Source of the DNA: a virus | IMG/VR virus record: IMGVR_UViG_3300044632_002025 | Length of the DNA stretch: 64,000 bases | Direction: 5' to 3' (one strand) | In this document: piece after piece, positions 1 to 64,000 of the stretch | How positions within the stretch are numbered: position 1 is the stretch's first letter | How the letters are laid out: every line of letters begins with the position of its first letter | Position numbers and translations under genes: made by a program | The notes under the pieces: model-generated | Seen by the model: only the letters and a program-made list of their open reading frames with translations | What the model was told of the DNA's origin: nothing | The model's database searches: none

Positions 1-358
1 AGTTAAAATCATATTCAAACAATAACAGATTGACTCGCCGGAAAAGAGAATCGTAACGGTCTGAACGAAGATGTAGGGAGTAGGATGTATAGTAGTATTG
101 GTCTGGGTCTGGGTCTTCTGGGTCTTCACTGGAAAACCAATTGCTTAAGTCGTTAGAACTGTTAGCGACAATCCCTAAACTGTGCGCTAATTTGATTAGA
201 TTATCCAAGCCTATTTCCGATATTTCTTGCCAGTAATCCTCAGAAGAATAATCAGATTCGTAGTGAGTACCCTTGAAATAATACCCTTGTTCCAAATATC
301 CCCAATCGAATGCTGACTCTGGTGTAACATACTGATAGACGATTCTAAATTGAGACAT
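1..358 (-). CDS. hypothetical early protein, N-terminal part (gene runs off the left edge)
   Basis: ATG at 358-356 follows an AAGGAAACCGATT Shine-Dalgarno. I checked the frame codon by codon and found no stop down to position 2. It is missing from the ORF track only because it has no stop in the window. Begins MSQFRIVYQYVTPESAFDWGYLEQGYYFKG. Confidence 0.5.
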   Translation of the reverse strand, partial: MSQFRIVYQYVTPESAFDWGYLEQGYYFKGTHYESDYSSEDYWQEISEIGLDNLIKLAHSLGIVANSSNDLSNWFSSEDPEDPDPDQYYYTSYSLHLRSDRYDSLFRRVNLLLFEYDFN

Positions 359-388
359 AATCGGTTTCCTTTTTGGTTGGTTGTTACT

Positions 389-447
389 ATTATAGCAGTT
401 TTTTTCTAGACTGTCAAGGGTTAACTTGGTTAAATTTTGGTTAACCC
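389..447 (-). promoter_or_regulatory. early promoter cassette, class A copy 1
   Basis: On the minus strand: GGGTTAACCAAAATTTAACCAAGTTAACCC (447-418), TTGACA (417-412), 17-nt spacer, TATAAT (394-389). Lies 30 nt upstream of the ATG at 358. Confidence 0.7.
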
Positions 448-457
448 TGAGTTGAGT

Positions 458-563
458 TTAGTCTAAGGAATCTTCATCCTCATCTTCATCTTCATCCTGC
501 TGGTCGGTTATTTCACGGGCTATTTCCTCACAGGCATACCAGACCTCTAACATATCAGCCCGT
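458..563 (-). pseudogene. decayed 3' remnant of the acidic-tail gene family (paralog of 966..1319)
   Basis: Minus strand reads ...RADMLEVWYACEEIAREITDQQDEDEDEDEDSLD-stop (stop at 460-458). It is a nucleotide-level copy of the 3' end of 966..1319 with a 27-nt in-frame deletion. The 5' two thirds of the gene are missing. Confidence 0.6.
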
Positions 564-872
564 TTAAAATTTAAATCTTCCGTAGGGGCTTAGATAGAAC
601 TCTGTAATATCCTCTTGGTTAGGTGGGAATGCCTCTACCCATTCACTTATAGCATCTATCAATAAATCTCGGTCGCCTGTCATTCGGGATAAATTCTGAT
701 AGAATACTTTGTCATCCCAGTAGAACAAGTGTACGTCTCCCAGTGGGTTTTCTAAGTCGGAAATTTCTAATCCATCTTCCGCTAGTAACTGCTCACAGGT
801 TCGGATTTGAGCAAAGATTTCTTGTAATTCACTGGTTGACAGTGTTTCTAGATACGAGAGGTAAGTAAACAT
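564..872 (-). CDS. hypothetical early protein, paralog family 1
   Basis: ORF track. SD AAGGAAACCGATT precedes the ATG. Clearly paralogous to the 1421..1723 product (MFTYLSYLETLSTSELQEIF vs MTTYLRYLETLSTSKLQEIF, shared LLAEDGLEISDLENPLGD). No function recognised. Confidence 0.65.
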   Translation of the reverse strand: MFTYLSYLETLSTSELQEIFAQIRTCEQLLAEDGLEISDLENPLGDVHLFYWDDKVFYQNLSRMTGDRDLLIDAISEWVEAFPPNQEDITEFYLSPYGRFKF

Positions 873-896
873 AATCGGTTTCCTTGTAATGTCACT

Positions 897-955
897 ATTA
901 CAGCAGTTTTTTTCGGGACTGTCAAGGGTTAACTTGGTTAAATTTTGGTTAACCC
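897..955 (-). promoter_or_regulatory. early promoter cassette, class A copy 2
   Basis: Minus strand: the same GGTTAACCAAAATTTAACCAAGTTAACCC box, TTGACA (925-920), 17 nt, TGTAAT (902-897). Confidence 0.65.
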
Positions 956-965
956 TGAGTTAAGG

Positions 966-1319
966 TTAGTCTAAGGAATCTTCATCTTCATCCTCATATT
1001 CATCTTCATCCTGCTGGTCGGTTATTTCACGGGCTATTTCCTCACAGGCATACCAGACCATGAGGTTATAAAACGAATCTAGACTTTCTAACATATCAGC
1101 CCGGCTAAAAGAGGAAATCATTTTAGCCACGTTGGTATAGCCCAATTGTTTCGCTTGTTCAACTGCATATTTCCAGATTGAAACCCCGTACTTTTCCCAT
1201 AACTTAACACAGTCCGATGTATAGGATATATAGGGAAAACCCATGTCTGCTCCGTAACTTGCAATATCTTTAGCATACTCGTAAAGATTTTCCTCAAACC
1301 ATTCTTTAAATTCTCTCAT
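966..1319 (-). CDS. hypothetical early protein with strongly acidic C-terminal tail
   Basis: Track ORF 966..1379 trimmed. Its first 20 codons (MTDPRKNAIMDT...) are the promoter -10 and leader read as protein. The real start is ATG 1319, behind GAGGAAAAAAAAAA. C-terminus is DQQDEDEYEDEDEDSLD. Confidence 0.6.
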   Translation of the reverse strand: MREFKEWFEENLYEYAKDIASYGADMGFPYISYTSDCVKLWEKYGVSIWKYAVEQAKQLGYTNVAKMISSFSRADMLESLDSFYNLMVWYACEEIAREITDQQDEDEYEDEDEDSLD

Positions 1320-1350
1320 TTTTTTTTTCCTCGTTGGTTGGTATGTGTCC

Positions 1351-1409
1351 ATTATGGCATTTTTTCGGGGGTCTGTCAAGGGTTAACTTGGTTAAATTTT
1401 GGTTAACCC
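1351..1409 (-). promoter_or_regulatory. early promoter cassette, class A copy 3
   Basis: Minus strand: GGTTAACC...GTTAACCC box (1409-1380), TTGACA (1379-1374), 17 nt, CATAAT (1356-1351). Confidence 0.7.
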
Positions 1410-1420
1410 TTGATTAAGTT

Positions 1421-1723
1421 TTAGCACTTAAATGTTCCGTAGGGTGTTAAAAAGAACTCGGCAGAACCCTTTCGGTTAGGTGGAAATGCCTCTACCCAAT
1501 CACTTATAGCATCTATCAAAAAATCTCGGTCGTCTTCCATTGTGGATAAATTCTGATAGAATATTTTTTCATCGTAGTACAAGTCGTCCCCCAGTGGGTT
1601 TTCTAAGTCGGAAATTTCTAATCCATCTTCTGCTAGTAATTGCTCACAAGTTAAGTTTTCAGCAAAGATTTCTTGTAATTTACTGGTTGACAGTGTTTCT
1701 AGATACCGGAGGTAAGTAGTCAT
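1421..1723 (-). CDS. hypothetical early protein, paralog family 1
   Basis: ORF track. SD AAGGAAACCGATT. Paralog of 564..872. Confidence 0.65.
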   Translation of the reverse strand: MTTYLRYLETLSTSKLQEIFAENLTCEQLLAEDGLEISDLENPLGDDLYYDEKIFYQNLSTMEDDRDFLIDAISDWVEAFPPNRKGSAEFFLTPYGTFKC

Positions 1724-1753
1724 AATCGGTTTCCTTTTTGGTTGGTTGTTACT

Positions 1754-1807
1754 ATTATGGCATTGTTTAAGGGGTAAAGTCTAGTGGACAGTTAAGGAAC
1801 TGTCACA
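1754..1807 (-). promoter_or_regulatory. early promoter cassette, class B copy 1 (weak -35, upstream inverted repeat)
   Basis: Minus strand: imperfect inverted repeat GTGACAG-TTCCTTAA-CTGTCCAC (1807-1784), TAGACT, 18 nt, CATAAT (1759-1754). Confidence 0.5.
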
Positions 1808-1830
1808 CTCCCTACTTAACTAGGTTAAGT

Positions 1831-2187
1831 TTATGCAGGTCTTTTATAGCCGTTTTGAAGCGGTGTGTCAAGGGCTAACCTGATTAAGTCTATGTGTGTT
1901 TTTCTGGTTTCTAGGAACTCCGGACGGTTACGGGTTATCACCTTGAGTTGATACCCGTAGTGTTCCTCTAGGTATTTTTTATCCCATGAATAATCATAAA
2001 AAGTGGCAGGGAAAGTATTGTTAATAACCTCACAGGGGTCACATGAACCATGCTCCCCTACATATTCCCATGATAGACATTTATAGGGGTTATCGCAACT
2101 GACGATTTCTGGAAAAATGGCGATAATACGCCAAGTGTATTTTTCCCATTTACGGAAGATTACTTTTGTGGGGTTTTCAGTGGTCAT
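1831..2187 (-). CDS. hypothetical early protein, paralog family 2 (Cys-containing)
   Basis: ORF track. SD GAGGAAACCAATT. Paralog of 2285..2611 (shared KVIFRKW.KY...IIAIFPEIVS.DNPY.CLSW.YVG.HGSCDP ... YGYQLKVITRNR.EFLE). Confidence 0.65.
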   Translation of the reverse strand: MTTENPTKVIFRKWEKYTWRIIAIFPEIVSCDNPYKCLSWEYVGEHGSCDPCEVINNTFPATFYDYSWDKKYLEEHYGYQLKVITRNRPEFLETRKTHIDLIRLALDTPLQNGYKRPA

Positions 2188-2211
2188 AATTGGTTTCCTC
2201 GTGATGTTTTC

Positions 2212-2269
2212 ATTATAGCACTTTTCGGGGGACTGTCAAGGGTTAACTTGGTTAAATTTTGGTTAACCC
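2212..2269 (-). promoter_or_regulatory. early promoter cassette, class A copy 4
   Basis: Minus strand: GGTTAACC...GTTAACCC box (2269-2240), TTGACA (2239-2234), 16 nt, TATAAT (2217-2212). Confidence 0.65.
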
Positions 2270-2284
2270 GTGATTAAGTTGAGG

Positions 2285-2611
2285 TTAGACTAGAAACTGT
2301 GCCATGCGAGCTATTTCAGCTTCTCTGATTTCTAGGAACTCCCGACGGTTTCGGGTTATTACCTTGAGTTGATAGCCGTATTGTTTTTCTAGGACTTCCT
2401 TATCCCAAGCATATTCATCGGGACTTGCCGGTACAGTATCGCTAATGACCCAATGGGGGTCACATGAACCATGCCCTCCTACATATACCCATGATAGACA
2501 TTCATAAGGGTTATCCGTACTGACGATTTCTGGAAAAATGGCGATAATACTATTTGAGTATTTTACCCATTTACGGAAGATTACTTTTGTCGGGGAGTTG
2601 TCAGTAGTCAT
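2285..2611 (-). CDS. hypothetical early protein, paralog family 2
   Basis: ORF track. SD AGAGGAAACATT. Paralog of 1831..2187. Confidence 0.65.
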   Translation of the reverse strand: MTTDNSPTKVIFRKWVKYSNSIIAIFPEIVSTDNPYECLSWVYVGGHGSCDPHWVISDTVPASPDEYAWDKEVLEKQYGYQLKVITRNRREFLEIREAEIARMAQFLV

Positions 2612-2640
2612 AATGTTTCCTCTTTGGTTGGTATGTTACT

Positions 2641-2692
2641 ATTATGGCATTGTCTAAGGGTAAAGTCTAGTGGACAGTTAAGGAACTGTCAC
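2641..2692 (-). promoter_or_regulatory. early promoter cassette, class B copy 2
   Basis: Near-identical to 1754..1807: CATAAT (2646-2641), TAGACT-like -35, and the inverted repeat GTGACAG..CTGTCCAC (2692-2669). Confidence 0.5.
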
Positions 2693-2737
2693 ACTCCCTA
2701 CTTAACTAGGTTGGATTGAGTTTAACTTAGTTGAACT

Positions 2738-3130
2738 CTATTCTAAGTAAATCCATCCACGAATGGCCATAGAGTCGCACTCACCAAAATTTTTTGAAGC
2801 TTCAGAAAGTCGGTCTAAGACCGCCTTATCACAACCTTTCTCATCCCAGAACCCAGAACCATAACGATTACGGTTTAGATAGAAGTTATGACCAACGTGG
2901 TCTTCGCTAAACCCAGACTCTAGAAAGATATTAATATCCTCTTGGTTTTCGCTTACGAATCGTTCTACATCATCCCGTGCGGACAGTAGTGATTTTTTGG
3001 TGAAACCGTGACCCATTTTAGGGAAATCCTCTCCATTTTCCCCCTGACAACACCATTCTGCGGCCGTTAAATAACCACTTATAAAGGGGAAAACATCATC
3101 AGGGACGTGGTTAGGGTTAAATTGGGGCAT
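2738..3130 (-). CDS. hypothetical early protein
   Basis: Track ORF 2738..3217 trimmed to ATG 3130 (MPQFNPNHV...), which has AGGAG 8 nt upstream. The longer version would overlap the upstream gene by 56 nt. Confidence 0.55.
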   Translation of the reverse strand: MPQFNPNHVPDDVFPFISGYLTAAEWCCQGENGEDFPKMGHGFTKKSLLSARDDVERFVSENQEDINIFLESGFSEDHVGHNFYLNRNRYGSGFWDEKGCDKAVLDRLSEASKNFGECDSMAIRGWIYLE

Positions 3131-3161
3131 ATTTTTGGCTCCTGTGCTTGGTTTTAAGGGT

Positions 3162-3434
3162 TTAAGTCTGTGTGTCAAGATTAAATTTCTTGCCAGAGTA
3201 GGTTTTTTTGCAATCATTACACTGGAACACGGAGTAAGGTTTTCCGTTTACATCCTTTTTAGTGGCTCGTTTCCGAACATTAAATGAACCGCAATGGGGG
3301 CATCGTTTTCCGACTAGGTATTCATAAAAACCTTTAGATTTTTTTAACCATTGTTCATCGGAAATAATTCCTTCTCCCCAATCTGATAAATCGGGCAAAA
3401 TTTTGGACAGAATTGGTAATCTTGAATGAGTCAT
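3162..3434 (-). CDS. small zinc-ribbon protein
   Basis: 90 aa with CPHC-x19-CNDC, a four-Cys ribbon pattern, and a basic C-terminal half. Confidence 0.55.
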   Translation of the reverse strand: MTHSRLPILSKILPDLSDWGEGIISDEQWLKKSKGFYEYLVGKRCPHCGSFNVRKRATKKDVNGKPYSVFQCNDCKKTYSGKKFNLDTQT

Positions 3435-3467
3435 ACGTTTTAATTGGTAAGGGTTAAATGGGGTTAG

Positions 3468-3527
3468 ATTGGGTTAGGAAGATTCACTACTTGTCAAGGG
3501 TTAACTAGGTTAAATTTTGGTTAACCC
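3468..3527 (-). promoter_or_regulatory. class A cassette copy 5 (poor -10)
   Basis: The GGTTAACCAAAATTTAACCTAGTTAACCC box and TTGACA (3497-3492) are present. The hexamer 17-18 nt downstream is only ACCCAA/CCCAAT. Confidence 0.35.
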
Positions 3528-3554
3528 TTGATTAAGGTTAGGACAGGGTTAATT

Positions 3555-4172
3555 CTAATTGGATACCGTCTTCCCAACGAGTAACATTAGTGCATCAAGT
3601 AAATCCGACCGTTGTGGTGTGCTTAAATCTTCAAATCCGAAACTACCATGTAAACCCTGATATACTTCACATATACTAACTGTTTCATCGTTTAGATAGT
3701 CTAAGAATGGATTTATGACCTTTAGTAAGTCTTCTGGGGATACCAATAGGTCTATTTCATGACGATACTTATAGGCTATTTTGTCCTCTAATTCTGGTAA
3801 TATCTCCAAAATTTCCTTAGCACACTCATTACATCCTGTCTCGTTCCAATATTCCATCCATTTTTCATTTAGTATTTCACCGTACACTTGTTCGTCTAGC
3901 AGGTAATAAACGGTCTTTGTCTTCTCAATAAGGTTGTCAATCTCTTCCACTAGGGGACTATCCTTTTTTAACAGGATGGCTGTAAACCGTCCGAAAAACC
4001 CACGAAAACTAGCTTCTATACAGTCCTCATTGTTAATAAAACGGGATAGCACTCGATAGTTCGCCATATCCATTAAATCCGACGCATCGGACTGTGAATA
4101 GACAACATAATATCCTTCGTAGTTTATGCCAAAGAAGTTATCTTGGCATAATTTCAGGTGTTTCGCTTTCAT
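3555..4172 (-). CDS. hypothetical early protein
   Basis: ORF track, 205 aa. SD AAGGAAGGAAAAA precedes the ATG. No family recognised. Confidence 0.55.
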   Translation of the reverse strand: MKAKHLKLCQDNFFGINYEGYYVVYSQSDASDLMDMANYRVLSRFINNEDCIEASFRGFFGRFTAILLKKDSPLVEEIDNLIEKTKTVYYLLDEQVYGEILNEKWMEYWNETGCNECAKEILEILPELEDKIAYKYRHEIDLLVSPEDLLKVINPFLDYLNDETVSICEVYQGLHGSFGFEDLSTPQRSDLLDALMLLVGKTVSN

Positions 4173-4185
4173 TTTTTCCTTCCTT

Positions 4186-4247
4186 GATTGGTTTAGATTG
4201 GTTTAGATTGGGTTAGATAGGGTTAGATTGGGTTAGATTGGGCTAGT
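4186..4247. repeat. six tandem 10-bp units (GATTGGKTTA)n
   Basis: The units gattggttta, gattggttta, gattgggtta, gatagggtta, gattgggtta and gattgggcta can be read directly. On the minus strand this is (CCAATCTAAC)n, directly upstream of the SD of 3555..4172. Confidence 0.8.
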
Positions 4248-4515
4248 AGGTATGAAATCCCTTGCTATCGAAGCAAAATAACTCCATATAAGTTCGAGAA
4301 ATTTTAGAATGAACAAAAGCCTTAATCTTTATTTGATTTTCTGGCATCCAAGCTTCTAAAGTAGTATAATATGACTTTAAGAAGCTTTTTAGTTGTGCAT
4401 TATTCTTGACTTCTAAATCAAAGCTTAATCGATTTTGAATCTCGCCAGTTGTATCCTTAATTAAGCGATTTTCAGAGTTGCGAACTTCAAAACAAATAAC
4501 AAATTTTTCCGACAT
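4243..4515 (-). CDS. hypothetical early protein
   Basis: ORF track, 90 aa. SD AGAGGGCAAA. No promoter of its own, so probably co-transcribed with 4573..4776. Confidence 0.5.
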   Translation of the reverse strand: MSEKFVICFEVRNSENRLIKDTTGEIQNRLSFDLEVKNNAQLKSFLKSYYTTLEAWMPENQIKIKAFVHSKISRTYMELFCFDSKGFHTY

Positions 4516-4572
4516 TTTGCCCTCTTTTGTGTTTCTACTGTTTACCGATAACTGATAACTGATGACTGATAA

Positions 4573-4776
4573 TTAATCCTCTAATTCCCAATCTACATAA
4601 TCGAGATTATCACGCCAGTCAAGCAGATTGGGCATCTCATTCTCATCCCCAAAACTAAGCGTGATAGCCGGGTAGATGTTTTCAAGCAATTCTAAGGCTT
4701 GTTTTTTGCTAGAAGCGGGCAAGGTTACTTCCAATTCAATGCGAAGTATTCCAGTAAATTCTTTAAGTTTTGTCAT
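4573..4776 (-). CDS. hypothetical small early protein
   Basis: Track ORF 4573..4824 trimmed. The N-terminal MTDQMKNAIMDT is promoter sequence. The real start is ATG 4776 (MTKLKEF), behind GAGGAAACA. Confidence 0.45.
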   Translation of the reverse strand: MTKLKEFTGILRIELEVTLPASSKKQALELLENIYPAITLSFGDENEMPNLLDWRDNLDYVDWELED

Positions 4777-4795
4777 TGTTTCCTCGTTGGTATCC

Positions 4796-4860
4796 ATTAT
4801 GGCATTTTTCATCTGGTCTGTCAAGTCTTTTTGGAGTGGACAGTTTAGGAAGTGTCCACT
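4796..4860 (-). promoter_or_regulatory. early promoter cassette, class B copy 3
   Basis: Minus strand: inverted repeat AGTGGACA-N10-TGTCCACT (4860-4835), TTGACA (4824-4819), 17 nt, CATAAT (4801-4796). Confidence 0.7.
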
Positions 4861-4886
4861 GTCTAAGCCCTTAGCTACGGGTTATA

Positions 4887-5189
4887 TTAGTCTTCATCGG
4901 AGTAACAATCCCTGAATTTATATTCACTTTCAGGGTCTGTCCAGTCTATAACTACATTCTCCGATTTAATTTCCAAGTCTGCCATAAAATCAGTTGGCAT
5001 TCCCTGAAAATCCCCAGTATTATACAGTAACCATTCCTCTATTCCTTCTTTAACATCTCCATTCTGTTTTATTTTTTCCTCAATGCCATCTAATTGATAG
5101 CTGTCTAGGAAAATCTCTTGACACTGTTCTTGACCGTACCAACCGTACCCGATTAGTCTTACGAAGCTTTTAACTACTATGTACTTCAT
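4887..5189 (-). CDS. hypothetical early protein
   Basis: Track ORF 4887..5255 trimmed to ATG 5189 (MKYIVVK), behind AGGAAACCAAAAATC. The longer N-terminus, MTVQKNNAIIDT, is again promoter sequence. Confidence 0.5.
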   Translation of the reverse strand: MKYIVVKSFVRLIGYGWYGQEQCQEIFLDSYQLDGIEEKIKQNGDVKEGIEEWLLYNTGDFQGMPTDFMADLEIKSENVVIDWTDPESEYKFRDCYSDED

Positions 5190-5226
5190 GATTTTTGGTT
5201 TCCTGTTTGTTTTGGTTGATGTGTCT

Positions 5227-5291
5227 ATTATGGCATTGTTTTTCTGGACTGTCAACCTTTTTTGGGGTGGACAGTTTAGGAAGTGTCCACT
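5227..5291 (-). promoter_or_regulatory. early promoter cassette, class B copy 4
   Basis: GTGGACA-N10-TGTCCAC (5290-5267), TTGACA (5255-5250), 17 nt, CATAAT (5232-5227). Confidence 0.7.
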
Positions 5292-5517
5292 AGGGGTTGA
5301 ATTGGGGATAACTGTCTCTCAAACGTCCCCTGTACTCTTGACAGTATTCACTAAAGTCAAAACTGTTACTTCCCATATAGATTGTATGCACCAATTGAGT
5401 ACCGTGCAAATGGTACACCCTGCGACTGAAAAATCCTACTCCCCGTTCTATATATCGGGGGAAAATTTCCCCATTGGGTTTAGGGAGATTACCTATAAAT
5501 ATTTTGCTCTCGTCCAC
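5290..5517 (-). CDS. hypothetical early protein (GTG start)
   Basis: ORF track. GTG start at 5517, behind CAGGAGTCAAACAA. 75 aa. Confidence 0.4.
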   Translation of the reverse strand: MDESKIFIGNLPKPNGEIFPRYIERGVGFFSRRVYHLHGTQLVHTIYMGSNSFDFSEYCQEYRGRLRDSYPQFNP

Positions 5518-5550
5518 TTGTTTGACTCCTGTTTTTCGGCTTATGTGTCT

Positions 5551-5615
5551 ATTATGGCATTGTTCATCTGGTCTGTCAAGTCTTTTTGGAGTGGACAGTT
5601 TAGGAAGTGTCCACT
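5551..5615 (-). promoter_or_regulatory. early promoter cassette, class B copy 5
   Basis: AGTGGACA-N10-TGTCCACT (5615-5590), TTGACA (5579-5574), 17 nt, CATAAT (5556-5551). Confidence 0.7.
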
Positions 5616-5658
5616 AGGGGTTTTACTAGGGATACTTCACATTGTTTTGATTGGTTCC

Positions 5659-5755
5659 CACTTGTTTGACTCCTGTTTTTCTTTCGATGTCACTACTATA
5701 GCAGTGTTTTCTATGGTAGTGCAACCCCTAGTGGACACTTTGATAATTGGCACAC
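5659..5755 (-). repeat. decayed sixth class B cassette with truncated leader
   Basis: 5659-5680 (cacttgtttgactcctgttttt) repeats the SD and GTG leader at 5513-5534. The ORF behind it is only 11 codons. The -10 is TATAGT, the -35 is lost and the inverted repeat is half degraded. Confidence 0.5.
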
Positions 5756-5786
5756 TGGGTAATATTTACCCCTCTTCCCTATGTTT

Positions 5787-5800
5787 AGTACAAGTGTACC
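5787..5800. promoter_or_regulatory. LexA-box-like palindrome AGTACAAGTGTACC
   Basis: Arms GTACA/TGTAC. Fits RGTACNNNDGTWCB, the cyanobacterial LexA consensus as I recall it. Copy 1 of 4. Confidence 0.45.
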
Positions 5801-5921
5801 AAAGGATGGGCTTCATCGGCTGACGTGAAAGCCTTATTTGTACCTGCAATTCATTTACCACAGGTTAAGATTTGGTTATGGTTGGCGGGAAAGCCTTATT
5901 CGTGCCTGCAATGTTTTTACA

Positions 5922-5975
5922 CTTAACCCAGTCTTAACCTCTCTTAACCCAGTCTTAACCCAGTCTTAACCCATC
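5922..5975. repeat. five tandem ~11-bp units (CTTAACCCAGT)n
   Basis: The units cttaacccagt, cttaacctct, cttaacccagt, cttaacccagt and cttaacccat can be read directly. Confidence 0.75.
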
Positions 5976-5987
5976 TTCCCTATGTCT

Positions 5988-6001
5988 AGTACAAGTGTAC
6001 C
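5988..6001. promoter_or_regulatory. LexA-box-like palindrome AGTACAAGTGTACC
   Basis: Copy 2. Lies in a ~75-bp direct repeat of the 5775-5850 segment. Confidence 0.45.
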
Positions 6002-6089
6002 AAAGGGTGGGCTTCATCGGCTGACGTGAGACTCAGATTTGTGCCTGCAATGTTTTTTACGCCCTAAACTCCCCTTTAACACTTGGGCT

Positions 6090-6103
6090 AGTACAAGTGT
6101 ACT
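6090..6103. promoter_or_regulatory. LexA-box-like palindrome AGTACAAGTGTACT
   Basis: Copy 3, with 6-bp arms AGTACA/TGTACT. Lies 20 nt upstream of the late-type motif at 6122. Confidence 0.45.
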
Positions 6104-6121
6104 AGGGGTGGAGGAGGTGTC

Positions 6122-6136
6122 CGCCCAAACTATATT
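6122..6136 (+). promoter_or_regulatory. late-type motif site L1
   Basis: CGCCCAAAC is immediately followed by TATATT. Lies 36 nt upstream of ATG 6172. Confidence 0.5.
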
Positions 6137-6171
6137 GGACAAGATAATTATTCCTAGCTAGGATAGAAAAT

Positions 6172-6456
6172 ATGGCTTTAACTTTTGCCCCCCCAGTCCC
6201 CGCAAGTGGACATTATCAACTAGACCCTTTATATGTTAACTCCGGTGTTGACATCGTTCGTGCTTCTTACGGTTATGATTTGAATGGTACTGCTGATGCT
6301 GACCAATTACTTCAACGTCAAGCCATCATTGCTCTTTTAGAGTTTGCTATCGAAGATACCGCTTTCGTTAATGCTATTCAGGCAATTGCCGCTACTGCTG
6401 GTGTTACTACCCCTGTTTCCTTCGTTTCGGCGTTGGTTACTAAATTAACTGCTTAA
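6172..6456 (+). CDS. hypothetical protein
   Basis: ORF track, 94 aa, Ala/Val-rich. No family recognised. Confidence 0.5.
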   Translation: MALTFAPPVPASGHYQLDPLYVNSGVDIVRASYGYDLNGTADADQLLQRQAIIALLEFAIEDTAFVNAIQAIAATAGVTTPVSFVSALVTKLTA

Positions 6457-6503
6457 TCCGTCCTAATCTGGGTCTGATTCAGCCTTAACCAAGCCCCCCA
6501 GTC

Positions 6504-6743
6504 ATGGGTGGGTATTTTTTTGTACCTATTCCCCTTATTGCAAGCATATTATTATTAAGTCCCAAACCCCTTTCCATAATGGTTTTTTTATTGCTTTTAG
6601 CTTCTTTAATGGTCTTTGCCATTACTATTGTAGCCATTGTTGGTTTACTGTTGGCTTACCGTCAACCTCCTGAACCTCAACGCTTTGATGATTTATCCGA
6701 TTTCGATTTATTAGACCCTAGGGAATTTGCTGACCGTAATTAA
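6504..6743 (+). CDS. small membrane protein (two predicted TM helices), holin candidate
   Basis: Two hydrophobic stretches, FFVPIPLIASILLLSPKPLSIMVFLLLLASLMVFAITIVAIVGLLLA, are followed by a charged tail. Confidence 0.45.
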   Translation: MGGYFFVPIPLIASILLLSPKPLSIMVFLLLLASLMVFAITIVAIVGLLLAYRQPPEPQRFDDLSDFDLLDPREFADRN

Positions 6744-6854
6744 ACCGTCAACAACCACACATTTTTGTTGTGTTCTAATGGGTGATAAGGGGTCATCCTT
6801 TTGGGTGATGGGTGTGGATAACTTTAACCCCCTTGAACAGTACAAATGAACTAA

Positions 6855-6876
6855 TATATAACTGTATAGTTATATA
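6855..6876. repeat. AT-rich inverted repeat TATATAACT-GTAT-AGTTATATA
   Basis: 9-bp perfect arms read directly. A near LexA-like box, AGTACAAATGAACT, sits at 6839-6852. Confidence 0.6.
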
Positions 6877-7033
6877 ATTATATGGTCAAAAAGTGCTTTT
6901 TGTGTGGCTGAAATCAGCCCCTAACCCTAAACCTTCCTAATTTCGCCTCCAAAATGATGTATAATGATGTATATCAAACTCCTGGTCGGTATTGGTTTTC
7001 TCTGGTCAACCTAAAGGATTGTGAGACAATTAT

Positions 7034-7166
7034 GAAAAAGAGTTATGGTGGATTTTACCATTATTTGGGGTTGAGGGGGAAAAAGAGTTATGGTGAATTT
7101 CACCATTATTATCTTAGGTGGAAAAAGAGTTATGGTAATTTTTACCATTATTATCTTGGGTTGGGG
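7034..7166. repeat. three tandem ~45-bp repeats, each carrying a palindrome (ATGGTGAA-T-TTCACCAT type)
   Basis: Each unit starts AAAAAGAGTT. The palindromes are ATGGTGGATTTTACCAT, ATGGTGAATTTCACCAT and ATGGTAATTTTTACCAT. Each unit ends in TTATT(AT)CTTRGGTTG(R)GGG. Confidence 0.8.
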
Positions 7167-7258
7167 GGGGTGGGGATTTGTTGAGAAATGTTTCTTCGGT
7201 TAAAGCTCTTTGAGTGTCTTATCATACCTAAGATTGGCTCAGGGTCAGCCTTTTAGAC

Positions 7259-7270
7259 TATACGCCCAAT
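7259..7270 (+). promoter_or_regulatory. late-type motif site L2
   Basis: TATACGCCCAAT, 37 nt upstream of ATG 7307. Confidence 0.45.
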
Positions 7271-7306
7271 CCAGAAATTGGATTCTAAAACTATTTATAG
7301 AGGGAT

Positions 7307-7798
7307 ATGAGAAAGAAAGACGTTAGAATGAGCAAAGAGGTCGTGGAACAAACCAAAAAATTGTTCCAAATCTATAAACTGGGAGGGGTGTCTGTTAGGA
7401 CTTTAGCAGAACGGTTCGATATTCCCTGGACTACTTTAAGAGATAGATTTCGTTCCCAATATGGAAAACAGTATACCAAACATAGAGCAGATGAAGGGAC
7501 TGTCCATGCTGTGATTAAAGAACATTTAAGTCGTCTAGAAGGTATTCACTTACGCAGGGCGGCTGAATGGTATCGGAAGAATCAAGCAGAACTCCTAATG
7601 CAAGCTCTTGAAGACCAAATGAATCCAGGGCAACGACCTAAAGTATATACCGAACGTCGTATGGATTCTGATACCAAAGCTATGTGTCGTTTGAACCATG
7701 ATATAGGGTCTTCTCCTTATTTATCCGATGGTAGGTATGAACCTAAAATCGATGGTGAAGATTCAGACGAACCTTTACCATCAGACTTTTGGGATTAA
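7307..7798 (+). CDS. helix-turn-helix DNA-binding protein (small-terminase or site-specific DNA-binding candidate)
   Basis: 163 aa. The N-terminal GGVSVRTLAERFDIPWTTLRDRF is HTH-like and the C-terminus is acidic. A late-type motif and the 3x palindromic repeat array lie upstream. Confidence 0.55.
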   Translation: MRKKDVRMSKEVVEQTKKLFQIYKLGGVSVRTLAERFDIPWTTLRDRFRSQYGKQYTKHRADEGTVHAVIKEHLSRLEGIHLRRAAEWYRKNQAELLMQALEDQMNPGQRPKVYTERRMDSDTKAMCRLNHDIGSSPYLSDGRYEPKIDGEDSDEPLPSDFWD

Positions 7799-7859
7799 TT
7801 GGGTCTAACGGGGTCTAACGGGGTCTGACCCATCCTCAACCCTACCTGACCCCTCCTGA

Positions 7860-7880
7860 CCCCTTTGGAAGGGGTTTTTT
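7860..7880 (+). terminator. rho-independent terminator after 7307..7798
   Basis: CCCCTT-tgg-AAGGGG followed by TTTTTT. Confidence 0.7.
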
Positions 7881-7971
7881 ATTGTCAACCCCCAGTCTGC
7901 CCCGGTTAAGCTGGGGGGTGGTTCAAATGTACTAGACAAAGATGAACTGGGGGGGGTAGGGGGGGGTTCTC

Positions 7972-8108
7972 TTTTTTCAGGGCGACCCTTCCTATTCCAT
8001 CCCCCCCAAGTTTGACAGGGCTTAACTGGGTTTGACCCCTAGACCCCCTTTTACCTTGGGTATGAGTATTTATACCTATCCCTAAAGACATAGTACGGGG
8101 TTTGACCC
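7972..8108 (+). repeat. ~137-bp direct repeat R1, copy a
   Basis: TTTTTCAGGGCGACCC...GGTATGAGTATTTATACCT...AGTACGGGGTTTGACCC. About 90% identical to 8312..8448. Confidence 0.85.
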
Positions 8109-8125
8109 GACCAGACCCCGTTTAA

Positions 8126-8189
8126 CCACTTCCACCCAACCTGACCCAGTTAGCTAAGGGTGGAAGTGGGGGGGTTCTTGGGTTTTTTT
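8126..8189 (+). other. 12-bp perfect stem-loop with distal T-run
   Basis: CCACTTCCACCC (8126-8137) pairs with GGGTGGAAGTGG (8158-8169) across a 20-nt loop. TTTTTTT follows at 8183-8189, 13 nt after the stem. Confidence 0.4.
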
Positions 8190-8311
8190 ATGGAGACCTC
8201 CTTGATTCCACTTGGTCGGATTGGGTTGAATCTGGTTTGACCCTGCCAGCCCCAGCCTAAGCCAACCAGCCCCAGCCATTCCTTACTAAGGGGGTAGGGG
8301 GGTTAGGTTGG

Positions 8312-8448
8312 TTTTTCAGGGCGACCCCCCTTATTTCATCCCTCCCAAGTTTAACAGGGCTTAACTGGGTTTGACCCCCCAGACCCCCTTTTACCTTGGG
8401 TATGAGTATTTATACCTATTTCTAAAGACATAGTACGGGGTTTGACCC
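8312..8448 (+). repeat. direct repeat R1, copy b
   Basis: See 7972..8108. A third, partial copy of the G-rich leader (GGTAGGGGGGGTTAGGTTGGTTTTT) is at 8497-8521. Confidence 0.85.
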
Positions 8449-8670
8449 TGCCAGACCAGTCTTAGCCAACCAGTCCCAACTATTCTATACTAGGGGGGTA
8501 GGGGGGGTTAGGTTGGTTTTTATAACGGACAGTTATAACTCCGCACCTGGTCTGACCTGTTTTAGCCCGGTTCAACCCCAGTTTAATACATTTGTACTAT
8601 ATAAATCCACAACTGGGGGGGTTCGAGGCATTTTTCACCCCCCTAGTTTCCCCTTTAGACTCAGATGAAA

Positions 8671-8750
8671 CCCAGTCTGGCCATGTTCAACCCAGTCTGG
8701 TCATGTTCAACCCCGTCTGGCCATGCTTAACCCAGTCTGGTACAAGTGTA
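8671..8750 (+). repeat. four tandem 20-bp iteron-like units
   Basis: The units cccagtctggccatgttcaa, cccagtctggtcatgttcaa, ccccgtctggccatgcttaa and cccagtctggtacaagtgta can be read directly. Confidence 0.8.
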
Positions 8751-8752
8751 CT
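8739..8752. promoter_or_regulatory. LexA-box-like palindrome GGTACAAGTGTACT
   Basis: Copy 4, fused to the last iteron unit. Confidence 0.4.
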
Positions 8753-8952
8753 AAGGGTCTAACAAGTAGGGGGGTTACTTGAATCTGAAATTCTCTCCGA
8801 ACCCCCCCACTTGCCCCCTTAGACCCAGGTGAAACCTAGACAGGACAAGGTTTCCAGGTTGCCCCCTGACTTCCCCTATTAGGACTTAATTGCCGTTGTT
8901 GATGATGGTTAGACCAAGTTTAAAATCTGTCAAAAGTTCAGTGTTTTAAGGG

Positions 8953-8981
8953 TTGCAAAATATTCACGCCCAAGTTATAAT
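8953..8981 (+). promoter_or_regulatory. orphan near-consensus promoter inside the island
   Basis: TTGCAA (8953-8958), 17 nt, TATAAT (8976-8981). The spacer contains CGCCCAAG (8967-8974). No credible ORF lies downstream. Confidence 0.5.
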
Positions 8982-9280
8982 AGGGAAAGAGTCTTGAGGT
9001 CAAATTATACTCTAGGACAAACATTTAACCTAACCATTTTTAGGAAATGTATAAATGGATACATTTTGGGTCAAACTGGGGCTTAAGGGACACCAACATC
9101 GTCAAACCATTCCAGCATGGGGTTTGCGGGGGATTTGCCAAGTCGAAACTGGAGTAGATAGGGCTAACTGGGAAATTGATGCCCTGGACATAAAAAACCA
9201 AAGCAACCCCCCCACTTGATGGGTTAAAACAGGGCTATATCTTTAGAGGTAGGTATAAATACTCATACCTTGTACATAAC

Positions 9281-9437
9281 GGTTAGTCGAGGGCAGTGCG
9301 GGGAGAATTAGTCCTCCCCTGTAGAAAAAACTGACCTACCCCCCCCCACCCCCCCTAGGAGATGAGAGACTGGTTAGTCGAAGGCAGTGCGGGGGGAATT
9401 AGGTCTCCCCCGTAGAAAAAAACTTATCCACCCCCCT
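9281..9437 (+). repeat. two ~65-bp direct repeats R2, each with a G/C hairpin
   Basis: 9281-9345 and 9372-9437 share GGTTAGTCGA(G/A)GGCAGTGCGGGG...CTCCCC..GTAGAAAAAA. Just upstream, AGGTATAAATACTCATACC (9251-9269) is the inverted copy of the 19-mer inside R1 (8059-8077, 8399-8417). Confidence 0.8.
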
Positions 9438-9616
9438 ACCTACCCCGTTGACGGGTTAACCTAGAAACTCTACGGGGTCGGGACTTCAGTAACAACTAGG
9501 GGGGTTATTTTAGGATTCAGACCCCCCCTAGTTGGGAATTTAATACCTAAAACAAATAGGGTTTTATCAACTCTAAACAGGTTAGACATTGATAAAACCT
9601 ATTCGCTATGTTAGCC

Positions 9617-10354
9617 TTACTCTAAACCAATTTGTTTGATTTTGCCAATTTCACAAGCCTTTTTGACAGCTTCAAATGGTTCTAAACCATCTTCAACAAT
9701 AAATCTGGAAGCTAATTCTTCTGCAAACTTTAGCTCTCTTAAGGCTTCAGTAGGAATATGGTCACGGATAGCTCCTGATTCCTTAAGTTGATAGTGGTCT
9801 TTGGCTTGTTTTGATTTAACGCCTAAGACTAGCCCATTGAGATAGTCTGTAGAATTAGGATAGATGAACTTTTTGTAATTAGAACTTAGTTCTGGGTTAT
9901 TTTCCAAATAATATTTGAAAGAGTCAGTTAGGGTGCGACGGGCGATTTTGCTTTCAACTCTGGTTTGGAGACGGTCATTGCGTTCTTCTTCAGTACGTTG
10001 AATATTGAAAGCATGGTCTAAGCGACGTTCTAAAGATTCTACCAAACAGGAAAAAGCTACGGCTTGGCATTTTTTGTTGCCCAGTTGAGCATAAGCACTT
10101 ACTATAGTACAAAAGGTCTCCATACCCATAAGTCTAGCTAATGCGTTAGTACCCTCTACATGAACCTTCTCAACAGAAAGATTGTCCAGTGCCAGTAAGG
10201 GTTTGGCGTATTTTTTACCGGTTGAGTCACCTATAAGAATATCTAATGCTTTGCAACCATTTTGGGACATAGCATAGCTACCATCAGGTAATTGATACCC
10301 TTCAAGTTGGATGCCGCCTAATTTAATTGTGGCTTTTTTGGCTTTGTTGTTCAT
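9617..10354 (-). CDS. hypothetical DNA-binding-like protein
   Basis: Track ORF trimmed to ATG 10354 (MNNKAKKATIKLGG...). The N-terminal DGSYAMSQNG resembles DGKTCGMSQSA in 45987..46826. No firm family call. Confidence 0.5.
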   Translation of the reverse strand: MNNKAKKATIKLGGIQLEGYQLPDGSYAMSQNGCKALDILIGDSTGKKYAKPLLALDNLSVEKVHVEGTNALARLMGMETFCTIVSAYAQLGNKKCQAVAFSCLVESLERRLDHAFNIQRTEEERNDRLQTRVESKIARRTLTDSFKYYLENNPELSSNYKKFIYPNSTDYLNGLVLGVKSKQAKDHYQLKESGAIRDHIPTEALRELKFAEELASRFIVEDGLEPFEAVKKACEIGKIKQIGLE

Positions 10355-10398
10355 AGCTAAATTCCAGTCTGTGAAAAAGAATAACAGACCATAAATCA

Positions 10399-10427
10399 AT
10401 TATAGCAATTTGTCAATGTTCAGACAA
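10399..10427 (-). promoter_or_regulatory. early-type promoter for 9617..10354
   Basis: Minus strand: TTGTCT (10427-10422), 17 nt, TATAAT (10404-10399). Confidence 0.55.
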
Positions 10428-10460
10428 TGTGAAAAATACGGAAATCCTGACCCCTGTTAG

Positions 10461-10476
10461 ACAATAACGCCCAAAG
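10461..10476 (+). promoter_or_regulatory. late-type motif site L3
   Basis: ACAATAACGCCCAAAG, 38 nt upstream of ATG 10514. Confidence 0.5.
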
Positions 10477-10513
10477 CAGAAAATGTAAACCCAAGTGTAC
10501 AATTAAAAGAGAT

Positions 10514-11131
10514 ATGACACCGGAAGAAATTAAACTATTATTAGAGGAATCGCAACAGGCGTTTCTATCCCAACTACAAGGGGAATTGGGAACGCTAAAG
10601 GCAGGCATCTTAAGCGAGGTAGACCGAAAAAACAGTGGATTGGCGAGTAGTCTACAAAAATCCTGGGATAAAAAAACCACTAAAGCACCCGAACCTGAGC
10701 CAGAATTAGAAGTGGAAGTGGAGACACCCAAACAGAAACTAAGTCTTCAAGCCCTACAGAAACAGATTGAAGATTTGAAAAAACAGTCAGAGGAAAAAGA
10801 CAGAAAAATAGTTGCCAAAGAATTAGAATCCACATTAAATGCAACAATCTCCAAATTTAAACCGCTAGACTTAGGAATTGCGACCAAAGCCTTTAAGCTA
10901 CAGTACGAGGATAACTTAGTTTACGAGGATGGTGTAGCCTTTGTCAAAAATGGGGATAATGTGGAAAGTCTGGATGAGGCGTTAGGAAAATTCCTAGAAA
11001 CTGATTTCGGTAAAAGTCTATTACCCCCGACATCCAAAGCTCGTGGTGCTGGATTAAAACCCCAAAACAGTAGCCCTGCCCCCACAGAGGGGAAACGGGA
11101 CATTCTGGAAGATTTGTTTATTGAGGATTAA
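10514..11131 (+). CDS. putative scaffolding protein
   Basis: 205 aa, highly charged and coiled-coil-like (E/K/L/Q rich). Sits just upstream of the major capsid gene. This is a positional inference. Confidence 0.5.
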   Translation: MTPEEIKLLLEESQQAFLSQLQGELGTLKAGILSEVDRKNSGLASSLQKSWDKKTTKAPEPEPELEVEVETPKQKLSLQALQKQIEDLKKQSEEKDRKIVAKELESTLNATISKFKPLDLGIATKAFKLQYEDNLVYEDGVAFVKNGDNVESLDEALGKFLETDFGKSLLPPTSKARGAGLKPQNSSPAPTEGKRDILEDLFIED

Positions 11132-11142
11132 GTTAAGGTTAA

Positions 11143-11165
11143 GAGGGTTCTAAAACAGAACCCTC
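11143..11165. terminator. stem-loop between convergent genes (no U-run)
   Basis: GAGGGTTC-taaaaca-GAACCCTC, an 8-bp stem. Confidence 0.3.
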
Positions 11166-11170
11166 CCCCC

Positions 11171-11488
11171 CTACCCCAAATTACCCCAAACGAGTCCATC
11201 ATGGGTAGTCAGGCAATATAGAGCCTCGACTACCTTAATTAGTTTTAAAGTCAGAAACGGGGTAAGTTCGGGTAGTTTAGAGAGGGCAAACAAATCACGA
11301 ATGATACCATCAAAAGCATTACAACGGATAACAGAAAGACTAACACAGATAGGGTTGTTATAGTCAGAAGAACCTAGTAGGGCAAGGCGTTCAGCCAATT
11401 CATAGGGGGCGGAGTCGAGACCAGAGATAAGGAAAGAAATATTGCAATGGGTCTCAAACTTTTCCAATTCCAACTGAAATATACGCAT
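11171..11488 (-). CDS. hypothetical protein, reverse-oriented insert between scaffold and capsid genes
   Basis: Track ORF trimmed to ATG 11488 (MRIFQLELEKF), behind GGTAGGTG. It has its own TTCAAT-17-TATAAT on the minus strand at about 11540-11575. Confidence 0.45.
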   Translation of the reverse strand: MRIFQLELEKFETHCNISFLISGLDSAPYELAERLALLGSSDYNNPICVSLSVIRCNAFDGIIRDLFALSKLPELTPFLTLKLIKVVEALYCLTTHDGLVWGNLG

Positions 11489-11645
11489 CTTAACACCTAC
11501 CAATATTTAGACTTAGATTGAGCGGAGTAAAAAGGGGTTCGCCCATTTCCTATTATAGAGGCGAACTACGGCCTATTGAACAGTAGAAACCCTGTGTGGG
11601 ATAAAACACAAAAGAATCTACTGAAAATAATAGGAAAATTAGAAA

Positions 11646-12692
11646 ATGGCAAAGCTTAATTTAGCAGTAGTCAACACGATTTTTTCGGAATTGTTGACCA
11701 AAGAGGTAAACCGTGAAGCAACCTTCTTGTCGTTGCTGTCGAAGTTACCCGAACGTAAGTCCAATATCCAGTGGTCTGTAGGAGTTGGTGGAACGCAAGC
11801 AACGGGAGTAGCAATTACTGGTTCAGCACCTGCGGCCAGCCAAGACGTAACTATTCCGGCACAGTTACCCATCAATAGTTCTTCGTTACAATCTACTTTC
11901 ACCTTGAACTTGAAAGAGATTGAGGAAGCTAAAGAAATGGTTTCCAATGCAGAATTACGTCAGTTGCTGTCTGCACAAATGCGTAATGCAGTAGACGAAC
12001 AAGCTACTACTTTAAACCGTAAATTATACAATGGAACCGGTGCGATTTCTGATGGAGGAATCATCGGTCTATCCATTGCGGCTGGTACTGGAGATTATGC
12101 GGGTATTCCTTCAGCGACCTACCCTTTATGGCAAGGACAGGTCGTAGATTGCTGGGATGCCGCCGCCGCCGCCGCCGACAAACGCCAAGCCTTAAAAACC
12201 GACTTTATGCTGGAATTAGACCGTAAAATCCGCTACCGTCCTGGTCGGTATGACCTAATCCTAACTACCCCTAAAGTCGTTGAACAATACAAGAAAGTCT
12301 TTGAAGCCAATCGTAGCTTCCAAATCATGACTTTTGACGGCAACCGAGTTCCTTTGGTGGACTTAGGATTCAACGTGGCTGGTTACATGGGAACCCCAAT
12401 CATCGATGATGTGTATTGTAACCGTACCCGTACTGCGGCTGAATCGGCCATTACCACTGCTCTCGGTACTGATGTTGACGAAGGTGTAATGTATTTCTTA
12501 CGTCGTGAAGACTTAACGTTCTATTCCGCACCCGTACAGAACTCGTTTTCGGCTAACGGTGTTTATACCTTAATGCGTCAACTGGCTCAAACTAGCTTGT
12601 ATGTGGACAACTTCGTAGTTGGTTGTATTGCCCAGTTGCAATTAGCCACTCGGAAAAACGTTGGAGTTATCCGTAATATTAAAGTCGCCTAA
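11646..12692 (+). CDS. major capsid protein (HK97-fold type, inferred)
   Basis: 348 aa. Follows the scaffold-like gene, shows strong codon bias (cgt/ggt/acc) and is followed by a strong terminator. No sequence-family check was possible. Confidence 0.65.
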   Translation: MAKLNLAVVNTIFSELLTKEVNREATFLSLLSKLPERKSNIQWSVGVGGTQATGVAITGSAPAASQDVTIPAQLPINSSSLQSTFTLNLKEIEEAKEMVSNAELRQLLSAQMRNAVDEQATTLNRKLYNGTGAISDGGIIGLSIAAGTGDYAGIPSATYPLWQGQVVDCWDAAAAAADKRQALKTDFMLELDRKIRYRPGRYDLILTTPKVVEQYKKVFEANRSFQIMTFDGNRVPLVDLGFNVAGYMGTPIIDDVYCNRTRTAAESAITTALGTDVDEGVMYFLRREDLTFYSAPVQNSFSANGVYTLMRQLAQTSLYVDNFVVGCIAQLQLATRKNVGVIRNIKVA

Positions 12693-12711
12693 GACTTAAT
12701 AAACCCTAAAT

Positions 12712-12739
12712 CACCCCTTTAACGGGGGGTGGTTTTTTG
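12712..12739 (+). terminator. rho-independent terminator after the capsid gene
   Basis: CACCCC-tttaac-GGGGGGTG followed by GTTTTTTG. Confidence 0.75.
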
Positions 12740-12813
12740 TCCTTACCCCACGCCTAAGTGTACGGGAATCCCTACTGAAAGACCGTAGATAATGCTGGAA
12801 AAATTGGCATATA

Positions 12814-13521
12814 ATGGAAGGGAACATACATTATAGGTCAAATATGGCTATCATTCCAAGCAATCAGACTGAATTACTCGCTTTCGTTTCCCAAGATGCC
12901 AGTGAACAAGGGAATTTGTCAATCCGTGGCGTGGCGAAAATGGTGGGAGTAGACGATATGTCTATCATCCGAGCCTGTAAATTTCTAGAGATATACATGG
13001 AGGATGAAACTATAAAGCCGTCCGATACCGTTCTACTATTGGATTATTTATCTGAAACAGATAGTACATTATTATCCGAAAGTTTTGTTAGACGCTTTGG
13101 CTTACTGGGTATTTATGCTTCGACAATCCATTTGTTTGATGGGGTGAGTTTAGGACAAGCTTATAAGACAGCCGCACTAAGTTCTGAGGATTGCCTCAAA
13201 GGATTATTTCAGCAAACTAACAAGGGGAAAAGTAAGGTTACAGGCTATATTTATTGGATACAGCAAGCTACAACAGGTTACACAAAGATAGGGGTTAGTG
13301 TAGACCCCTATAAAAGACTAAGTTCATTACAAGTGGCATCGCCTACCCGTTTAACCTTAATACATAAAAAGCGGTATAATAATTGTGATTTATATGAAAT
13401 AGAGAAACGTATTCACAGACAATATAAAGAATATCATGTCTTAGGCGAATGGTTTGCGCTACCTCAAGATGTGGTCACTAATTTAACTAAGTCCAATAGT
13501 AAGTCTAACGGATTAGGCTAA
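12814..13521 (+). CDS. T5orf172 / GIY-YIG-superfamily domain protein (free-standing homing-endonuclease-like)
   Basis: The C-terminal half, GYIYWIQQATTGYTKIGVSVDPYKRLSSLQVASPTRLTLIH...EIEKRIHRQYKEYHVLGEWF, matches the T5orf172 pattern I know. The N-terminal LSIRGVAKMVGVDDMSIIRA is HTH-like. Confidence 0.6.
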   Translation: MEGNIHYRSNMAIIPSNQTELLAFVSQDASEQGNLSIRGVAKMVGVDDMSIIRACKFLEIYMEDETIKPSDTVLLLDYLSETDSTLLSESFVRRFGLLGIYASTIHLFDGVSLGQAYKTAALSSEDCLKGLFQQTNKGKSKVTGYIYWIQQATTGYTKIGVSVDPYKRLSSLQVASPTRLTLIHKKRYNNCDLYEIEKRIHRQYKEYHVLGEWFALPQDVVTNLTKSNSKSNGLG

Positions 13522-13536
13522 ACTAAACAAAATGGG

Positions 13537-13562
13537 GAGGGTCTAAAAGCCCTCTTTTTTTT
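13537..13562 (+). terminator. rho-independent terminator
   Basis: GAGGG-tctaaaag-CCCTC followed by TTTTTTTT. Confidence 0.75.
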
Positions 13563-13602
13563 GTCCTTACCAGTCTTAACAAAACTTAACATGGGTAAAA
13601 CC

Positions 13603-13621
13603 ACAACGCTCAAACTAAATA
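13603..13621 (+). promoter_or_regulatory. late-type motif site L4
   Basis: ACAACGCTCAAAC followed by TAAATA. Lies 23 nt upstream of ATG 13644. Confidence 0.45.
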
Positions 13622-13643
13622 AAACACCTGCCAAGAGATAAAA

Positions 13644-14003
13644 ATGCTGTTCACACCAGATGAAATATCTAGAATTAAAATAGCACTTGGGTATGAAGAA
13701 TTTCCTAAGTATGAAGCTGATGTGCAGTTCATGCTAGAAGTGATTGAAGACGAAGTGCGCTATAACAGAATCTTATTTCTACTGGACAAAGTGGAAGAAA
13801 TAGATAGTAAAATACAACAATATGTAGAGAAACTCTATGTAGAACAGGTAGAGGGTATAACTTTGAACTATGAAAAAGTGGTACTGGGATTGAAAAAAGA
13901 AGGTCTGCGGAGACTAAAAGAATTGTCTTGGCAGACCAACTTAGATATAAGAAACTCCCCGTTCAAAGGCGGGGAGTCAGGGTTTAGCTTTGTCGCCTAT
14001 TGA
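13644..14003 (+). CDS. hypothetical protein (late)
   Basis: ORF track, 119 aa. A late-type motif lies upstream. Confidence 0.5.
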   Translation: MLFTPDEISRIKIALGYEEFPKYEADVQFMLEVIEDEVRYNRILFLLDKVEEIDSKIQQYVEKLYVEQVEGITLNYEKVVLGLKKEGLRRLKELSWQTNLDIRNSPFKGGESGFSFVAY

Positions 14004-14446
14004 GAAAAGGGAGGTAGTTTACAGGTTTCTGTTGTTTTGATTAGGAACTGGAGTTGCTCGGCTTTCATCAAGACATCAGAGTAGTCTACCCCATCTTGAA
14101 TATGCCAAGACCAATATTTTAGGTCATCCATGACTTCTTCCAATTCCAATCGGGTAGCGATTTCTGCTTGACGTGCCATGTCTTTGTCTTCTGGGGGTAG
14201 AAATTGTACAGTACCGCCTTTGAAGGGGGGATTCTCGGTAATTAACCAAATTACTTGAGGTACGATACCTGTTTTTATTTTAGTCCAAGCAAGGTAATAC
14301 TTTCCTCGGCAAAAAACAACTGCCATATCCCCATTTTGCTTTAACTCAGTCACTTCAAAAATCGCCCCCCCACAAGGTTCTCCCTCAAAACAATCTTGAC
14401 CCCGTAGGATGAAGACATCGCCTAATTCGAGAAATCCCTTAGTCAT
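13997..14446 (-). CDS. hypothetical protein (early-type promoter)
   Basis: ORF track, 149 aa. SD AAGGAG precedes the ATG. Confidence 0.5.
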   Translation of the reverse strand: MTKGFLELGDVFILRGQDCFEGEPCGGAIFEVTELKQNGDMAVVFCRGKYYLAWTKIKTGIVPQVIWLITENPPFKGGTVQFLPPEDKDMARQAEIATRLELEEVMDDLKYWSWHIQDGVDYSDVLMKAEQLQFLIKTTETCKLPPFSQ

Positions 14447-14470
14447 ATAAACTCCTTGTTAGTTGTGTTC

Positions 14471-14499
14471 AGTTTAACAGATTACAATACCGTTGTCAA
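14471..14499 (-). promoter_or_regulatory. early-type promoter
   Basis: Minus strand: TTGACA (14499-14494), 17 nt, TAAACT (14476-14471). Confidence 0.65.
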
Positions 14500-14675
14500 C
14501 CCTGGGATGAGGTGAAAAGACAACCCCATCCTTCAGAATCTTTGATGTGCTGTTCTAACCAGTGGTCGAGCAAATCCTCTGCATCATCCGTTTCCGTCTC
14601 AGCCAGAGTAGTCAGGATGTCAAGGTTTTCAATGAAAGTCCTAGTTTTCCGTGGTCAAAGGGACGGGTTTTACTC

Positions 14676-15632
14676 CTAAAGATGAGAATCTTGGTCAGAA
14701 TCAAAAAAGTCCTTTGCTTCTAAATCGGAGTTAAATGGCTTAACCCATTGGGTAATTTTTTGGCGGATTTCAGTCCCATTAAGAATCCTGGTATCTTTTT
14801 CCATAGCAGAGTCACCAGACTCACCTGTAAAAAATTTACGGGCAGGAACCCAACCAATAAACCCGCCACACATCACAGATGCGTCGATGGCTACGGCAGT
14901 ATGCTCTAAAGCTGACCAATGCTTTGAGCTAACTAGACGTAAAAATAGTTTAACATCCTTTTCCACATCCATATTCCCTTCGTGGTTTAGGTAAGACACT
15001 CTCGCACAACGAGAGGCTGACAGAGCAATGAGTAAAAGAGTATTACCTTTGTACAGTTCTCTTTCCTCATGGGTTACATAGGGCAGATGCAAACCACCAT
15101 CTGATAGGATATAAGCAGAACATTTGTGGTAAGCCTCAAGCATTAAGCGGGCTACTTTTCTAATCTCTGGCTGGGCTTTTTCAGAAGTACGAAGTTCAAA
15201 AAAGTTGAACCATTGAGTGCCGGTCAGCACCACATCCACCATTTGAAAAGGCTCAGTAAGTCGGTTCACAATTTCTTTATGAACCCCAAGCAGGTTCAAT
15301 AAATTAGCCCAAAACCGTTGGGAGTGCATGGAGCAGAACCATACAAGGTCAGCTAATTTAGCCTTTAGACCCGTCAGGGGCTTACCAGCTTGCATTCCTG
15401 ACTTATTCGTACCCCATTGGTCAGGGTGATAGGGATTCTCTACTAATTTTCGGTCTTTTTTCTTAATCGGAACAGCCCGATTCGACTCGGTATTAGAGGA
15501 CAAAATACGGTGTTTATTGAGTTGAGCTAAGACAAATCGGGGAATACGAATTTGAAAAGTGGTAATAGTGTCGCCTGTGATGGAATTGACACTTTGTTCG
15601 ATGACCTTAGCGTGGTATTGGGTAGGTTTCAA
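14676..15632 (-). CDS. thyX: FAD-dependent thymidylate synthase (ThyX-like)
   Basis: Carries a ThyX signature variant, KHRILSSNTESNRA (canonical RHRxxSxxxxSxR). Also has downstream ...SASRCARVSY... and ...HWSALEHTAV. The TTG start overlaps the sigma gene stop (TTGA). Confidence 0.65.
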   Translation of the reverse strand: MKPTQYHAKVIEQSVNSITGDTITTFQIRIPRFVLAQLNKHRILSSNTESNRAVPIKKKDRKLVENPYHPDQWGTNKSGMQAGKPLTGLKAKLADLVWFCSMHSQRFWANLLNLLGVHKEIVNRLTEPFQMVDVVLTGTQWFNFFELRTSEKAQPEIRKVARLMLEAYHKCSAYILSDGGLHLPYVTHEERELYKGNTLLLIALSASRCARVSYLNHEGNMDVEKDVKLFLRLVSSKHWSALEHTAVAIDASVMCGGFIGWVPARKFFTGESGDSAMEKDTRILNGTEIRQKITQWVKPFNSDLEAKDFFDSDQDSHL

Positions 15633-16156
15633 GAATTTGCTCCTAATTTCTTAATTTTTCTGACTTCTGACTTATAAGTTCGCAGGGTAAGACCCAGAGT
15701 TTTAGCTATTACCTCTTGGGTAAGACCCATTAGACGTTTGCGGACAATTTGCTTTTGGAGGGGGGTGAGTTTTGACCAGAAGAGGTTCAGGGTCATTTGG
15801 TATTCAGTGGAATCGACTAGGGATGCCATATTGTCTAGGGGAAAATCTCGAAGTTGGCATTCCATGACATAGGTTTTGTGCCGAATAAGGCGGAACCTTT
15901 TGCGAATATCCAACCAGCAATAGCTGGTGAGCGTTCCTTTGTTGGGGTTCCAAGTCTTAAGTTTTTCTAGAACCAGACAAAGACCTTCCTGAAAGTAATC
16001 CTCTCCTTTGACTGACGTATCACGCATAGCACGACGGATAGCGGGGATTTGGGATTTAACCAAATTTAGTTTAGACGTTTCACAGGCTTGTTGTTCGATG
16101 GTTAGATGACAGTATTCCATGACAGAGGTTTTGAATTTTAGACGGCTTAACCCCAC
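15629..16156 (-). CDS. sigma-70-family RNA polymerase sigma factor (phage-encoded)
   Basis: The region 2-like segment is GTLTSYCWLDIRKRF. The region 4 HTH-like segment is LTPLQKQIVRKRLMGLTQEVIAKTLGLTLRTYKSEVRKI. The start is uncertain: GTG 16156 or ATG 16120. Confidence 0.6.
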   Translation of the reverse strand: MGLSRLKFKTSVMEYCHLTIEQQACETSKLNLVKSQIPAIRRAMRDTSVKGEDYFQEGLCLVLEKLKTWNPNKGTLTSYCWLDIRKRFRLIRHKTYVMECQLRDFPLDNMASLVDSTEYQMTLNLFWSKLTPLQKQIVRKRLMGLTQEVIAKTLGLTLRTYKSEVRKIKKLGANS

Positions 16157-16164
16157 TCCACAAG

Positions 16165-16290
16165 CTAACTGCTCGTTTTACCCTAGTTAAAGGGGGTTTT
16201 AACCCTGATTGATTAAGCTTGGTTCTCACTTAACCAGTTTTTTGTTGGGTTAACCCCAGTATAACAGAGAGTAGATTAGGTGTCAAGGGG
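16165..16290 (-). promoter_or_regulatory. early promoter plus ~95-nt conserved leader of the sigma gene (copy A)
   Basis: Minus strand: CCCCTTGACACCTAATCTACTCTCTGTTATACTGGGGTTAACCCAACAAAAAACTGGTTAAGTGAGAACCAAGCTTAATCAATCAGGGTTAAAACCCCCTTTAACTAGGGTAAAACG. About 93% identical to 52543..52662 on the plus strand. Confidence 0.75.
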
Positions 16291-16300
16291 TTTGAGAAAA

Positions 16301-16319
16301 AATCGCCCAAAGCTAAGTT
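16301..16319 (+). promoter_or_regulatory. late-type motif site L5
   Basis: AATCGCCCAAAG-C-TAAGTT, 27 nt upstream of ATG 16346. Confidence 0.5.
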
Positions 16320-16345
16320 AGACCCCGCTTGGAGTATAACTGAGG

Positions 16346-19300
16346 ATGCCAGAACAGCAAGGATACAATGTATCGTCACTATTTGTTTCGATAGGATTAG
16401 ATACAAGTCCAGCAGAAAGAACTTTAAACCAATTTGAGAACTTATTGCAAAGTTCTGTAAATCGGTTAATCTTCACATTTACAGAAGACGTATCGCAAAG
16501 ATTCGCCAGAAGTTTTGAAGGTCTAGGTCGTGGCATTGGTAACTCTGTCCAAAGAAGTCTGAACGAGGCTATGGGGCAAACCAAGAGAATTGAGAAAGAA
16601 GCCACAGAATCCTTAGCAAATATAAATAAAGCGGCTCAAACAGGTTTAAGTGAAGTATCAAGTGCCACAACTGGGGCTTTAAGTGAGGTCAACAAAGCCT
16701 TAAAAGATTTAGAAGCCAATTCCAAAAAAACCTTAGAAAACACTCAAAAAGAAGTAAAACGACAATTAGACGGTATAAGAAATTTAGCGGCATCCTCCAA
16801 TCTAGACCAAGATAAGGTAATAGGGGCGATGGCCGGTAGTCTTTCTAGGCAACTAAAAGCGATGGACTTTTCGCAAATAGAGGGGAGTTTACAAGCTATT
16901 CAAAGAAAAGCTTTAGATTTAGGGTCTACACTGGAAAAACAGGTAGGAGACATAAGAAATAGCCTAGCCCAACCTGCGGAAGAATTAGAAAAGGCATTAA
17001 ATAACTCGTTAAAAAAGACCCAAGAAGCAGTAGGAATAGCTGACAAAGCCTTAGAAGAATCTGGGGTAAAATTTGCTGAAAAAGTAGGTTCAGCCTACAA
17101 ACAAGCATCGGAAACTTTTGCTAAAGAAGGAGTAGGTTCAGCAGAGAAAGCGATAAATAGTCTATCAAAAGGTGTAGAATCCGCAATTAAAGAATATGAG
17201 AGAGCGGTAGAAAGTACAGCCAACGATTTGTCTAAAAAAGCGCAACAGTTTCAAGTCTTGGGTACAACTGTGGCCATGGCTGAAGCCGAAAGACTTTATG
17301 CTTTAGCCAATAGTGTTCGTTTAACGTCAGTGAACACCATAGCATCAGTGAGAGAAAGTGCTACCCAAGCAACCCAAAGCATATCCAAAGAAATGGGTAA
17401 AGCGGGGAGTGAAGCGGGGTCTGCATTCGGAGGTGGATTTGGAGCGGCTTTAGGGGGGGTCGTTGGTGGCCCGGTGGGAAGTCTTCTAGGTGCGGCAATA
17501 GCAGAAGCCCTGGCCAACGGACTTCAGTTAGCTTTAAACTCCAGAATGGAGGTCATTAAAGCTACTCTCGGCGGTTATATGAACACGGTAGCCCGTGGGA
17601 TGATGAACTTTGCCGAAGAAGAAAGGCGTATAAACATGGGTTTATATGTTACGGGGAAAAGGGAAGGCTTTGGACAAGATAGTGAGGAATTTAACACAAA
17701 ATCTAAGGACGTACAGAGGGCAGTTACCTTGACTGCATCTGACCTGTCTTATGGACGGGTAGAAATTGCGGAACTATTCAAACAATTGGTAAAAGCCGGG
17801 TTTAATTATAATGAGATTATAGGTGGAACAACCCCCGAAGAAATGAGACGGGGGGCATTGTATCAAACTGCTGGTTTAGGGGAAGCAGTAGAGTTACCAG
17901 GAGACCAATTAGATGAAACCAGCATCTTAGTAAAACAATTTAAAATGGCATTCCCTGAAAATAGTATAAAAACTATTGTTAGAGAAATCGCCGCATTGGG
18001 ACTGTCCACTCCTGCCCAATTTGATAGATTTAAATATGCAACTCAGGATTCGCTATCTGCGGCGGCCGTAGCTGGAATCCCGATGAGAGATGTGATGCAA
18101 GGGTTTGCAACGATGTTTAACTTAAGTACCCCTGAAGTAGCGGGTACAATGTTAAAAACCATCTACAACGGTATAAGTGGGGGTAATGTAAACCGCCAGA
18201 TGTACGGGGTAGTGTCCAAGTATTATCAGGGAGAGGATGGGCAAGGAGATTTACTAACAGCATTAAGAAATCCTGGAGACTTTGCCGCAGAATTTGCTAG
18301 ATTAGACACTGTGATGGATTCAATCCTGAAAAAGGGTGAGGCAGTGGGAATTGCGGGGATGGAGAATGTAACAGGAGACTATTACAAAAGTCTAGGGTTA
18401 CAAGAACAAGCAGATATGAGGGCTAGAGGGGTATCTAATCTGTTCGGTGGTGGAGACACCTTCCAAATTGGTTATAGAAACTTAACTCTTGAAGGACGTG
18501 AAAAAGCAGAAGAACAAAAACGAGAGTTTGCCAACTTTAATAATGAGAAAGACGGGGAATTACTACCCGACTTCATTCGACTGCGCCAAAAGGGATTAAA
18601 GGGGGCAATGGAGTTAATCGAATCCACCAAAGAAAACGTGGAATCGTTTGCCGCTAAATTGGCTCCTGGTTTTACTCAAATGGTGCTATTTTTCAACAAA
18701 GTAGCCAACGAGTTAACTGCTGGTATGGAGAAGTTTTCCGGGCCACTGGAGAGAATATCTGAAAAATTAGGCGAAGTATTTGGCAATCTATCAGAGAATA
18801 AACTCATTGATAAATTTGTGGATGGAATTTCCAGTACAATGGGTAATGTTGGTAGAATCTTTGAGAACTGGTTAAACTCAGCAATAGAATTTGTATCTAA
18901 AGGGGAAAACGTAGATACAGTATTTTTAAATCTTAACAATCTGTTATCGGATTTTGCGGGGTTAATGCAAAACCTAGCAGTAGCATTTAAGTCATTTCTA
19001 CCTTTGATAAACGAAGCCACTGGTGCATTATCTAAAGCGGGGGTAGAGTCCGAAGTAAGACAAGTTTCAGAAGAACTAAAAATCAGGGGAGTAGGAGAGG
19101 TTAGTGAAAGAGTATTTAACTATGGGAGTCAAGTAGGCAATGTAGAGGGAATTAAAATTACAAACTCCGAGGCACTAGGGACAGTATCGGAGGAAGAAGC
19201 TAAACAAATAGCAAAATCCATTAAGGGTAAAAGCTCTACTGCCACACAAAGTTATATAAGAACTGGGAGAGAACGGTCTCATGCTGGAATGTTTGGGGCA

Positions 19301-22300
19301 GTAACAGCCCCAGAAAGTTTTGCGGATGTGGATGAATCTACCAGTGTTGGGTTAATCCAACAAGGAATGAAAAGGGTAGAAGCTAACGGTAGAACCTACT
19401 ATATAACCGGAGGTACAGGGGAGGGTCAGAGTCAGTTTTACGAATTAATAGATGGTGATTTTAGAAAGGCCACAGGAACAATCGACTCAGACCCTAAAAC
19501 CCGTGAAAATCTGATAGAAACTCTAATGCCTAGGGAGGGGAATAATCCCCCCCCAATGGATTTATCAACGGCTGGTATGGGGTCATTCCTAAATCCTAAA
19601 ATACTGGCAGAAATCGCTAAGGAAAATGGGAATCTTAAAAACCGTCAAGCCGCCACATTAGAAGCCCAACAATCAAGAGTTCGGGACTTATTTGGTAATA
19701 ATGCAGTTTTTGATGAGAAAACAGGGAAAGTAAGAGAACAGGATAGTGAGGGTAACAGAGCAGATTTATCTTCTAGTAGTTTCGGTACAGAGGCATTATC
19801 CAAAACCCCTGAACGTCTGAATGCCTTAATCCGTACTGGGGCAGGTCTAGAGGGAAGTTCTGCGGAGCAAGCCCTAAGAGAAACGGCAAGCAGAAGCAAA
19901 ATCACCAATCTACAAACAATTACTGGTCTATCTTCTGGTAAAACCAAAGGTAAAGAGGGGGAAGCCTTCTTATTAAGTCAAGCAGATGTCTTAGAAACGG
20001 TAAGGAGAAATGAGAAAGAAGGGGCGGACATAGCCAAAACTGCTTCGGAGTTAACACAAGACACAACCAAAGAATTAGAGGAAGCCCTACGGAAAAAGGG
20101 ACAATTAAAACCTGCGTGGGATAGAATTAAGAAACAGATTGAGTCTGGAGAAATTGTAGGGGACAGCACAACGTTCCTAGAACAATTTATCACAAAAGCC
20201 CGTGAAAAGGTAAGCGACAATAAAACCCCGTTTGCCGAAAGAAATGCAATGAATGAGAATTTAATTGCATTGACTAAAGATTTAAACACGGATAAACCAA
20301 AACCTTTAGAAAAACCTGGGGCAGTTAAAGAAGGTGTTCCTGCTGACCTAGAAAAGTACCGTCGTCTTATTGACGATATGAACCGGAGCAGAATTGAGCA
20401 AGAAAACCAGATTCTCCAACTAAGGCAAAAATCTTTAGAATTGGAGCGTCAATCTTTTGTGTTGGCTACGGCATTTAAAGGACAAGTAAATGCTAATTTG
20501 GAGCAATTCTTTGGTATCTTAAGTCAGGCAGAAAATACCCTGTTAGGGAATCAGACAAAACTAAGACAAATAGACCAATTCTTTGTTGACCGTCGGAACA
20601 ATCTTGCTAATCAGTTTAAAGATGTAAACCCGCAGGTAGGTGGGGGCATCCAGGACAACTATGAGGGTACGGGGCAACCAGTATTTGTACCTAAAGCATC
20701 CCCTGATAAAAATGTTAATGCACTATCTAAAGACTTGATAAAAGGGCAATTAGATGCTATCAAAGAGAAACAGAATGAAAGGGCTGAGATTGCTAAACAG
20801 AATGAGCTAATTCAGCGTAATCTTACCCAACAAATAAGAAATGCTGTAGCCCAAACGTTCCAACAAGCCACAAACACAGCAACTGGGTTAGCCTCATCTT
20901 TCGGGGGTAACAGTGAGTTTATGGTAAAAACCACTCAACTCTTTGATGGGGTAAGAACTCAAGGGGTACAATTAGCTCAACAAATACAAGCCTTAAAAGT
21001 TATTCAACAGACAAATCCTAGTGGTTTTGGGGCGCAGGATGCTAAAGCCCTCTCAGGATTAGAAGGTGTATTTAAGCAAATTCCCAGGATGCTGAAGGAA
21101 GCGTTAGGAGACGCACTTGCTTCCCTACTCCGTCAGGTAAATACTTTCTTCCAAGACCTATCAGAACGGTCTAGACAAAGAAGTAATGAATTGATGGGTA
21201 TGGTGATGCCTGGTGGAGCTTCTTCGGGTTTATTGACGATTGTGGGGGACTTACAAAATAGTCTGTTCAAAAATCAACAAGAGAGTTTAGAACTACAACA
21301 AGAATCTTCACAGATAAGAAGACAAGTAGAGCTAAACCGTTCACTGGGGGCTGTGTTCCCTGACCAATTCTTTGCCCAAAAAGTATCGATGGGTGAGGCA
21401 TCTATAGGTGTGAATGATGCAAAAAGAGGGGGGTTAGAGTTAGAAGCTAAAAATCTCCTAGAGACTTCCAAAATTAAAGCCAATATAACCTACTTCAACA
21501 GCTTTATTGAGTTATTTCAAGGAGCTAGAGGTCTTAGCAGAGGATTCAGTAGTGTCTCAGATGCTGTAACAGAAGTAGAGCAAAGACGAGAAGCAATTAC
21601 TAAATCTATCTTCGACTTAGAAACTCAAATACAGCTAATGGAATCTCAACTTGAGACCATGAATAGTGTATTTGGTTCTCTGAGTTTAGTTGACCGTGAG
21701 AGACTAGAAGAAGGTAAGAAATATTTAGAGCAACAAAAACAAGCCACAATAGCCCTTCAAAAAATCAATGATGCACTAAGAGGGGAATTAGGGAAATTGG
21801 CAATAGCTAAAGTCCAAGAGGATGCTAGGGGTAATGCTCAAAGTGCATTGATGGAATCTAATTCTGCCCGGTCACAAATTCTCGGAATGTCAGATTCCCG
21901 GTCTACTCGTAGGGAAGCCGCTTCTATAGATTTAGAAAATTCCCGTATTGATGCAATAAAAAGAGTAACAGAAGCTACTCTCAAAAGTGCTGAAGAAAGA
22001 GCTAATATAGTTGCAGAATTAGCCAACATGGACTCAAATGCGGCTAAGGGTATGTATAACACACCTGAAGCTCAAGCGGAAATAGCTAGAAAATATGTTG
22101 AGTACCAATCTCGACTCATAGCAATAGACAATGAAGTTGGGAATGCCCGTGTGATGGCGTACAACAACTTAAAAGTCCAAGTTGAAAAATCTGCCTTAGA
22201 GTTGGATGAAGGCTATCGTGCAAACGTTCAAATAGCCAATACTGTTGATGGGGCTTTCTCCAATCTTTATGATATTCTCACCGACTCCAGTAAATCTTTT

Positions 22301-24184
22301 GCTGATAGAATGAGAGATTTTTCCCAGAGTTTAATCAAAGACTTTGGACGGATAGGTTGGGAACAATTGAGGGATGTGATTGTATCCCCCTTCAAGGATA
22401 TGCTAACTAAAAGAGACACATCTGGGATATTAAACCCAAGTATGCCTGATTTTAGTAGGGTGGGGGCTAATTTAAACTTCCAGTCCGCCGCAATGTCCAA
22501 CCCTGACGACCCGAAATCGAAGGAAAAACTCAGAGAGCAAATTTTAGCTGTAGATGCCCAACAACAAACAGCATTAAAAGAGTTAAACGAGAGAATGCGT
22601 CGTCAAATAGTTTCCTCTGCCAACATAGATGATGCGGGCAAAGCGGCTTCTACGATGTATTCAACTTTGGCCAAGGAAATTGCTAACAACACTAAGGACG
22701 CTGAATTATCTAAATTAATCTCAATAGGTTCTGCGAATGGTCAAGAAGGTATGGCAACAAATATTGCCTTACAAACTTCCATTCAAGAAAACATCAAAAA
22801 CACGCTGTTGCAAAGTCAGACTACACTGAAAGAGATTTTAGTTAAGTTAAGCTCTAATACTGTACAAAACCCAACAGCTAATCCTCAATATTCTTCAACC
22901 GCTAACACCCAGTATCCTAGTAACTTTGGTGCTGAGATTCTACCCCCGCCTCCTAACGTAAAACCTGGTACAAAGCCCCAAACTGGCTCCCAGTCTAATG
23001 TTTTACCTGCTCCCCCCAGTGTTGGGCAAACTCCGGTTAAACCCCAACCTAAACCTAAACCAGTTGTCAATGAACAAGCAGTAGATTACCAATTGAATAA
23101 CAACCCTGCCAACGCAGAGTTTAATCGTTTGTTCAAAGAGAGAAAGAGACAAGGATTGACAGGGGGAACCCTAGAGAGAACTGGGAAACCAGAAGTACCA
23201 CAACCGCTTAAGGATGAGGACACCCGGAGGATTCTGGATGACCAGTTAAGAAGGGGGATGTTTAAAAATGAGAAGAATCGCACTCGTAGAAATCTACAGA
23301 ATCAGTTAAGAAGTTCTACCCCTAATGAAACTCTTGTTTCAGGGTTAATGGGGGATATGCCGGTAGATTGGTTTGGGGCTTCAACCCCCACTTCTAACTT
23401 CCAATCCCTAACTAATCTCCAAATGGGTACAGGATTAGACCGACTTATCCTTGACAATCTTCAAACGGGTTCAGGATTAAACCCTGGCAATTTCTTAATG
23501 GGTTTAGGGCTACAACAAGGGCAAGGGCAAGGATTTGGTGCTACCCCAGCTTTCTCATTGGAAAATTTAGATATGCTCAGTGTCGCCTCCCAACAAGGGG
23601 GTGGAGGTTGGTTATCTAAATTTCTAGGGGGAATGGGGGGTATGAACTGGATGAGCATGGGTATGATGGCATTACCCTTTATCATGTCCCTATTTAATTC
23701 TGGGAAGCGTAAAAGATACAACTCCGGAGGGGTTGTCCCCGGTGCTGGTACTACCGATACTGTACCTGCCATGTTAACTCCTGGTGAGGGGATTTTAACC
23801 AACGCTGGTATGTCCAGAATTGGTGGTGAGAAAAATCTTTATGCCTTGAACTCTGGCAGTCTGAAAATGGGGGCGATTCAACCCCCCAAAAACTTAGGGA
23901 TGCCCAATCTACCTACCGCAGAAGCCAACAAGAGTAAGAGTGCAATACCCGTTCCAGTTAAAACGGAGGCTGAAAAAACGATAGCCCAATATATGGGTGG
24001 TAATGAGGAATACAGCTTACCACCAATTGAACTATCGTACACCAGCACTACCATAGCTGGTCAAAATTATGTTACCGAACAAATGTTCAAGTCGGCCATT
24101 GAGCAATCAGTGGAACGGGCTAAAATGGAAGTTTTCGGTACATTAAAAAATTCCCCCAACACTAGGCGTAAATTGGGGCTTTGA
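16346..24184 (+). CDS. tail tape measure protein
   Basis: 2612 aa, mostly K/E/Q/A/L-rich and helical-looking. A Gly/Met-rich hydrophobic segment (GGGGWLSKFLGGMGGMNWMSMGMMALPFIMSLF) is followed by YNSGGVVPGAGTTDTVPAMLTPGEGILT near the C-terminus. Lies directly upstream of the tail-tip genes. Confidence 0.85.
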   Translation: MPEQQGYNVSSLFVSIGLDTSPAERTLNQFENLLQSSVNRLIFTFTEDVSQRFARSFEGLGRGIGNSVQRSLNEAMGQTKRIEKEATESLANINKAAQTGLSEVSSATTGALSEVNKALKDLEANSKKTLENTQKEVKRQLDGIRNLAASSNLDQDKVIGAMAGSLSRQLKAMDFSQIEGSLQAIQRKALDLGSTLEKQVGDIRNSLAQPAEELEKALNNSLKKTQEAVGIADKALEESGVKFAEKVGSAYKQASETFAKEGVGSAEKAINSLSKGVESAIKEYERAVESTANDLSKKAQQFQVLGTTVAMAEAERLYALANSVRLTSVNTIASVRESATQATQSISKEMGKAGSEAGSAFGGGFGAALGGVVGGPVGSLLGAAIAEALANGLQLALNSRMEVIKATLGGYMNTVARGMMNFAEEERRINMGLYVTGKREGFGQDSEEFNTKSKDVQRAVTLTASDLSYGRVEIAELFKQLVKAGFNYNEIIGGTTPEEMRRGALYQTAGLGEAVELPGDQLDETSILVKQFKMAFPENSIKTIVREIAALGLSTPAQFDRFKYATQDSLSAAAVAGIPMRDVMQGFATMFNLSTPEVAGTMLKTIYNGISGGNVNRQMYGVVSKYYQGEDGQGDLLTALRNPGDFAAEFARLDTVMDSILKKGEAVGIAGMENVTGDYYKSLGLQEQADMRARGVSNLFGGGDTFQIGYRNLTLEGREKAEEQKREFANFNNEKDGELLPDFIRLRQKGLKGAMELIESTKENVESFAAKLAPGFTQMVLFFNKVANELTAGMEKFSGPLERISEKLGEVFGNLSENKLIDKFVDGISSTMGNVGRIFENWLNSAIEFVSKGENVDTVFLNLNNLLSDFAGLMQNLAVAFKSFLPLINEATGALSKAGVESEVRQVSEELKIRGVGEVSERVFNYGSQVGNVEGIKITNSEALGTVSEEEAKQIAKSIKGKSSTATQSYIRTGRERSHAGMFGAVTAPESFADVDESTSVGLIQQGMKRVEANGRTYYITGGTGEGQSQFYELIDGDFRKATGTIDSDPKTRENLIETLMPREGNNPPPMDLSTAGMGSFLNPKILAEIAKENGNLKNRQAATLEAQQSRVRDLFGNNAVFDEKTGKVREQDSEGNRADLSSSSFGTEALSKTPERLNALIRTGAGLEGSSAEQALRETASRSKITNLQTITGLSSGKTKGKEGEAFLLSQADVLETVRRNEKEGADIAKTASELTQDTTKELEEALRKKGQLKPAWDRIKKQIESGEIVGDSTTFLEQFITKAREKVSDNKTPFAERNAMNENLIALTKDLNTDKPKPLEKPGAVKEGVPADLEKYRRLIDDMNRSRIEQENQILQLRQKSLELERQSFVLATAFKGQVNANLEQFFGILSQAENTLLGNQTKLRQIDQFFVDRRNNLANQFKDVNPQVGGGIQDNYEGTGQPVFVPKASPDKNVNALSKDLIKGQLDAIKEKQNERAEIAKQNELIQRNLTQQIRNAVAQTFQQATNTATGLASSFGGNSEFMVKTTQLFDGVRTQGVQLAQQIQALKVIQQTNPSGFGAQDAKALSGLEGVFKQIPRMLKEALGDALASLLRQVNTFFQDLSERSRQRSNELMGMVMPGGASSGLLTIVGDLQNSLFKNQQESLELQQESSQIRRQVELNRSLGAVFPDQFFAQKVSMGEASIGVNDAKRGGLELEAKNLLETSKIKANITYFNSFIELFQGARGLSRGFSSVSDAVTEVEQRREAITKSIFDLETQIQLMESQLETMNSVFGSLSLVDRERLEEGKKYLEQQKQATIALQKINDALRGELGKLAIAKVQEDARGNAQSALMESNSARSQILGMSDSRSTRREAASIDLENSRIDAIKRVTEATLKSAEERANIVAELANMDSNAAKGMYNTPEAQAEIARKYVEYQSRLIAIDNEVGNARVMAYNNLKVQVEKSALELDEGYRANVQIANTVDGAFSNLYDILTDSSKSFADRMRDFSQSLIKDFGRIGWEQLRDVIVSPFKDMLTKRDTSGILNPSMPDFSRVGANLNFQSAAMSNPDDPKSKEKLREQILAVDAQQQTALKELNERMRRQIVSSANIDDAGKAASTMYSTLAKEIANNTKDAELSKLISIGSANGQEGMATNIALQTSIQENIKNTLLQSQTTLKEILVKLSSNTVQNPTANPQYSSTANTQYPSNFGAEILPPPPNVKPGTKPQTGSQSNVLPAPPSVGQTPVKPQPKPKPVVNEQAVDYQLNNNPANAEFNRLFKERKRQGLTGGTLERTGKPEVPQPLKDEDTRRILDDQLRRGMFKNEKNRTRRNLQNQLRSSTPNETLVSGLMGDMPVDWFGASTPTSNFQSLTNLQMGTGLDRLILDNLQTGSGLNPGNFLMGLGLQQGQGQGFGATPAFSLENLDMLSVASQQGGGGWLSKFLGGMGGMNWMSMGMMALPFIMSLFNSGKRKRYNSGGVVPGAGTTDTVPAMLTPGEGILTNAGMSRIGGEKNLYALNSGSLKMGAIQPPKNLGMPNLPTAEANKSKSAIPVPVKTEAEKTIAQYMGGNEEYSLPPIELSYTSTTIAGQNYVTEQMFKSAIEQSVERAKMEVFGTLKNSPNTRRKLGL

Positions 24185-24248
24185 CCAGGTTTAGGGGTTT
24201 AATTGAAATTCCCTAACAGAATCTTTCTTCGTCTCTTAAGTCAAACTG

Positions 24249-24266
24249 TATCGCTCAAACTAAAAG
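24249..24266 (+). promoter_or_regulatory. late-type motif site L6
   Basis: TATCGCTCAAAC followed by TAAAAG. Lies 20 nt upstream of ATG 24286. Confidence 0.45.
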
Positions 24267-24285
24267 AAACCTGCCTTAATTTCGG

Positions 24286-26058
24286 ATGCCTTTAGAATTT
24301 CCGTCAAATCTAGCCCCCAACTTCTTTCATGTGGATAAACTACCCGATTACGGGCTAAAACTACATGAAAACGAATTAGGACGGGAAATTAGACGTTTTA
24401 CAGAGACTACAGGGAATGAAACAGAGTTAAGAGTTCTTTATACGGGGATGAGGGCTACGGAGGTAAATACTCTTTTATCCTTTTTCAGGGATACAAAGGG
24501 GACATTTGAAGCTTTTACCCTGCCAACAAGTTTTTACTTAAGTCCTGATGAAATCACTAACTCTTTGGCAGGATTAGACGACACAGAAACTTGGCGTTTC
24601 CTAAGACAACCAATAATAAAAACAATTATAAGTGATATTTACCAGACCGAAATAAACCTTATTTCGCTGAAAGAACCACCATCCCAAAGTTCAGGAAATG
24701 TAGTGGGGTTTGTGGAATCAGTGGTTTTAAGTTTAACACCTTCAAAAATAACACTAGCCCCCCTTCTTGTTAGTAGGGTTTTTGATTCAATCCAGTTGGA
24801 TTTTAGCGAGGGGGGTTCAACAGTTATTCCTAGAACTACCGCCCTACTCACTAATTTAAACTTTAGTCTAGCTAGTCTGACTACTTTGGCTAATGCGGGG
24901 GCGGGGGCATCATCTGGCAGTCTAAACTTTAGTCTACCCATAGTGATTCCCAGAATACCGGTGCTTATGGGTTTTGAATCTATAACACTAGAGTTAACAC
25001 AAGGTAGTACAGGTTACTATGAATTAGCAGGATGGGATGAAATGCAAAGCATAATAGTTTCTGGGACTTTTACATCGACATTAAGAACAATCCATCTGGT
25101 GAATACAGGTAGTGGTGTGGCATCCACAACTTTACCCTCAAATGCCCCTGATAATTCAATAATCATCTACTCGGATTATGCCGGTACAAGTAGCCAAAGC
25201 CCCACGGGGTTTGGGTTAAATAGTTTTACCCTGAACGCTCCTGCGGGTCAAACAATTCAGGGGCAAAATAGTAGGGTTTTTAACGTTGAAAACACTTCTA
25301 TTCAGTTGATAAAGAAAGGAACCCGTTGGAATATAGTAGGGACAGAATTGGCTACTGGAAATTCTAGTGGTGGTAATAATTTGCCAGTGGAGTCCCTTCA
25401 AACTCAGAACGGAGGTAACTTAGATTTAAATACTAATCAAGCTGGGAAAATTCTTGCAAATAGTGTCAACACCAGTAACTTTAATTTAACTTTAACTCAA
25501 AATACTTTATTTATTAACGGTTGGTACTGCTATGTAAGAAATGATAGTAATTGTATCATCACTGTAAATCCCTCATCGGGTGTAACAATAAACCATAGTA
25601 ACGGTTTAACACTAGGTCAAAATGAGTTAGGATTACTAATATGTAATGGAAGTAACAATTGGTATTTCCAAAAGCTATCTAACTTTATAAAATCGATTGG
25701 GAACGGGCTTAACTTATCTGGAGCGGGGGCATTAGCAACGACACCCCTTACAGAATCCATGGATGGGCAAATTGACTCCCCATCAAACAAAACATACACT
25801 TTAATAGCCAGTGCTAGATATGGTTTCACTATTGAAAACTTAACAGTCTTTACTACCAGTGGAACTTGTACTGTTGCCGTCCAAATTAATGGGGTAAATG
25901 TAGGGGCATTAAGTGGTATTAACGTGACTAGCTCTAGTCAAACTGTTAATAGTACGACGGCCAAGACAGTAACCACGGGACAACGAGTAACCTTCGTGGT
26001 ATCTAGTAACAGTAGTGCTAGTGAATTGGTTTTCTCTCTAGGAACCCTGAGAACTTAG
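24286..26058 (+). CDS. tail protein with gpM-like N-terminal module fused to a ~460-aa extension
   Basis: The first ~130 aa (FPSNLAPNF...LPDYGLKL...GREIRRF...LRVLYTGMRATEVNTLLSFFRDTKGTFEAFTLP...WRF...IYQTEINLISL) are paralogous to 26527, 31356 and the N-terminus of 31787. Confidence 0.55.
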   Translation: MPLEFPSNLAPNFFHVDKLPDYGLKLHENELGREIRRFTETTGNETELRVLYTGMRATEVNTLLSFFRDTKGTFEAFTLPTSFYLSPDEITNSLAGLDDTETWRFLRQPIIKTIISDIYQTEINLISLKEPPSQSSGNVVGFVESVVLSLTPSKITLAPLLVSRVFDSIQLDFSEGGSTVIPRTTALLTNLNFSLASLTTLANAGAGASSGSLNFSLPIVIPRIPVLMGFESITLELTQGSTGYYELAGWDEMQSIIVSGTFTSTLRTIHLVNTGSGVASTTLPSNAPDNSIIIYSDYAGTSSQSPTGFGLNSFTLNAPAGQTIQGQNSRVFNVENTSIQLIKKGTRWNIVGTELATGNSSGGNNLPVESLQTQNGGNLDLNTNQAGKILANSVNTSNFNLTLTQNTLFINGWYCYVRNDSNCIITVNPSSGVTINHSNGLTLGQNELGLLICNGSNNWYFQKLSNFIKSIGNGLNLSGAGALATTPLTESMDGQIDSPSNKTYTLIASARYGFTIENLTVFTTSGTCTVAVQINGVNVGALSGINVTSSSQTVNSTTAKTVTTGQRVTFVVSSNSSASELVFSLGTLRT

Positions 26059-26080
26059 ACAATAACGCCCAAACTAAGTC
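26059..26080 (+). promoter_or_regulatory. late-type motif site L7
   Basis: ACAATAACGCCCAAAC followed by TAAGTC. Lies 22 nt upstream of ATG 26102. Confidence 0.5.
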
Positions 26081-26101
26081 TAGTAAACCCGATAAAAACC
26101 T

Positions 26102-26524
26102 ATGCCATCATTTTTATTCAACGATGCTAAAACTAAAATTCTACAAGCGTTACTAGACCTTGATGGGGATACGTTTTATGCGTGTTTAGTAACAGCCAGT
26201 CCTGCGGCCACTGTAACCCAAAGAACCGGGTTGACCGAAGCTACAGGGGGTAATTATGCAATACAGGCTTTAACTGGAAGAATACTGGACAACCCGACGG
26301 CTTCGACTGTCAGATGGACATTCTCAAATCCTATTTGGAACAATTTGACTACTGCAAACTCCGCCCCAATAGTTGGGATGGTGATTGTGAAACAAGCTAG
26401 TGGAAGTCCTGCTACATCCGACCAACCAGTATGTTTTTTAGAGTTTAACACTGCTTTTACCCCAAGTGGAGCCACGTTCCAAGTGGATATTCCAGTTAAC
26501 ACCGGTATCCTAACCGCAACCTAA
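26102..26524 (+). CDS. hypothetical tail-module protein
   Basis: ORF track, 140 aa. Sits within the tail-tip operon. Confidence 0.5.
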   Translation: MPSFLFNDAKTKILQALLDLDGDTFYACLVTASPAATVTQRTGLTEATGGNYAIQALTGRILDNPTASTVRWTFSNPIWNNLTTANSAPIVGMVIVKQASGSPATSDQPVCFLEFNTAFTPSGATFQVDIPVNTGILTAT

Positions 26525-26526
26525 TC

Positions 26527-26919
26527 ATGTCTGGATTTACTTATCCCTCCCTAGTTCCCAACGTTATCGACAACTTAGAGTTGCCAGATTTCGGTGTAAA
26601 GATATACGACAATGATGACGGGTCTGAGACTCGGAGATTCGTTCATCAAACAGGGAACCATACCAAAATATTGTTAAAATATGAGGGGAGAAGTGAAATT
26701 GAAGTTTCGTCTCTAATCAATTTTTGGGGTCTGGTTAAGGGTATGAAGGAGGCCTTCATACTCCCTGAAGGAATTAATCGTCACCCTAGTGCTTACCAAT
26801 CCGGTATTAGCTTATTAGGGGATACAACTCTTTGGCGATTTGAAGCCCCCATTAAAATTGTTACAGTCTTTACAAAAATTTATAATTTTGATGTACCCCT
26901 AATTTCAGTAATTCAGTAA
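26527..26919 (+). CDS. minor tail protein, lambda gpM-like
   Basis: 130 aa. The pattern F.YP...P....LPDFG.......G.E.RRF.......LKYEG....EV..L..FW....G...AF.LP......WRF..PI......IY.F.V.LISV resembles lambda gpM as I recall it. Its position before the gpL/K/J-like genes fits. Confidence 0.5.
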   Translation: MSGFTYPSLVPNVIDNLELPDFGVKIYDNDDGSETRRFVHQTGNHTKILLKYEGRSEIEVSSLINFWGLVKGMKEAFILPEGINRHPSAYQSGISLLGDTTLWRFEAPIKIVTVFTKIYNFDVPLISVIQ

Positions 26920-26920
26920 C

Positions 26921-26940
26921 GATAACGCCCAGACTATAGA
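26921..26940 (+). promoter_or_regulatory. late-type motif site L8
   Basis: GATAACGCCCAGAC followed by TATAGA. Confidence 0.4.
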
Positions 26941-26948
26941 AAAGTTGA

Positions 26949-27449
26949 GTGATAAAACTGATGACAGCCCAAGCCCCACACTTATCACCTGAACATTTCT
27001 ATGGAAGATTGGTGTATCTGAAAACAAAGGAAGGTACAGAATACTACTTTCAGAATTTTCAGACAGCCCCCTACAGCTTTGAAGGGGAGAATTATCTCTA
27101 TCTTCCTTTCAGTATGTTATCTAGTAAAGAAGATTTGGAGATAAGTTCGTCTTCAGTGGAGATAATGTTGGCCAACACTGAAACACTCAGAAACTTATTA
27201 AGGGAGACTGATATTAGAGGGTGTAGGCTTAGAGTATACACAATCTTTCCCGAAGAAGAAGGGGCTATTTATGAAACACAAAATACCCGAATATCTTCCT
27301 ACTCTTTTCAAAAGGGAGTAGTCAGTGTCAGTTGTCGTTCCCCTGTAGATGCCATTTCTAATCAAATACCCTCTAAAGTATTTGACCCAGAAGTGTTCCC
27401 AGAGCTACCGTATGTGAACAGTGTAAAAACTAACTATAGACCCTTATAA
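26949..27449 (+). CDS. minor tail protein, lambda gpL-like
   Basis: 166 aa, placed between the gpM-like and NlpC/P60 genes. Start is GTG 26949 or ATG 26961. The call rests on synteny plus loose motif memory. Confidence 0.45.
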   Translation: MIKLMTAQAPHLSPEHFYGRLVYLKTKEGTEYYFQNFQTAPYSFEGENYLYLPFSMLSSKEDLEISSSSVEIMLANTETLRNLLRETDIRGCRLRVYTIFPEEEGAIYETQNTRISSYSFQKGVVSVSCRSPVDAISNQIPSKVFDPEVFPELPYVNSVKTNYRPL

Positions 27450-27452
27450 ATC

Positions 27453-27896
27453 ATGGAAACACCATATACACCCACTCCCTCAGTATTTGACTTTCAAGGT
27501 ATCCCCTATGCTTGGGGTGGTAAATCCTATAAAGAAGGACTGGATTGTTTTGGATTAACGAACCAAGTCTATAGAAAATTTAATTGTGAGCAGATTAATG
27601 GTTATGATTGGGTCTATGGGGAGTATGGCTCTGATTCTGATTTACCTACTGGTAAATTGGCGGAACTTTGTGATACTCTGGAACGAGAAGAAAGCCAAGT
27701 AATATCAACTTTAGACCTGGTTCTTATTGATTGGTGGGGTAAACACGGTTTAGGAGTTATTGTAGAACACATGAACCAAAAATATGTGGTATATACAGGG
27801 AGTGCTGGTACTGGAACTAGCGCATTTATCCCCCTTAGAAGAATTAAACAACGAATAGTTAAATCTTGGAAATGTGTTAAGGGGGGCGGAAAGTGA
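27453..27896 (+). CDS. NlpC/P60-family tail protein (lambda gpK-like)
   Basis: GIPYAWGGKSYKEGLDCFGLTNQVY contains the NlpC/P60 catalytic-Cys motif context (xDCSG-like). Confidence 0.65.
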   Translation: METPYTPTPSVFDFQGIPYAWGGKSYKEGLDCFGLTNQVYRKFNCEQINGYDWVYGEYGSDSDLPTGKLAELCDTLEREESQVISTLDLVLIDWWGKHGLGVIVEHMNQKYVVYTGSAGTGTSAFIPLRRIKQRIVKSWKCVKGGGK

Positions 27897-29506
27897 TTAA
27901 CCCTGAGAAAAATTTTCAAGACTTCTTTTTTAGTCTAAGTTTAAAAACAGAGTCTAAACTTGCCAATGTTCCCGTGTCCGTGGTTAGTGAAGATTTAAAA
28001 ATTTATAATGGGAGAATGGGTGGAGCAATTGCTCTGGGTATTGTAGGGGGGGCAATCGGGTTTTTCACGGGGGGTACAAGTTTCCTTTTCACCGGTTTAA
28101 CTCTAGGATTTGCTCTGGGTTCTGCCTTATTTGGCTCAGAGCCTAAAAAGAAGAAAAAACCCCGTGCGCCTAGTTCTTCTTTTTCCTCCATGTCTGGGGA
28201 TGATATAGCAATACAAGGCTCCGCTATTCCAATTATTTATGCTAGTAGAAGCAAAAACCCTAAAGGGGGAGTTAGGGCTACTGGGAAACTAATTGCTTGT
28301 AAAGTGGAAAATCTTGGTGATTCAGCTTATCAGTACAATATTATTGCCCTTAGCTTAGGGGAAATAGGCACAATAGATTCCAGTCTAATGCTTATCGATG
28401 GCCAAACAATAGAGAGATTCTATGCTGAAGATTTAACCTTTAATTATTTAATTGGGACTCCTACTTACTATAATGATGCGGCACAGGGTAGTTTACCTAC
28501 CGAATTTAACTTCTTTGGTCAGTGTATAACTCCTAACACCTATAATCTACTTGGTTCGTCCAGAAGGGCGCAATCTAAATCTACCTCCCAACAAGGGACA
28601 ACGGTAGCAATTAATACTTGGCAAACCTCTAATTGTTATGTTTCTGGGCGCAATGGTAATTCAGTCCTAATAACAAAAAATGCGGGTTCAACAAGTAACC
28701 CCGATGCCTACGCCCAGTCTAATGAAAATGTTAGGGATGGGGGCGGTAGTATAGGTTGGAGTCTAACAAACAATCGTAGGGTAGCGGTAGGTTACGGTAC
28801 TAGGGGTAGTAGCAATATTACTTATGGCATCCTTAACGACATTGTAGTTACCCCCCAGCCTGTCCCCCCGTCTCCCCCTCCCCCCGCCGAACCCCTTACT
28901 GTTACTACTTATCCCGTCGTTTTAATCCATAACGGTTCACCAGTAGCTATCTCCGGTGCAACTTGGTCAGTAAATGACACCTTTCAAGTTGAGTTGGGTA
29001 ATGACGGGGGTAATAAAGTGGTTAAATATAGCCAAAATGGAAATCTCCTAGTGGCGTACTCCGGTGTGAATTGGGGTAGTCTTCCAGCTAAGGGGGTAAT
29101 TTATGATATAGGGACATCCATAAACATAACTTCTTCTGTGGGTATAAGTTTCCCCACTGGTAATTTTGGGGTAGATGTTGTAAACTCTACTCAAGATACT
29201 GCCACACTGGTAGTCTATGAAGATGAGCAAGATTCTATTGAAAATTGGAGTCGCTTCACACCTGCTGAAATTTATGAGGTTAACTCTGCTAGATTTAGGG
29301 TACTAAAGAAAAACGATGCAAGCCGTCAAATCACTATTACCCCCTCAGTCAATATATCAGAAGATGATGACATTTATTGTGTTTGGGAATCTTATTATCA
29401 AACCAGTAAAAAAGTGACCAATATTGTGATAAATTTTGAAGGTATGTTTTTCTCTCGTAGAAAACCGGTTAATGCTGATTCTGGGAAAGCAGGAGGTAAA
29501 AAGTAA
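27893..29506 (+). CDS. tail tip protein: gpI-like glycine-zipper membrane segment plus gpJ-like N-terminal region
   Basis: The GTGA overlap indicates coupling to the upstream gene. GGAIALGIVGGAIGFFTGGTSFLFTGLTLGFALGSALFG is followed by a KKKKKP linker. Then comes GSAIPIIYASR...GGVRATGKLI, typical of host-specificity protein N-termini. Confidence 0.5.
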   Translation: MINPEKNFQDFFFSLSLKTESKLANVPVSVVSEDLKIYNGRMGGAIALGIVGGAIGFFTGGTSFLFTGLTLGFALGSALFGSEPKKKKKPRAPSSSFSSMSGDDIAIQGSAIPIIYASRSKNPKGGVRATGKLIACKVENLGDSAYQYNIIALSLGEIGTIDSSLMLIDGQTIERFYAEDLTFNYLIGTPTYYNDAAQGSLPTEFNFFGQCITPNTYNLLGSSRRAQSKSTSQQGTTVAINTWQTSNCYVSGRNGNSVLITKNAGSTSNPDAYAQSNENVRDGGGSIGWSLTNNRRVAVGYGTRGSSNITYGILNDIVVTPQPVPPSPPPPAEPLTVTTYPVVLIHNGSPVAISGATWSVNDTFQVELGNDGGNKVVKYSQNGNLLVAYSGVNWGSLPAKGVIYDIGTSINITSSVGISFPTGNFGVDVVNSTQDTATLVVYEDEQDSIENWSRFTPAEIYEVNSARFRVLKKNDASRQITITPSVNISEDDDIYCVWESYYQTSKKVTNIVINFEGMFFSRRKPVNADSGKAGGKK

Positions 29507-31359
29507 TGGGTGGTAAGACGCAAGCTGACGCATCCAATTTTGAAGATATTTATCCCTATGGGGTAGCCTTTGATGTATACATACAACCTCTGACTAATGA
29601 GGAAGGTGAACCAATAGCTTTTTCTGAGGGAAATTGGCAATTCTTAAAGACAATTTTTATTAGGGAGAAATCTGAGAATGCTAAACAGTTTAAGTTTGAG
29701 ATTCGTAATCTCCCTTATGGTCGCTACTATGTTAAGTTAAAACCGTATACTACTGCCCCTAGTAGCACATCAAATACCATAAAATTAAGTTGTACGGGGG
29801 AAAATGCGGAAATAACTACCCCTTACACTCTAAGAGGAAAAAATGTAGGCTTAAGGGGGGAGTTCTCATCGCAACCTTCTAACCAAGATATGGCAAAAAC
29901 CATTAACTATGATGAGGAAAAGAGAATAGTATCGTCAGAAAGTGGTGCGCCCATCCGAATTACCACTGTTTCAGAAGTTGTCATACCCTCTGAAATAAGT
30001 AAAATTGCTAACTACAAGGGTGTAGCAATAGTGGGAGTGAAAATAAAGGCCTCTGACCGTATAAGTTCATCACCTGAAGTATCCTTCTTTGTCTCAGAAG
30101 GGAGAAAGATTCGTAATCATCTTCACTATGGGACTCAACAATCTCTGACCCCTTCAAATCAAATTACTGATACTACCGTAGACTATTCAGAAATCCCTGA
30201 GTTAACCATTGGTCAAACCAAAGTAAGAAACTTAGATACTAAACAAGAGGGTGGTGTTACAGCTTTATCTAATAACCGTATCACGGCGGGTATTACCCTA
30301 AACCCAAAAGACCGCTATATTGTTTTTAATTATGCGGCTTCTAATTATTTCCCAGATATTTATGTGGATTGGCTAATTAACCCCGAAGGTGGTTTAGGTG
30401 CTGTTATTGATGGGGATGAGGACATTGATTACTCCTCAATTGTAGAGACTAGAAAATTTGTCCGAGAGAATGGATTCTTTTGGGACGGGGTTATCTCGGA
30501 AACAGAAAGTTTATCTTCTAAAGTAACTCAAGAAGCTGGTCTATCCTTACTCTACCCTTATTCACCTAATGGGTTATTCGGATTGACTATGGAGAACGAG
30601 GATAGATTACCAATAGCAGTTTTTAACTCATCTAACATCCTTAAAGATTCCTTTGAAGAAAGTGTTCTACCTTGGCAAGATACCAGCGTTAACCAAGTGA
30701 TTGTGGTCTATACGGATGGTACTGATAATCAACGCCCTGCTACCGCCGTTATAGCCCGTACACAAGAATTAGATAATGGCTGGGAAAAGTTAAACTCCAT
30801 CACTATCCAAGCTCCTTCGATTACCAATCCTGAACAGGCTAAAACCGTGGCAGGGGTAACTCTTAACTCTAAACGATTACAAGACCGTAACATTCGATTT
30901 AGAACTGCCACTCAGGGTTTATTCTTATCCCCTGGTGAAGCCATTTTAGTTCAACATCAGACCACTGAATTTAGTTATGAACTGTCTGGTTATGTGACTG
31001 AGACGGAGGATTATGATACCTTGGGGCAAACACAAAGAGTTCTTTTATCTCGTTACCCTTCACCATTTATAACTTCCGATTACCGTGCCACAATCCAACT
31101 CCAGACTACCGGTGAAGTTATCACTGATTTGCCATTTACTCTGGAACAAGTGGGTGGTAAAACTTATATGAATCTTAGTGAACTACCGTCGCCCGTATCC
31201 CTGTATGACCCTGTGGTTGTTGGTAGAGATATGATTGAAAATAAAGTTTATCGTATACAATCTCTTTCCATAAGTGAATCAGGAGAAATAAGTATCGATG
31301 CCGTAATTTGGTCGGATAAGCTTTTCGATTTCACTAATCTGGAGTTTATTTTCCAATGA
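29506..31359 (+). CDS. host-specificity (gpJ-like) central tail tip protein
   Basis: The TAATG overlap indicates coupling to the upstream gene. 617 aa. The call rests on synteny after the M/L/K/I-like genes. Confidence 0.55.
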   Translation: MGGKTQADASNFEDIYPYGVAFDVYIQPLTNEEGEPIAFSEGNWQFLKTIFIREKSENAKQFKFEIRNLPYGRYYVKLKPYTTAPSSTSNTIKLSCTGENAEITTPYTLRGKNVGLRGEFSSQPSNQDMAKTINYDEEKRIVSSESGAPIRITTVSEVVIPSEISKIANYKGVAIVGVKIKASDRISSSPEVSFFVSEGRKIRNHLHYGTQQSLTPSNQITDTTVDYSEIPELTIGQTKVRNLDTKQEGGVTALSNNRITAGITLNPKDRYIVFNYAASNYFPDIYVDWLINPEGGLGAVIDGDEDIDYSSIVETRKFVRENGFFWDGVISETESLSSKVTQEAGLSLLYPYSPNGLFGLTMENEDRLPIAVFNSSNILKDSFEESVLPWQDTSVNQVIVVYTDGTDNQRPATAVIARTQELDNGWEKLNSITIQAPSITNPEQAKTVAGVTLNSKRLQDRNIRFRTATQGLFLSPGEAILVQHQTTEFSYELSGYVTETEDYDTLGQTQRVLLSRYPSPFITSDYRATIQLQTTGEVITDLPFTLEQVGGKTYMNLSELPSPVSLYDPVVVGRDMIENKVYRIQSLSISESGEISIDAVIWSDKLFDFTNLEFIFQ

Positions 31360-31790
31360 GCAATCTTTCTTTTCCTGCTATAACTCCTGATTTTATGCGA
31401 GAGATTGAATTACCTCCTTATGGTATCCATATAGTGACATTCCCTGATGGGGGGGAAGTTCGACAAGTCCTATCAGAGCAAAGCACAAAGTCCAAAGTCA
31501 AACTAGAGTTTATTAACCGTAATGCTGTTGAAGTAGGAAATGTGTTAAACTTTTATAAGAATACCAGAGGTGTTTTTGGTAGTTTTACACTACCCCTATC
31601 TATTTGGCGACACCCTCTAGTATTGACAAATGCCTATTCCAATCTCCTGAAAAATATTGTCTGGCGTTTTGACCGTCCAATTAGTATAAAAACCATTAGA
31701 CAAGATGTATACTCTTTTGATACCTACCTAATATCCGTATCGCCTGTAACACCGCCTAACCCCAATAGTTTCCCTGACCAAATTCTATGA
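31356..31790 (+). CDS. gpM-like module protein (third copy)
   Basis: ATGA overlap with the upstream gene. Shares the module signature FPAITPDF...LPPYGIHI...GGEVRQV...KLEFINRNAVEVGNVLNFYKNTRGVFGSFTLP...WRFDRPI...VYSFDTYLISV. Confidence 0.5.
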   Translation: MSNLSFPAITPDFMREIELPPYGIHIVTFPDGGEVRQVLSEQSTKSKVKLEFINRNAVEVGNVLNFYKNTRGVFGSFTLPLSIWRHPLVLTNAYSNLLKNIVWRFDRPISIKTIRQDVYSFDTYLISVSPVTPPNPNSFPDQIL

Positions 31791-33097
31791 GTTTCCCTAA
31801 CTTTCACCCTACAAGAATTGAGGGCTTTACTCTCCCTGATTTCGGACTTCTAACCATTGAAGACCAAGCAGGGGAAGAGCGTAGAGCTATGCAATACACT
31901 GGTGGTAGGGATGCTAAGTTGGACGTTTTTTTTGAAGGGCTTAATGAGTCTCAAATTCTTGAACTATTAGATTTCTATAAAAATATTTATAGCTCTGGGA
32001 GGGGGTTCGGTTTCCCCTCTAACTTTTTTGTCGGGCAAGAAATTTACTATGAGGCTTTGAAAAAATCTCTAGGTAAATTTTTACTTTATTTTACAAGCCC
32101 CCCCACTGTAAAAACTCTATACAGTGGTATCTACAGCATAAGAACACAACTAAAGGCCAGTAATGCCTTCATTTCTGCCCCCTCCAAAATATATGTCACG
32201 TTACAAACTCAAACTTCTGTTAGTGCTATAGCCTCCACAACTTTTGTTGTTTGGAGTCAAGTGTCGGGTTCCCCTGTAACTTTCTCTGAACCTAACAGCT
32301 TAAACACTCTTGTGACTTCTCAAGGTGGTGTTTTTAACACTGTCAACGGACGGATTTTCTTAAAAATAGCATTGGTTGATAACCTTGATGTCTTCAGTCT
32401 TGTGGAGATAGTACCTTCCCCAACCAGTTTCGATGTTTTAGGTGGTCTTAGCTTGTACCCCTCTGTCCCTGAACACCCCTCTAGCTTAAAGGTTTCCCCC
32501 CCTTTAATCTTTTCCCCCGCAGACTCCGAGGAAGCTTACTTCAAACGCAAAATAAATATTGACTCTGTTAGTTTTAGATGGTCTTTACCCGCTCAACCAG
32601 CTTTCTTAACCCACTTTAATATTGAGGTTTATAACAAGCCTAATTGGGAATCTGTAGCTACTACCGAATCTAACTCTTATACTCTCCCCCCTAAAACTAC
32701 TTTTCGTATAGTTTCTAGTTACAATATTGGCGGGCGTATCTTTTCCGTCCCCTCTGATATTTTCTATGTAGACCCCTTGATTCATCTTGATAGCTATGGT
32801 TATGGTTCAGATACAGTTAGCGAAATAAAAGTTATCCCTTCTTTCCTAGAGAGCCGAGTTTTAGATTTATTTAATACTCAAAAGTTTCCAGAGAGTTTTT
32901 GGGATACCACTATAGGCTTTGTAGGCTCAAACCCTAATGAAAACCCTTTGCCTCTTTCCAACAGTTTCATCTTTGCTTATTCTCTTTCCAGTACCAACGA
33001 CTCCCCCACTCAAAGTTCGTGGCACGCCCAAGTTTCTGTTATAGGCGGAATTAAATCTGTAACTGACTTAAATCTAGGTGGGGTAGTAATTGGCTAA
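31787..33097 (+). CDS. tail fibre-like protein with gpM-like N-terminal module (fourth copy)
   Basis: ATGA overlap with the upstream gene. The N-terminus, FPNFHP...LPDFGLLT...GEERRAM...LDVFFEGLNESQILELLDFYKN...GFGFP, is followed by a ~310-aa extension. Confidence 0.5.
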   Translation: MSFPNFHPTRIEGFTLPDFGLLTIEDQAGEERRAMQYTGGRDAKLDVFFEGLNESQILELLDFYKNIYSSGRGFGFPSNFFVGQEIYYEALKKSLGKFLLYFTSPPTVKTLYSGIYSIRTQLKASNAFISAPSKIYVTLQTQTSVSAIASTTFVVWSQVSGSPVTFSEPNSLNTLVTSQGGVFNTVNGRIFLKIALVDNLDVFSLVEIVPSPTSFDVLGGLSLYPSVPEHPSSLKVSPPLIFSPADSEEAYFKRKINIDSVSFRWSLPAQPAFLTHFNIEVYNKPNWESVATTESNSYTLPPKTTFRIVSSYNIGGRIFSVPSDIFYVDPLIHLDSYGYGSDTVSEIKVIPSFLESRVLDLFNTQKFPESFWDTTIGFVGSNPNENPLPLSNSFIFAYSLSSTNDSPTQSSWHAQVSVIGGIKSVTDLNLGGVVIG

Positions 33098-35766
33098 TGT
33101 TTAAAGCTATTGGTGAAGTAAGACTCGTTATTACAGACACTCAAACGGGTCAACAAAAAGAAATTATAAAGAATAATACCTTCACTGAACGAGGGTATCA
33201 GGCGGCCATGAACTTGAATGGGTCTGTTTCAGGTCTAAAACAATCCCCATTTTCTAACCCCCAGAATATGGTAATTTCTACTTCCAGTGCTACCCCTAAT
33301 CGGTATACTATTTCTGTTCCAGATATTATTGATGAGTGTCAAGACCCTTCTGGTGCTTCCGGGACAACCTGGGTAGAAGCTACAGAAGATACACCGATGT
33401 ACGGTGAATTAAGGGGTAGATTAACCTTTACAGGGGCAAATCGTACTTTTCAAACTGTCGCTATAGTAGATAAGGGTTCGGGTGCGGCGGGTGTTGGTTT
33501 TACGACTGCCAATGCCTACGCTTACGTTAGATTTGAGTCCCCAGTCACTCAAGCCTCCTTTGAAACCATCGACATTTTTTATCGGGTCTACTTTATTAAC
33601 AGCCCTGGGTTTGGTCTACCACTAGGGGGAGACTTTGTAAGACATCTCGGACGGCGTTTATTCGGTTTTGAGTCTATTGCCGAATTGATTGGAAGTAGCT
33701 CAGGCTCAGAGGAAAAACCTGGTCAGTATCCTAGTCTTACTAGCGTCCCTAATCCTGATAGTTATAACTTTTTTGCCGTAAGAGATACACTAGAAACCAA
33801 CGTCTCAGCACAACCTATTAATAACGGTAGTTCTGGTTTGGCCACTTGGAGATATAATGAAAGCACTTCCCCTAGCCTTAGTTTTACCTTTGGTGGAACT
33901 TCCATAGGTCTAGATGCTTTCACTGGACGGGTTCTCAATTCTTTAGCTTTCGGGGTTATTCCTAGTAATAATAATCGGTGTATATCTGCTTTCCGCTTTG
34001 CTGACCCTAATCGAAGCCCTATTCAAACCTCTTGGGGTAAAAGAAATGGCGCACCTTCAGCTTTTTACGATGCTTCCTGGAGTGCCAACGGGACTGGTAG
34101 GGTTATCCCTTCTGGTTCTTGGACGGGTTTTTACCCAGATATGTACCGTGTTCGCATTGTGGATTCTGGTAATGTGGGTTCAGCAACTTATAAGTTAGAA
34201 CGTCAAAGATTTACTCACTACAACGGAAATTCTTGGGGACAAATTACTGACACCCCGCCCCATCTCTCACGGGGTAATACTGCTATCCCCTTTCCAGATT
34301 CACACGGACATCAAGATTTTCTTAATTACAAGGCTTTTTCAGAACGTAAGCTAATACGTTGGGATGCTACAGGTGTAGTCCTAATTGATATTTTCAATGG
34401 GGAATATAAGGTTTTTGATGCTGATAATGACCTGACAGTTTCCAACGCTAATTTGCCAGTTACAAATATCAAACAGGTAGAAGTTGTTAATGGTCTCATC
34501 TATGTTGCTTGCTCTAACACGGGACTTTGGAGAATTAACCCTGCTGGTGGTACAAATTCTATAACTTTACTATTGAATGAATCCGTCCACGGAGTTACCA
34601 GTATTTATTACCAAACTGGTTTAATTATTGTTGCTGTCACATCTAACGGATTTAGATGTTCCGATAATTGGTCTACTCTGTTCACCCCTTCTTCTACTTG
34701 GATTACTGATTTAGGTTTCTTTAGAGCTAAAGTAATTGTAGGTTGTAAGTCGGCTAATCGTCCTAATGGTGAATTGGCTCTCTACCTTACTAATGGTTCC
34801 GACCGTAGGATTGTTTGGTGGTCACGGACTATTGCTAATGGTAACGCTATTGACGCATTTTCTTCAGGGGGTTTATTTGATTTAGAAAATACTATTCAAT
34901 GCTCTACTTTTGGTGATTTTTGGCTTGCATCTTCCGCTAATAACAATACCAGGACTATGACGTTTGGTTCTACCAATAATCCTGTACTAGGTGGAGTTAA
35001 TATTCATTACATGGACAATAATATCCCTGTTTTAGGGTTTTTTGATGAAAAAAATTCATATTATTTTTCTGCCCATTACAGTAATGCTTATGATGTTTTA
35101 ATAAACGGTTCGGTTACGAGAGTTGAGGCTGTCAGTCCTTCCTACCCAAGCAATTCACCCCGTCCCCCTGGTACTCTTGTTTATCTGGGTAGAAATTTAG
35201 TATTTTCTTTTGGTAGTATTTATACTTGCTCGTATGGGTGGGAAGAATGGGGCTGGGACGGCTCTACCTGGGTTGAGGGTCATTCAGGCTCTAAACTTAC
35301 CCATAGCGGCTCTCAAGCCATTTTAGATGGTCTTTCTGTTCGATTTGAGAATGGTTCGGCTGGTACTGCTTTTACCACCACTGATTTCTACACAGTTCCC
35401 GTTTGTTACGGGGTTTTAGGGGATAACGCCCGCTATGTGGACAGTTTCATCACAATTACTGCCTCTAATGTAACCTATCAGTCCAACATAGGAAGTTTAA
35501 CTGTACCATCTTCCCCCCCATATAGTCTCCCTTTACCAGCCTCTACAAATTCAAATTTTGCTGGTTTAATCGGTTCTGATGTAAATTCCATTTCCGTTTC
35601 TCTTAATGGTACACCCGTTCCTAATTCTAACTTACTTTTTAATGGGGCTACCCCTCCTGAAGGCGGTTTAATCTCCTTCAACAACACCACTGGGACTGCC
35701 TTTTTCCATCCTTCCGATGCTGGAAAAACTTTCTCTGGTTATTACTCGTATTTGACCTCTGGTTAG
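33097..35766 (+). CDS. large tail fibre / receptor-binding protein candidate
   Basis: 889 aa, TAATG-coupled, rich in G/S/T/N/W. It is the last large gene of the tip operon. Confidence 0.5.
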   Translation: MFKAIGEVRLVITDTQTGQQKEIIKNNTFTERGYQAAMNLNGSVSGLKQSPFSNPQNMVISTSSATPNRYTISVPDIIDECQDPSGASGTTWVEATEDTPMYGELRGRLTFTGANRTFQTVAIVDKGSGAAGVGFTTANAYAYVRFESPVTQASFETIDIFYRVYFINSPGFGLPLGGDFVRHLGRRLFGFESIAELIGSSSGSEEKPGQYPSLTSVPNPDSYNFFAVRDTLETNVSAQPINNGSSGLATWRYNESTSPSLSFTFGGTSIGLDAFTGRVLNSLAFGVIPSNNNRCISAFRFADPNRSPIQTSWGKRNGAPSAFYDASWSANGTGRVIPSGSWTGFYPDMYRVRIVDSGNVGSATYKLERQRFTHYNGNSWGQITDTPPHLSRGNTAIPFPDSHGHQDFLNYKAFSERKLIRWDATGVVLIDIFNGEYKVFDADNDLTVSNANLPVTNIKQVEVVNGLIYVACSNTGLWRINPAGGTNSITLLLNESVHGVTSIYYQTGLIIVAVTSNGFRCSDNWSTLFTPSSTWITDLGFFRAKVIVGCKSANRPNGELALYLTNGSDRRIVWWSRTIANGNAIDAFSSGGLFDLENTIQCSTFGDFWLASSANNNTRTMTFGSTNNPVLGGVNIHYMDNNIPVLGFFDEKNSYYFSAHYSNAYDVLINGSVTRVEAVSPSYPSNSPRPPGTLVYLGRNLVFSFGSIYTCSYGWEEWGWDGSTWVEGHSGSKLTHSGSQAILDGLSVRFENGSAGTAFTTTDFYTVPVCYGVLGDNARYVDSFITITASNVTYQSNIGSLTVPSSPPYSLPLPASTNSNFAGLIGSDVNSISVSLNGTPVPNSNLLFNGATPPEGGLISFNNTTGTAFFHPSDAGKTFSGYYSYLTSG

Positions 35767-35781
35767 ACAATAACGCCCAAT
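35767..35781 (+). promoter_or_regulatory. late-type motif site L9
   Basis: ACAATAACGCCCAAT, 23 nt upstream of ATG 35804. Confidence 0.5.
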
Positions 35782-35803
35782 CTGATGACAGCAGGAGGTT
35801 TTT

Positions 35804-36235
35804 ATGAGTTTAAATTTAAATGACTTAGGATTAGTTGATGTAGTTAGAGAAATTGTCGATAGTTTACAGGCGGGTGTGGTACACATTGTTCGTCCTTCGA
35901 GTATTGCCTCTAACCCCTTTGAGAGTTCGGATAACACTCCCCTTTTAGTAGGGTCTTTCCCTTTAATATCTTTTAAGGATGGTACAATCCATGAAAGACT
36001 TCAATTTAGCTCCAATGCTTCTGGTATTTTCAGGTTTAAAATGGCTATTCCTAATGCAGAGGTCTTAGTTGGGGATTACGCATTTATTAATTGGTCTGAA
36101 GGTGTCCGTATTATTCCTGCTGTTGTAAAAGAAGTTAATTACAATTTATCTGCATTATCTCCAGTTACGGTTAATTCTAATGAGGGTGTTCCTTATACTT
36201 GGACACAGGTTCAGGAGTTATTAGCCGATGATTAG
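35804..36235 (+). CDS. hypothetical virion-module protein
   Basis: ORF track, 143 aa. SD AGGAGG. A late motif lies upstream. Confidence 0.5.
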   Translation: MSLNLNDLGLVDVVREIVDSLQAGVVHIVRPSSIASNPFESSDNTPLLVGSFPLISFKDGTIHERLQFSSNASGIFRFKMAIPNAEVLVGDYAFINWSEGVRIIPAVVKEVNYNLSALSPVTVNSNEGVPYTWTQVQELLADD

Positions 36236-36452
36236 AAGAAATAATTCAGAACTTAATAGGTTTAAACAAGATGTGCGTGTTAATCTCTTGGAAAAAGCCG
36301 AAATGGTTGCCCAAAGAACTGAGGGCGTTACTGTTTCTGTATCAAATGATACTATCTTTCTTTCTAGCGAGACTTCTATTCCGGAAGAAATTCTAGACCC
36401 AAAAATGCGCCCCCTTTCAGATGAACTTAAGAAGGAAATTGGAGGCTTTTAA
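36228..36452 (+). CDS. hypothetical small protein
   Basis: ORF track, 74 aa. Overlaps its neighbours, which suggests translational coupling. Confidence 0.45.
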   Translation: MIRRNNSELNRFKQDVRVNLLEKAEMVAQRTEGVTVSVSNDTIFLSSETSIPEEILDPKMRPLSDELKKEIGGF

Positions 36453-36931
36453 TGTTAAGTATTGTTAAGCTAGAATCGGCTATTTTCACCCTATTAACCT
36501 CCAAATTTCCTCCTTCTTCAGGGATTACTTTTTCTAGTAATTATCCTCGAAGCCAAAAAGAACTCACACAAAATAAAACAATTGTCTGTATTAGTTCTAT
36601 TTCCGATTCTGTGGAAGGTAAGATTATTACCAGAGAATTACTTCATCCTTTAGTTTCTTTAGCCATCTTTAGTATCGATTATTTCCGAAATAGACAAGTC
36701 CAAGAACTACTTATTTCTACTTTAGACTCTAGTAGTCCTTTTGAACTTATAATGCCCAATCAACAGGCTTTTCACTGGTTTTGTGAGAGACGTTTACCCC
36801 CCACGTTTACTCCTTCCTTAGAAATTTACTCTGGGGCTGTAGATTATCGGATTTTGCTTAGAGACTCCCCACCCCTGAACCGTAATTTCCAACCGTTGAG
36901 CATTAATTTAAGCTTGCCAATCGTTCAATAA
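36452..36931 (+). CDS. hypothetical neck/tail-completion candidate
   Basis: 159 aa, TAATG-coupled. The call rests on position only. Confidence 0.4.
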   Translation: MLSIVKLESAIFTLLTSKFPPSSGITFSSNYPRSQKELTQNKTIVCISSISDSVEGKIITRELLHPLVSLAIFSIDYFRNRQVQELLISTLDSSSPFELIMPNQQAFHWFCERRLPPTFTPSLEIYSGAVDYRILLRDSPPLNRNFQPLSINLSLPIVQ

Positions 36932-36946
36932 ATTCCCTAACGCCCA

Positions 36947-36958
36947 ATTTCATACTTG
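36947..36958 (+). promoter_or_regulatory. late-type motif site L10
   Basis: CTAACGCCCAAT, then CATACT 3 nt later. Lies 27 nt upstream of ATG 36985. Confidence 0.5.
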
Positions 36959-36984
36959 AAATCTCTATATTTGAGGCTACTTTA

Positions 36985-37626
36985 ATGGCAAAACGTGCCG
37001 GCCCTGCGCTAATCGAAATCGGTGAAGGTGCTTCCAAGATTACTTTGACTAATGATGACCAGCTTAATGATGCGGTTATCATGATTGAACGGGATGAGTT
37101 CCAACTTAAATCTCAAATTTCCTCCAAACCAGTTGGATACATTAAGGTGGGTATCGAAACAAAGCTAGAAATCTCGATTGCGGAGATTGATGCCGCTCAA
37201 ATCGCTTTACTATTCGGCACTCCCCTTGTTACTGCTACTGACACGGTTAACTCTGTTAACTACACTATGACCAAAACGGAAGTTACTGACCAAGCTGGTC
37301 AGCTTATCACCGGTCAAAAAGTAGTTATCAAACCCTACCCTATTGTAGCTGACCCTGGCACTACTGCTCCTACTACCACTACCTATAACGGTAAAACTTA
37401 TGCGACGATTCAGTTAGCTGAAGACGCTTTTGATGCTGATGTTGCTCTTTTTAAAGCATGGGAAAATACAGTAATTACTTTCCCCAACGGTGCGCTCACA
37501 TCTATTAATGGGTCTCGTTTATCGATGGGTTTACAGACGCAACAAGAATTAAAAATTACAATCACCGGACTCCCTGACCCATTAACAGGGGTGAGAATGA
37601 TTTACGGTGACGCAAGTATCGTATAA
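36985..37626 (+). CDS. putative major tail (tube) protein
   Basis: 213 aa with strongly biased codons. It has its own late motif and a strong terminator. No sequence-family check was possible. Confidence 0.4.
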   Translation: MAKRAGPALIEIGEGASKITLTNDDQLNDAVIMIERDEFQLKSQISSKPVGYIKVGIETKLEISIAEIDAAQIALLFGTPLVTATDTVNSVNYTMTKTEVTDQAGQLITGQKVVIKPYPIVADPGTTAPTTTTYNGKTYATIQLAEDAFDADVALFKAWENTVITFPNGALTSINGSRLSMGLQTQQELKITITGLPDPLTGVRMIYGDASIV

Positions 37627-37657
37627 ATACTTAGCCGCTTAGAGCTAATTGCAACCA

Positions 37658-38806
37658 CTAAACCCCCTGCTCTGCGGGGGGTTTTTGTTTTGGCTGTTCC
37701 CCCACTGGAATAGTCAAAGCATCTTCCACACTCCAGCCTTTTTTAAGCCTGTGTCTTAATGTGTGCGGTTTCATACCTAACTCTCTCGCCCAGCAAGAAA
37801 CAGTCTGAATCTTCCCATTAAATTCTACCATGTTTAGGTGGTCATTTACGGGGGTTTCAAAGGCTTTCTCTACTGACCAACCGTACTTGTTTAATCTAAC
37901 ACTGAGGGTTGATGATTGCAAACCTAATTCTTTAGCCCATTCCCCTAAACTTTGACTTCTACCCTGATATTCAATCTGGGGGATATAATCACCAGACGGG
38001 GTAGTTAATGCTTTATCCACGCTCCAACCCAAGTCTATTATGCGTGAACGAACACAACCTTCATCGAGTCCCATTCGTTCTGCCCAATGTCTTAGCGGCA
38101 AAATCTCCCCCCTGAAAGTTAGTAGACGATTGTTTCTTTTGTTAGCGGCTTGTTCTTCTAGCGGAATCCATTTGCAATTTTCAGGACAATAATCACCGTT
38201 AACATCAATTCTTTCAATAGAGTATCCTTCAGGACATTCACCCATATCTTCTAGGAAGTTTTCAAAAGAATTTAACCAACGGTCACACACTTTAATCCCT
38301 CTTTTCACATAACCCCCATTAGGGTCTTGATTAGAATTAGTGCATCTGGCTTTCATTGAACGCCATTTAATATATGTCGGGGACTCCCCAATTTTAGGAC
38401 TATGCCCATGCTTGGTTTTAGTTTCTATAACTCTTTCTAAGTTGTAGCAACCGCAGGAAGTAGTTTGACCCTTTCTCAAGTTACTACCTCTAACTGTAGT
38501 TTTATTTCCACAATCACAAACGCAATCCCACATAACCTGTCTGAAGTTATCTCTTTCCGGGTTCTCGCCCGTGACTGTTAATCTACCAAATTTCTGCCCT
38601 AACAAATCCTTTTTGCTAATTACTTCTTGTAGTTTGCACCCGCAGGAATTAGTGTGTCCACCTGTCAAACAGCTACTTACTGTAGTTTTGGTTCCGCCAC
38701 AGTCACAAACACAGTCCCATTGAATTTGACTATTTTTTCTAACTGGGTTTTCTCCCACTACCGTCAGTTTTCCAAATCTTTGTCCCAGTAAATCTCTCTT
38801 AGGCAT
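37658..38806 (-). CDS. Cys-rich repeat protein with three C-terminal HTH-like repeats
   Basis: Two N-terminal copies of LLGQ.FG.LTV.GENP....W.CVCDCG..TTV....L..G.T.SCGC. A central W..M..RC...RGI.VCDRW..F..FL.DMG. Three ~45-aa repeats of (F.G....L..WA.E.G.....L..R....GWSV..A...P). Confidence 0.55.
   Translation of the reverse strand: MPKRDLLGQRFGKLTVVGENPVRKNSQIQWDCVCDCGGTKTTVSSCLTGGHTNSCGCKLQEVISKKDLLGQKFGRLTVTGENPERDNFRQVMWDCVCDCGNKTTVRGSNLRKGQTTSCGCYNLERVIETKTKHGHSPKIGESPTYIKWRSMKARCTNSNQDPNGGYVKRGIKVCDRWLNSFENFLEDMGECPEGYSIERIDVNGDYCPENCKWIPLEEQAANKRNNRLLTFRGEILPLRHWAERMGLDEGCVRSRIIDLGWSVDKALTTPSGDYIPQIEYQGRSQSLGEWAKELGLQSSTLSVRLNKYGWSVEKAFETPVNDHLNMVEFNGKIQTVSCWARELGMKPHTLRHRLKKGWSVEDALTIPVGEQPKQKPPAEQGV
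37663..37691 (+). terminator. rho-independent terminator after the tail tube gene
   Basis: CCCCC-tgctctgc-GGGGG(G) followed by TTTTTGTTTT. Overlaps the 3' end of the convergent gene. Confidence 0.7.
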
Positions 38807-38832
38807 AAAAGCTCCTTTAACTCTATTTCTAC

Positions 38833-38861
38833 ATCATAAACCCTTACCCGTCTTTTGTCAA
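38833..38861 (-). promoter_or_regulatory. early-type promoter for 37658..38806
   Basis: Minus strand: TTGACA (38861-38856), 17 nt, TATGAT (38838-38833). SD AAAGGAG precedes ATG 38806. Confidence 0.65.
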
Positions 38862-38879
38862 TAACGCTCAAACTAAAAT
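38859..38879 (+). promoter_or_regulatory. late-type motif site L11
   Basis: CAATAACGCTCAAAC followed by TAAAAT. Back to back with the minus-strand promoter. Confidence 0.4.
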
Positions 38880-38905
38880 AGGACACTTTTATATTTTAAC
38901 TTGGC

Positions 38906-38977
38906 ATGAAAAAAAGTTCTGGCTGTAAGAAACCCAAAATGCCTAAGCCCAAACCCCTAAAACCTAAAAAGGCTTAG
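38906..38977 (+). CDS. candidate 23-aa lysine/proline-rich micro-protein
   Basis: ATG..TAG reads MKKSSGCKKPKMPKPKPLKPKKA. Late motif L11 is 27 nt upstream and a terminator follows immediately downstream. Too short for the ORF track. Confidence 0.3.
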   Translation: MKKSSGCKKPKMPKPKPLKPKKA

Positions 38978-38983
38978 TCTCCC

Positions 38984-39010
38984 CAAAAAAACCCCATTAA
39001 CTGGGGTTTT
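38984..39010. terminator. bidirectional terminator
   Basis: AAAAAAA-CCCCA-ttaac-TGGGG-TTTT, between the micro-ORF (+) and 39018..39281 (-). Confidence 0.65.
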
Positions 39011-39017
39011 GCAGTAT

Positions 39018-39281
39018 CTAGGCTTGGTCTCCCAATCTGCCAAATTTAATTGCTTTCCCTTTTGACTGGGGTTTACTGGTGTTTTCACTATACTTGGGGG
39101 TATAGGCTTTTGAGGCTCCTTTGTCTCTAAAAGTCCCGTCCTCGTTACGAAGGACTAACCATTCTTTAAACGTCCTCCAAACACTAAATTTCCCAAAGGC
39201 TTTTTGTTTATACGCCCCCCCTACAGTTTTTACTTTGTCTTGAACTGCTGACCCCTTTCTTTTATTATTTCGTTTCTTCAT
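39018..39281 (-). CDS. small basic protein (late)
   Basis: 87 aa, K/R-rich (MKKRNNKRKGS...). Late motif L12 lies upstream. Confidence 0.5.
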   Translation of the reverse strand: MKKRNNKRKGSAVQDKVKTVGGAYKQKAFGKFSVWRTFKEWLVLRNEDGTFRDKGASKAYTPKYSENTSKPQSKGKAIKFGRLGDQA

Positions 39282-39311
39282 TAAAAGTTTTAACCCAAGC
39301 TCTAATTTGGG

Positions 39312-39329
39312 CTTGGGCGTTATTGTCTA
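39312..39329 (-). promoter_or_regulatory. late-type motif site L12
   Basis: Minus strand: TAGACAATAACGCCCAAG, 31 nt upstream of ATG 39281. Confidence 0.5.
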
Positions 39330-39358
39330 AGTACATATTTGTTTAAAAACGCTCATAT

Positions 39359-39982
39359 TTGTTTATGAACACTGATAACTGGTTTATGCTCGTTCCTTCT
39401 AGAATAGCCTCCTCCAAATTAGGGCTTCACCCCCATACCCTTAGAAAATATTTTGATGACGGTTTGATTAAGGGGATTAAAAACCCCGCAGGTCAACGAT
39501 ATTACGATGTTGAATCCTATTTAGCCGACCCTCTTGACAAACCCTCAGTTATCTGTTATGCTAGGGTTAGTTCAAGAAAACAGTCTGCTGATTTGGCTAG
39601 ACAGGTCGATTTCTTGAAATCAGTTTACCCCGATTCGGAGATTATTACAGATGTCGGTTCTGGACTTAACTTCAAAAGAAAAGGTATTCAAACCCTATTG
39701 GACAGATTACTCTCAGGAGATTAGTTCACTCTTGCTATCTCCCACCGAGATAGACTCTGCCGATTCGGATTTGAATTGTTCCAATACCTTTTCCTCAAGA
39801 ACGGTGGAACAATCGTGGTTCTCAACAATACTCAAACAAGTCCCGAACAAGAACTTACCCCCTACTTACTATCAATCCTCCATATTTTCAGTTGCAGAGT
39901 CTACGGACTTAGAAAAAACAACAAAAATATCGAGGAAGATAAGACTTTACCCCGACAAAACTCAACAAAATCTACTGAATGA
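39359..39982 (+). pseudogene. tnpA: IS607-type serine recombinase TnpA interrupted by an in-frame TAG
   Basis: MerR-like HTH (LGLHPHTLRKYFDDGLIKG..AGQRYY) and the catalytic-Ser motif VICYARVSSRKQ. A TAG at 39722-39724 is followed, in the same frame, by FTLAISHRDRLCRFGFELFQYLF...SPEQELTPYLLSILHIFSCRVYGLR. Track ORFs 39359..39724 and 39776..39982 share the frame. Confidence 0.8.
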
Positions 39983-41081
39983 GCTAATCTCTCAATATCG
40001 GTTTGTTTACAATAAAACTGTAGATTTGCTGATAAACGGTAAAATTGGGGCTAATTGTGATTTAAAGACTAAGAAAGAAAGAAAAGGTTTGTCAAGCTAT
40101 GACATCCGTGACACATTCTTTCAATTTTGGTTGGAGAAACACACTTGGTTAACCAATTGCATAAACATAAATACAGTAAAGGAGGCTATCACCGAAGCTA
40201 TCAATGCCCAACAAGTAGGGTTTGCCCAATTAAAAGCGGGGTTAGTTGAAAGGTTTGAGTTAAAATTCAAATCTAGAAAAAAGCCCCGACAAACTATCAA
40301 CCTAAAAAAGGAAATACTCTCAGCTAAGGGAGTGTTAGCCCCCCGAAACCTAAAACTAGAAACCCCCCTAAAATCAGACACAAGGGGTAGTTTTGATGGT
40401 CTAACCCTCACAACTACTGGGGGATTGTTCTACCTAATTTATACTGAAGATATTGCTAATAATCCAGAAGTCGAAAACCAAGACCTAAAGATTGTAGCAT
40501 TAGACCCTGGTGTTAGAACTTTCCAAACTATTTTCTCGTCTAATGGGGTTTTCGGTAAATTTGGTCAAGAAGCCATTAAAAGATTGGCTAAACTATGCCA
40601 TAAAGCAGACAAAATCCAATCTAAAATAGCTAAAACCAAAAACCAAAGTCGGATTAATTATCTAAGAATGTGGCAACAACGAACCACATTAAAGATAAGA
40701 AATCTGAGGAAAGAACTCCACCACAAAATTAGTAGATTTCTAGTAGATAACTTTGATGTAATCCTGCTACCCTGCTTTAACACCGGTGAAATGGTTAAAA
40801 AGAAGGACAGAAAAATCAATAAATCTACTACCCGTTCAATGTTAAATTTTGGACATTATGAGTTTAAGGAATTATTAAAGTTCAAAGCCAATAAATTTGG
40901 TAAAAAACTAATAATAGTTTCTGAGGCTTATACCTCCAAAACCGTATCATGGACAGGGGAAATAATAGCTAATCTAGGTGGGAGGAAAGTAATCAAATCT
41001 CAGAGTAACGAAAGTTTAGACAGAGATTTAAATGGAGCCAGAGGAATCCTAATAAAATTCTTAACTGAGCTACCCCAATAG
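39651..41081 (+). CDS. tnpB: TnpB (OrfB) RuvC-like nuclease of the IS607 element; start uncertain
   Basis: Contains KIRLYPDKTQQNLLNELISQYRFVYN (typical TnpB N-terminus), LDPGVRT (RuvC-I Asp), SEAYTSKT (Glu) and DRDLNGARGI (Asp). The conserved core begins near 39925. The first ATG, at 39651, would overlap tnpA by about 330 nt. Confidence 0.75.
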   Translation: MSVLDLTSKEKVFKPYWTDYSQEISSLLLSPTEIDSADSDLNCSNTFSSRTVEQSWFSTILKQVPNKNLPPTYYQSSIFSVAESTDLEKTTKISRKIRLYPDKTQQNLLNELISQYRFVYNKTVDLLINGKIGANCDLKTKKERKGLSSYDIRDTFFQFWLEKHTWLTNCININTVKEAITEAINAQQVGFAQLKAGLVERFELKFKSRKKPRQTINLKKEILSAKGVLAPRNLKLETPLKSDTRGSFDGLTLTTTGGLFYLIYTEDIANNPEVENQDLKIVALDPGVRTFQTIFSSNGVFGKFGQEAIKRLAKLCHKADKIQSKIAKTKNQSRINYLRMWQQRTTLKIRNLRKELHHKISRFLVDNFDVILLPCFNTGEMVKKKDRKINKSTTRSMLNFGHYEFKELLKFKANKFGKKLIIVSEAYTSKTVSWTGEIIANLGGRKVIKSQSNESLDRDLNGARGILIKFLTELPQ

Positions 41082-41153
41082 GGAGTTACTACCCTTACAT
41101 ATTAACGAATGTTAATGTTTTAGTAACCGTGTTAATGGGCTAGACCCCAGATA

Positions 41154-41318
41154 CTAGAATAATATCTGAAATAGCCATATAATAGAAGCTACACAAATTA
41201 ATGCCAAAACCCCATAGACTATATAATTAAGCAAAATTAGTCTGGAAATCACATTCAAGTTTTCCCAAACCAGCCAAGATACTACAAGGGTTAGTGCGAT
41301 GAAACCTAAAGCCAACAT
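41154..41318 (-). CDS. candidate 54-aa two-TM membrane protein
   Basis: ATG 41318 follows GAGGTTATCTAT. Reads MLALGFIALTLVVSWLVWENLNVISRLILLNYIVYGVLALICVASIIWLFQILF. Falls below the ORF-track size cutoff. Confidence 0.4.
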   Translation of the reverse strand: MLALGFIALTLVVSWLVWENLNVISRLILLNYIVYGVLALICVASIIWLFQILF

Positions 41319-41412
41319 ATAGATAACCTCAAAGTCTAAATTGTTTAGGGGTTATTGCCCCTGTTTATAGGGTATACGGTTTATCAGAGTTTGTCAAGGG
41401 TTTTGCAAAACT

Positions 41413-43293
41413 TTATTCCATCCCCGAAACCATAGATTTAACTTCCTCTAGGGGGATTTCCAACTTCTGCGATAATTCAGCCATTAAGGTATCTAAAATC
41501 CCTTGTAGGTTATCTCCTCCCTCAACATACCCTACACCGTTTAGAACCTCAACTACAGTAGCATCAGTAGCCATAGCTAAAGCACTTGCCACTTCCTGGA
41601 TTTGCATATCAAGGTCAACTGCTACCGTGGCTCCTGTTTCACCTTCAGCTTCAGCTTCTGGTTCTGCTTCTGCCTGAATCTCTTGCATATTTCGCATTTG
41701 TTCAGATATGTTTTCCCATTCTGCTTCAGGGTCAAATCCTAACAATTCTTGTGCTGTCTTAACTGATACAATCTGATTCAGGACTAAAGAACTTAATTCC
41801 TCCATAGATAGTTCAAAATGTTCTTCTGGTTTGAAAGATTCCTTAGTTTCATTTTGAATAGTATTTTGTTCATCAATAGAAGCATTAGGAGTTAAAGCTC
41901 GTTGTAAATCTTCAGTTACCAATCTCATCGCAGTGTCAGCGATTGGTGTTTCTAGTTTCTCCAATCGGGCAAGGCGGTCTACCTTAGCATCAACAGAATC
42001 TAGAACGAACTCATTCAACCCTGAAACTGAAATCATTTCGGCTTTATCAGGGGGTAAACCGTGGGCTAAGGCTACCAACTTATAACAGTTCTCTAGGAAT
42101 CTTAACAATTCCTCACCATAGGCGGTCAAAGCTTGTTCTTGGCTGATAAAGTCCATACTTTTGGCCACACCCGACTCTTGCATTGGTCTATCAGTACCAG
42201 CAGAAATACCGTTACTAAATACTAAATCTTTGATTCTAGATTCAATACCTTGTAAATAGCCTGTAATAGTGGAAATCGCTGAACCAGTAGTCTCATTAAA
42301 GCTAAATCCTGACCCAATCAAAACTCTATGATTACCAGTTTGTTGTTTGGCTTCTTCAATGTCCACCATTTTATCAACAGTTTCCGCCATCGGAGTAAAT
42401 AGTCTTTGAATCTGTCCAGCCAAATTAGCAGTATAGGAAAGATTATTGTGAACTCGGATGTGTTCTAGAACCAAATAAATGGCTTCTTTGACTACCCATA
42501 GATTCTCTGGGGCTTGAATCTTAACTACCGGAATACTATCTCTACCATGTTCAATAGTTGATTTCTTACTGACCATGTATTCTTTAGTTTCTAAGTCTAA
42601 ACCCATGACAGGACTAGGTGTACCATCTTTTGCTAATTCTACTGGACACGAATAAATATTTATTTCTTTATCATCAATAAAAGTCCAGTTTAGGTATACT
42701 CTAGGAATACCCACTGGGTCATATTCAGTCATTAACTCTCTAATTTTTATCCATTGTAACCGTCCATCCTTTTCGTCATAGTGGACTACTTTACAGGGGT
42801 CATATAGGGCAATATAAGGCATTAAACCTTGTTCATCTTGTTCCTTACGGTTTTTAGGTAGGTTCTCAGTATATTCAATATCAATTACTGCATAAACTCG
42901 TTCATACTTCAAAAGTCTGTAAAATACTTCTTTAATAAAGTTCTTTTCTTTTTGGTTATTTCCATTTACGGATTCCCTAAATTTAGCCCAGAACTTCCCC
43001 TCGTCTCCCTGAGTTCCCAAACCATTAATAACATGATTTGAAGCAGTCATCCGATTCATTAATTGGGCTAAACATTGCCCTAAAATAGGTGTGTAGGTAA
43101 AAATCTTTTTGCGGTACTTATAGACTTCTGCATCCTCATCTGGCTTTTTGCAGAGGTATTTCTCCAGATTTTCCCTAATCTGATTACCCCCCGCTAACAA
43201 ATCGTCAGCAGTCTCATAGATGTATTTTTTAGCCAGTACATCGGGGTGATAAGTTTCTAACTGATTAAACGGGACTTTCTCAGGGTATCGCAT
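41413..43293 (-). CDS. portal protein (inferred)
   Basis: 626 aa, immediately downstream of the large terminase in the same operon. It has an acidic C-terminal region. The call rests on position and size. Confidence 0.6.
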   Translation of the reverse strand: MRYPEKVPFNQLETYHPDVLAKKYIYETADDLLAGGNQIRENLEKYLCKKPDEDAEVYKYRKKIFTYTPILGQCLAQLMNRMTASNHVINGLGTQGDEGKFWAKFRESVNGNNQKEKNFIKEVFYRLLKYERVYAVIDIEYTENLPKNRKEQDEQGLMPYIALYDPCKVVHYDEKDGRLQWIKIRELMTEYDPVGIPRVYLNWTFIDDKEINIYSCPVELAKDGTPSPVMGLDLETKEYMVSKKSTIEHGRDSIPVVKIQAPENLWVVKEAIYLVLEHIRVHNNLSYTANLAGQIQRLFTPMAETVDKMVDIEEAKQQTGNHRVLIGSGFSFNETTGSAISTITGYLQGIESRIKDLVFSNGISAGTDRPMQESGVAKSMDFISQEQALTAYGEELLRFLENCYKLVALAHGLPPDKAEMISVSGLNEFVLDSVDAKVDRLARLEKLETPIADTAMRLVTEDLQRALTPNASIDEQNTIQNETKESFKPEEHFELSMEELSSLVLNQIVSVKTAQELLGFDPEAEWENISEQMRNMQEIQAEAEPEAEAEGETGATVAVDLDMQIQEVASALAMATDATVVEVLNGVGYVEGGDNLQGILDTLMAELSQKLEIPLEEVKSMVSGME

Positions 43294-43349
43294 AGGGTGG
43301 GCGGGGTTAGGTCTTCTACTTAGGTCATGAGCGTCCCTACCCTCGCCCC

Positions 43350-45110
43350 TTAATAGCCAGAATTATAATTTCCGTAGAGACTATCATCTTGGGGGACACT
43401 GGGTATTAGGGTATTTGCACCCATACTATCGATGATATTCTCAATATTCCGATGCTCCAAAGTAGCCAAAACGTAACGTAAAGCATCGCAAAAATGGTCT
43501 CTTTGCCCTTCAGCCACTTTCTCGGTAACATTCCCTTCTTTAGACTCTCGGTGATATGCAGTCATGTCCTCAAAAACCCTTTTACAGGATTTGGCAATAA
43601 AAAGTTTATCTTGGTGTAATAAAGTGTTAACCACCCCATTACCTTCTGATACCCTATTATAGCCCTCCATTAACTTGGGAACACCCGCTTTTCTCATGGT
43701 TAAAATTCTTCCCGGTTGTGACGGGTCAGCATATCCACGGTTGACACCATGCGTTCTGGCTAACTCAATGGCTTTCTCATTGTGGACTCGTTGTTCAATG
43801 GCCGCTTTAGGGTTGGGATTTTCCCAACAATCAATCACAAAATAAGCGGCTCCCCGTCTTCCCACCACTACTAGGGCAGGATTCACATCTCCCCAGTCCA
43901 CTCCGATATATACTTGGTCAAATTTTGTCGGTAAATCGTCATCATCCAGTAAGTGTCTCTTATCTAAATCTGAGAATATCTGACCATCAAAAGATTCCCA
44001 AGATGCTAAAAATTCTTGTCTAAAGATTTTTTCGGGTAATGACTCTTTGGTTCTTTGGATTTCATCAAGGGGAATAAAGGGATTATCATAAACTGTTTTT
44101 AAAAAACTAGCCCAATTAGGAACTTCACCACCTTGTAGGTAAAGACTATGGAAAAATGTACCTGCCCCCTTGGGCGTACCAATAATTAGAGATGTACTAT
44201 TTTTAGTATCAACTAAAGCAGGGCGAATCACTTCCGTCCATACAATAGGTTTTATATCTTGCATCTCATCTAATCCAGCAAAATATATCTTCAACCCCCG
44301 CATATTGTCGCCGTTATCTTCATTGGCTCCTCTGAGGATGATGTCTGGTTTATTTCCTTTAAAAACGATTCTGCATTCAGACTTAAAAATTCTTTTAACT
44401 GCTGGGTGTCCATCTAGAATATTTACAAGTGGTTCCCAGTGGATTTGTTTAGCCTGTTTTAAGCTAGGCATAACGAGCAAAACGACGGGGGGTGAAGCTT
44501 TATCATAGTTGCCGTTGTAATTAATAGCCCTTTCGATTAAAGTAGTTAATAGTAGCCTGGAATTATGGGTAGGGATGTTACTTTTACTACATAGGAAAAT
44601 CCCTCCTTCTACTTGAATACACTTAGTTCGATGTCTTCCAACAGGGATTACATCGGCTATAAAAAAGCTTTCCCACGGATGCAAAATTTTACGAGGAACA
44701 GATAAATTAAGTTTTTTACTTCCCTTTTGAATGTTTTGATGGTAATAGAATATTTCCTCAGTAGTCCATGTGTTAGACTCTAACTTACGGTTTAGCTCCA
44801 AAACCCACTCATGGTTTTTCCCTGCTCTGATAACCTGTCCATTTTCAAAGACAATATCGTAGCAATCATCTTCAAATACCTCGGTAGCCGCTAAAACTTT
44901 TACAGGTAAACCCTGTTCATTATATACAGTGTCCCCAGTGAAAATTTTCTTAATCGGTTTATAACCATTTTTGGTCAAAATAGGGGTGTTTTCTTCTAAA
45001 TTTTTCCCAAATCTCCTCGATGAAACCAAAACCTTGAATCTGGCAGGGTCTCCGAATACTTCTTGTTGTCCCGGGTGTAAATATAATTTTAATTTTCCAG
45101 GTTTTGCCAT
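43350..45110 (-). CDS. terL: terminase large subunit, intein-containing
   Basis: Split Walker A (SSRRFGK...S), Walker B YFAGLDEMQD, IGTPKG, and nuclease-domain motifs VYIGVDWGDVNP and HFCDALRYV. ATG 45110 is preferred over the track's TTG 45125 because late motif L13 sits at 45141-45152. Confidence 0.9.
   Translation of the reverse strand: MAKPGKLKLYLHPGQQEVFGDPARFKVLVSSRRFGKNLEENTPILTKNGYKPIKKIFTGDTVYNEQGLPVKVLAATEVFEDDCYDIVFENGQVIRAGKNHEWVLELNRKLESNTWTTEEIFYYHQNIQKGSKKLNLSVPRKILHPWESFFIADVIPVGRHRTKCIQVEGGIFLCSKSNIPTHNSRLLLTTLIERAINYNGNYDKASPPVVLLVMPSLKQAKQIHWEPLVNILDGHPAVKRIFKSECRIVFKGNKPDIILRGANEDNGDNMRGLKIYFAGLDEMQDIKPIVWTEVIRPALVDTKNSTSLIIGTPKGAGTFFHSLYLQGGEVPNWASFLKTVYDNPFIPLDEIQRTKESLPEKIFRQEFLASWESFDGQIFSDLDKRHLLDDDDLPTKFDQVYIGVDWGDVNPALVVVGRRGAAYFVIDCWENPNPKAAIEQRVHNEKAIELARTHGVNRGYADPSQPGRILTMRKAGVPKLMEGYNRVSEGNGVVNTLLHQDKLFIAKSCKRVFEDMTAYHRESKEGNVTEKVAEGQRDHFCDALRYVLATLEHRNIENIIDSMGANTLIPSVPQDDSLYGNYNSGY
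44562..45002 (-). other. 147-codon mini-intein (class-3-like) inside the TerL P-loop
   Basis: The insert runs NLEENTPILTKNGYKPIKKIF...AGKNHEW...RTKCIQVEGGIFLCSKSNIPTHN and is followed by Ser. Removing it gives RRFGK-S. Codon boundaries were checked against the DNA: AAT at 45002-45000, AAA (Lys) at 45005-45003. Confidence 0.7.
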
Positions 45111-45140
45111 TATCTCTACGCTCAATCGCTTCTGTCTTAG

Positions 45141-45152
45141 ATTGGGCGATGG
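45141..45152 (-). promoter_or_regulatory. late-type motif site L13
   Basis: Minus strand: CCATCGCCCAAT, then C-TAAGAC. Lies 31 nt upstream of ATG 45110. Confidence 0.45.
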
Positions 45153-45218
45153 GGGCTTACCCTAGCGATAAGATTTACTTATACTTCATTGATAGCTTTT
45201 TCTTACGGATAAAATATG

Positions 45219-45247
45219 TTGACAAACCAATAAGCGGTATGTTATGT
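45219..45247 (+). promoter_or_regulatory. early-type promoter for the MazG-like gene
   Basis: TTGACA (45219-45224), 17 nt, TTATGT. Confidence 0.55.
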
Positions 45248-45281
45248 TGGGAACATACAGACCTTAAAGACCTAAAAACCT

Positions 45282-45863
45282 ATGCGATTTGAATTAACAC
45301 CAGAAAATTTGGCTTACCTAGACTCATATATGGAGTTTACGGACTCTACAGCAGTTTACCCCGATGAAGTAGCCCTGACTTATTCCATTCTGGGTTTGGT
45401 TAATGAGTTAGCTGAAACCATCGAGTGCTATAATGACCAAATAGCTCAAGATGACACTAACCTTAAGGCAATCGCCCTAGAACTGGGGGACGTAGTTTAC
45501 TACTTGTGTCGAATAGTTAAGCACCTGGGACTCCCCCCACTGTCCACCTTATTTTCACAATACTCTTTGGGCAAACCAGATTCGGTTTCTTCATTGAGAT
45601 TGAGTAAAGTGTTTGAAAGAGCGGTAATTTTTGCTGGCTCCCTCGCTAGTATTCACAAAAAACAACTACGGGGTGATGAAGCATACCAATCCCCAGCTAT
45701 CTTACAGTCTAAGATGCGGGTAATGCCCCTGTTCGTCATTCTTGATGAGTTATCCTGCCTGTTCGGGTTTAACAACCTTCTCAGTGTAATGAACATGAAC
45801 ATGGCAAAGCTATCTGCCCGAAAATTGGCAGGTACTATTAAAGGGGATGGAGATTATCGCTAA
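45282..45863 (+). CDS. mazG: MazG-like nucleoside triphosphate pyrophosphohydrolase
   Basis: Helical NTP-PPase pattern: LGLVNELAETIE ... ALELGDVVYYLCRI. Confidence 0.55.
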   Translation: MRFELTPENLAYLDSYMEFTDSTAVYPDEVALTYSILGLVNELAETIECYNDQIAQDDTNLKAIALELGDVVYYLCRIVKHLGLPPLSTLFSQYSLGKPDSVSSLRLSKVFERAVIFAGSLASIHKKQLRGDEAYQSPAILQSKMRVMPLFVILDELSCLFGFNNLLSVMNMNMAKLSARKLAGTIKGDGDYR

Positions 45864-45886
45864 TTAAACTGACTCAACTTTAATAA

Positions 45887-45914
45887 CCCTAGCCTAGCTA
45901 GGGATTTTTTTTTT
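45887..45914 (+). terminator. rho-independent terminator
   Basis: CCCTAGC-cta-GCTAGGG followed by ATTTTTTTTTT. Confidence 0.75.
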
Positions 45915-45922
45915 GTTGGGGG

Positions 45923-45952
45923 TTGACAAACCCATAAAGGCTAAGTTATACT
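45923..45952 (+). promoter_or_regulatory. early-type promoter
   Basis: TTGACA, 18 nt, TATACT. Thirty of 31 nt are identical to the promoter at 46812. Confidence 0.65.
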
Positions 45953-45986
45953 GTTAAAGTAATCAGAAAACACTAAAGAGGTAAAT

Positions 45987-46826
45987 ATGGAAATCGTAAA
46001 ACCCACAACTGTTAAAGTCCCCGAATTAGATATGGAATTGCAATTTTTTGTCAGTGCAGACGGGAAAACCTGTGGCATGAGTCAGTCTGCGTTAGCCCGA
46101 TTATGTGGAGTTCAACGTGGGAGTATGTTCTCAGAGGGTCGGGTTATCGCAAATCTTTCTCAAGAAACCCCCGAATCAAAAACAGTCCCAGAATGCTTGA
46201 AACCCTTCCAAGGTAAGGTTTTCTCCCAGACGCTGAAAGGGGATTGCGACAGTGTTAATCTTGCGAACATTGTCAACAGTAAAGCCGCCGCCGCTATCAT
46301 TTCCTATTACGGTTTTGAATCAAAAGCCGCTAATCCAGTGGCTCGAAAAAGTCTTTTAGCTTTTGCTTCAATCGGAATCGACACATGGATTAAATCTGTC
46401 ACTGGTTATGTCTCTGACTCAGACCGTCTGGCTAACATTGAAATGGTCATGACGGGTTTAGTTGGTGAAGTACGGGAAATGCGAGAAGAAATCCGTGACT
46501 TCAAAAAAGTAGTCACGGTCTATCCTAAAATCGATGGGTGGAAAAATGGACTAAAAGGTTTGCCCTTTTATCTGCCGGAAGATTTCTCCCTAAAAGATTA
46601 CCTAGAAGCAAAGGCTTTAGACTTCACTAACACAGAGTTCCGCAAAATCCGCCTTCAAGTTGCTCAAGCATGGGAAACCTTAATGGGTGAAAAACCCCCA
46701 AAACGCCATGTCTACGGGTTAAAAAACGGCAAGAAAAAACGAATCAGCACTGAGTATTTCTACCGACGGGAAGACATCCCGATGATTGAGGAAATTCTTT
46801 TGGGTTTAGACTTGACAAACCCATAA
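45987..46826 (+). CDS. hypothetical DNA-binding-like protein
   Basis: 279 aa. MSQSALARLCGVQRGSMF is HTH-like. Confidence 0.5.
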   Translation: MEIVKPTTVKVPELDMELQFFVSADGKTCGMSQSALARLCGVQRGSMFSEGRVIANLSQETPESKTVPECLKPFQGKVFSQTLKGDCDSVNLANIVNSKAAAAIISYYGFESKAANPVARKSLLAFASIGIDTWIKSVTGYVSDSDRLANIEMVMTGLVGEVREMREEIRDFKKVVTVYPKIDGWKNGLKGLPFYLPEDFSLKDYLEAKALDFTNTEFRKIRLQVAQAWETLMGEKPPKRHVYGLKNGKKKRISTEYFYRREDIPMIEEILLGLDLTNP

Positions 46827-46841
46827 CGGCTAAGTTATAAT
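46812..46841 (+). promoter_or_regulatory. dedicated promoter of the tRNA gene
   Basis: TTGACA (46812-46817), 18 nt, TATAAT (46836-46841). Overlaps the 3' end of the preceding gene. Confidence 0.65.
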
Positions 46842-46866
46842 AAAGAGGTCTGGAGCAAAAGACCTT

Positions 46867-46938
46867 CTGGGTTTAGCTTATCGGATAAGCACCGTCCTCA
46901 TAAGACGGCATAGGTGGGTTCGACTCCCACAACCCAGA
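46867..46938 (+). tRNA. tRNA with anticodon CAT (Met, or Ile2 if lysidine-modified); no encoded CCA
   Basis: Folded by hand. Acceptor CTGGGTT/AACCCAG. D arm GCTT-ATCGGAT-AAGC. Anticodon arm CCGTC-CTCATAA-GACGG. Variable loop CATAG. T arm GTGGG-TTCGACT-CCCAC. Discriminator A. 72 nt. Confidence 0.85.
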
Positions 46939-46963
46939 TTTGTTCCTTGTTTGGTTTATTTAA

Positions 46964-46988
46964 CCCCCTAGAGTATAGGGGGTTTTTT
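46964..46988. terminator. rho-independent terminator after the tRNA
   Basis: CCCCCTA-gagta-TAGGGGG followed by TTTTTT. Confidence 0.75.
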
Positions 46989-46996
46989 CTTGCCTG

Positions 46997-47839
46997 TTAA
47001 TAGTTACTGAACCATATATCCTTAAATTCTTCTAAAGCCTTTTCTAATTGTTCCCACACTCCTAAGACCGACTCTCCCCCTTGTTCCCACAGTTCTAAGA
47101 CAGACTCTCCTCCTTGTTCTGGAATTACTCTAGACTTAAAGGGGGGGGTTTTCCGTCCGTTCCAGTTAACCCCTAGATTTCCATGTTCTGACTCTAAATG
47201 GATTCCTACAGCATTAGCGATTAATTTGCGCTTCTGTCCTCCCCATCGCATAGCAAATAGCATATCGGCTCTAGCGGCATTTTGATGGACTGTAGGGTAG
47301 GAATTTTCACTATTGGGAGCATACCAAGCTTGAAAGAATCCAATGGGGACATAATACCCATCCTTAAAGACACGGGGCATAATCGGGAAACGGTCTAATC
47401 TGAGCCAGACTTCCTGTTCATAAAATACGTTAGGGTCGCTAACATAATCTGTCCATTTATCAAAACCTACTGCACTAACTCGGTCAATACCGTAAATACA
47501 ATCGGTTTCTATAAGCTCTTTTCGGATATGATTCATTGAGCGAGGGGGTAGAACAATATCAGAGTCAAAGTGGACTAGCCAACCGCTTTTAGATAAAATA
47601 TTAGACTTCAAAAATTCATCGATTGCCTGGGATTTACCGAAAGTTTGACCCTCAGCAAAAAAAGCTTCAGTAGCATAACACTGAACATGGTGAAAGGAAC
47701 ATACCTCTTGGGTCTTCAGGTCTTGGGGTGTAGTGAGGACTACCAGATTGTCGAACTGCGGACGATTGAAAAGTAAAGACCAAGACAAAAAATCCGAATA
47801 ACCAACACAAGTGGTAAAAGCTTCAACGGGAGAGTACAT
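46997..47839 (-). CDS. putative glycosyltransferase-like protein (DxD)
   Basis: 280 aa. WLVHFDSDIVLPP is DxD-like. The C-terminus has a tandem 11-aa repeat, EQGGESVLELW/EQGGESVLGVW. A G8 tract lies at 47141-47148. The family call is weak. Confidence 0.35.
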   Translation of the reverse strand: MYSPVEAFTTCVGYSDFLSWSLLFNRPQFDNLVVLTTPQDLKTQEVCSFHHVQCYATEAFFAEGQTFGKSQAIDEFLKSNILSKSGWLVHFDSDIVLPPRSMNHIRKELIETDCIYGIDRVSAVGFDKWTDYVSDPNVFYEQEVWLRLDRFPIMPRVFKDGYYVPIGFFQAWYAPNSENSYPTVHQNAARADMLFAMRWGGQKRKLIANAVGIHLESEHGNLGVNWNGRKTPPFKSRVIPEQGGESVLELWEQGGESVLGVWEQLEKALEEFKDIWFSNY

Positions 47840-47871
47840 ATTTTCTCAGTGGGCAGGGGGATTCAAGAATA

Positions 47872-47885
47872 TTTTGGGCGCATAC
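47872..47885 (-). promoter_or_regulatory. late-type motif site L14
   Basis: Minus strand: GTATGCGCCCAAAA, 33 nt upstream of ATG 47839. Confidence 0.45.
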
Positions 47886-47920
47886 TTTTAGGCACAAAAA
47901 AACCACCGGTTAAGGTGGTT
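47885..47920 (-). terminator. terminator hairpin with weak embedded promoter (cassette 1)
   Basis: Minus strand: AACCACC-TTAACC-GGTGGTT followed by TTTTTTT. The loop TTAACC, 17 nt and TAAAAG form a weak promoter. Confidence 0.6.
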
Positions 47921-47943
47921 AAATTTACCGACATCCAAAATCA

Positions 47944-48270
47944 TTACCACACATCAAGCGGCAATCCAGGGTAACGTATTTGAATCCCTAGAGCGTCGCA
48001 AGTGAACTGCAAACTATCAGATAATGGATGACTTTCTCCAAACAAATAAATGACTTTATGTGTCAGTGGGAAGTATATGTGCAAAATACTGATTAGTCTA
48101 ATGGCTTTTTCGGCATTGTAATCTTCTGAGACTATTACCAATTCCTCATCTGTTAAAAAGTCAATAACACCCTCTGGAAGTTTGATAGTTCTTGGGGGAG
48201 TTATATACTCTAGTGCCAAAAAGTCGCAACAATCCTGCTTACTTTTAAACTGTGGGGGTTTGATATTCAT
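47944..48270 (-). CDS. hypothetical protein
   Basis: ORF track, 108 aa. Confidence 0.5.
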   Translation of the reverse strand: MNIKPPQFKSKQDCCDFLALEYITPPRTIKLPEGVIDFLTDEELVIVSEDYNAEKAIRLISILHIYFPLTHKVIYLFGESHPLSDSLQFTCDALGIQIRYPGLPLDVW

Positions 48271-48297
48271 GGCTACATGGGTTAAATGTACTTTCTT

Positions 48298-48333
48298 ATT
48301 ATAGCAACAAAAAAACCACCCGTCAAGGTGGTT
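48298..48333 (-). promoter_or_regulatory. fused terminator-promoter cassette 2
   Basis: Minus strand: AACCACC-TTGACG-GGTGGTT-TTTTTTT-GTTGC-TATAAT. The hairpin loop is the -35 (48326-48321). The stem 3' arm plus the U-run make up the 17-nt spacer. The -10 is at 48303-48298. Confidence 0.65.
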
Positions 48334-48352
48334 AATGTTTTATTTTGTATCG

Positions 48353-49084
48353 TTAACCGTTTATAGTGCTGAAAAATCCTTCTATTGCCTCTCTCACTTC
48401 TGGGTGATTTGCCGGATAAACTGCTATCTCTCGCATTGCCCCGTTGACTAACCGTTTCTCTTGTTGACTTAGTTGACGACAACTCTTTTTAACGTATTTT
48501 CCAAGTTGAGACCGATTATCATGGGAAGGGTTAAATCCCATTTCTAGTGCAATCTCAACAACTCCTTGCAAGGAATCCCCAGTTAAAGTAGCCTGACTTG
48601 GCATTAAATCGGAAATAGCATGGTCAATTAGAAATTGGGCTAATCGGGGGTTATTTCGAGAAATCAATCCCTCAATTTCCACAACTGCCTTAGCTGTTTC
48701 AACAGCAACCTGACGAGATGTTAATTTAGGCTGTTCTACATGGTGCAGACTAACTGTGCCAGTTGTGACTAGCGTTTTGATTTGCTGTAGCATCCAGATT
48801 TTGAACTTCACCGAACACCAACCAGCAAACTCTAAAGCGACTTCTTCAATTGCCCATGTTCCAGTAGTTGCAGGTAAGCCCCCAACGTTAGACACCATTA
48901 CGGGAATCCCCGCAATGCCCTCAAACTCAGTCAGGAACTCGGTTGTAGCATTTAGTCGATTCCAATCATTAATCCGTTTCCCACTAGCCTTAGCCATATC
49001 GGTTAGACAAACCCAGACCCGACCTTCACGATTTTCAAAGCGAATGTTGTTGGAGTTGAAATCAAAAACAGATAAATTAGACAT
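48353..49084 (-). CDS. KilA-N domain protein
   Basis: The N-terminus, FDFNSNNIRFENREGRVWVCLTDMAKASGKRINDWNRLNATTEFL, fits the KilA-N pattern. Confidence 0.6.
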   Translation of the reverse strand: MSNLSVFDFNSNNIRFENREGRVWVCLTDMAKASGKRINDWNRLNATTEFLTEFEGIAGIPVMVSNVGGLPATTGTWAIEEVALEFAGWCSVKFKIWMLQQIKTLVTTGTVSLHHVEQPKLTSRQVAVETAKAVVEIEGLISRNNPRLAQFLIDHAISDLMPSQATLTGDSLQGVVEIALEMGFNPSHDNRSQLGKYVKKSCRQLSQQEKRLVNGAMREIAVYPANHPEVREAIEGFFSTING

Positions 49085-49113
49085 AGTTTAGTCCAGAAAT
49101 AGGTATCCCGTTT

Positions 49114-49149
49114 ATTATAGCAACAAAAAAACCACCCGTCAAGGTGGTT
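49114..49149 (-). promoter_or_regulatory. fused terminator-promoter cassette 3
   Basis: Same architecture as cassette 2: loop TTGACG (49142-49137), 17 nt, TATAAT (49119-49114). Sits between phoH and the KilA-N gene. Confidence 0.65.
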
Positions 49150-49177
49150 TAATATTTAATTCAGAAGTAACTTTAGA

Positions 49178-49813
49178 TTAACCTAGTGCTTCTAAAATTT
49201 TGGCCAGAATTGGATGGCGAACCGACGTACCCTTCGGAAAGAAAGTTACCCCAACACCTTCCACATCATTCAACCGGTTTGCGGCAATTGGTAAATAGGC
49301 TTCAGTTTTCAAACTACATTGGGTGGGGTCTCCGATAATACAGAGCTTTGAACCGTGTGCAATTCTAGTTACCACGGCTTTAAACAGACGTTCAGTAGCG
49401 TCCTCAGCCTCATCAAAAATAATAAAGGTATTAGACAAACTAGCTCCTTTAATATTACCGATGTGGCTAATTTCTATAGTAGAACGGAGCTTCTGGAAAT
49501 CTTTAGGGTGGGCAATTTCAGAAAGATTAGTCCATAGGGGAGTTCCCAATGAATCTACTTTTTCCCCATAATCACCTGGCATAGCCCCAATATCAACCTC
49601 ATCCCTGTCTCTTACAAACGGTCTTACATATAAAACACTATTAATGGGGTCATCTGGATTATTAAGAGCTAAAAGGGCGGAATACATCGCAATCAGAGTC
49701 TTACCAGTACCAGCCTCACCAACACCAATAGAAATGGTATTTGTCCGTAAAGACCGTAGAAACTGTTCTTGATAGCGGTTCTTGGGTTTCAATCCGTGGG
49801 CAATATTGACCAT
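49178..49813 (-). CDS. phoH: PhoH-like ATPase
   Basis: Walker A GEAGTGKT, Walker B IIFDEAED, and downstream CIIGDPTQC, as in PhoH family proteins. Confidence 0.8.
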   Translation of the reverse strand: MVNIAHGLKPKNRYQEQFLRSLRTNTISIGVGEAGTGKTLIAMYSALLALNNPDDPINSVLYVRPFVRDRDEVDIGAMPGDYGEKVDSLGTPLWTNLSEIAHPKDFQKLRSTIEISHIGNIKGASLSNTFIIFDEAEDATERLFKAVVTRIAHGSKLCIIGDPTQCSLKTEAYLPIAANRLNDVEGVGVTFFPKGTSVRHPILAKILEALG

Positions 49814-49836
49814 GTTGTTTTTATGGTTGTTAGTGA

Positions 49837-50409
49837 CTAAATGTTTTCAACGGAATCGGGGGCTAATTCAGCACTAGCCTCAATCTGATTTGGGGCGGGT
49901 TCTAGGAATTGAGGGTAAACAGCGACATCAACATAGTCTTCTTCACTGACTACTTCAGTAGCACCCTCTACCATAAACATGATGGCAGTAAGTTGTTTAT
50001 GTGCTTCCAAAGAGGCAGAAAGATTTTTAGAAACTAATTCGATAACATCACCCCGACCAGTAACTTTTTGGTCACTGTAGCCAGACTTACCCATATCCAT
50101 TACCTCGGCCAAGAACTGAACCCGGGAATATAAAGTAGCATACTTTAACTCCTTTAATTCCATGCCCATTTTGACGGCTTCAGCCCCGCCCTTCCGGTAT
50201 TTAGCAACCAAATTAGGTTCAGCCTCAATAACTCTGACTACTAAATCCTCATTAATATCCAAAGGAGTTATCTTCCGATTTACCCTTCGACAGATTTCCG
50301 AGAATGAGTATTCAGGGTAGCAACCCTTATAGAAACAAATAGCCTCCTTTACTAAATCTGGTAGACTTCCCTCCGTATTTACCACAATATCTTTTTTAGA
50401 CCTGGACAT
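49837..50409 (-). CDS. hypothetical protein
   Basis: ORF track, 190 aa. Abuts the upstream gene (ATG overlaps its stop). Confidence 0.5.
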   Translation of the reverse strand: MSRSKKDIVVNTEGSLPDLVKEAICFYKGCYPEYSFSEICRRVNRKITPLDINEDLVVRVIEAEPNLVAKYRKGGAEAVKMGMELKELKYATLYSRVQFLAEVMDMGKSGYSDQKVTGRGDVIELVSKNLSASLEAHKQLTAIMFMVEGATEVVSEEDYVDVAVYPQFLEPAPNQIEASAELAPDSVENI

Positions 50410-50711
50410 TAAATAGCCCCCATTAAATCAGAAGTCCAAGATTTACCCGTAAATTTCTTGGGGACTTTGGTTTTAATCCGGGGGAAACCTGCTCTACCAG
50501 CAATCATATTGCGGAGATTTTCTTTTTCCTCTGGTTCACCAAATCCAGAACCTAACGCAACAGCATCGGTCATGTCAAGAATGTCCCTAGCCCGATGTTT
50601 ATAATGACCAGCTAAAGCATTCATGACTTCCCAATGTGGCATAGATAGTAATTGTTTACGGCTAATTCCCATTTTGTAAAATACGGGTAAAACATCGATT
50701 AGAGTTTCCAC
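50409..50711 (-). CDS. hypothetical protein
   Basis: ORF track, 100 aa. Confidence 0.5.
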   Translation of the reverse strand: METLIDVLPVFYKMGISRKQLLSMPHWEVMNALAGHYKHRARDILDMTDAVALGSGFGEPEEKENLRNMIAGRAGFPRIKTKVPKKFTGKSWTSDLMGAI

Positions 50712-50719
50712 ATAGAGAT

Positions 50720-51283
50720 TTACTCTTGCTCGATTTTGGAATCCAAAGGGACATCTAATTCCTCCTGTTGAACGGGGGTAACACCATCCTGTTCTGGTGT
50801 TTGCCCAATTTCATCCAGTAGTGTTTGTAAATGGTTATAAATACCCATGATGGTTTTAGAGCGTAATCTTTTAAAGGTTCCTACTGGTTGGCCAAGCAGT
50901 GCCTCAATCATTTTTCGAGCGGGGGCTAACATCTGGGCTTCCAATTTAGCTTTCCGTACAGCATCTTTGGCATCTTTGGTCTGTACTAGCACCACAGTAC
51001 CATTTTCATCTTCTTGTCCAAAAATATTAATGTAGGCATCCATAGCCTCGCTCCGTCCAGCAAAATAGGCAATATACTGTTCTTCTAAAAGATTCTCTGG
51101 GCTAGTTACCTGATAGGTCTTACCATTTACAGTTACTTCACCCAAAGGCTCAGTGTCATCTAAGAACTGGGGGATAATCTTTTCGTCAATAAGGGTCATA
51201 AACTTTTTTATTTGTGTGACTACACTCTCAAATTGGGCGTATTTGTCTGGATAGACTGCGAGATTATGAAGATTAAGTTTCAT
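50720..51283 (-). CDS. hypothetical protein
   Basis: ORF track, 187 aa. First gene of the minus-strand operon that ends with phoH. Confidence 0.5.
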   Translation of the reverse strand: MKLNLHNLAVYPDKYAQFESVVTQIKKFMTLIDEKIIPQFLDDTEPLGEVTVNGKTYQVTSPENLLEEQYIAYFAGRSEAMDAYINIFGQEDENGTVVLVQTKDAKDAVRKAKLEAQMLAPARKMIEALLGQPVGTFKRLRSKTIMGIYNHLQTLLDEIGQTPEQDGVTPVQQEELDVPLDSKIEQE

Positions 51284-51390
51284 GAAGTTAACGAGAATTT
51301 AATCGTAAAACCCAGTGGTTGATTTTTTATTTGTACCTAAAGTCGGGATTGCAGGCATATTATATGTGAGACCTATAAGGACTAAAAACT

Positions 51391-52296
51391 ATGTCTGAAT
51401 TTACCAACGCCCCTATTATTGTTAACGACTTTAGGGTAGCAGTGTACCAGATTTACCATCAGTACCAGTTTATTAAAGCCAATCTTCCTGCCGCTACTGC
51501 CTCAACTTGGTTAAAGGCTACATGGGCTATTACATTGAATCGGGGGTTTACTGGTCTTCCTTATTTCCCCCATACAGTGGTGGTAGTAGATGATAGTAGC
51601 CCTTACTGGAGAGAAGCCTACCTTAGAGAGAGAGGATTCCCAGAGTATAAAGGTGGTAGACCCTCTAAAACCGATGAATGGTATGAGGTCAACCAAGCTG
51701 GGTTAGATTATGTAACTGCCCCTAACAGCCCTATTCACTATTTAAGATTCCCCCAATTTGAGGCAGATGATATAGCCTCTGCCATTGTAAGAAGCAAAAG
51801 TAATAGACTGGTTTTTCTCCACACGATAGACTCTGACTGGATGGGTTTGGTTAACAATGGTGTCCTCAACAGTATGACCTTAGACCAAGCCCTATTGGAA
51901 CCCTTTGTGGAACCCACCTCTCTCTGGGTCAGTATGGCGCAATGGACTCCTCGGTTCCGTGATGAGGCGGGTGTATTTGCTCACACCTTAAAACGGGAAA
52001 AACGTAAAATTGACTCTCCCCCCCAAATTTGGGATATAAAAGTTGAAAAAGGCGATAAGAGTGATAATCTCATCAAAGGTAGTCCTATCGAAGTGATTAA
52101 TCTACTCAATCCCCCTCCTGAATTTGATATTTTACAAAGAGCTAACTACGCACCACAGGTACGTCAAGTGGTTAACTCCGGTGAACCCAATTCTAGTTTT
52201 AAGCACCTGAAGAAAGCCCACGACTGGTTTGTTGAATCTGGTCAAAGAGTAACAGTACATGGGTACTATGACTTTTTAAGTCCAGAGTTGACTTGA
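51391..52296 (+). CDS. 5'-3' exonuclease / flap endonuclease (PIN-like, T5 D15 / RNase H type)
   Basis: VVVVDDSSPYWREAYL...PEYKGGRPSK, FEADDIASAIV and HTIDSDWMGLV match the FEN acidic clusters. Confidence 0.6.
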   Translation: MSEFTNAPIIVNDFRVAVYQIYHQYQFIKANLPAATASTWLKATWAITLNRGFTGLPYFPHTVVVVDDSSPYWREAYLRERGFPEYKGGRPSKTDEWYEVNQAGLDYVTAPNSPIHYLRFPQFEADDIASAIVRSKSNRLVFLHTIDSDWMGLVNNGVLNSMTLDQALLEPFVEPTSLWVSMAQWTPRFRDEAGVFAHTLKREKRKIDSPPQIWDIKVEKGDKSDNLIKGSPIEVINLLNPPPEFDILQRANYAPQVRQVVNSGEPNSSFKHLKKAHDWFVESGQRVTVHGYYDFLSPELT

Positions 52297-52321
52297 CAGA
52301 CTTCGCTCAAACTGTTATACT
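52293..52321 (+). promoter_or_regulatory. early-type promoter (also carries a CGCTCAAAC box in the spacer)
   Basis: TTGACA-GACTTCGCTCAAACTGT-TATACT. Confidence 0.65.
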
Positions 52322-52345
52322 GGAGTTAACCTTCAGGATTCAACC

Positions 52346-52609
52346 ATGTACATTATAATTACACCGTGCGAAACATATCAAACCCCAGTTTTGACAGAGG
52401 TTGAGCAACAAGGTCTGGAAAGTGGTGAGTACACCATACTCAAGGTAATCTTCGATGGCTCTGATGAAGTAGTCCATCTAGATTGGACGGTACTCCAGGA
52501 TTGGATTGAACAGAAAAAACAGGAAAAAAGAAATAACCTAAACCCCTTGACATCTAATCTACTCTCTGTTATACTGGGGTTATTAACCCAACAAAAACTG
52601 GTTAAGTGA
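52346..52609 (+). CDS. hypothetical small protein
   Basis: 87 aa. SD AGGA. The C-terminal 20 codons run into the next promoter cassette. Confidence 0.45.
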   Translation: MYIIITPCETYQTPVLTEVEQQGLESGEYTILKVIFDGSDEVVHLDWTVLQDWIEQKKQEKRNNLNPLTSNLLSVILGLLTQQKLVK

Positions 52610-52662
52610 GAACCAAGCTTAATCAATCAGGGTTAAACCCCCTTTAACTAGGGTAAAGCGGC
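52543..52662 (+). promoter_or_regulatory. promoter plus conserved leader, copy B (no ORF behind it)
   Basis: TTGACA (52547-52552), 17 nt, TATACT (52570-52575). About 90 nt nearly identical to the sigma-gene leader follows. It ends just before the next promoter at 52697. Confidence 0.75.
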
Positions 52663-52696
52663 AGAGAAAAGCCTAAAAAGAATTTTCTCAAACCCC

Positions 52697-52725
52697 TTGA
52701 CACCTAATATACCTTCTGTTATACT
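52697..52725 (+). promoter_or_regulatory. early-type promoter
   Basis: TTGACA-CCTAATATACCTTCTGT-TATACT, preceded by TTTTCTCAAACCCC, which is shared with the promoters at 57406 and 16286. Confidence 0.7.
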
Positions 52726-52772
52726 AGGGTTAACCCAACAAAAACCAAATCTAAACAAAACCCAACAAATTT

Positions 52773-53687
52773 ATGACAACCTCAACTGCACAAGTACCCT
52801 CCGTAGTTTCCTTTGATGAAGTAATTTCCTTATACTCTGGTAAGCTTTGGGACAAGGTTTATACCAATGTTCCAAACTCTAAGATTGGACGTACCTTAAC
52901 CACCCAACTCAGTTACATTTTAAACCAAGTTGGTGAAAAGTTCGACCCAGATGGCTCCATTCTGACAGTAAAAGCGGAAAATGGGGTGTTCAAAGCACTC
53001 TATAGCCCCACCCTTTATAAAGTTTCTAACACATTATTGCGGGGTTCGGCATACGCAAAAGCAAACCCCAGCTTGTTTGAAGACGAACCTGCTGAAAACG
53101 GTGAAACTGGTTACAACCTAGGAGTTCGTTTCAGTCAAACCTTGTTCGTACCCTACATGGCTTTCGCCAATATCGAAGGCATCGCATCCATGCCTTCCGA
53201 CAGTGGCATCACCATTGTCCTTCCCGAAAGCGAAGCGTTCCCCGAAGGTTTGACCTTTGACTTGACCGCACGTTTTACTGAAGCCGACATGGAAAAACGT
53301 AAAAACGATTCCATAAAAATGCGTCGGGCATTCACAAAAGGTACTTTCTTTACTTATTTGGCTGAACCCCCGACTGGTGGTGGTTCTGCTACACCCCTCC
53401 GTGATTTGGAAGACGGTACAGAATACACTATCGTAGGGTATGAATTTAAAGAAAGTGACAATGGTGGATTTTTCACCCTCACCACTGAAGATGGTATGAA
53501 GATTATGTCCAACAAAGCCATTGCCCGTACTCTTGAGGCTGGCCCGGTAGTCACCCCTACTAAAACCTGCTTACTCCGAGTAGTAAACAAAACAAAAATG
53601 GCAAATGGAAATACTAAGGTTAATGCGTCTCTAGTCGTACCCTCTGAGAATTTCCCCAGCCGTGGAGACATCGACCTAGATTGGTAG
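52773..53687 (+). CDS. hypothetical, abundant early protein (single-stranded DNA-binding candidate)
   Basis: 304 aa with strong codon bias and two consensus promoters upstream. The C-terminal region looks beta-rich and ends in the acidic-aromatic tip GDIDLDW. The SSB idea is inference only. Confidence 0.45.
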   Translation: MTTSTAQVPSVVSFDEVISLYSGKLWDKVYTNVPNSKIGRTLTTQLSYILNQVGEKFDPDGSILTVKAENGVFKALYSPTLYKVSNTLLRGSAYAKANPSLFEDEPAENGETGYNLGVRFSQTLFVPYMAFANIEGIASMPSDSGITIVLPESEAFPEGLTFDLTARFTEADMEKRKNDSIKMRRAFTKGTFFTYLAEPPTGGGSATPLRDLEDGTEYTIVGYEFKESDNGGFFTLTTEDGMKIMSNKAIARTLEAGPVVTPTKTCLLRVVNKTKMANGNTKVNASLVVPSENFPSRGDIDLDW

Positions 53688-53740
53688 GCATTTTTACCTA
53701 ATCCGAAGGGGGGTACAAAGCCCCCTTCACCATCTCTTTA

Positions 53741-54007
53741 ATGGAAATACTGGAGTCTAAAATGTCTGAGAATTTGATGCGGAAAGCTTTAGAAATTGTA
53801 AAGAGTTTCGACACGGAAGCCGAACGTTCCCAAGGGTTAGTGGCGTTAGCCCCTAATTTACCCCCAGAACTAATACCCGAAGCCATAGAACTTGCTGAGG
53901 GTATCAAAAAAGAGGACTTACGATTTCATGCTTTGGTAGCTTTAAGAGTCACTCTACCTTTGAAAGCATTAGCCCCTTACTTGGCTTTGGCTAAAGTAAC
54001 CCCTTGA
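53741..54007 (+). CDS. hypothetical HEAT-like repeat protein
   Basis: 88 aa. LVALAPNLPPELIPEAIELAEGI resembles the short HEAT-like repeats common in cyanobacteria. Confidence 0.4.
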   Translation: MEILESKMSENLMRKALEIVKSFDTEAERSQGLVALAPNLPPELIPEAIELAEGIKKEDLRFHALVALRVTLPLKALAPYLALAKVTP

Positions 54008-54032
54008 CATCTAATCTACTCTCTGTCATACA
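54004..54032 (+). promoter_or_regulatory. early-type promoter
   Basis: TTGACA-TCTAATCTACTCTCTGT-CATACA. Confidence 0.55.
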
Positions 54033-54095
54033 GGGAGTAACCGTCCAACACAAAGTTGACCCGTTAAAACAAACACTTTACCCTTGGGGAACATT

Positions 54096-54371
54096 ATGGT
54101 ATCAGAAATGAATGAACTCCTTCCCACCGATTGCGGTGACTGTGAGTGCGATGATTTGGGATGTGATTTTAAGGATGACGAAGAATCTGACTTCGAGTGT
54201 AAGTTTCCTACCGAGTTTGACCTAAATACAGGTCTGCTTTATGATAATGTTCAAAACACTATTGACTCATTAACCACCGTACTCCGTAATCATCAGCTAG
54301 AATATGAGGAGGTTGATGTATATTCTGAATTGTTACGTCAACTTTATGTAGTTTTCCAAACTTTAGGCTAG
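54096..54371 (+). CDS. small acidic Cys-containing protein
   Basis: Track ORF (TTG 54084) trimmed to ATG 54096. Reads MVSEMNELLPTDCGDCECDDLGCDFKDDEESDFEC... Confidence 0.45.
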   Translation: MVSEMNELLPTDCGDCECDDLGCDFKDDEESDFECKFPTEFDLNTGLLYDNVQNTIDSLTTVLRNHQLEYEEVDVYSELLRQLYVVFQTLG

Positions 54372-54383
54372 AACTCTAACCAC

Positions 54384-54395
54384 TTAACGCCCAAG
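54384..54395 (+). promoter_or_regulatory. late-type motif site L15
   Basis: TTAACGCCCAAG, 41 nt upstream of ATG 54436. Confidence 0.45.
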
Positions 54396-54435
54396 TCCAG
54401 ATTTAGACCCTTGTTTAATCTGGACTTGATTTTTT
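54393..54435 (+). terminator. 10-bp stem-loop plus U-run abutting the endolysin start codon
   Basis: AAGTCCAGAT (54393-54402), 15-nt loop, ATCTGGACTT (54418-54427), then GATTTTTT and the ATG. Confidence 0.55.
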
Positions 54436-55278
54436 ATGACCTTGAATCCTGCTAAAACCGTTACCTTTGACCAGCTAAAAGCTGATTCAGAGACTTTAAA
54501 AGACTTACAGACAGAACTAGCCAGAATAGGCTTTTATAAATTAGAAATTGACGGTATTTGGGGGGAAGGGACAGAACTAGCCCTTAAACAAGCCTCTGAG
54601 AAATATAAACTTAATAATTTTGAAAAACAAGTTATCGGTAAGAGTTTCATCACAAAACTGTTGGCAGATACTGCTAAACCGGCGGATACCCTTAAATACG
54701 ATTTGAGTCCAGTGGCGGAGGCAGATTTTCAAGCCTTGGCTAAAAGTCTTAATCTAGAGGTCGCCCTATTGAAAGCAGTTGCCGAAGTTGAATCTTCTGG
54801 TCGAGGACTTCAGGATGATGGCAGACCCGTCGTTAGATTTGAATCCCACGTTTTCTCTAGTATGACTAACCGTAAATTTGATTCTTCCCATCCTAAACTC
54901 TCTACTCGCAAATACTCTCCCTTATTGAACTCCCGTAGTTCTGAGGGGGAATACCTACGCTTAGAGGCGGCTATGCTTTTAGACCGGGAAGCGGCATTAC
55001 AATCAGCATCCTTTGGGGCTTTCCAGATTATGGGATTCAACTATGAAGTGGTTGGCTACCCTACAGTTGAAGAATTTTTCCAAGCCATGCACAGCCCTAA
55101 AGACCAGTTAAAAGCTTTAGGGCAGTTTTTAGTTCGTAATGCTTTGGTGGTTTCCCTAAGACGAAAAGATTTTAAAGGGTTTGCTCGTTCTTATAATGGC
55201 CCGGCTTACAACCAACATCGCCCACCTTATGATGAGCGTATCCGTACTGCATACGAAAAACATTTGAAAAACATTTGA
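54436..55278 (+). CDS. endolysin: peptidoglycan-binding domain + N-acetylmuramidase (DUF3380-type)
   Basis: LARIGFYKLEIDGIWGEGTELALKQ is PG_binding_1-like. LLKAVAEVESSGRG...RFESHVF...ASFGAFQIMGFNY...FARSYNGPAY is a muramidase-family pattern. Confidence 0.8.
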   Translation: MTLNPAKTVTFDQLKADSETLKDLQTELARIGFYKLEIDGIWGEGTELALKQASEKYKLNNFEKQVIGKSFITKLLADTAKPADTLKYDLSPVAEADFQALAKSLNLEVALLKAVAEVESSGRGLQDDGRPVVRFESHVFSSMTNRKFDSSHPKLSTRKYSPLLNSRSSEGEYLRLEAAMLLDREAALQSASFGAFQIMGFNYEVVGYPTVEEFFQAMHSPKDQLKALGQFLVRNALVVSLRRKDFKGFARSYNGPAYNQHRPPYDERIRTAYEKHLKNI

Positions 55279-55309
55279 AAACTAAAGTAAAACCACTTTA
55301 AATCAGCCC

Positions 55310-55338
55310 TTGACAATTCTGGGGGGGTCTGTTACACT
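55310..55338 (+). promoter_or_regulatory. early-type promoter with a G7 tract in the spacer
   Basis: TTGACA-ATTCTGGGGGGGTCTGT-TACACT. Confidence 0.6.
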
Positions 55339-55372
55339 GGGTTCAACAAGGACAAGTAATCTGCGGCCAGTG

Positions 55373-57355
55373 ATGACGAGAAAGTTAACTGCAAGAGAAA
55401 AAAATAGCGTGGACAAATTCAACCATGAGGGTTGTGACCCCCATGAAAACCGATTTGAGAACCAGCAAGAACAAAAAACCCCTAGAGATTCTGATGATGA
55501 GGGTCAGTTTATGGGGGATTTCACCCGTTATCGGGAGGGAATGCGAGTTCTGGCTCAACATGGGCTAGAGCTTATCCCCCATCCAAAGGGTGATTTAGCT
55601 GGACACAAAATTTATATTGACTGTCCCTACACGGTAGCTCCCACTGGGGATGGCTACAAACCACCTTCGGATTTCCATTGGAAAAAGAAAATTGTGCCAA
55701 TGGAACACCAGGACACCCTGGAGGACGCAGTAAACATGATTAAGTCCCATTGTAGCAAGCAAGTTTGGGAATACTGGAAACCTTTAGTGTTTCACAATGG
55801 GGACAATCGTAGACCAGTTTTTAATACTGCTCTTTTAATGTTGGCTGGTGAGCAAACCAAACGATACAATTCTGGCATTAGTTTAAGGGGTGGTACTGGT
55901 GGGAAATATATAGTTCCCCAGAAATCTTGGTTTGACCCCCGCATTCAGGAGGTTACAGCCCAAGATTTGTTGTCCATCTTTCCCGAAGCAGAACGTCAAA
56001 TGTTCCTCTTATTAGTCGGGAGAATTGTGGTTGGAAGTGGTGATTCCACAACTGTTGAGGGAATCGACATTAACCATAAGTTTCGCTCTATGGGCATTGT
56101 CTTGGGTGAACCAGGCTTGGGTAAATCGGCTCTAATGACCTTTGTAATGGACGCTCTGAAAAATTGCGGCTATGACATCCAAACCATGGCTGATAACTTT
56201 GGCAGATTTGGTTGGGGGGAAATTGCTGTCTCCCATCTGGCTTATCTGGATGACCTCACCAAATCCACCCAACAAAAAATGTTACACTCCGGGCTGACTA
56301 AGCAATTGGTTAGTAACGGTGTACTACGCACCGAAAATAAAGGAGTTGACGCAATAAACGTTAAGTCTCGAACTGTCATAATTGCTTGTTCTAACGAGTG
56401 GAATGCTCGTGACTTGTATAATGCTGATGACGGTATTAAGGACAGGGTAAATATGCTCTCTATTTACCAGGAGACAGAATTAAAGAAAATGGTGGGTACT
56501 GGGTTATCCTCTGGTAGCCCTGATTTCCGAACTTGGCATCATTGGAATTATCTGGCTAAAAAACTTAATACCACTACCGATGTTTTGGGGTTTTGGCTAC
56601 TCCACTTGTCCTCCGAAGAGTTCCTCAAAGTGGCAGGTTACACTGAGTCCGTATTGCCCCGTGACCCCAAAAAATTTCCTTCGCTATCAGATGAAACTTA
56701 TAATCAGATGCTGAGGATGACTGGGGCTACTATGGCTCAAACCAATCCTAACCGTCTGGAAGAAACCATTGTAGCCCTCCATAAAGAACTGAGAATCCGT
56801 ACAGTTCAAAATGCTACAAAGGATATGGTTCACTTCTGGAGATTCTGTATGGTTTTTTCGGGAATTGACTCCAAGAGTGGGATTGGTGAATACTACGAGT
56901 CTAGTGCTAACTTTGATGACCAACTCGCAGTGTTCTTTCTCGAAGCTCAAAGAGCCTTTATGGGAAATAAAGGTATTGATTTATGTCGCTATTTAAAGTC
57001 TGATTTTGAGAAAAGGGGGAAACCTAAAGGTCATCCCTACGCCATAGTAGAATCCGTGTCCGCTACAGGATTAAATAATGCAATACTAAAAGGCTTGGAG
57101 TTAGCTTCCCAACACAATAGCCCCGCTAACATCATAGAAAATATGCTTAAGGGGTTAACCACTACTGGAGGTTACGAACTTCGTAGGGACTTATCCGTAA
57201 TCGTGAGCTACTACGAAGGCAGTAAAAGCTATGACCCCCTATATAACCAAATTATCTCAGATGTCCAAGACTTAGACGATGAGGACGTATATCTAGGGTT
57301 TCACAAAGTCCTAACTAACCTTGCTAAGGGGTTTTTAAAACTGATGGTGGATTAG
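55373..57355 (+). CDS. P4/D5-type primase-helicase (SF3 NTPase)
   Basis: The track start, 55310, is the promoter's own TTG, so the ORF is trimmed to ATG 55373. Walker A is VLGEPGLGKSAL and Walker B is LAYLDDLT. The overall layout resembles the phage/plasmid P4-family primase C-terminal domain. Confidence 0.6.
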   Translation: MTRKLTAREKNSVDKFNHEGCDPHENRFENQQEQKTPRDSDDEGQFMGDFTRYREGMRVLAQHGLELIPHPKGDLAGHKIYIDCPYTVAPTGDGYKPPSDFHWKKKIVPMEHQDTLEDAVNMIKSHCSKQVWEYWKPLVFHNGDNRRPVFNTALLMLAGEQTKRYNSGISLRGGTGGKYIVPQKSWFDPRIQEVTAQDLLSIFPEAERQMFLLLVGRIVVGSGDSTTVEGIDINHKFRSMGIVLGEPGLGKSALMTFVMDALKNCGYDIQTMADNFGRFGWGEIAVSHLAYLDDLTKSTQQKMLHSGLTKQLVSNGVLRTENKGVDAINVKSRTVIIACSNEWNARDLYNADDGIKDRVNMLSIYQETELKKMVGTGLSSGSPDFRTWHHWNYLAKKLNTTTDVLGFWLLHLSSEEFLKVAGYTESVLPRDPKKFPSLSDETYNQMLRMTGATMAQTNPNRLEETIVALHKELRIRTVQNATKDMVHFWRFCMVFSGIDSKSGIGEYYESSANFDDQLAVFFLEAQRAFMGNKGIDLCRYLKSDFEKRGKPKGHPYAIVESVSATGLNNAILKGLELASQHNSPANIIENMLKGLTTTGGYELRRDLSVIVSYYEGSKSYDPLYNQIISDVQDLDDEDVYLGFHKVLTNLAKGFLKLMVD

Positions 57356-57405
57356 TTTTAGACCTACGGGGGTGGCTAAAACCTAAAAAATTTTTCTCAA
57401 CCCCC

Positions 57406-57434
57406 TTGACACCTGCCATACCCTCTGTTATACT
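57406..57434 (+). promoter_or_regulatory. early-type promoter
   Basis: TTGACA-CCTGCCATACCCTCTGT-TATACT. Confidence 0.7.
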
Positions 57435-57461
57435 TTAGTTATTGCTACCCCAAAGACACCT

Positions 57462-58769
57462 ATGTTAGGAACAGCCAACAAAATATTAAAAACTTCCACA
57501 GTAGAAGTCGAAATGGACTTCAGAGACTTTAATAACGTCTCTATCGAAGCTTTAGAGGCGGAAATTGTGGATACCGACACTTTTATCGCCGTTCACGAAG
57601 AATTTAAACTTTTTGTAGAGAAAGTTGTCACACCCACTGGCTATACCAGCCGTCATTTCGTGGACATCTATAAACTCCTAAAAAAACTTTTACCCGTTTA
57701 TAACCCCCCGAAAACTAAGGCTACTTCCAATAAGGGTCTACAAGCCGCTTACAACGCCGCTATGGGTTCCGTATTAACCACTATGGTTAACACTCCCTTC
57801 AAAAAGAAAACAGAAGCCGTAAAACTAACTGGCTCTCAGACTGTTGCGGCGGGTAGTGCTGTCCTATTACAATTACAAATTGCAATGGATTTTACCCACG
57901 AAATTTTTCATGATTTAGTTAGAAGTGTTGAGAAAGGAGAGCCTAGACTTAGACCTAAAGAGGTTCGTAGTGCGGATGATTTAATCCGTAATGAGGATTT
58001 TTTTGCTTACTCTTGCATCCCCCCTGAAGATGTAGATGGGAGAAAGGCCTATATTGACCAGACTATGGCTCACTGGCGTGAACACACCAACACCTATCTT
58101 GACTATATGTTCTCCATTCTAGAGTTCAGCGAAAATAAATTTAACCGCCCCTGTGGTGAACTTGCCGAGGCTCTCCATACGTTTAAGGCTGAACTTGATA
58201 AGAAGGGTATCTTTAGAGCTTGGGTTAATTTCTATGATAACGTAGGAGCCGTTAAAACCTACTCTAGTATGGGCATACCAATTGAACACGAGGGTTGTTG
58301 GGGCAATCAATTGGGGAGAGACCTTGATAACAATCCCCTTTCCATTACTATGCTTTTAGAAAAGATGTTCCCATGGCAAGTAGGAAAATCCTACAGTAGA
58401 AGGCAAATAAATGCTTGGAACAAAGGCAAATGTGAGGTTCTTTTTTACGAGTGGGTTTCCCAATTCGTTTATTCTGACGACCCATTAAACTACGCTCCTT
58501 ACTCTTTAAAGCTTAGAAAACCCCCCAAATCTGATAAGGATATTTTTAAAGCCGCTTGGCAGAATCTTTATAATATCCAGAGACAAGTCCTAAACAAGAT
58601 GGAGCAAAAAGTAAAAGCCACTTACGTCCGTGTTTCTGCTGACTTCTCTAATCTCACTTCCTCAGTCAAAGAAGGGTTCGCTAAATTCTGCGGTGGTCAA
58701 GTGGTAAATTTCTCCGTCCTAGAAACAGAAGACTCAGGACTAGAACCAAACTTCACCATGTCAACGTGA
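57462..58769 (+). CDS. hypothetical protein
   Basis: ORF track, 435 aa. No family recognised. Confidence 0.5.
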   Translation: MLGTANKILKTSTVEVEMDFRDFNNVSIEALEAEIVDTDTFIAVHEEFKLFVEKVVTPTGYTSRHFVDIYKLLKKLLPVYNPPKTKATSNKGLQAAYNAAMGSVLTTMVNTPFKKKTEAVKLTGSQTVAAGSAVLLQLQIAMDFTHEIFHDLVRSVEKGEPRLRPKEVRSADDLIRNEDFFAYSCIPPEDVDGRKAYIDQTMAHWREHTNTYLDYMFSILEFSENKFNRPCGELAEALHTFKAELDKKGIFRAWVNFYDNVGAVKTYSSMGIPIEHEGCWGNQLGRDLDNNPLSITMLLEKMFPWQVGKSYSRRQINAWNKGKCEVLFYEWVSQFVYSDDPLNYAPYSLKLRKPPKSDKDIFKAAWQNLYNIQRQVLNKMEQKVKATYVRVSADFSNLTSSVKEGFAKFCGGQVVNFSVLETEDSGLEPNFTMST

Positions 58770-58794
58770 CATCTAATCTACTCTCTGTTATACT
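58766..58794 (+). promoter_or_regulatory. promoter-cassette copy with no gene behind it
   Basis: GTGACA-TCTAATCTACTCTCTGT-TATACT, then GGGTTTAACCCGACAAAAACTG. The next 135 nt have no ORF and face the 3' end of a minus-strand gene. Confidence 0.45.
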
Positions 58795-58929
58795 GGGTTT
58801 AACCCGACAAAAACTGTTGTCACATAGAAGACATTATTTGTGGATGTTATTGTTTGAACTAAAGTCTCAGGGGTGGTAACTACATACACCCCGTTAGTCT
58901 CATTAGAAAATAATATTTCTCCATTCAGT

Positions 58930-59328
58930 TCAATTGCCATCGGGAATTACCTCCGTAGTCACTTCCGGGCTTACATTAGCCAATCCTTCAAAAAATCTGT
59001 GTACAATTAGCCCATCGGGGGACTTCATTTCACAGTCATATACCCAAGCATCCCTCCCAACTATATTCCCCATTGCCGCCGGTAATAAGGTTGTGGTCTG
59101 ATAAACCATAATTGGAGTTATTAATGTGTGGTTCTCATAGGTAATATCCCCTATTACGAAATCATCATTAACTATTTCAAAGTCTCCTTCTGCCAATAGA
59201 GTTCCCTTATGTTTTCTCTTAATTTGCCAAGCGAACTCCCAGTCACTATAGTTACCCGCTAATAGTAAAGATTTACCCCTATAGCTGGCTCCTTGTCTTA
59301 TTAATATGTTAACTTTTATTGGTTCCAT
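58930..59328 (-). CDS. hypothetical late protein
   Basis: ORF track, 132 aa. Late motif L16 lies upstream. Confidence 0.5.
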   Translation of the reverse strand: MEPIKVNILIRQGASYRGKSLLLAGNYSDWEFAWQIKRKHKGTLLAEGDFEIVNDDFVIGDITYENHTLITPIMVYQTTTLLPAAMGNIVGRDAWVYDCEMKSPDGLIVHRFFEGLANVSPEVTTEVIPDGN

Positions 59329-59357
59329 ACTGGTTTTCCCGCAATCCCTACCTTAAT

Positions 59358-59371
59358 CTTTGGGCGCATAG
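59358..59371 (-). promoter_or_regulatory. late-type motif site L16
   Basis: Minus strand: CTATGCGCCCAAAG, 30 nt upstream of ATG 59328. Confidence 0.45.
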
Positions 59372-59412
59372 GATTTTATCAATCTTAAACAGGGTGGGTA
59401 TTGAGAAAAATC

Positions 59413-59424
59413 TATACGCCCAAT
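59413..59424 (+). promoter_or_regulatory. late-type motif site L17
   Basis: TATACGCCCAAT, 35 nt upstream of ATG 59459. Confidence 0.45.
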
Positions 59425-59458
59425 GTCCTGTACAGAAGCATCATTCCCCCAATTTATA

Positions 59459-62400
59459 ATGGCCAGACGCAAAGGTAGAAAATTATACTCCCCTAATTCC
59501 CCCCAAGACCCCAGGAAATCCCGTGGCGGTAATATTAAAGATGGTATGGGGGTTGTTAAAGGTACTAATGTTAAAGGGGAAGCTTTTTCCTTTGACCCGT
59601 CTAAGCACAAACGAGACCCCTTGACTGGTAAATGGGCTACTAAACCTGATGTGGTTAAGCCCCAAAAAGATAAGAAAAAAGCCACTAAACCCACTTCTTC
59701 CGAGGCTAAAAAAACTAAACCATCCTCCCCCTTCGCCAAATTTAGACAAAGGGTTCGTGATGCTTTAAAACAACAATTAATTAATTACGCAAAAAATAAA
59801 TCAGATAAGTCTAAATCCACACCGTCTAAACCTGATTCTGTGTCAACTGTGCCAGTTAATGCTAAACCTATTGAGAAAAAGAATTTTACCCTGGATGACT
59901 ATACTCAAAGAGGACAAGAAATTAGCTCTAAATATGGGTTGAGTGATAATAAGTTCTTAGGCAGACTGGCGAAGTTAATAGACAAATTACTCAGTTTCCA
60001 AGAAAAACCGTCATTAACGCCTTCTGACATGGAGGAACTAAAAAAAATTAATGACGATATATTGGAGACACAAAAGAAGGCCTATGAAGACTTTGAGAAA
60101 AAAGTTGAACAACTTTTAGACGACTATAGAGAAAATGCTTCAGATTTAGACATGGATAAAGTAATTTTAAAGACTAGATTTGTAAGAAATGGTTTTCCAA
60201 GAGATTTAAATGAGGACGTTGATATGGTGAGGGAAGCCTATAAAGATTTTCACTATCTCACTAACGGCAATATTATAGGCTTTCCCAATTTGTTGGATGT
60301 TAACAATGAAGGTAATAGCTATGCCGTTTACCCTAATAAACCCGCACAAAGTTCAATAGTCAGCATTGGGACATCTGGACAGGGGGAAGTTCCTCTGAGG
60401 CAGGCGACCTTCCATGAATTGGCGCACCTAGTTGAGCTTCATGTTCCTGGTCTCAAAGAAGCGTCTCTAGAGTTCCTGAAAAAACATAGTTACACTGGAA
60501 CTCTAGAGAATTTTGATTACCTGGGTGTACCTATCTCAGGATATAAGGGGGACTTTATAGATGAATATGTGGGTAGATTTTACGTCCAAAATTCAGCCAC
60601 AGAGGTTTTATCTACGGGATTTGAACGTTTAAGTAATCCAGATAGCGCATTTAAACTTTTTGTAAATTCTAATCATCACTTTAATTATATTCTTGGTGCG
60701 CTTGACCGTGTTAACTCTACTAGAAATTCTGAATCTTACCGGCTACCAAATAAATCTGTTAGGAAAATACCAAATAAATCTGCTGAGGAAATACCAAATA
60801 AATCTGCTGAGGAAATACCAAATAAATCTGCTGAGGCAAAGAATTTGACCCTAGATAACTACACTCAAAGAGGACAAGAAATTAGCTCTAAATATGGGTT
60901 GAACGATACTAAAACACTAGGAAAACTCCAAGAACTAAGTGGTATACTAAGAGAATTTAACACTAAAATAATGGGTATGTATGACGACCCTACTTTAACC
61001 GACTCCGACAGAGAAGAAGTTATACGTCAATTTGACGAGGTTTTCAAAAAACACAAAAATCTTGAAAAGAAATTTAGGGCAAAATTCGAGAAAAATGTTC
61101 AAAATCTTCTAGAATCCTACAAAGAAGCTAGTAAAGATTTAGACTTAGAGAAACTTTTGGAAAATTCTAAATTCACATTGTATGGGCAAGAACTAGATAA
61201 ATCAGATAGGAACGTGGATTTAGTGAAAGAAAGTGTTAAAGATTTCCACTCTCTTACTAAGGGGTTTCTGGGAGAATTGGTTCCTATGATTGACGTAGAC
61301 AGAAATGGTTCTAGTTACGTCCGCTACCATCCAGATAAGCCAGAAAAATTGACACATATTAGAATCGGGGCTATTGGACTCGGTGATGAAGTATTTAAAC
61401 TTCAGACCTTCCATCAAATGGCTCACATTCTGGAATCCCACATACCTGGACTCCTAAAAGCATCTATGGAGTTCCTGAAAAAACATAGTTATTCGGGGCA
61501 AGAGGAAGACATCGAACACAGGGGTATGACCTACAGAGGGTATAAAGGTGATTTTATAAATAATTATGTGGGTAGAACATACAACAAAGGGGTATCAGCC
61601 ACAGAGGTTATATCTACAGGTTTTGAAAGACTTCGTAACCCTACAGACGCATTTACTCTCTACACAGAATCAAACCATCACTTTAATTTTATTCTTGGGG
61701 TTCTAGATAGTATTAACCAGACTGAGCCGCCTAAAACAAAATTAATGAGTAGCTTAACTCAAAAAAACTTAGACCCTAAACCAGAACCCGCAGAGCCAAA
61801 ACCAACTACTCCTAAACAGGTTTCCAAAGAGTACACTGATACTATTAATTCTGCAAAATCTAAAATCTCCCAGTATAAACTGGATAGACTTGTCAAAGTT
61901 TTTGAAACTCAAGATGCCCAAATCAATGCGGAGCTAAAATCTTTAGACCCTAAAAACCCTGAAGACGTTGAAAAAGCCCAAAAACTTTTTGCTAGAAAAC
62001 GTAAACTGAAGCAGTCTCTTGATACTTACCTTGAGAAACAGATGAACTTATTGTATCAAGAACTGCTTGATAATAATAATTCTGTAAACTCTGACCTCCT
62101 AGTGGGACAAACTAATTTTCAAATAGGTGAATACACTAAAAATCTTAAACCAGCCAATACTGAAGACCCTATCTATAAAACTCACACTCCTGTAATTAGT
62201 AAGGCTTTGGCTGAATTTCATAAACTTACAGGGGGGATTCTGAACAACTTAGTCCCCCGTATAGGACTCAGCGAAAAAAAAAGAAGTTGGGCTGGATTCG
62301 ATGCAAAAGAACCCCAAAAAAATAATTATCTTTCTATATCTGTAACCCGTTCCAATGATGTTAAACCCTCAGTTTTTCATGAAGCGGCACACCTGTTGGA

Positions 62401-62722
62401 AGGGTCTGACCCTAAATTTGCCAACTTAGCTAAGGAATTTTTAGCTAAAAATAGAACTTCAGATGAACTTAAGCAAATAAAGGGTTATCCTGCTGGCGAA
62501 GTGGCTTACCCTGGAAACTGGGTTCACCCCTATGTGGGTAAAAATTATGAAAATGCCCCCTCCACAGAAGTAATTTCAATGGGTATAGAACGATTTGCTA
62601 GTCCTAGAGATATGGCGGAATTTTATTTTAAAGATAAGGAACATTTTGCTCTAACTTTGGGGATTATAGAATCCCTTAAAGTCCCTGAACATCTAAAACC
62701 AAAACCTGCTACAATATATTAG
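59459..62722 (+). CDS. large late protein: basic N-terminus plus three tandem ~320-aa HExxH (zincin-like) modules
   Basis: Track ORF trimmed to ATG 59459, because motif L17 overlaps the earlier start. Modules start near 59879, 60839 and 61800. Metal-site motifs are FHELAHLVE (HELAH 60413-60427), FHQMAHILE (61412-61426) and FHEAAHLLE (62378-62392). Each is followed by ..YVGR.Y...(S/A)TEV(L/I)S.G.ER. Confidence 0.6.
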   Translation: MARRKGRKLYSPNSPQDPRKSRGGNIKDGMGVVKGTNVKGEAFSFDPSKHKRDPLTGKWATKPDVVKPQKDKKKATKPTSSEAKKTKPSSPFAKFRQRVRDALKQQLINYAKNKSDKSKSTPSKPDSVSTVPVNAKPIEKKNFTLDDYTQRGQEISSKYGLSDNKFLGRLAKLIDKLLSFQEKPSLTPSDMEELKKINDDILETQKKAYEDFEKKVEQLLDDYRENASDLDMDKVILKTRFVRNGFPRDLNEDVDMVREAYKDFHYLTNGNIIGFPNLLDVNNEGNSYAVYPNKPAQSSIVSIGTSGQGEVPLRQATFHELAHLVELHVPGLKEASLEFLKKHSYTGTLENFDYLGVPISGYKGDFIDEYVGRFYVQNSATEVLSTGFERLSNPDSAFKLFVNSNHHFNYILGALDRVNSTRNSESYRLPNKSVRKIPNKSAEEIPNKSAEEIPNKSAEAKNLTLDNYTQRGQEISSKYGLNDTKTLGKLQELSGILREFNTKIMGMYDDPTLTDSDREEVIRQFDEVFKKHKNLEKKFRAKFEKNVQNLLESYKEASKDLDLEKLLENSKFTLYGQELDKSDRNVDLVKESVKDFHSLTKGFLGELVPMIDVDRNGSSYVRYHPDKPEKLTHIRIGAIGLGDEVFKLQTFHQMAHILESHIPGLLKASMEFLKKHSYSGQEEDIEHRGMTYRGYKGDFINNYVGRTYNKGVSATEVISTGFERLRNPTDAFTLYTESNHHFNFILGVLDSINQTEPPKTKLMSSLTQKNLDPKPEPAEPKPTTPKQVSKEYTDTINSAKSKISQYKLDRLVKVFETQDAQINAELKSLDPKNPEDVEKAQKLFARKRKLKQSLDTYLEKQMNLLYQELLDNNNSVNSDLLVGQTNFQIGEYTKNLKPANTEDPIYKTHTPVISKALAEFHKLTGGILNNLVPRIGLSEKKRSWAGFDAKEPQKNNYLSISVTRSNDVKPSVFHEAAHLLEGSDPKFANLAKEFLAKNRTSDELKQIKGYPAGEVAYPGNWVHPYVGKNYENAPSTEVISMGIERFASPRDMAEFYFKDKEHFALTLGIIESLKVPEHLKPKPATIY
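60746..60841 (+). repeat. four tandem 24-nt repeats (PNKSAEEI)n in the linker between modules 1 and 2
   Basis: ccaaataaatctg(t/c)t(a/g)agg(a/c)aa(a/t)a is repeated four times. It encodes PNKSVRKI, PNKSAEEI, PNKSAEEI, PNKSAEAK. Confidence 0.85.
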
Positions 62723-62730
62723 TAGTCTCG

Positions 62731-62741
62731 AACGACCAAAT
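62731..62741 (+). promoter_or_regulatory. variant late-type motif (AACGACCAAAT)
   Basis: One mismatch in the core (A for C). Lies 23 nt upstream of TTG 62764. Confidence 0.25.
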
Positions 62742-62763
62742 TTTAATTCGGAGGATTAATTTC

Positions 62764-63090
62764 TTGAAAGCTACCCTATCCCATTTTTTAGGTACAGTGA
62801 GTATTTCTACCAACGTGGACACACACCCTGACAAACCAGTTGTTGCTGAATATAAGGTGGATTCCACTGTCCCAGAGGCTATCCCTGTCCTAAAATCCAT
62901 CTTTGTTCGTGAACTAGACCGGGCTACTGGTCTTTATGGTCATATCGGCGTGTTTTACGACAAAGAGAATGATACCTTTGACTCCACTAATATGGATTTA
63001 TACGTCGCTTTACAAGGTCTTGACGGCTTTTCCGTAGATGAACTCACTGAAATTAAAGCCAGCAAAATGCCTGAAGGAGTTTTGACTTAG
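62764..63090 (+). CDS. hypothetical protein (TTG start)
   Basis: ORF track, 108 aa. GGAGG lies 10 nt upstream of the TTG. Confidence 0.4.
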   Translation: MKATLSHFLGTVSISTNVDTHPDKPVVAEYKVDSTVPEAIPVLKSIFVRELDRATGLYGHIGVFYDKENDTFDSTNMDLYVALQGLDGFSVDELTEIKASKMPEGVLT

Positions 63091-63093
63091 GAC

Positions 63094-63122
63094 TTGACAA
63101 ATCTTTTAAGGTTTGTTATATT
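63094..63122 (+). promoter_or_regulatory. early-type promoter
   Basis: TTGACA-AATCTTTTAAGGTTTGT-TATATT. Confidence 0.6.
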
Positions 63123-63128
63123 AGAGAA

Positions 63129-63192
63129 AAGGTTTCCTTGTTAGTTATTTTTTCTAGGTCGTCTACACTGTTCCGTGGGCGAATTTTTTTTT
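63129..63192 (+). ncRNA. candidate ~64-nt small RNA (promoter to terminator, no ORF)
   Basis: Starts about 7 nt after the -10 at 63117-63122. Ends with the hairpin TCGTCTAC-actgttcc-GTGGGCGA (63159-63182, two G-U pairs) followed by A+T9. There is no ATG in between. Confidence 0.3.
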
Positions 63193-63314
63193 GTCCTAAC
63201 TCATGTTGGTAGGGGGGGAGGTAGGTACATGGGTTTTTATAACGGCTACCCCTAACTTCACCACTTGTCCCCGCACTTCGCTTAGTTACCAGTAGTACAC
63301 TTGTTCAAAAAAAG

Positions 63315-63357
63315 ATTCTCCCAGACAGTTGACATTTCTGGGAGAATATCATAGGAT
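63315..63357 (+). promoter_or_regulatory. 11-bp hairpin with TTGACA in the loop, followed by TAGGAT
   Basis: ATTCTCCCAGA-cagTTGACAtt-TCTGGGAGAAT. There are 17 nt from TTGACA (63329-63334) to TAGGAT (63352-63357). An A-run sits on the 5' side, so on the minus strand it reads as a terminator. Confidence 0.4.
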
Positions 63358-63492
63358 AGAATCAAGCAAACAAACACGGAAAACAGGATGACGGGTAACG
63401 CTAAACAACCAATCGAAACAACACAAATTCCTGTATCCGACGCTATAATTAGTTATCAGTTATCAACTATTTGGGACTAACAAAAAAAAAAA

Positions 63493-64000
63493 ATGAACCA
63501 ATTTACCGAAAAACTACCCAATCAAGTCACACTAGAGATGGTAAGCTTACCAGCAGGTGAGTTTCTCATGGGTTCTGCTGAAAGCGAGGATGAAAAGCCT
63601 CCACACCAAGTTAAAGTCAACAGTTTTGCTATTGGGAAATATCCCATTACTCAAGCACAATATCAAGCGGTAATGGGAACCAATCCCTCTTATTTTTATA
63701 ATAATCCCCAAAATCCGGTAGAAAGGATTAGTTGGAATGACGCTCAAGCCTTTTGTCAGAAATTGAGTCAAATAACCGGCAAAACCTATCGCCTACCCAC
63801 AGAAGCGGAATGGGAATATGCTTGTCGTGCGGATACAACTACTCGCTATTATTTTGGTGATGTTGCCAATCAGTTAGGAAATTACGCTTGGTATGAAGGA
63901 AATTCTCAAAATACAACTCATCCTGTGGGTCAGAAAAAGCCCAATGCTTGGGGACTATATGACATGAGTGGTAATGTTTGGGAGTGGTGCGAGGACTATT
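63493..64000 (+). CDS. FGE-sulfatase (SUMF1/formylglycine-generating-enzyme family) domain protein, 5' part
   Basis: ATG 63493. Reads MNQFTEKLPNQVTLEMVSLPAGEFLMGS...VNSFAIGKYPITQAQYQAVMG...NPVERISWNDAQAFC...YRLPTEAEWEYACRA...KKPNAWGLYDMSGNVWEWCEDY. Open to the window edge, so it is absent from the ORF track. Confidence 0.8.
   Translation, partial: MNQFTEKLPNQVTLEMVSLPAGEFLMGSAESEDEKPPHQVKVNSFAIGKYPITQAQYQAVMGTNPSYFYNNPQNPVERISWNDAQAFCQKLSQITGKTYRLPTEAEWEYACRADTTTRYYFGDVANQLGNYAWYEGNSQNTTHPVGQKKPNAWGLYDMSGNVWEWCEDY

Follow-up and report, generated by a model that had tools for sequence, protein, structure and literature searches.

LexA-box-like palindromes clustered in a non-coding hub of a Mic1-like Microcystis phage suggest a link to the host stress state

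Introduction

Does a phage that appears to carry no repressor of its own read the stress state of its host through operators for the host LexA protein? The question arises from a non-coding hub of ∼3 kb (positions 5787–8752) in the 64,000-nucleotide viral sequence analysed here (the window), in which an initial annotation had reported matches to RGTACNNNDGTWCB, given as the LexA box of Anabaena PCC 7120. The assignment was correct, as the same text is published for the Nostoc PCC 7120 LexA box with the consensus AGTACWNWTGTACT (PMC3091678); the AnLexA-box is also written AGT-N4-11-ACT (PMC3091678; bioRxiv 10.1101/2022.06.06.494920). This type of box is thus already known, and the phage described here adds another instance. 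The window comes from a Mic1-like siphophage of Microcystis, a host genus assigned solely on the 82% identity between its capsid and that of Mic1.

Results

LexA-type boxes exceed chance expectation

The four exact matches of the initial annotation, at 5787, 5988, 6090 and 8739, were all recovered at those positions (boxes 1–4). Their 12-mer core, GTACAAGTGTAC, occurs exactly four times in the window (5788, 5989, 6091 and 8740), and seven matches are found when up to one mismatch is allowed, compared to 0.27 expected. The degenerate pattern RGTACNNNDGTWCB gives 11 strand-hits at six distinct sites, the two beyond boxes 1–4 lying at 49218 (minus strand) and 52254. In 100 dinucleotide-preserving shuffles the mean was 0.95 strand-hits, in agreement with the earlier estimate of about one chance match per 64 kb on both strands, and no shuffle reached 11.

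A LexA matrix scan of the window had been proposed in the initial annotation, and we ran it with a weight matrix trained on 48 published cyanobacterial LexA sites. Eight positions score at least 15 bits (0.28 expected from 100 shuffles) and 11 score at least 12 bits (2.1 expected), with seven of the latter falling within 3 kb. These seven span the hub and score between 14.7 and 18.6 bits, compared to a median of 16.0 for the training sites and to the scores of the verified lexA box of Nostoc (17.0), the published recA site (14.7) and the published ssb site (13.7). The boxes therefore share the 14-bp pseudo-palindrome of the cyanobacterial LexA box, with scores in the range of verified lexA/recA operators, and their excess in the window is far beyond random expectation.

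5787–5800, unstranded: box 1, AGTACAAGTGTACC, 17.3 bits on the minus strand
5988–6001, unstranded: box 2, AGTACAAGTGTACC, in the second copy (5966–6051) of a duplicated unit
6090–6103, unstranded: box 3, AGTACAAGTGTACT, 18.6 bits, the top score in the window
8739–8752, unstranded: box 4, GGTACAAGTGTACT, 15.5 bits, invariant in relatives
6839–6852, unstranded: box 5, AGTACAAATGAACT, a diverged copy, 15.4 bits
7920–7933, unstranded: box 6, GGTTCAAATGTACT (minus strand AGTACATTTGAACC), 14.7 bits, invariant in relatives
8585–8598, unstranded: box 7, AATACATTTGTACT (minus strand AGTACAAATGTATT), 17.5 bits
52254–52267, unstranded: outlying box, AGTACATGGGTACT (minus strand AGTACCCATGTACT), 16.1 bits
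722–735, unstranded: outlying box, CGTACACTTGTTCT (minus strand), inside ORF 564–872

Boxes 1–4 fit the strict consensus, while boxes 5–7 are 13-of-14 or matrix-level matches, differing from the four exact copies mostly by changes that the matrix tolerates (spacer bases, or GTAC to GTTC or GTAT). Among the 13-of-14 matches listed earlier, those at 6839 and 63293 were borne out, and the minus-strand one lies at 7920–7933 rather than 7921–7934; the strong site at 8585–8598 had not been reported and was found by the matrix. Box 3 has 8-nt arms (CTAGTACA/TGTACTAG) and matches the AGTACWNWTGTACT consensus at 13 of 14 positions. Box 7, its first base excepted, is the same as lexA boxes tabulated for marine picocyanobacteria (compare GGTACAAATGTATT; PMC3091678, Table 1). 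The FEN gene has the outlying box at 52254 at its 3′ end, with a middle-type promoter following ∼30 nt downstream of the box, and the outlying box at 722 is a perfect AGTACACTTGTACT in three relatives (L002, L003 and L015).

Architecture of the hub

The boxes lie among repeats and promoter-like motifs, between a leftward early arm and rightward genes:

5551–5579, minus strand: strongest leftward early promoter, TTGACA-17-CATAAT, TG-extended
5922–5977, plus strand: iteron array of CTTAACCCAGT, 11 bp, 5.3 copies
6122–6129, plus strand: late-promoter-like motif of the cement gene, CGCCCAAA
6172–6456, plus strand: late gene for the capsid cement protein, sharing 70% of its amino acids with Mic1 gp47 ‘cement’
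7307–7798, plus strand: HTH (Psq-type) protein gene, Pfam HTH_psq, 55% identity to Mic1 gp48
8669–8740, plus strand: iteron array of AACCCAGTCTGGCCATGTTC, 20 bp, 3.6 copies

The early promoter, which has a second copy at 5227–5255, marks an early arm diverging from the box region. Downstream of boxes 1–3 is the cement gene. Box 3 ends 18 nt upstream of the late-promoter-like motif and 69 nt before the cement ATG; this motif recurs 30–50 nt upstream of late genes (17 copies versus 4.2 expected). Box 1 is the first element of one copy (5765–5850) of a duplicated unit, and box 2, in the other copy, directly follows the 11-bp iteron array. The initial annotation had noted this duplication at ∼75 bp; it exists, with a length of 86 nt and 88% identity. 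Box 4 overlaps the final unit of the 20-bp array and is fused with it. Box 5 is located between a small membrane-protein gene on one side and the HTH gene with a set of 42-bp repeats on the other, and box 6 lies just past a terminator-like hairpin (7858–7876) 3′ of the HTH gene.

Only box 5 overlaps sigma70-like hexamers, being embedded within or next to −35-like and −10-like elements on both strands; our hexamer search found no convincing sigma70-like promoter overlapping boxes 1, 2, 4, 6 or 7. The earlier description of the exact matches as intergenic is probably right, even though box 1 falls within a mechanical ORF (5179–5823) that one public gene caller accepts. This ORF runs antisense through the repeated early promoters, each of the three frames contains its repeat units again, and no Mic1 homologue was found for it.

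The repeats bring in a different possible role for the boxes, as cis-elements of a replication origin or of plasmid-type partition (centromere-like dispersed inverted repeats) acting together with the iteron arrays. Two boxes adjoin iteron arrays built on the common core AACCCAGTCT, non-coding, repeat-rich DNA makes up 1–2 kb of the hub, no promoter overlaps most of the boxes, and Mic1 encodes ParA and ParB and is a proposed plasmid prophage (PMC7156551). However, no ParA or ParB homologue was found in the window, where the position of Mic1 ParA is empty, and the proposed Mic1 parS, a palindrome of 23 bp, is unrelated. The copy number of the iterons at 5922–5977 is also free to vary among relatives, whereas the boxes are fixed. 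Such a role would leave the equality with the LexA consensus unexplained, and is also compatible with an origin to which LexA binds; we regard it as quite unlikely.

Conservation in close relatives and absence from Mic1

Comparison of four lineages revealed variation in 2 of 98 box columns, both of them spacer positions, whereas the 8-nt flanks vary in 19 of 112 columns (Fisher p = 3e-4). A permutation against random non-coding 14-mers gave p = 0.055, a value limited by how close the relatives are. Box 1 is invariant in L006, L007 and L015, and its sequence is GTACTAGTGTAC in L002 and GTGCTAGTGTAC in L023; boxes 1 and 2 of L023 carry the same arm change, to GTGC. The spacer of box 3 is inverted to ACTT in L004, L005, L006 and L023 with unchanged arms. 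Box 5 is invariant in L007 and L015 although both of its flanks differ, and box 7 is invariant inside the most variable stretch of the region (8400–8600). These patterns suggest that, among close relatives, the boxes form islands of conservation.

They also bear on whether the palindrome might be non-functional debris, spread by copying within a non-coding region prone to recombination and fitting a degenerate consensus by chance. Boxes 1 and 2 do lie within the 86-nt duplication, the region is full of repeat families, and the relatives have diverged too little for strong footprinting, as the permutation value indicates. However, homology around boxes 3 and 4 extends over only ∼23 nt, such that the copied unit would essentially be the box itself; the three diverged boxes fit the matrix and stay invariant amid varying surroundings; the spacer inversion in box 3 kept both arms; and chance does not account for the number of positions at or above 15 bits. 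An origin as debris therefore seems very unlikely.

In the complete Mic1 genome we found neither a strict LexA-pattern match nor an intergenic cluster, and its matrix matches stem from KTSC coding repeats. The cluster is likewise absent from Mic1-clade contigs. The Mic1 hub resembles that of the window in being repeat-rich, non-coding and next to the cement and HTH genes, but its gene order differs. Both share the AGTATTTATAC palindrome (in the window at 8065, 8405 and, on the minus strand, 9253) and the late motif CGCCCAA. By this comparison, the boxes were gained, or retained, only in the clade of the window.

Candidate readers of the boxes

We recovered LexA from 12 genomes of Microcystis, the likely host genus, with 68% identity to Nostoc LexA. 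A host without a LexA of this specificity, named in the initial annotation as fatal to its reading, is not what we found: the recognition helix SPAPIQSRLE is identical in the Microcystis and Nostoc proteins. The self-cleavage residues are also kept in Microcystis LexA (the AAGG Ala-Gly site, the GDSM serine and the LKRF lysine), and the protein is predicted to be cleavable, so that DNA damage could relieve repression. As our best reading, with a probability of about 0.5, the seven palindromes are candidate operators for the host cyanobacterial LexA repressor. In favour of this reading, 96 kb of Microcystis chromosome gave a single match of at least 13 bits.

Several observations count against host LexA as the reader. 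Boxes 1, 2 and 4 overlap no recognisable promoter, arm changes occur in L023, Mic1 lacks the cluster, and the boxes at the host lexA gene are weak. The region upstream of Microcystis lexA contains only degenerate boxes of at most 10.5 bits, far below the phage boxes. Li et al. found that LexA-like sites are not intergenically enriched in M. aeruginosa and described its regulon as atypical. Moreover, an AAGT spacer and a GTCT flank are common to the four main boxes and three GAAC-type 12-mers. Both features are dispensable for LexA, which points to duplication or to a more specific reader.

Such a reader could be a dimeric DNA-binding protein encoded by the phage, or a non-LexA host factor, with the likeness to the LexA box being convergent. 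The fuller motif recognised by this reader might then be GTCT-R-GTACAAGTGTAC-Y. We judge both this motif and the proposal behind it somewhat unlikely. Consistent with them, the spacer is identical in four GTAC-type and three GAAC-type copies, the 8-mer AAGTGTAC occurs nine times (∼2.4 expected), the conserved flank lengthens the repeat to 23 nt, boxes 1 and 2 are altered together in L023, and the boxes are clade-specific, as expected of a clade-specific phage protein. A precedent exists in GIL01 gp6, a LexA homologue that activates a late promoter (PMC6182141), and the search for a reader gene covered all but ∼20 kb of a ∼100-kb genome.

Within that search no fitting gene emerged. Neither ∼50 ORFs nor a six-frame LexA HMM, applied to the window and ∼17 kb of flanks, yielded a LexA-like, CI, Cro or S24 ORF. 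The window likewise contains no lysogeny-type integrase, ParA or ParB, so the earlier statement that it shows no CI-like repressor or integrase stands. Both DNA-binding proteins adjoining the cluster do not fit. The HTH protein (7307–7798) is unlikely to read the boxes, given that its recognition helix, IPWTTLRDRF, is identical in gp48 of the box-less Mic1. L004/L006 and L172 have no gene for a DdrC-like product but retain the full set of seven boxes, and the T5orf172 and 13997–14446 genes are variable and not conserved across box-bearing relatives. Boxes 5, 6 and 7 further weaken the case for a phage-encoded reader, as they lack the AAGT spacer and GTCT flank and are nonetheless conserved and LexA-like.

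Discussion

Our results suggest that a Microcystis phage reads the stress state of its host via LexA-like boxes. If host LexA is the reader, its dimers would bind AGTAC-N4-GTACT via the winged-helix recognition helix, and once bound they would impede transcription in the rightward direction, or other DNA transactions, across the hub. This hindrance would be lifted upon LexA depletion or inactivation by DNA damage. The hub separates the early operon, which runs leftward, from the capsid and regulator genes, which run rightward, with box 3 just upstream of the cement late motif, box 5 inside promoter-like hexamers, and the rest flanking the HTH gene and the iteron arrays. We infer LexA binding, the sign of its effect (repression or activation) and the link to induction from sequence. 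The arrangement departs from the known cyanobacterial LexA box in its location in a phage rather than at host SOS genes, in its seven clustered copies compared to one or two per promoter, and in that most copies do not lie over a recognisable promoter.

LexA-controlled antirepressor modules are found in coliphage 186 (tum) and in the N15 and P22-like ant systems. The general idea is alike, in that SOS would be sensed through LexA and not through cleavage of a CI repressor, and the window does encode a KilA-N ‘antirepressor’ homologue of Mic1 gp17 (48353–49084). However, the matrix found no box in the promoter region of the antirepressor operon (51283–51391), and the boxes of the hub lie ∼40 kb away, by capsid and regulator genes.

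The Bacillus thuringiensis tectivirus GIL01 offers a closer parallel: host LexA together with gp7 forms its lysogeny repressor, and the LexA homologue gp6 acts at the late promoter (PMC4551915, PMC6182141). Like GIL01, the window has no CI-type repressor and several host-LexA-type boxes in a control region, and its phage family has likewise been proposed to persist as an extrachromosomal prophage (PMC7156551; for GIL01, PMC4551915 and PMC6182141). In GIL01, in contrast, promoters P1 and P3 have been mapped and the boxes, with proven binding, overlap them, whereas those of the window are read from sequence and mostly lack promoter overlap; nor did the window and its ∼17 kb of flanks reveal a counterpart of gp6. 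Within this family lysogeny has been suggested only for Mic1, which has reported turbid plaques and carries ParABS (PMC7156551), and no prophage copy of the window was found in representative genomes (one-genome-per-species contigs).

A bolder proposal, which we consider unlikely, is that the clade acquired a battery of LexA operators, either to sense damage without a repressor of its own (a switch between carriage and lysis) or to titrate LexA during replication. The boxes score higher than every Microcystis operator that we scored. Titration, if true, would reprogram LexA-dependent host genes, one proposed role of LexA in Microcystis being the activation of cell-division genes. With either sensing or titration, the phage would be the first LexA-coupled cyanophage, and the dynamics of bloom viruses would be tied to UV and oxidative stress.

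LexA-like boxes in the non-coding hub

The initial annotation had reported four exact LexA-pattern palindromes, at 5787, 5988, 6090 and 8739 (boxes 1 to 4, 14 nt each), and direct inspection of the sequence located all four at these positions. The pattern it had invoked, RGTACNNNDGTWCB, is indeed the LexA box of Nostoc PCC 7120; across cyanobacteria more widely the consensus reads AGTACWNWTGTACT (PMC3091678), and a looser AnLexA-box is AGT-N4-11-ACT. In the window, RGTACNNNDGTWCB yields 11 strand-hits representing 6 distinct sites, against a mean of 0.95 in 100 dinucleotide-preserving shuffles, none of which reached 11, and the 12-mer GTACAAGTGTAC has four exact and three one-mismatch matches (0.27 expected). 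A weight matrix trained on the 48 sites that PMC3091678 lists in its Table 1 scored 8 positions at 15 bits or more (0.28 in shuffles) and 11 at 12 bits or more (2.1 in shuffles). The non-coding hub at 5787-8752 contains seven matrix hits, namely the four exact boxes and three diverged ones.

Diverged boxes in the hub
6839, 15.4 bits
7920, 14.7 bits
8585, AGTACAAATGTATT, 17.5 bits, overlooked by the initial annotation

Of the near-matches listed previously, those at 6839 and 63293 stand; the one on the minus strand also exists, at 7920-7933, one base away from where it had been placed. Because the three diverged boxes depart from the exact ones in ways that the matrix tolerates, the signal is more than one repeated sequence. 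The box observation holds, with added sites. One more strong box, AGTACATTTGTATT (17.0 bits), occurs at 14335-14348 of a relative's contig, L175, about 4 kb past the window's right end; it is intergenic, upstream of the gene for a nucleoside deoxyribosyltransferase, and is absent from contig L174 of another relative.

Genes and promoters around the boxes

With Mic1, a Microcystis siphophage, the window shares a largely syntenic gene order, and the two capsid proteins (11646-12692 in the window) are 82% identical.

Features of the window
6172-6456, capsid cement protein, 70% identity to Mic1 gp47
7307-7798, HTH protein, homologue of Mic1 gp48
12814-13521, +, T5orf172/GIY-YIG-like gene, mobile element, differs between relatives
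37658-38806, -, HNH homing endonuclease, mobile element
39651-41081, +, IS605-type TnpB, mobile element
46866-46939, +, tRNA-Met (CAT), between clade-specific ORFs 45987-46826 and 46997-47839
6122, 7263, 8967, 10468, 16304, 26066, 35774, 36941, 54388, 59417, +, late-promoter-like sequence motif
39319, 45148, 47880, 59366, -, late-promoter-like sequence motif

In some relatives a resolvase (MerR-HTH serine recombinase) is inserted between the scaffold and capsid genes (contig L172, 1-118). The leftward genes at 564-5517 are counterparts of the Mic1 early genes, driven from sigma70 promoters close to the consensus (5579-5551 and 5255-5227). Ahead of each strong leftward early promoter lies a palindrome, GTGGACA-N10-TGTCCAC (4830-4860, 5265-5300 and 5590-5625, with a half-site at 5722-5740), whose flanks CTAGTGGACACTTT...TTGGCACAC are conserved in Mic1 (about 11775) and which appears to be a second operator-like element. 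In the transcriptome of Mic1, genes fall into an early, a middle and a late class; the phage sigma factor belongs to the middle one, and genes for the virion (terminase) and for lysis belong to the late one (PMC11237433). Replication genes and the phage sigma-factor gene share a middle-type promoter, CCCTTGACAC-N17-TGTTATACT, upstream of 52773, 54084 and 57462 (+) and 16156 (-). Late and structural genes are preceded, at a distance of 30-50 nt, by the late-promoter-like motif (TAGACAATAA)CGCCCAAA (17 occurrences, 4.2 expected), which the phage sigma factor (15629-16156) may recognise.

Box 3 sits immediately upstream of the cement-gene late motif, whose copy at 6122 begins 18 nt past the box. 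The box at 6839 is the only one inside promoter-like hexamers, on both strands; boxes 1, 2, 4, 7920 and 8585 have no overlap with any recognisable sigma70-type promoter.

Repeats, spacer and flank

Boxes 1 and 2 lie within an 86-nt duplication (88% identity), an array of five 11-bp iterons directly precedes box 2, and box 4 is fused with a 20-bp array of 3.6 copies. This juxtaposition with iterons would suit an origin or partition role for the boxes, a role we consider unlikely. An RNA-structure reading of the duplicated units was rejected: folding of both strands gave z-scores of -1.1 to +1.0, and Rfam returned noise only. The four exact boxes have an identical AAGT spacer and GTCT flank, features that LexA does not demand and that a LexA reading leaves unexplained.

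Three GAAC-type copies with the AAGT spacer, GAACAAGTGTAC, occur at 723 (+), 3882 (-) and 63295 (-); two fall in coding sequences that are unrelated (codons VHLF and EQVY). Two AAGTGTAC half-sites are found at 10493 and 12756 (+), one lying after the late motif of the scaffold gene but before its ATG, the other preceding the T5orf172 gene by 58 nt. The 8-mer occurs 9 times (about 2.4 expected). Common to both clades is a Mic1-type 6+2+6 palindrome, AAGTAT-TT-ATACTT, with three copies in this part of the window (8065 and 8405, +; 9253, -) and seven in Mic1 (11938-12480); it has the same outer AGTA/TACT tetranucleotides as the LexA-like boxes, but its spacing is 2 bp shorter. At 7034-7161, upstream of the HTH gene, are three 42-bp tandem repeats, two of which contain the palindrome ATGGTGAAWTTCACCAT. 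This stretch is second only to 8400-8600 in variability among relatives, and the HTH protein may have its own operator in the repeats.

Conservation among relatives

All seven boxes are kept in close relatives at 99% capsid identity (IMG/VR and JGI contigs L002-L008, L015-L019, L023-L024 and L172). In a hub alignment of four lineages, variable columns number 2 of 98 in the boxes and 19 of 112 in flanks of 8 nt (Fisher p=3e-4), with 374 of 2236 non-coding columns variable overall. Both of the variable box columns come from box 3, whose spacer is exactly inverted (AAGT to ACTT), and one lineage (L023) carries GTGCTAGTGTAC in box 1 as well as box 2. A permutation test of box conservation gave only p=0.055, because the relatives are very close. 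That the boxes are non-functional repeats seems quite improbable.

Neither the complete Mic1 genome nor Mic1-clade contigs have a strict pattern match or an intergenic cluster, and the cluster is therefore specific to the window's clade; the "LexA-like" matrix hits of Mic1 and its clade were discarded as codon-driven repeats in KTSC genes. An IMG/VR scan for TAGTACAAGTGTAC was uninformative: among the matches listed, those beyond the clade were all single and at chance level. No prophage copy was found when representative genomes were searched with the capsid protein, and a walk toward the rest of the genome through the DNA polymerase reached Mic1-clade contigs only.

The host LexA

We scanned a genome collection with back-translated TNLESLTQ, a peptide reportedly given by Honda et al. 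2018 as the N-terminus of Microcystis LexA, and obtained lexA from 12 Microcystis genomes. The protein has 204 aa and 68% identity to Nostoc LexA (P0024); the recognition helix, SPAPIQSRLE, is identical in the two, and the Microcystis protein retains the Ala-Gly site for cleavage as well as the catalytic Ser and Lys. Thus, the likely host genus has a LexA of the specificity demanded by the boxes.

Honda et al. 2018 are said to have given a Microcystis-specific LexA consensus, TASTRNNNNTGTWC; all four exact boxes fit it, a fit to which we assign no weight, and the pattern has no match in the 300 nt that precede lexA in Microcystis. The LexA case is weakened by that upstream region, where only degenerate boxes of at most 10.5 bits occur, and by the finding of Li et al. 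that intergenic enrichment of LexA-like sites is absent in M. aeruginosa. In the 96 kb of Microcystis DNA around lexA, a single matrix hit reaches 13 bits. Between -75 and -26 from the lexA ATG (locus L031 and 11 other Microcystis loci) lie three degenerate LexA-like boxes, AGTTAAGATGTACT, AACACAAATGAACT and AGTACAAATTATCT. Phage box 6839 has 13 identical nt, ACAAATGAACTAA, in common with the middle one, a match that by itself is not significant.

Candidate readers of the boxes

The HTH protein (7307-7798) was rejected as the reader because it has the same recognition helix as gp48 of Mic1, a phage that lacks the boxes. A clade-specific ORF adjacent to the cluster (9617-10399, -) codes for a protein homologous to DdrC, the DNA damage response protein C of Deinococcus, as indicated by a profile match to PDB DdrC (E=0.002) and by an AlphaFold model (pLDDT 82) for which Foldseek returned DdrC chains only, at full length (E=1e-5 to 1e-4). 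It too was rejected, since its gene is missing in L004/L006 and L172, which keep every box; elsewhere, the contexts of its homologues lack boxes. The presence of the DdrC-like gene varies between otherwise near-identical phages. Homologues occur in other metagenomic phage contigs and, in contig L021, in a chromosomal context of typical cyanobacterial genes, adjoining a divergent XRE gene.

A phage sigma system does not explain the boxes, because the late motif (CGCCCAA), distinct from them, is conserved upstream of the Mic1 cement gene. An NtcA site (GTA-N8-TAC) has the wrong spacing, the boxes reading GTA-N6-TAC. The main rival is another specific reader, an unrecognised phage protein, which we consider possible but doubtful: neither the HTH nor the DdrC-like candidate fits, and no LexA-like, S24, CI or Cro protein was detected in about 50 ORFs or by six-frame HMM searches of the window and about 17 kb of flanks. 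With the phage candidates tested in turn not fitting, host LexA is left as the most economical putative reader. The LexA-box reading passes the sequence-level tests of consensus, matrix score and host recognition helix, and we give roughly even odds (about 0.5) that the boxes are host-LexA operators.

Discussion

If the LexA reading is true, this cyanophage would use host LexA as does GIL01, a Bacillus thuringiensis tectivirus (PMC4551915, PMC6182141). Our literature search surfaced no precedent for such use in a cyanophage, and no link between LexA and cyanophages in the titles and abstracts retrieved. Microcystis lysogeny is almost uncharacterised (PMC12054034), and the role of LexA in Microcystis is disputed, as SOS repressor versus activator of growth genes (PMC3091678, PMC6950475). 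At stake are how Microcystis blooms and their viruses coexist and what triggers viral lysis, for which the boxes would supply a concrete hypothesis, stress-coupled control of phage genes. The phage boxes would also be natural high-affinity probes for Microcystis LexA, and seven near-consensus boxes would offer a compact, directly testable handle both on bloom-virus coexistence and lysis and on the role of LexA.

Follow-up and report, generated by a model that had tools for sequence, protein, structure and literature searches.

The DNA examined here, a 64,000-nucleotide window of a viral genome (IMG/VR record IMGVR_UViG_3300044632_002025), contains a short repeated box, CGC(C/T)CAA, that marks late transcription units. 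We propose that this box is probably the core of a late promoter used in a small clade of Mic1-like Microcystis cyanosiphophages, where it would be read by a phage sigma factor combined with the host core RNA polymerase. The window derives from a cyanosiphophage, a relative of Microcystis phage Mic1 (approximately 68% amino acid identity in TerL), and represents part of the phage genome, so other regulators may sit outside it. For comparison we used Mic1 and seven metagenomic relatives from two clades (labelled L003, L004, L005, L009 and so on). Expression classes were taken from the published Mic1 RNA-seq (PMC11237433, Table S1) and transferred to window genes by orthology.

Distribution and placement of the box

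The enrichment, orientation and spacing of the motif are not random. The form ACGCCCAA is present in 12 copies against 1.15 expected, a number reached in none of 100 shuffles, and the 11-mer with at most one mismatch in 19 copies against 3.4 expected. The core CGC[CT]CAA occurs 27 times, compared with approximately 7 under a third-order Markov model. The first-pass annotation had raised the question of whether the motif is equally common inside genes; intergenic DNA, which makes up 12.3% of the window, holds 18 of the 27 copies (binomial P=6e-11), 17 of them aimed at the next start codon. In total 21 copies are gene-proximal and co-oriented with the downstream gene, a placement for which background rates predict about 0.1 by chance, and the distance from core to start codon is mostly 23-44 nt. 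The strongest sites carry the upstream extension TTAGACAATAA, and a frequent extended form in the Mic1-like clade is tTAGACAATAA-CGCYCAA-aCTA. Two pairs of cores are arranged divergently, back to back, at separations of 15 and 50 nt. The sites are listed below with the Mic1 ortholog and its expression class in brackets.

6122..6128, plus: CGCCCAA, 43 nt before the cement-protein ortholog (Mic1 gp47, L2) at 6172
7263..7269, plus: TTAGACTATA-CGCCCAA, 37 nt before the HTH protein ortholog (gp48, L1) at 7307
10468..10474, plus: TTAGACAATAA-CGCCCAA, 39 nt before the scaffold ortholog (gp42, L2); also in Mic1 and L009
11518..11524, minus: CGCTCAA, before ORF 11171-11503 (minus); back to back with the copy directed at the major capsid gene
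11540..11546, plus: variant CGCCCAT, 99 nt before the major capsid gene (gp40, L2)
13607..13613, plus: CGCTCAA, 30 nt before the gp38 ortholog (L1)
16304..16310, plus: CGCCCAA, 35 nt before the tape-measure gene (gp35, L2)
24252..24258, plus: CGCTCAA, 27 nt before the minor tail gene (gp34, L2)
26066..26072, plus: TTAGACAATAA-CGCCCAA, 29 nt before the gp33 ortholog (L1)
26926..26932, plus: variant CGCCCAG, before the gp31 ortholog (L1), whose probable start, ATG 26961, is 28 nt downstream
33025..33031, plus: CGCCCAA, inside the gp26 ortholog and 65 nt before the gp25 ortholog (33097)
35774..35780, plus: TTAGACAATAA-CGCCCAA, 23 nt before the gp23 ortholog (L2)
36941..36947, plus: CGCCCAA, 37 nt before the tail tube gene (gp20, L2)
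38865..38871, plus: CGCTCAA, putative site 34 nt before a 23-aa Lys/Pro-rich ORF, 38906-38977
39313..39319, minus: TTAGACAATAA-CGCCCAA, 31 nt before ORF 39018-39281 (minus); adjoins the left end of a TnpB element
43327..43333, minus: one-mismatch variant CGCTCAT, 33 nt before the portal gene (tentative)
45142..45148, minus: CGCCCAA, 31 nt before the TerL start (ATG 45110)
47874..47880, minus: CGCCCAA, 34 nt before ORF 46997-47839 (minus)
51233..51239, minus: CGCCCAA, 33 nt before the probable true start (ATG 51199) of the gp94-97 ortholog operon (L1)
54388..54394, plus: CGCCCAA, 41 nt before the muramidase/lysin ortholog (gp9, L1)
59360..59366, minus: CGCCCAA, 31 nt before the gp16 ortholog (receptor-binding protein, L1)
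59417..59423, plus: CGCCCAA, 35 nt before ATG 59459 of a 1087-1099 aa ORF; divergent partner of 59360..59366, cores 50 nt apart
62733..62739, plus: one-mismatch variant CGACCAA, 24 nt before ORF 62764; weak, possibly chance
8953..8981, plus: hybrid promoter TTGCAA-N17-TATAAT with CGCCCAA (8967-8973) in the spacer
52293..52321, plus: hybrid promoter TTGACA-N17-TATACT with CGCTCAA (52304-52310) in the spacer

All motif sites listed in the first-pass annotation are present where it placed them; it lacked 11518-11524 (minus), 33025-33031 (plus) and the variants 11540-11546 and 43327-43333 (minus). Its late gene at 38906 is preceded by the motif, but the gene itself amounts to a 23-aa ORF. The copy at 51232-51242, set down there as a coding-region counter-example, is instead a genuine upstream site that supports the pattern, because homology to Mic1 gp94 begins at about residue 29 of the long window ORF and the Mic1 motif lies 38 nt before gp94.

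Late expression and conservation among relatives

The idea that the motif marks late transcription units is supported by the published Mic1 expression classes, both in Mic1 itself and among the window orthologs, and by retention of the motif in two clades. In Mic1, 13 late genes of 43 have the motif, as does 1 of the 55 in the early and middle classes (p=6e-5); for window genes, classed by orthology, the corresponding values are 16 of 30 and 0 of 14 (p=3e-4). Approximately 14 of the 30 late-gene orthologs in the window have no motif of their own, as would be expected if they lie within operons. Within late-late pairs of Mic1 genes, a post-hoc subset, expression of the downstream gene changes by a median of about +3.5 log2 when the motif lies between the two versus -0.7 when it does not (p=0.02); across all Mic1 gene pairs the expression-step test was not significant (p=0.19). 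Individual steps include +4 log2 at gp33, where Mic1 has the motif at the same place, and +3.1 log2 at gp25, where the Mic1 copy is at an identical distance.

The core is kept at orthologous positions in Mic1 and the seven metagenomic relatives, and Mic1 carries it upstream of gp9, gp16, gp23, gp25, gp33, gp38, gp40, gp42, gp47 and gp94 as the window does for their orthologs. When as many as 9 genomes of the two clades are aligned, it stands out as an island of conservation (the 13607..13613 core in a 9-genome alignment), with C/T swaps inside the core and diverged flanks. At the major capsid site, where a conserved structured leader follows the core, L003, L005 and all Mic1-clade genomes have CGCCCAA at the same position; the tape-measure site reads CGCCCA(C/T) in the Mic1 clade, and the Mic1 portal gene has CGCCCAA 26 nt ahead of it. 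A distant relative that lacks the sigma gene shows no enrichment of the motif in intergenic DNA (1/18). The Mic1 transcriptome paper gives gp36 only the name 'RNA polymerase sigma-70 factor' and does not contain the word 'promoter' (PMC11237433), and the 2020 Mic1 genome paper presents BPROM predictions of sigma-70-type promoters only; a cognate late motif is thus not described in either.

The sigma-70-family protein and the architecture of the sites

The window encodes a divergent two-domain sigma-70-family protein, described as follows together with its promoter.

15629..16156, minus: ortholog of Mic1 gp36; probable start ATG 16120, giving 163 aa
16258..16286, minus: sigma-70-type promoter TTGACA-N17-TGTTATACT (11/12 matches), which drives the sigma/ThyX operon

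The first-pass annotation had recognized the sigma-70 family and the promoter type, both of which hold, and had implied early transcription, which does not: Mic1 gp36 belongs to class M2 (middle) and rises ahead of the late genes (PMC11237433, Table S1). The ORF, moreover, is on the minus strand. It is 163-175 aa long, shares 41% identity with gp36 as a direct ortholog, and is flanked in both phages by the tape-measure gene and thyX. The protein matches TIGR02937 across regions 2 and 4 (E=1.5e-8), with scores under the curated cut-offs (34.5 vs 42.9 bits; for PF08281, 25.2 vs 25.7). A profile built from the Mic1-like clade alone matches the sigma-H structure PDB 3mzy (E=2.7e-6), the protein's distant homologs are true sigma factors in which regions 2 and 4 are both present, and the PHROG annotation is 'RNA polymerase sigma factor'. 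An AF2 model shows two helical domains (pLDDT 83), with fold matches that are nearly all sigma factors. The gene occurs in both clades, and Mic1 was the only positive among 50,697 phage records.

We found no conserved -35 element at the motif sites, in agreement with the first-pass annotation, yet a region-4-like HTH is present in the sigma-like protein. The late region is depleted of sigma-70-like matches (29 vs 48.5+/-7.3), and high-scoring ones overlap the motif at only two sites, 8953-8981 and 52293-52321, so that both hybrid promoters proposed earlier are real. These properties bear on an unlikely alternative, that the box binds a phage activator or sigma-appropriation factor that recruits host primary-sigma polymerase to weak -10 elements just downstream, leaving the sigma-like protein another or minor role. 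A candidate exists in a second conserved middle-class 'transcriptional regulator', the Bro-N-like gp17 ortholog (48353-49084, minus), and the upstream TTAGACAATAA flank could belong to a longer protein-binding site. The TAnnnN hexamer previously described after the box is retained as a 'TA' at +9/+10 in 9/20 window and 5/13 Mic1 sites, which would suit such recruitment; the full TAnnnT at fixed offset, however, is found at only 3/20 and 4/13, its T(-7) equivalent is unconserved in both clades, and any TAnnnT within +7..+16 of the core is no commoner than background. A -10-like hexamer as a component of the promoter is not supported by these counts. Three hybrids (two in the window, one in Mic1) place the box inside the spacer of a good sigma-70 promoter, but at 3, 5 or 8 nt past the -35, which gives no fixed geometry with the -10. 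At 35774, with a -10 at +9..+14, transcription would begin within the AGGAGG Shine-Dalgarno sequence (+19..+24 from the first core base), and the sigma is the only obvious promoter-specificity protein kept in both clades.

We regard as improbable a role in RNA, in which the box would act in the 5' leader, through processing, stability, antitermination or translational control, and be transcribed from farther upstream or by read-through. Its sense-strand position, mostly 23-44 nt from the start codon, would fit, as would hairpins that include the CCCAA at a minority of sites (39319, 45148, 54388; Mic1 gp2 and gp9), but no hairpin was found at most sites. Some sites directly follow intrinsic terminators (13534-13557, 50 nt upstream of the 13607..13613 core; 47920-47901, with the 47874..47880 core starting 20 nt past it), and these and the divergent pairs leave no space for upstream promoters; no other conserved upstream element was seen. 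A terminator-like hairpin and T-run lie between the motif and the ATG of the lysin gene in both phages, and after the box at the Mic1 portal gene. At these places RNA that includes the box would end ahead of the gene, and a transcript begun just past the box would escape. The Mic1 gp8/gp9 late-class switch also requires new late initiation. Least credible is a box that plays no part in transcription, being either a target or recombination site for mobile DNA (a TnpB/IS605-like element or homing endonucleases) or a repeat due to chance or composition: in the window, L004 and L005 the left end of a TnpB element does adjoin the box in reverse complement, but there is only one such element in the window, orientation, start-codon distance, ortholog conservation in two clades and late-class association are left unexplained, and chance is excluded by the shuffles and Markov expectations. 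More likely, the TnpB element has taken as its target a conserved promoter word that exists in many copies.

Proposed late transcription and related systems

These observations favor the box being a promoter rather than another cis element, and co-occurrence, timing and analogy suggest the phage sigma as its reader. Host polymerase with the host primary sigma would transcribe early and middle genes, the sigma operon among them, from strong TTGACA-N17-TATACT promoters. The phage sigma would then join the host core enzyme, and the new holoenzyme would initiate at approximately 20 single-element promoters without a -35. Predicted starts lie a few bases downstream of the box, giving leaders of 15-37 nt. 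Such promoters would head the head, tail, packaging and lysis units, and the same type would allow re-initiation inside the long tail operon.

The closest parallel we considered is phiEco32, in which the middle-gene sigma gp36, reported to have no region 4 homology, reads single-element middle/late promoters (tAATGTAtA) and transcription starts 6-8 bp downstream of the element (PMC8948821). The system proposed here would share with it a highly divergent phage sigma whose pre-late gene is transcribed by the host sigma-70 holoenzyme, and one conserved block without a -35 upstream of late genes; the 6-8 bp geometry would suit the 23-44 nt box-to-ATG distances here. The promoters are unrelated, however (GC-rich CGCYCAA versus an AT-rich element), the window sigma has a region-4-like HTH, which phiEco32 gp36 is reported to lack, and the window phage is a long-tailed siphophage of a cyanobacterial host. 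No cofactor resembling phiEco32 gp79 was identified for it.

T4 and the T4-like cyanomyophages use the sigma gp55 at TATAAATA late promoters. There too, a single -10-like element without a -35 is used and a phage sigma-family protein redirects the host core enzyme. T4 gp55, whose single domain is region-2-like, depends on gp33 and the sliding clamp, whereas the window sigma has two domains; the T4 motif is AT-rich, and the window showed no homologs of gp33 or gp45. ECF (group 4) sigmas recognize bipartite promoters, such as GGAACTT-N16-TCAAA for E. coli sigma-E. The window protein resembles them in consisting of sigma-2 and sigma-4 only, with TIGR02937 sigma70-ECF as its best family match, and the box (CGCTCAAA) recalls the C/G-containing ECF -10 elements (CGT/GTC/TCAAA). 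It differs in scoring below the curated cut-offs, in having no adjacent anti-sigma factor and in a gene not preceded by its own promoter type, and the sites have no conserved -35 'AAC' at 16-17 nt. If the pairing of motif and sigma is true, it would represent a further case of a known viral strategy, the use of the virus's own sigma factor for its late genes.

The CGCYCAA box in the window and its relatives

The first-pass annotation had proposed that a motif of approximately 10 nt marks the late transcription units of the window, and the motif proved to be real: ACGCCCAA occurs in 12 copies against 1.15 expected, and the 11-mer with one mismatch allowed in 19 copies against 3.4 expected. The minimal word common to all sites is CGC[C/T]CAA (CGCYCAA, here termed the box), with 27 copies against ~7 expected under a third-order Markov model. 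Intergenic DNA comprises 12.3% of the window and holds 18 of the 27 copies (binomial P=6e-11), 17 of which face the next start codon, and the distance from box to ATG clusters at 23-44 nt. Three apparently coding copies become upstream sites after correction of gene starts (gp numbers are those of genes in the Microcystis phage Mic1, the reference relative):

45142-45148 (minus strand): box before the large terminase gene, TerL
51233-51239 (minus strand): box 33 nt ahead of where the gp94 ortholog probably starts
33025-33031 (plus strand): box 65 nt before the gp25 ortholog, at the same distance as in Mic1

The second of these had been put forward as a coding-region counter-example (51232-51242) and loses that status with the corrected start. 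The six copies that lack gene context are about as many as chance predicts. An unbiased comparison of intergenic and coding k-mers yielded two motif classes, the box and (GTTAA)CCCTTGACA, the latter being the -35 region of strong sigma-70-type promoters. One box lies 34 nt before a Lys/Pro-rich ORF of 23 codons (38906-38977, MKKSSGCKKPKMPKPKPLKPKKA); the gap that holds this ORF separates two minus-strand genes and is otherwise non-coding.

When 20 sites are aligned, they share a single block, tTAGACAaTAA-CGC(C/T)CAA-a-C-T-A, spanning about -12 to +10. No position between -50 and -13 is conserved in the information profile of these sites, so the box sites have no -35 element. A -10-like hexamer had also been described directly after the box. 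The dinucleotide TA is found at +9/+10 in 9/20 window and 5/13 Mic1 sites, the full TAnnnT at +9 in only 3/20 and 4/13, and TAnnnT anywhere in +7 to +16 at background frequency; the hexamer is thus no general component of these sites. At site 35774, a -10 hexamer at +9 to +14 would put the start within the AGGAGG ribosome-binding site, and a start 6-8 nt past the box would keep AGGAGG in the mRNA. This spacing, together with the hairpin arms that overlap the box at the lysin and portal genes (see below), would be indirectly in line with transcripts beginning ~6-9 bp past the element. The box is a single element without a -35, upstream of and co-oriented with genes.

A nucleotide search of the window (64 kb, 40.8% G+C) against 50,697 phage records returned no match. 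Mic1, a freshwater cyanosiphophage of 92.6 kb, has a large terminase ~68% identical to that of the window and homologs for 44 of the 71 called window ORFs; gene order is largely conserved, and the shared genes cover a block of small early genes as well as the modules for head, tail, replication and lysis. The Mic1 TerL is 952 aa long and matched in three pieces, against 591 aa in the window, which suggests an intein or other insertion in Mic1. Within the structural modules of the window lie an HNH endonuclease (37658-38806, minus strand), which has a TTGACA promoter of its own (38833-38861), and a T5orf172/MUG113-domain protein (12814-13521, plus strand); both are probably homing endonuclease insertions, since neither has a Mic1 counterpart.

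Mic1 carries 24 copies of CGC[C/T]CAA, of which 12 are intergenic (P=2e-4) and all 12 of these are gene-directed. The box is common to both phages at ten orthologous genes (gp9 lysin, gp16, gp23, gp25, gp33, gp38, gp40 major capsid protein [MCP], gp42 scaffold, gp47 cement and gp94), and one-mismatch boxes lie at the same distance before other Mic1 late genes (TerL, tail tube, the tape-measure gene, gp29 and gp97). Alignments of up to nine genomes (the window, Mic1 and the IMG/VR contigs L003-L009) upstream of the gp38, scaffold, MCP and tape-measure orthologs show the box as a conserved island between diverged flanks, with C/T swaps within the core. In Lbo402-yong5, a distant cyanophage relative without the sigma gene described below, the word shows no intergenic bias (1/18 copies, P=0.85).

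Late expression and the sigma-like protein

A Mic1 infection time course sorts each gene into early, middle or late clusters (PMC11237433) and allowed the box to be compared with expression. In Mic1, a box lies within 100 nt upstream of 13/43 late genes versus 1/55 early or middle genes (Fisher p=6.4e-5); by orthology, the window has a box at 16/30 late versus 0/14 early or middle genes (p=3.5e-4). The reading of the motif as a late-gene signal is therefore well supported by independent data. Inside Mic1 late operons, the box-preceded genes gp23, gp25, gp33, gp47 and gp83 step up by ~2-5.6 log2 units; this step is significant among late-late gene pairs, a post-hoc subset (p=0.02), and not over all co-directional Mic1 gene pairs (p=0.19). 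The time-course study names a sigma factor and the temporal classes and contains no promoter analysis (PMC11237433), and the 2020 Mic1 genome paper used BPROM only for promoter prediction. Our literature search for the box motif found no description, and matches to the motif string were irrelevant.

The sigma-70-family protein that the first-pass annotation had recognized is borne out by several profiles. It is encoded by ORF 15629-16156 on the minus strand, has a probable start ATG at 16120 and is 163-175 aa long. In TIGR02937 (sigma70-ECF), profile positions 18-159 match residues 44-170, covering regions 2 and 4 (E=1.5e-8); the 34.5 bits fall below the curated cut-off of 42.9. For region 2, a profile built only from the phage clade (A2) matches the sigma-H structure PDB 3mzy across the region (E=2.7e-6), an ortholog (P0003) matches PF04542 (E=6e-4), and the motif GEDYxQEG...W is conserved. 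For region 4, PF08281 (Sigma70_r4_2) gives a marginal match (E=1.3e-5, 25.2 bits versus a cut-off of 25.7), and in the AF2 model the helical bundle at the C-terminus resembles sigma-4/LuxR-type helix-turn-helix (HTH) folds. Sigma-factor families of PHROG also match (E=3e-6). In this model (pLDDT 83), a linker of low confidence (residues 92-95) connects two helical domains, and nearly all of the top structural matches are to sigma factors, with the weak E-values expected for a flexible two-domain protein. Regions 1.1 and 3 are absent, and the size is within ~160-200 aa.

An exhaustive search of 1.84 billion representative proteins recovered eight relatives only, a word-indexed protein search found close relatives only, and scans of viral and metagenome data for a third clade returned the same two clades, at ~98% and ~41% identity. 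Of the eight relatives, the distant members are bona fide sigma factors that carry both region 2 and region 4. Both sigma and box are present in both clades.

The Mic1 ortholog, gp36, is 41% identical and is described as an 'RNA polymerase sigma-70 factor' of cluster M2, a middle class; its transcript is first present at 1 h, having been absent at 0.5 h, and peaks at 4-6 h, immediately ahead of the late-gene rise (PMC11237433). No box precedes the sigma gene of the window, where TTGACA-N17-TATACT is found instead:

16258-16286 (minus strand): sigma gene promoter, TTGACA-N17-TGTTATACT, of the strong host-type class

Orthologs of Mic1 early genes and of its middle genes have promoters of this class as well, and the consensus promoter and the M2 class of gp36 place production of the sigma before that of late genes, from a host-sigma promoter. 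The gene has no anti-sigma neighbor, the downstream gene being ThyX. Near-identical promoter cassettes of ~60 nt (ttttctcaaaCCCCTTGACACCTAATCTACTCTCTGTTATACTGGGGTTAACCCAAC) at 16258-16286 (minus strand), 52547-52575, 52697-52725 and 57406-57434 precede the sigma/thyX operon and orthologs of Mic1 middle genes, and may constitute a distinct middle subclass of host-type promoters. A tRNA was the only match in an Rfam scan of the window. A tRNA-Met (CAT anticodon, 46866-46939, plus strand) comes immediately after a promoter that matches the sigma-70 consensus at 12/12 positions:

46812-46841: tRNA-Met promoter, TTGACA-N18-TATAAT

Readings of the box

On balance, we consider it probable that CGCYCAA marks late promoters read by the phage sigma together with host core RNA polymerase (RNAP). 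Host-sigma holoenzyme would make the phage sigma in the middle phase, and the phage sigma with host core RNAP would then initiate at single-element CGCYCAA promoters. Assignment of the sigma to the box is plausible from co-occurrence, timing and analogy. A more ambitious version is possible but doubtful: that a tiny phage-restricted sigma with a region-4 HTH reads a single GC-rich 7-bp element without a -35, and that the genome is built around this word through terminator-embedded late promoters, hybrid early/late promoters and a target or TAM for a TnpB element.

In each of the hybrids, a good sigma-70-type promoter has the box within its 17-nt spacer:

8953-8981 (window): hybrid promoter
52293-52321 (window): hybrid promoter
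near 54438 (Mic1, minus strand): hybrid promoter

The offset of the box within these spacers varies. By rough arithmetic, ~0.03 such cases would be expected by chance among ~25 promoters, so the hybrids are probably functional; from their layout they could be either dual early-plus-late promoters or sites where the late factor occludes them. The first points into an ORF-poor stretch (7800-9600) with several short tandem repeats, including a 20-nt unit in 3.6 copies at 8669-8740 that is expanded in the related contig L005, and this stretch may therefore be a non-coding RNA or regulatory region.

The best surviving alternative, which we regard as unlikely, is that the box is read by an activator working with the host primary sigma, as T4 MotA does. 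A candidate exists in the conserved middle-class Bro-N-like regulator at 48353-49084 (minus strand), the gp17 ortholog, but only 3/20 window and 4/13 Mic1 sites show TAnnnT, the sigma-70 -10 hexamer such promoters would need, at a constant spacing (+9) from the box. PHROG 'transcriptional regulator' families match both this protein and that of 9617-10399 (minus strand); gp17 is a highly expressed middle gene of Mic1, and its ortholog is the rival candidate for a late-gene regulator.

That the box instead acts as a leader RNA element is very unlikely, and several findings favor a start signal at the DNA level. Some boxes lie 20-50 nt past intrinsic terminators (13534-13557; 47920-47901), and two back-to-back divergent pairs have cores only 15 nt (11518/11540) and 50 nt (59360/59417) apart, which leaves no room for other promoters. 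Apart from the two window hybrids, box sites have no high-scoring sigma-70-type promoter, and sigma-70-like matches are depleted in the late structural region 25000-44999 (29 versus 48.5+/-7.3 in shuffles). Folding of 50 nt from every box gave strong hairpins at ~5/20 window and 2-3/13 Mic1 sites, and hairpins starting in or after the box are likewise confined to a minority; a hairpin was thus rejected as the defining feature. A terminator-like hairpin with a T-run does lie between box and ATG at the lysin gene of both phages and the Mic1 portal gene:

54392-54435 (window): lysin gene hairpin
11299-11334 (Mic1, L001): terminator-like hairpin and T-run
2876-2905 (Mic1, L001): terminator-like hairpin and T-run

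The 5' arm of these hairpins either overlaps the box or directly adjoins it; in the Mic1 portal case this arm is formed by the box. Read-through RNA would be expected to terminate here, and RNA begun a few bases past the box would lack the arm. This arrangement suggests overlapping terminator/late-promoter modules from which box-initiated RNA alone escapes termination, and such escape also fits the switch from class M1 to L1 between Mic1 gp8 and gp9. Separately, the MCP leader (window 11547-11645, ~95 nt) is conserved across both clades and folds as a two-tier stem-loop with compensatory changes in 5/14 pairs; it may be a regulatory or stabilizing 5'UTR.

A mobile-element target or other non-transcriptional repeat is a highly improbable account of the box. 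A TnpB/IS605-like element is found at window 39313-41129, with the TnpB gene at 39651-41081 and its own sigma-70-type promoter at 39534-39562, and at a different locus in two near-identical relatives (L004 14216-16032; L005 13903-15541). In 3/3 cases the reverse complement of the late core (TTGGGCG or TTGAGCG) directly adjoins the element's left end, and the 11-mer at the element's terminus, TTAGACAATAA, is identical to the flank that precedes the core at the strongest late sites. At the junctions examined, a clean empty site or target duplication was not definable; the late-promoter word may be the insertion target or TAM of this element.

Comparison with known systems and implications

The closest characterized system is that of phage phiEco32, which combines a pre-late phage sigma with single-element promoters: its gp36 is a middle-gene sigma acting at tAATGTAtA promoters with starts 6-8 bp downstream (PMC8948821). 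The CGCYCAA word is GC-rich in contrast to that promoter, and the phage sigma here retains an HTH resembling region 4 even though its putative promoters conserve no -35. T4 gp55 with TATAAATA is a looser analogy. ECF sigma factors recognize bipartite promoters, with a -35 'AAC' and a -10 'CGT'-type element ~16-17 nt apart, and are typically autoregulated and co-transcribed with an anti-sigma factor. The 20 sites of the window form a single block rather than such a bipartite promoter, and a sigma without autoregulation or an anti-sigma neighbor departs from two behavioral hallmarks of that group. The proposed sigma/promoter pair is new for Mic1-like phages and of a well-known kind.

The general picture of phage sigma cascades is unchanged, and the relevance is mainly to cyanophage and transcription specialists, for whom this would add a case of a two-domain sigma apparently working without a -35 element. 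The pair would also offer orthogonal sigma/promoter parts for cyanobacterial synthetic biology and cyanophage engineering. Transcriptional programs have, to our knowledge, scarcely been charted in the freshwater cyanophages that kill bloom-forming Microcystis. With the late-promoter word, annotators of Mic1-like genomes and metagenomic contigs could place late operons and correct start codons, as for the gp94 and gp31 orthologs here, and the published early, middle and late classes would gain a mechanistic basis.

What the first reader, a model, noticed from the sequence alone, without database searches (positions are those of the whole stretch)
44562..45002. Class-3-like mini-intein splitting the Walker A P-loop of the large terminase
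The minus-strand TerL ORF reads ...VLVSSRRFGK | NLEENTPILTKNGYKPIKKIF...AGKNHEWVL...RTKCIQVEGGIFLCSKSNIPTHN | SRLLLTTLIERA.... Deleting the 147 codons restores RRFGK-S, a normal terminase P-loop, and the rest of TerL stays colinear.

The insert has Hint-domain blocks:
- Block A: xLxxxTPIxTxxGYKPI.
- Block B: His in GKNHEW.
- Block F: KCIQVEGG..IFLC.
- Block G: THN, followed by Ser.

Position 1 is Asn, not Cys or Ser. The insert also has Trp two residues after the block B His, Cys at the block F position that is usually Asp, and Thr before the terminal His-Asn. As I recall, that is the W-C-T signature of class 3 inteins, which use the block F Cys as nucleophile. No endonuclease domain is present.
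Basis: partly seen in the sequence, partly recalled or inferred. Interest (0 to 1): 0.75.

Follow-up and report, generated by a model that had tools for sequence, protein, structure and literature searches.

The report
Class 3 mini-intein in phage terminase
The packaging-motor gene of this cyanophage-like genome carries a 147-residue self-splicing protein element (a class 3 mini-intein) in its ATP-binding loop; it is real and textbook-like, and is a new example of an already described kind.

Summary
Window 44562..45002 (-) encodes 147 aa (NLEEN...PTHN) inserted between Lys and Ser of the TerL Walker A motif (SSRRFGK|SRLLLT). Twelve intein-free homologues are colinear across the junction with no gap. 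Deleting the insert gives a 439-aa TerL that passes the Pfam Terminase_6N threshold.

The insert is a HINT domain of the class 3 type:
- The best solved-structure matches by sequence are the mycobacterial DnaB class 3 mini-inteins (6RIX, E = 8e-8).
- An AlphaFold model (pLDDT 89) superposes best on the same structures (TM 0.76-0.89).
- An HMM built from 20 other class 3 mini-inteins scores it at 134 bits.
- Block B His64 and Trp66, block F Cys128, Thr145-His146-Asn147 and Ser+1 all fall in columns that are 99-100% conserved in 143 relatives.

Position 1 is Asn. This is rare (1 of 143 relatives; Ala in 102) but non-nucleophilic, as the class requires. There is no endonuclease domain; related TerLs carry a full-size (340 aa) version at the same site.

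Class 3 inteins in phage terminase P-loops were described in 2009-2010, so this is a new member of a known kind. Splicing itself was not tested.

The parts
43350..45110 (-). TerL precursor gene (586 aa from the ATG at 45110; an in-frame TTG lies at 45125). T4-type large terminase with ATPase and RNaseH-like nuclease domains.
   Evidence: Terminase_6N and Terminase_6C; 68% identity to Microcystis phage Mic1 TerL; the identical 586-aa product is called on at least 9 metagenome contigs.
45003..45110 (-). N-extein, 36 aa (MAKPGK...VLVSSRRFGK). It ends with the Walker A Gly-Lys; residue -1 is Lys.
   Evidence: Residue -1 is Lys in 119 of 143 related class 3 inteins.
44562..45002 (-). Class 3 mini-intein, 147 aa, Asn1 to Asn147.
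44964..45002 (-). Block A (NLEENTPILTKNG). Asn1 (45000..45002) is non-nucleophilic.
   Evidence: Aligned to A-L-x-x-D-T-P-x-x-T-x-x-G of relatives. Position 1 is Ala in 102 of 143 relatives and Asn in 1 of 143.
44799..44840 (-). Block B (GQVIRAGKNHEWVL). His64 (44811..44813) is B:10; Trp66 (44805..44807) is B:12, the W of the WCT triplet.
   Evidence: (His 143/143, Trp 143/143).
44862..44864 (-). Cys47, the equivalent of Cys48 of Msm DnaBi1 (needed for splicing there, and the disulfide partner of the catalytic Cys).
   Evidence: Alignment (DDCYDIVF against GRPCYVVEF). Cys occupies this column in 94 of 143 relatives. PMC6195587.
44667..44729 (-). Low-confidence loop (residues 92-112) at the place where full-size relatives carry a LAGLIDADG-type endonuclease domain. 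Probably a deletion scar.
   Evidence: pLDDT is 58-61 over residues 91-110. The alignment with the 340-aa inteins of P0004/5/7/8 and with P0195 places the roughly 190-aa gap here.
44583..44630 (-). Block F (RTKCIQVEGGIFLCSK). Cys128 (44619..44621) is F:4, the predicted first nucleophile.
   Evidence: (Cys 141/143).
44562..44582 (-). Block G (SNIPTHN): Thr145 (G:5), His146 (G:6), Asn147 (G:7).
   Evidence: (Thr 142/143, His 136/143, Asn 143/143).
43350..44561 (-). C-extein (403 aa plus stop). It starts with Ser+1 (44559..44561), which is the Walker A Ser/Thr and the second nucleophile.
   Evidence: Residue +1 is Ser or Thr in 130 of 143 relatives.

Best explanation
The 441-nt insert encodes a class 3 mini-intein sitting between Lys and Ser of the TerL Walker A motif. 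While it is present, the P-loop is physically split and the terminase ATPase cannot work.

The inferred pathway follows the mechanism established for class 3 inteins:
1. After translation the HINT domain folds.
2. Cys128 (block F:4), activated by His64 with help from Trp66, attacks the Lys(-1)-Asn1 peptide bond. This forms a thioester branched intermediate that carries the 36-aa N-extein.
3. Ser+1 takes over the N-extein by transesterification, giving the block G branch.
4. Asn147 cyclises, assisted by His146, and releases the intein.
5. An O-to-N acyl shift yields a 439-aa TerL with the intact motif SSRRFGKS.

The element has lost its homing endonuclease. Related TerLs carry a 340-aa version at the same site. 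The mini-intein is therefore now inherited vertically with the phage rather than homing.

Shown here: the insertion, the fold, the class-specific residues and the family membership by sequence. Inferred: that it actually splices, and the order of the chemical steps.
For: Sequence and boundaries.

Clean insertion against 12 intein-free TerLs.

The in-silico spliced product is 439 aa, as in intein-free homologues (435-455 aa). Its Terminase_6N score rises from 20.2 bits (below the cut-off of 22; profile match from position 29) to 27.8 bits (profile positions 3-209).

The best PDB sequence hits are class 3 mini-inteins with the same GK|..|S insertion context:
- MchDnaB1 (6RIX/6RIY), E = 8e-8.
- MsmDnaBi1 (6BS8), E = 2e-6.
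His-x-Trp, Cys in vrCvevd and PTHN all align.

The AF2 model (pLDDT 89.4) has the same structures as its top Foldseek hits (E = 2e-10, TMt 0.82-0.89).

Of the 143 best relatives from an exhaustive search:
- His 143, Trp 143, Cys F:4 141, Thr 142, terminal Asn 143.
- Residue +1 is Ser or Thr in 130.
- Residue -1 is Lys in 119.
- Residue 1 lacks a nucleophile in 139.

Mini class 3 inteins of 139-145 aa are proven to splice (PMC5222942).

The identical TerL protein occurs on at least 9 contigs, including assemblies of two separate sequencing runs. Against a 99%-identical variant, the intein shows 5 synonymous and 1 non-synonymous difference. This is consistent with a maintained, functional gene.
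Against: No splicing assay was done.

Asn at position 1 is rare (1 of 143 relatives) and, as far as I found, has not been tested biochemically.

Block B:7 is Gly. This occurs in 26 of 143 relatives, and the position is dispensable in the MP-Be DnaB intein according to PMC2807308.

Block F is two residues shorter than in most relatives (QVEGG against QVDSPSG), though several relatives share the shorter form.

Pfam's own Hint and intein models barely see the insert (Hint_2, E = 0.067).

The selection evidence rests on only six nucleotide differences.
Confidence: 0.88

Rival explanations
1. A decayed, non-splicing intein relic. The TerL gene would be inactive (a defective phage or prophage remnant), or the insert would be tolerated as a permanent domain.
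For: Mini-inteins are endonuclease-less and can decay. One WDT-type 'DnaB' intein turned out to be a pseudogene (PMC3196547, listed). Asn1 is unusual. Nothing was tested experimentally.
Against: All catalytic positions are intact. The reading frame is open through the whole 586-aa precursor. An insert between Lys and Ser of a Walker A loop cannot be tolerated by an ATPase, as Kelley 2016 (PMC5050341) argues for TerL. The same sequence recurs on at least 9 contigs in independent samples. The surrounding genome looks like a complete phage. Differences from a sister variant are mostly synonymous.
Confidence: 0.07
2. The intein is active but splices by a non-class-3 route. For example, Ser+1 could attack the N-terminal junction directly (class 2, KlbA-like), and Cys128 would not be the first nucleophile.
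For: Position 1 lacks a nucleophile, which is also true of class 2 inteins (PMC2807308).
Against: Class 2 inteins lack the WCT triplet, and the characterised Mja KlbA example uses Cys+1. This intein has the full triplet and Ser+1. Its nearest solved relatives by both sequence and fold are biochemically proven class 3 inteins. In those inteins Ser+1 cannot start the reaction (PMC5222942).
Confidence: 0.03
3. An ordinary colinear TerL segment or a non-Hint insertion domain.
For: None found.
Against: Twelve close homologues lack the segment entirely. The fold is HINT: all 46 Foldseek hits with E <= 0.001 are inteins, BIL or hedgehog domains.
Confidence: 0.01

Closest known systems
Mycobacterial DnaB-1 class 3 mini-inteins (Msm DnaBi1, PDB 6BS8; Mch DnaB1, PDB 6RIX/6RIY; Mle DnaB)
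   Same: Size is similar (139-145 aa against 147 aa) and there is no endonuclease. The insertion site is the same type, between Lys and Ser of a P-loop (SVGK|A...HN|S). His B:10, Trp B:12, Cys F:4 and Thr-His-Asn align residue for residue. The extra Cys between blocks A and B (Cys48 there, Cys47 here) is present. These are the best hits by both sequence and fold.
   Different: The host protein is a phage terminase, not a bacterial replicative helicase. Residue 1 is Asn, not Ala. Identity is only about 22-35%. The linker between blocks B and F differs. Block F is two residues shorter.
Class 3 inteins of phage terminase large subunits (Tori et al. 2010, JBC; actinobacteriophage TerL inteins of Kelley et al. 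2016 and the 2025 PhagesDB survey)
   Same: A class 3 (WCT) intein in a phage TerL ATPase domain. Tori 2010 already lists phage terminase large subunits among the hosts and notes that most class 3 inteins sit in the P-loop. The insertion between the P-loop Lys and Thr/Ser is called the 'classic' site.
   Different: Those described are in actinobacteriophages and are mostly full-size with LAGLIDADG endonucleases. The class 3 size range in the 2025 survey is 225-359 aa. This one is a 147-aa mini-intein in a T4-type (Terminase_6) TerL of a Mic1-like cyanophage lineage, and it begins with Asn.
Full-size P-loop inteins in related metagenomic TerLs (P0004, P0005, P0007, P0008) and the Asn1 intein of P0195
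   Same: P0004/5/7/8 have the same insertion point in orthologous TerLs (50-53% identical exteins) and the same WCT and THN|S features, with 36-41% identity over the splicing domain. P0195 shares the start NL..(N/S)TPILTKNG and the end KCIQVEGGI(F/Y)L...PTHN|S.
   Different: They are 339-341 aa and carry an endonuclease-sized middle domain (LAGLIDADG_3 by Pfam in P0195). P0004/5/7/8 start with Ala. P0195 sits in a T7-type terminase.
Microcystis phage Mic1 TerL (MN013189), the closest cultured relative
   Same: Mic1 TerL is the best match in the phage collection (68.5% identity, 72% of the query covered). It is also intein-rich; the two inteins were described by Yang et al. 2020.
   Different: The Mic1 inteins are class 1 (Cys1) and sit at two other sites: G|TPKG in the ATPase domain and DH.|CDALRY in the nuclease domain. 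The Mic1 P-loop is uninterrupted (RRYGK|SRLML).

Membership tests
Intein (HINT superfamily splicing domain) | Hedgehog/intein fold | tested here: met
   AF2 model with pLDDT 89.4 and pTM 0.84. Foldseek against PDB gives 46 hits at E <= 1e-3, all inteins, BIL or hedgehog domains; the top TMt is 0.89.
Intein (HINT superfamily splicing domain) | In-frame insertion in a conserved site of a host protein, absent from homologues, whose removal restores a colinear host protein | tested here: met
   Twelve intein-free TerLs read GK|SRL with no gap. The spliced product is 439 aa and gains a full Terminase_6N match.
Intein (HINT superfamily splicing domain) | C-terminal His-Asn followed by a Ser/Thr/Cys nucleophile at +1 | tested here: met
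   His146-Asn147|Ser+1.
Intein (HINT superfamily splicing domain) | Autocatalytic protein splicing (excision plus extein ligation) | not testable with these tools
   Needs expression followed by SDS-PAGE or MS. The only indirect support is that the identical gene recurs on at least 9 contigs and that differences from a sister variant are mostly synonymous.
Class 3 inteins (Tori et al. 2010) | No Cys/Ser/Thr nucleophile at intein position 1 | tested here: met
   Asn1. The boundary is fixed by the intein-free homologues and by the constant 5-residue spacing to the block A Thr-Pro in relatives.
Class 3 inteins (Tori et al. 2010) | WCT triplet: Trp at B:12, Cys at F:4, Thr at G:5 | tested here: met
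   Trp66, Cys128 and Thr145 align to the corresponding residues of 6RIX and 6BS8. These columns are conserved in 143, 141 and 142 of 143 relatives and are invariant or nearly so in alignment A1.
Class 3 inteins (Tori et al. 2010) | Ser or Thr (rarely Cys) at +1 | tested here: met
   Ser+1. In relatives +1 is Ser in 97, Thr in 33 and Cys in 12.
Class 3 inteins (Tori et al. 2010) | Block F Cys is the obligate first nucleophile and forms a block F branched intermediate | not testable with these tools
   Needs C128A/S and N147A mutants with trapping of the intermediate. Shown for the homologous Msm, Mle and MP-Be DnaB inteins (PMC2807308, PMC5222942).
Mini-intein (no homing endonuclease) | Splicing domain only, about 130-170 aa, with no LAGLIDADG/HNH domain between blocks B and F | tested here: met
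   The insert is 147 aa. Only 56 residues lie between Trp66 and Arg123. Pfam finds no endonuclease domain. The model shows the HINT core, one helix and a loop. A gap of about 190 aa appears against full-size relatives.
Class 2 (KlbA-type) inteins, considered and rejected | No residue 1 nucleophile AND no WCT triplet; the +1 residue (Cys+1 in the characterised Mja KlbA) attacks the N-terminal junction directly | tested here: not met
   The WCT triplet is present and +1 is Ser. Definition from PMC2807308.

The most novel reading that the evidence does not exclude
The intein may act as a conditional, redox-gated switch on DNA packaging. It keeps the Cys47/Cys128 pair that forms a reversible splicing-blocking disulfide under oxidative stress in Msm DnaBi1, and it has a third Cys (Cys138) in block F. 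In a phage of an oxygenic phototroph, light-driven ROS could hold TerL as an inactive precursor and time packaging to the state of the host. The rare Asn1 could tune the reactivity of the N-terminal junction. Nothing here tests this. The Cys47 column is simply common in the family (94 of 143), so it may only reflect a structural or catalytic need.
Probability: 0.12. Interest if true: 0.55.

Novelty: new member of a known kind. Interest (0 to 1): 0.25.

Why it matters
The main value is for annotation. The TerL of this phage lineage is a 586-aa precursor whose mature form is 439 aa. Standard Pfam intein models miss the insert, so pipelines will call it an oddly long terminase with a weak N-terminal domain match.

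It adds a third, mechanistically different intein site (P-loop, class 3) to the two class 1 sites reported in the related Microcystis phage Mic1. Within one TerL family, the P-loop site occurs empty, filled with a full-size intein and filled with a mini-intein. The C-motif site is present or absent between phages that are 99% identical. This makes a tidy natural series for studying intein gain, endonuclease loss and fixation in cyanophages.

On the practical side, it is a compact 147-aa class 3 intein with Ser+1 and an unusual Asn1. It could be tried as a protein-engineering tool, or used to ask how much residue 1 matters in class 3 chemistry.

None of this changes the current understanding of inteins.

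Tried and rejected
- Pfam scan of the insert alone gave only a sub-threshold Hint_2 hit (E = 0.067, 14 bits against a cut-off of 28.4). Taken alone this would have been inconclusive, and it was superseded by the PDB, HMM and fold evidence.
- The word-indexed homologue search with the intein alone returned only two short fragments of the same phage. The exhaustive phmmer search was needed.
- Megablast of window 38000-50000 against the phage collection found no match, so the phage itself is not in INPHARED.
- I looked for the supplementary tables of Tori 2010 to see whether Asn1 had been catalogued, but they are not held. I estimated the residue 1 spectrum from 143 representative relatives instead.
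- I searched the rest of the window for further class 3 inteins with an HMM on all six frames and found none.
- I considered that the boundary might be shifted, so that a nucleophile would sit at position 1. The intein-free homologues fix the junction at GK|S, and there is no Cys/Ser/Thr at positions 1-5.
- The model coordinates are not exposed to scripts, so Cys128-His64-Thr145 distances could not be measured.
- GC content of the intein (35.8%) against the C-extein (40.3%) differs only modestly and is not informative about recent transfer.
Full report
**1. Observation**

The minus-strand ORF at 43350..45125 is 591 aa from a TTG start. From the ATG at 45110, which gene callers use on identical metagenome contigs, it is 586 aa. 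AGKNHEWVL ... RTKCIQVEGGIFLCSKSNIPTHN | SRLLLTTLIERA.... Window 44562..45002 (-) is precisely the 147 codons from Asn1 to Asn147.

Pfam recognises the flanks as a T4-type large terminase (Terminase_6N and Terminase_6C). In the precursor, however, the N-terminal domain match starts only at profile position 29 and falls below the gathering score (20.2 against 22 bits).

**2. Is it an insertion?**

A search with the whole protein found 174 relatives. Twelve intein-free ones of about 410-455 aa, plus the Mic1-type P0003, align across the junction as ...RR(F/W/Y/T/L)GK|SRL(L/M)LT... with zero residues in between.

Removing the 147 aa gives a 439-aa protein. This protein matches Terminase_6N over profile positions 3-209 at 27.8 bits, above threshold. 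SRRFGKS has the form of the T4 gp17 Walker A motif SRQLGKT (from my own knowledge). The insert therefore sits between the invariant Lys and the Ser/Thr of the P-loop. Kelley et al. 2016 call this the 'classic' P-loop intein site (PMC5050341).

**3. What is the insert?**

- *Sequence against solved structures.* The three best phmmer hits are the class 3 mini-inteins of mycobacterial DnaB: 6RIX and 6RIY (M. chimaera, E = 8e-8 and 3e-7) and 6BS8 (M. smegmatis, E = 2e-6). The N-terminal 60-70 residues align, and the C-terminal tkCiqveg..PTHN aligns to vrCvevdn..PTHN.
- *Exhaustive sequence search.* phmmer of the 147 aa against 1.84 billion representative proteins gave 2803 hits at E <= 1e-3 and 156 at E <= 1e-10.
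- *Catalytic positions in relatives.* I mapped the query's key positions onto the best 143 relatives that had both halves:

| Position | Count among 143 relatives |
|---|---|
| Block B His | 143 |
| Trp two residues after block B His | 143 |
| Block F Cys | 141 |
| Thr before His-Asn | 142 |
| Penultimate His | 136 |
| Terminal Asn | 143 |
| +1 residue | Ser 97, Thr 33, Cys 12 |
| -1 residue | Lys 119 (P-loop context) |
| Position 1 | Ala 102, Pro 8, Asp 8, Ser 4, Glu 4, Met 4, Leu 3, Gly 3, Gln 2, Arg 2, Lys 1, His 1, Asn 1 |

- *Size.* Twenty-six of the 143 are mini-inteins of 133-165 aa.
- *Independent HMM.* An HMM built from 20 of those mini-inteins, without the query, scores the window ORF at 134 bits over model positions 2-146.
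- *Fold.* An AlphaFold2 model made with that alignment has mean pLDDT 89.4 and pTM 0.84. It shows the all-beta HINT core, one helix (residues 81-91) and a low-confidence loop (about residues 92-112).
- *Fold search.* Foldseek against the PDB ranks the class 3 inteins 6RIX, 6RIY and 6BS8 first (E = 2e-10 to 7e-9, TM 0.73-0.89). Next come gp41-1, Prp8, NpuDnaB and other inteins, then BIL and hedgehog domains.

**4. Class**

Tori et al. 2010 (PMC2807308) define class 3 by three features: a non-nucleophilic residue 1, the non-contiguous Trp(B:12)-Cys(F:4)-Thr(G:5) triplet, and Ser or Thr at +1. Tori and Perler 2017 (PMC5222942) give His65/Trp67/Cys118/Asn139 for the Msm DnaB-1 intein.

In the window intein the homologous residues are His64, Trp66, Cys128, Thr145, His146, Asn147 and Ser+1. 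Residue 1 is Asn. All sequence-level criteria are met.

Class 2 is excluded because the WCT triplet is present and +1 is Ser.

Asn1 is unusual but not unique. One representative relative, P0195, is a T7-type terminase with a 339-aa LAGLIDADG-containing intein. Its intein begins NLSNSTPILTKNGW and ends GKCIQVEGGIYLAGKTLLPTHN|S, which is very like the window's termini.

**5. History of the element**

Four orthologous metagenomic TerLs (P0004, P0005, P0007, P0008) have exteins 50-53% identical to the window's. They carry a 340-341-aa intein at exactly the same GK|S site. These inteins begin with Ala, have the same WCT and THN|S features, and carry an endonuclease-sized middle domain. Their splicing domains are 36-41% identical to the window's. 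The roughly 190-aa gap falls in the low-confidence loop of the model. The most economical reading is that the mini-intein descends from a full-size homing intein that lost its endonuclease. This is the usual view of mini-inteins (PMC5222942).

The window's intein is thus no longer mobile by itself. Its GC content (35.8%) is only slightly below that of the C-extein (40.3%).

**6. Is it functional?**

This is inferred, not shown. The arguments in favour are:
- All catalytic residues are intact.
- Related class 3 mini-inteins of 139-145 aa do splice (PMC5222942).
- A Walker A loop split by 147 residues cannot bind ATP, and TerL is indispensable for a tailed phage.
- The surrounding window is a coherent phage genome: portal, tail proteins, PhoH, KilA-N, muramidase, a 5'-3' exonuclease and a D5-like primase-helicase.
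- The identical 586-aa protein is found on at least 9 contigs. Two of them come from separate sequencing runs and are 100% identical to the window over 7.8 kb.
- Compared with a 99%-identical sister phage (P0001/L004), the intein has 5 synonymous and 1 non-synonymous difference, and the exteins have 17 and 1.

The numbers are small, so the selection evidence is supportive only.

**7. Mechanism proposed** (established for the class, inferred for this member)

Cys128 attacks the Lys(-1)-Asn1 bond to form the block F thioester branch. Ser+1 then takes the N-extein, forming the block G ester branch. Asn147 cyclises and releases the intein. An O-to-N shift gives mature TerL with the motif SSRRFGKS.

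**8. Comparison with what is known, and novelty**

Tori et al. [quoted passage not shown] Class 3 TerL inteins are abundant in actinobacteriophages. Class 3 mini-inteins have solved structures and biochemistry. My own survey shows hundreds of relatives, including other mini-inteins in T4-type TerL P-loops, such as P0155 (RRFGK|ALDENT...PTHN|S, 146 aa).

The finding is therefore a new member of a known kind. The modest new points are:
- The lineage is Mic1-like cyanophages. The published Mic1 TerL has two class 1 inteins at other sites and an intact P-loop.
- It is a mini form, whereas the 2025 actinophage survey reports class 3 sizes of 225-359 aa.
- Residue 1 is the rare Asn.

**9. Speculative extension**

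Cys47 aligns with Cys48 of Msm DnaBi1. That residue is required for splicing and forms a reversible disulfide with the catalytic Cys under H2O2 (PMC6195587). Kelley et al. 2018 call it non-conserved, yet it is Cys in 94 of 143 relatives here.

A redox-gated packaging switch in a phage of an oxygenic phototroph is conceivable but untested. I give it a probability of about 0.12.

**10. Verdict**

Splicing remains to be shown experimentally. Interest is low to moderate (0.25).

Noticed in passing
window 44177..44178 (-), between Gly311 and Thr312 of the TerL precursor (LIIG|TPKG): This is an empty site for a second intein. A 99%-identical TerL from another metagenome (P0001, locus L004, ENA ERZ27271802) carries an 873-nt class 1 intein (CVNPNT...ISHN|T) exactly here, in addition to the same P-loop mini-intein. 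Mic1 and several other relatives also have this site filled. The population is therefore polymorphic for the second intein.
   Followed up: partly
window 43473..43499 (-), DHFCDALRY in the TerL nuclease domain: This is a third intein site in the TerL family. Mic1-type TerL (P0003, 952 aa) has a class 1 mini-intein between DHL and CDALRY. The site is empty in the window.
   Followed up: partly
window 44545..44613 (-), about gene nt 498-564, around the C-terminal splice junction: Eight of the 24 nucleotide differences between the window and L004 in TerL cluster in 67 nt spanning the last 17 intein codons and the first 5 C-extein codons. All eight are synonymous. This could be a small recombination or gene-conversion tract at the junction.
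   Followed up: no
window 39651..41081 (+): A TnpB/IS605 OrfB-type ORF (Pfam HTH_OrfB_IS605, OrfB_IS605, Cas12f1-like TNB domain) lies immediately beside the portal gene (41413..43293 -). It is a mobile-element nuclease inside the phage structural and packaging region. The same gene is present on the identical Logan contigs.
   Followed up: no
window 44862..44864 (-), intein Cys47: This is the equivalent of Msm DnaBi1 Cys48, which is essential for splicing and is the redox partner of the catalytic Cys. Kelley 2018 describes it as 'non-conserved', yet it is Cys in 94 of 143 representative class 3 relatives. The residue may be a more general feature of this class 3 subfamily than was reported.
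   Followed up: partly
window 16346..24184 (+): A very large ORF (2612 aa) precedes a run of same-strand structural-looking genes, one of which (29506..31359) matches Phage-tail_3. The large ORF itself was not analysed.
   Followed up: no
window 48353..49813 (-), 51391..52296 (+) and 54436..57355 (+): The phage context genes are KilA-N (48353..49084), PhoH-like ATPase (49178..49813), a 5'-3' exonuclease (51391..52296, just below the Pfam cut-off), an N-acetylmuramidase with a PG-binding domain (54436..55278) and a DUF5906 D5-like primase/helicase (55310..57355). The 12-kb region 38000..50000 has no nucleotide-level match in the phage collection. The nearest TerL is Microcystis phage Mic1 at 68% identity.
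   Followed up: partly
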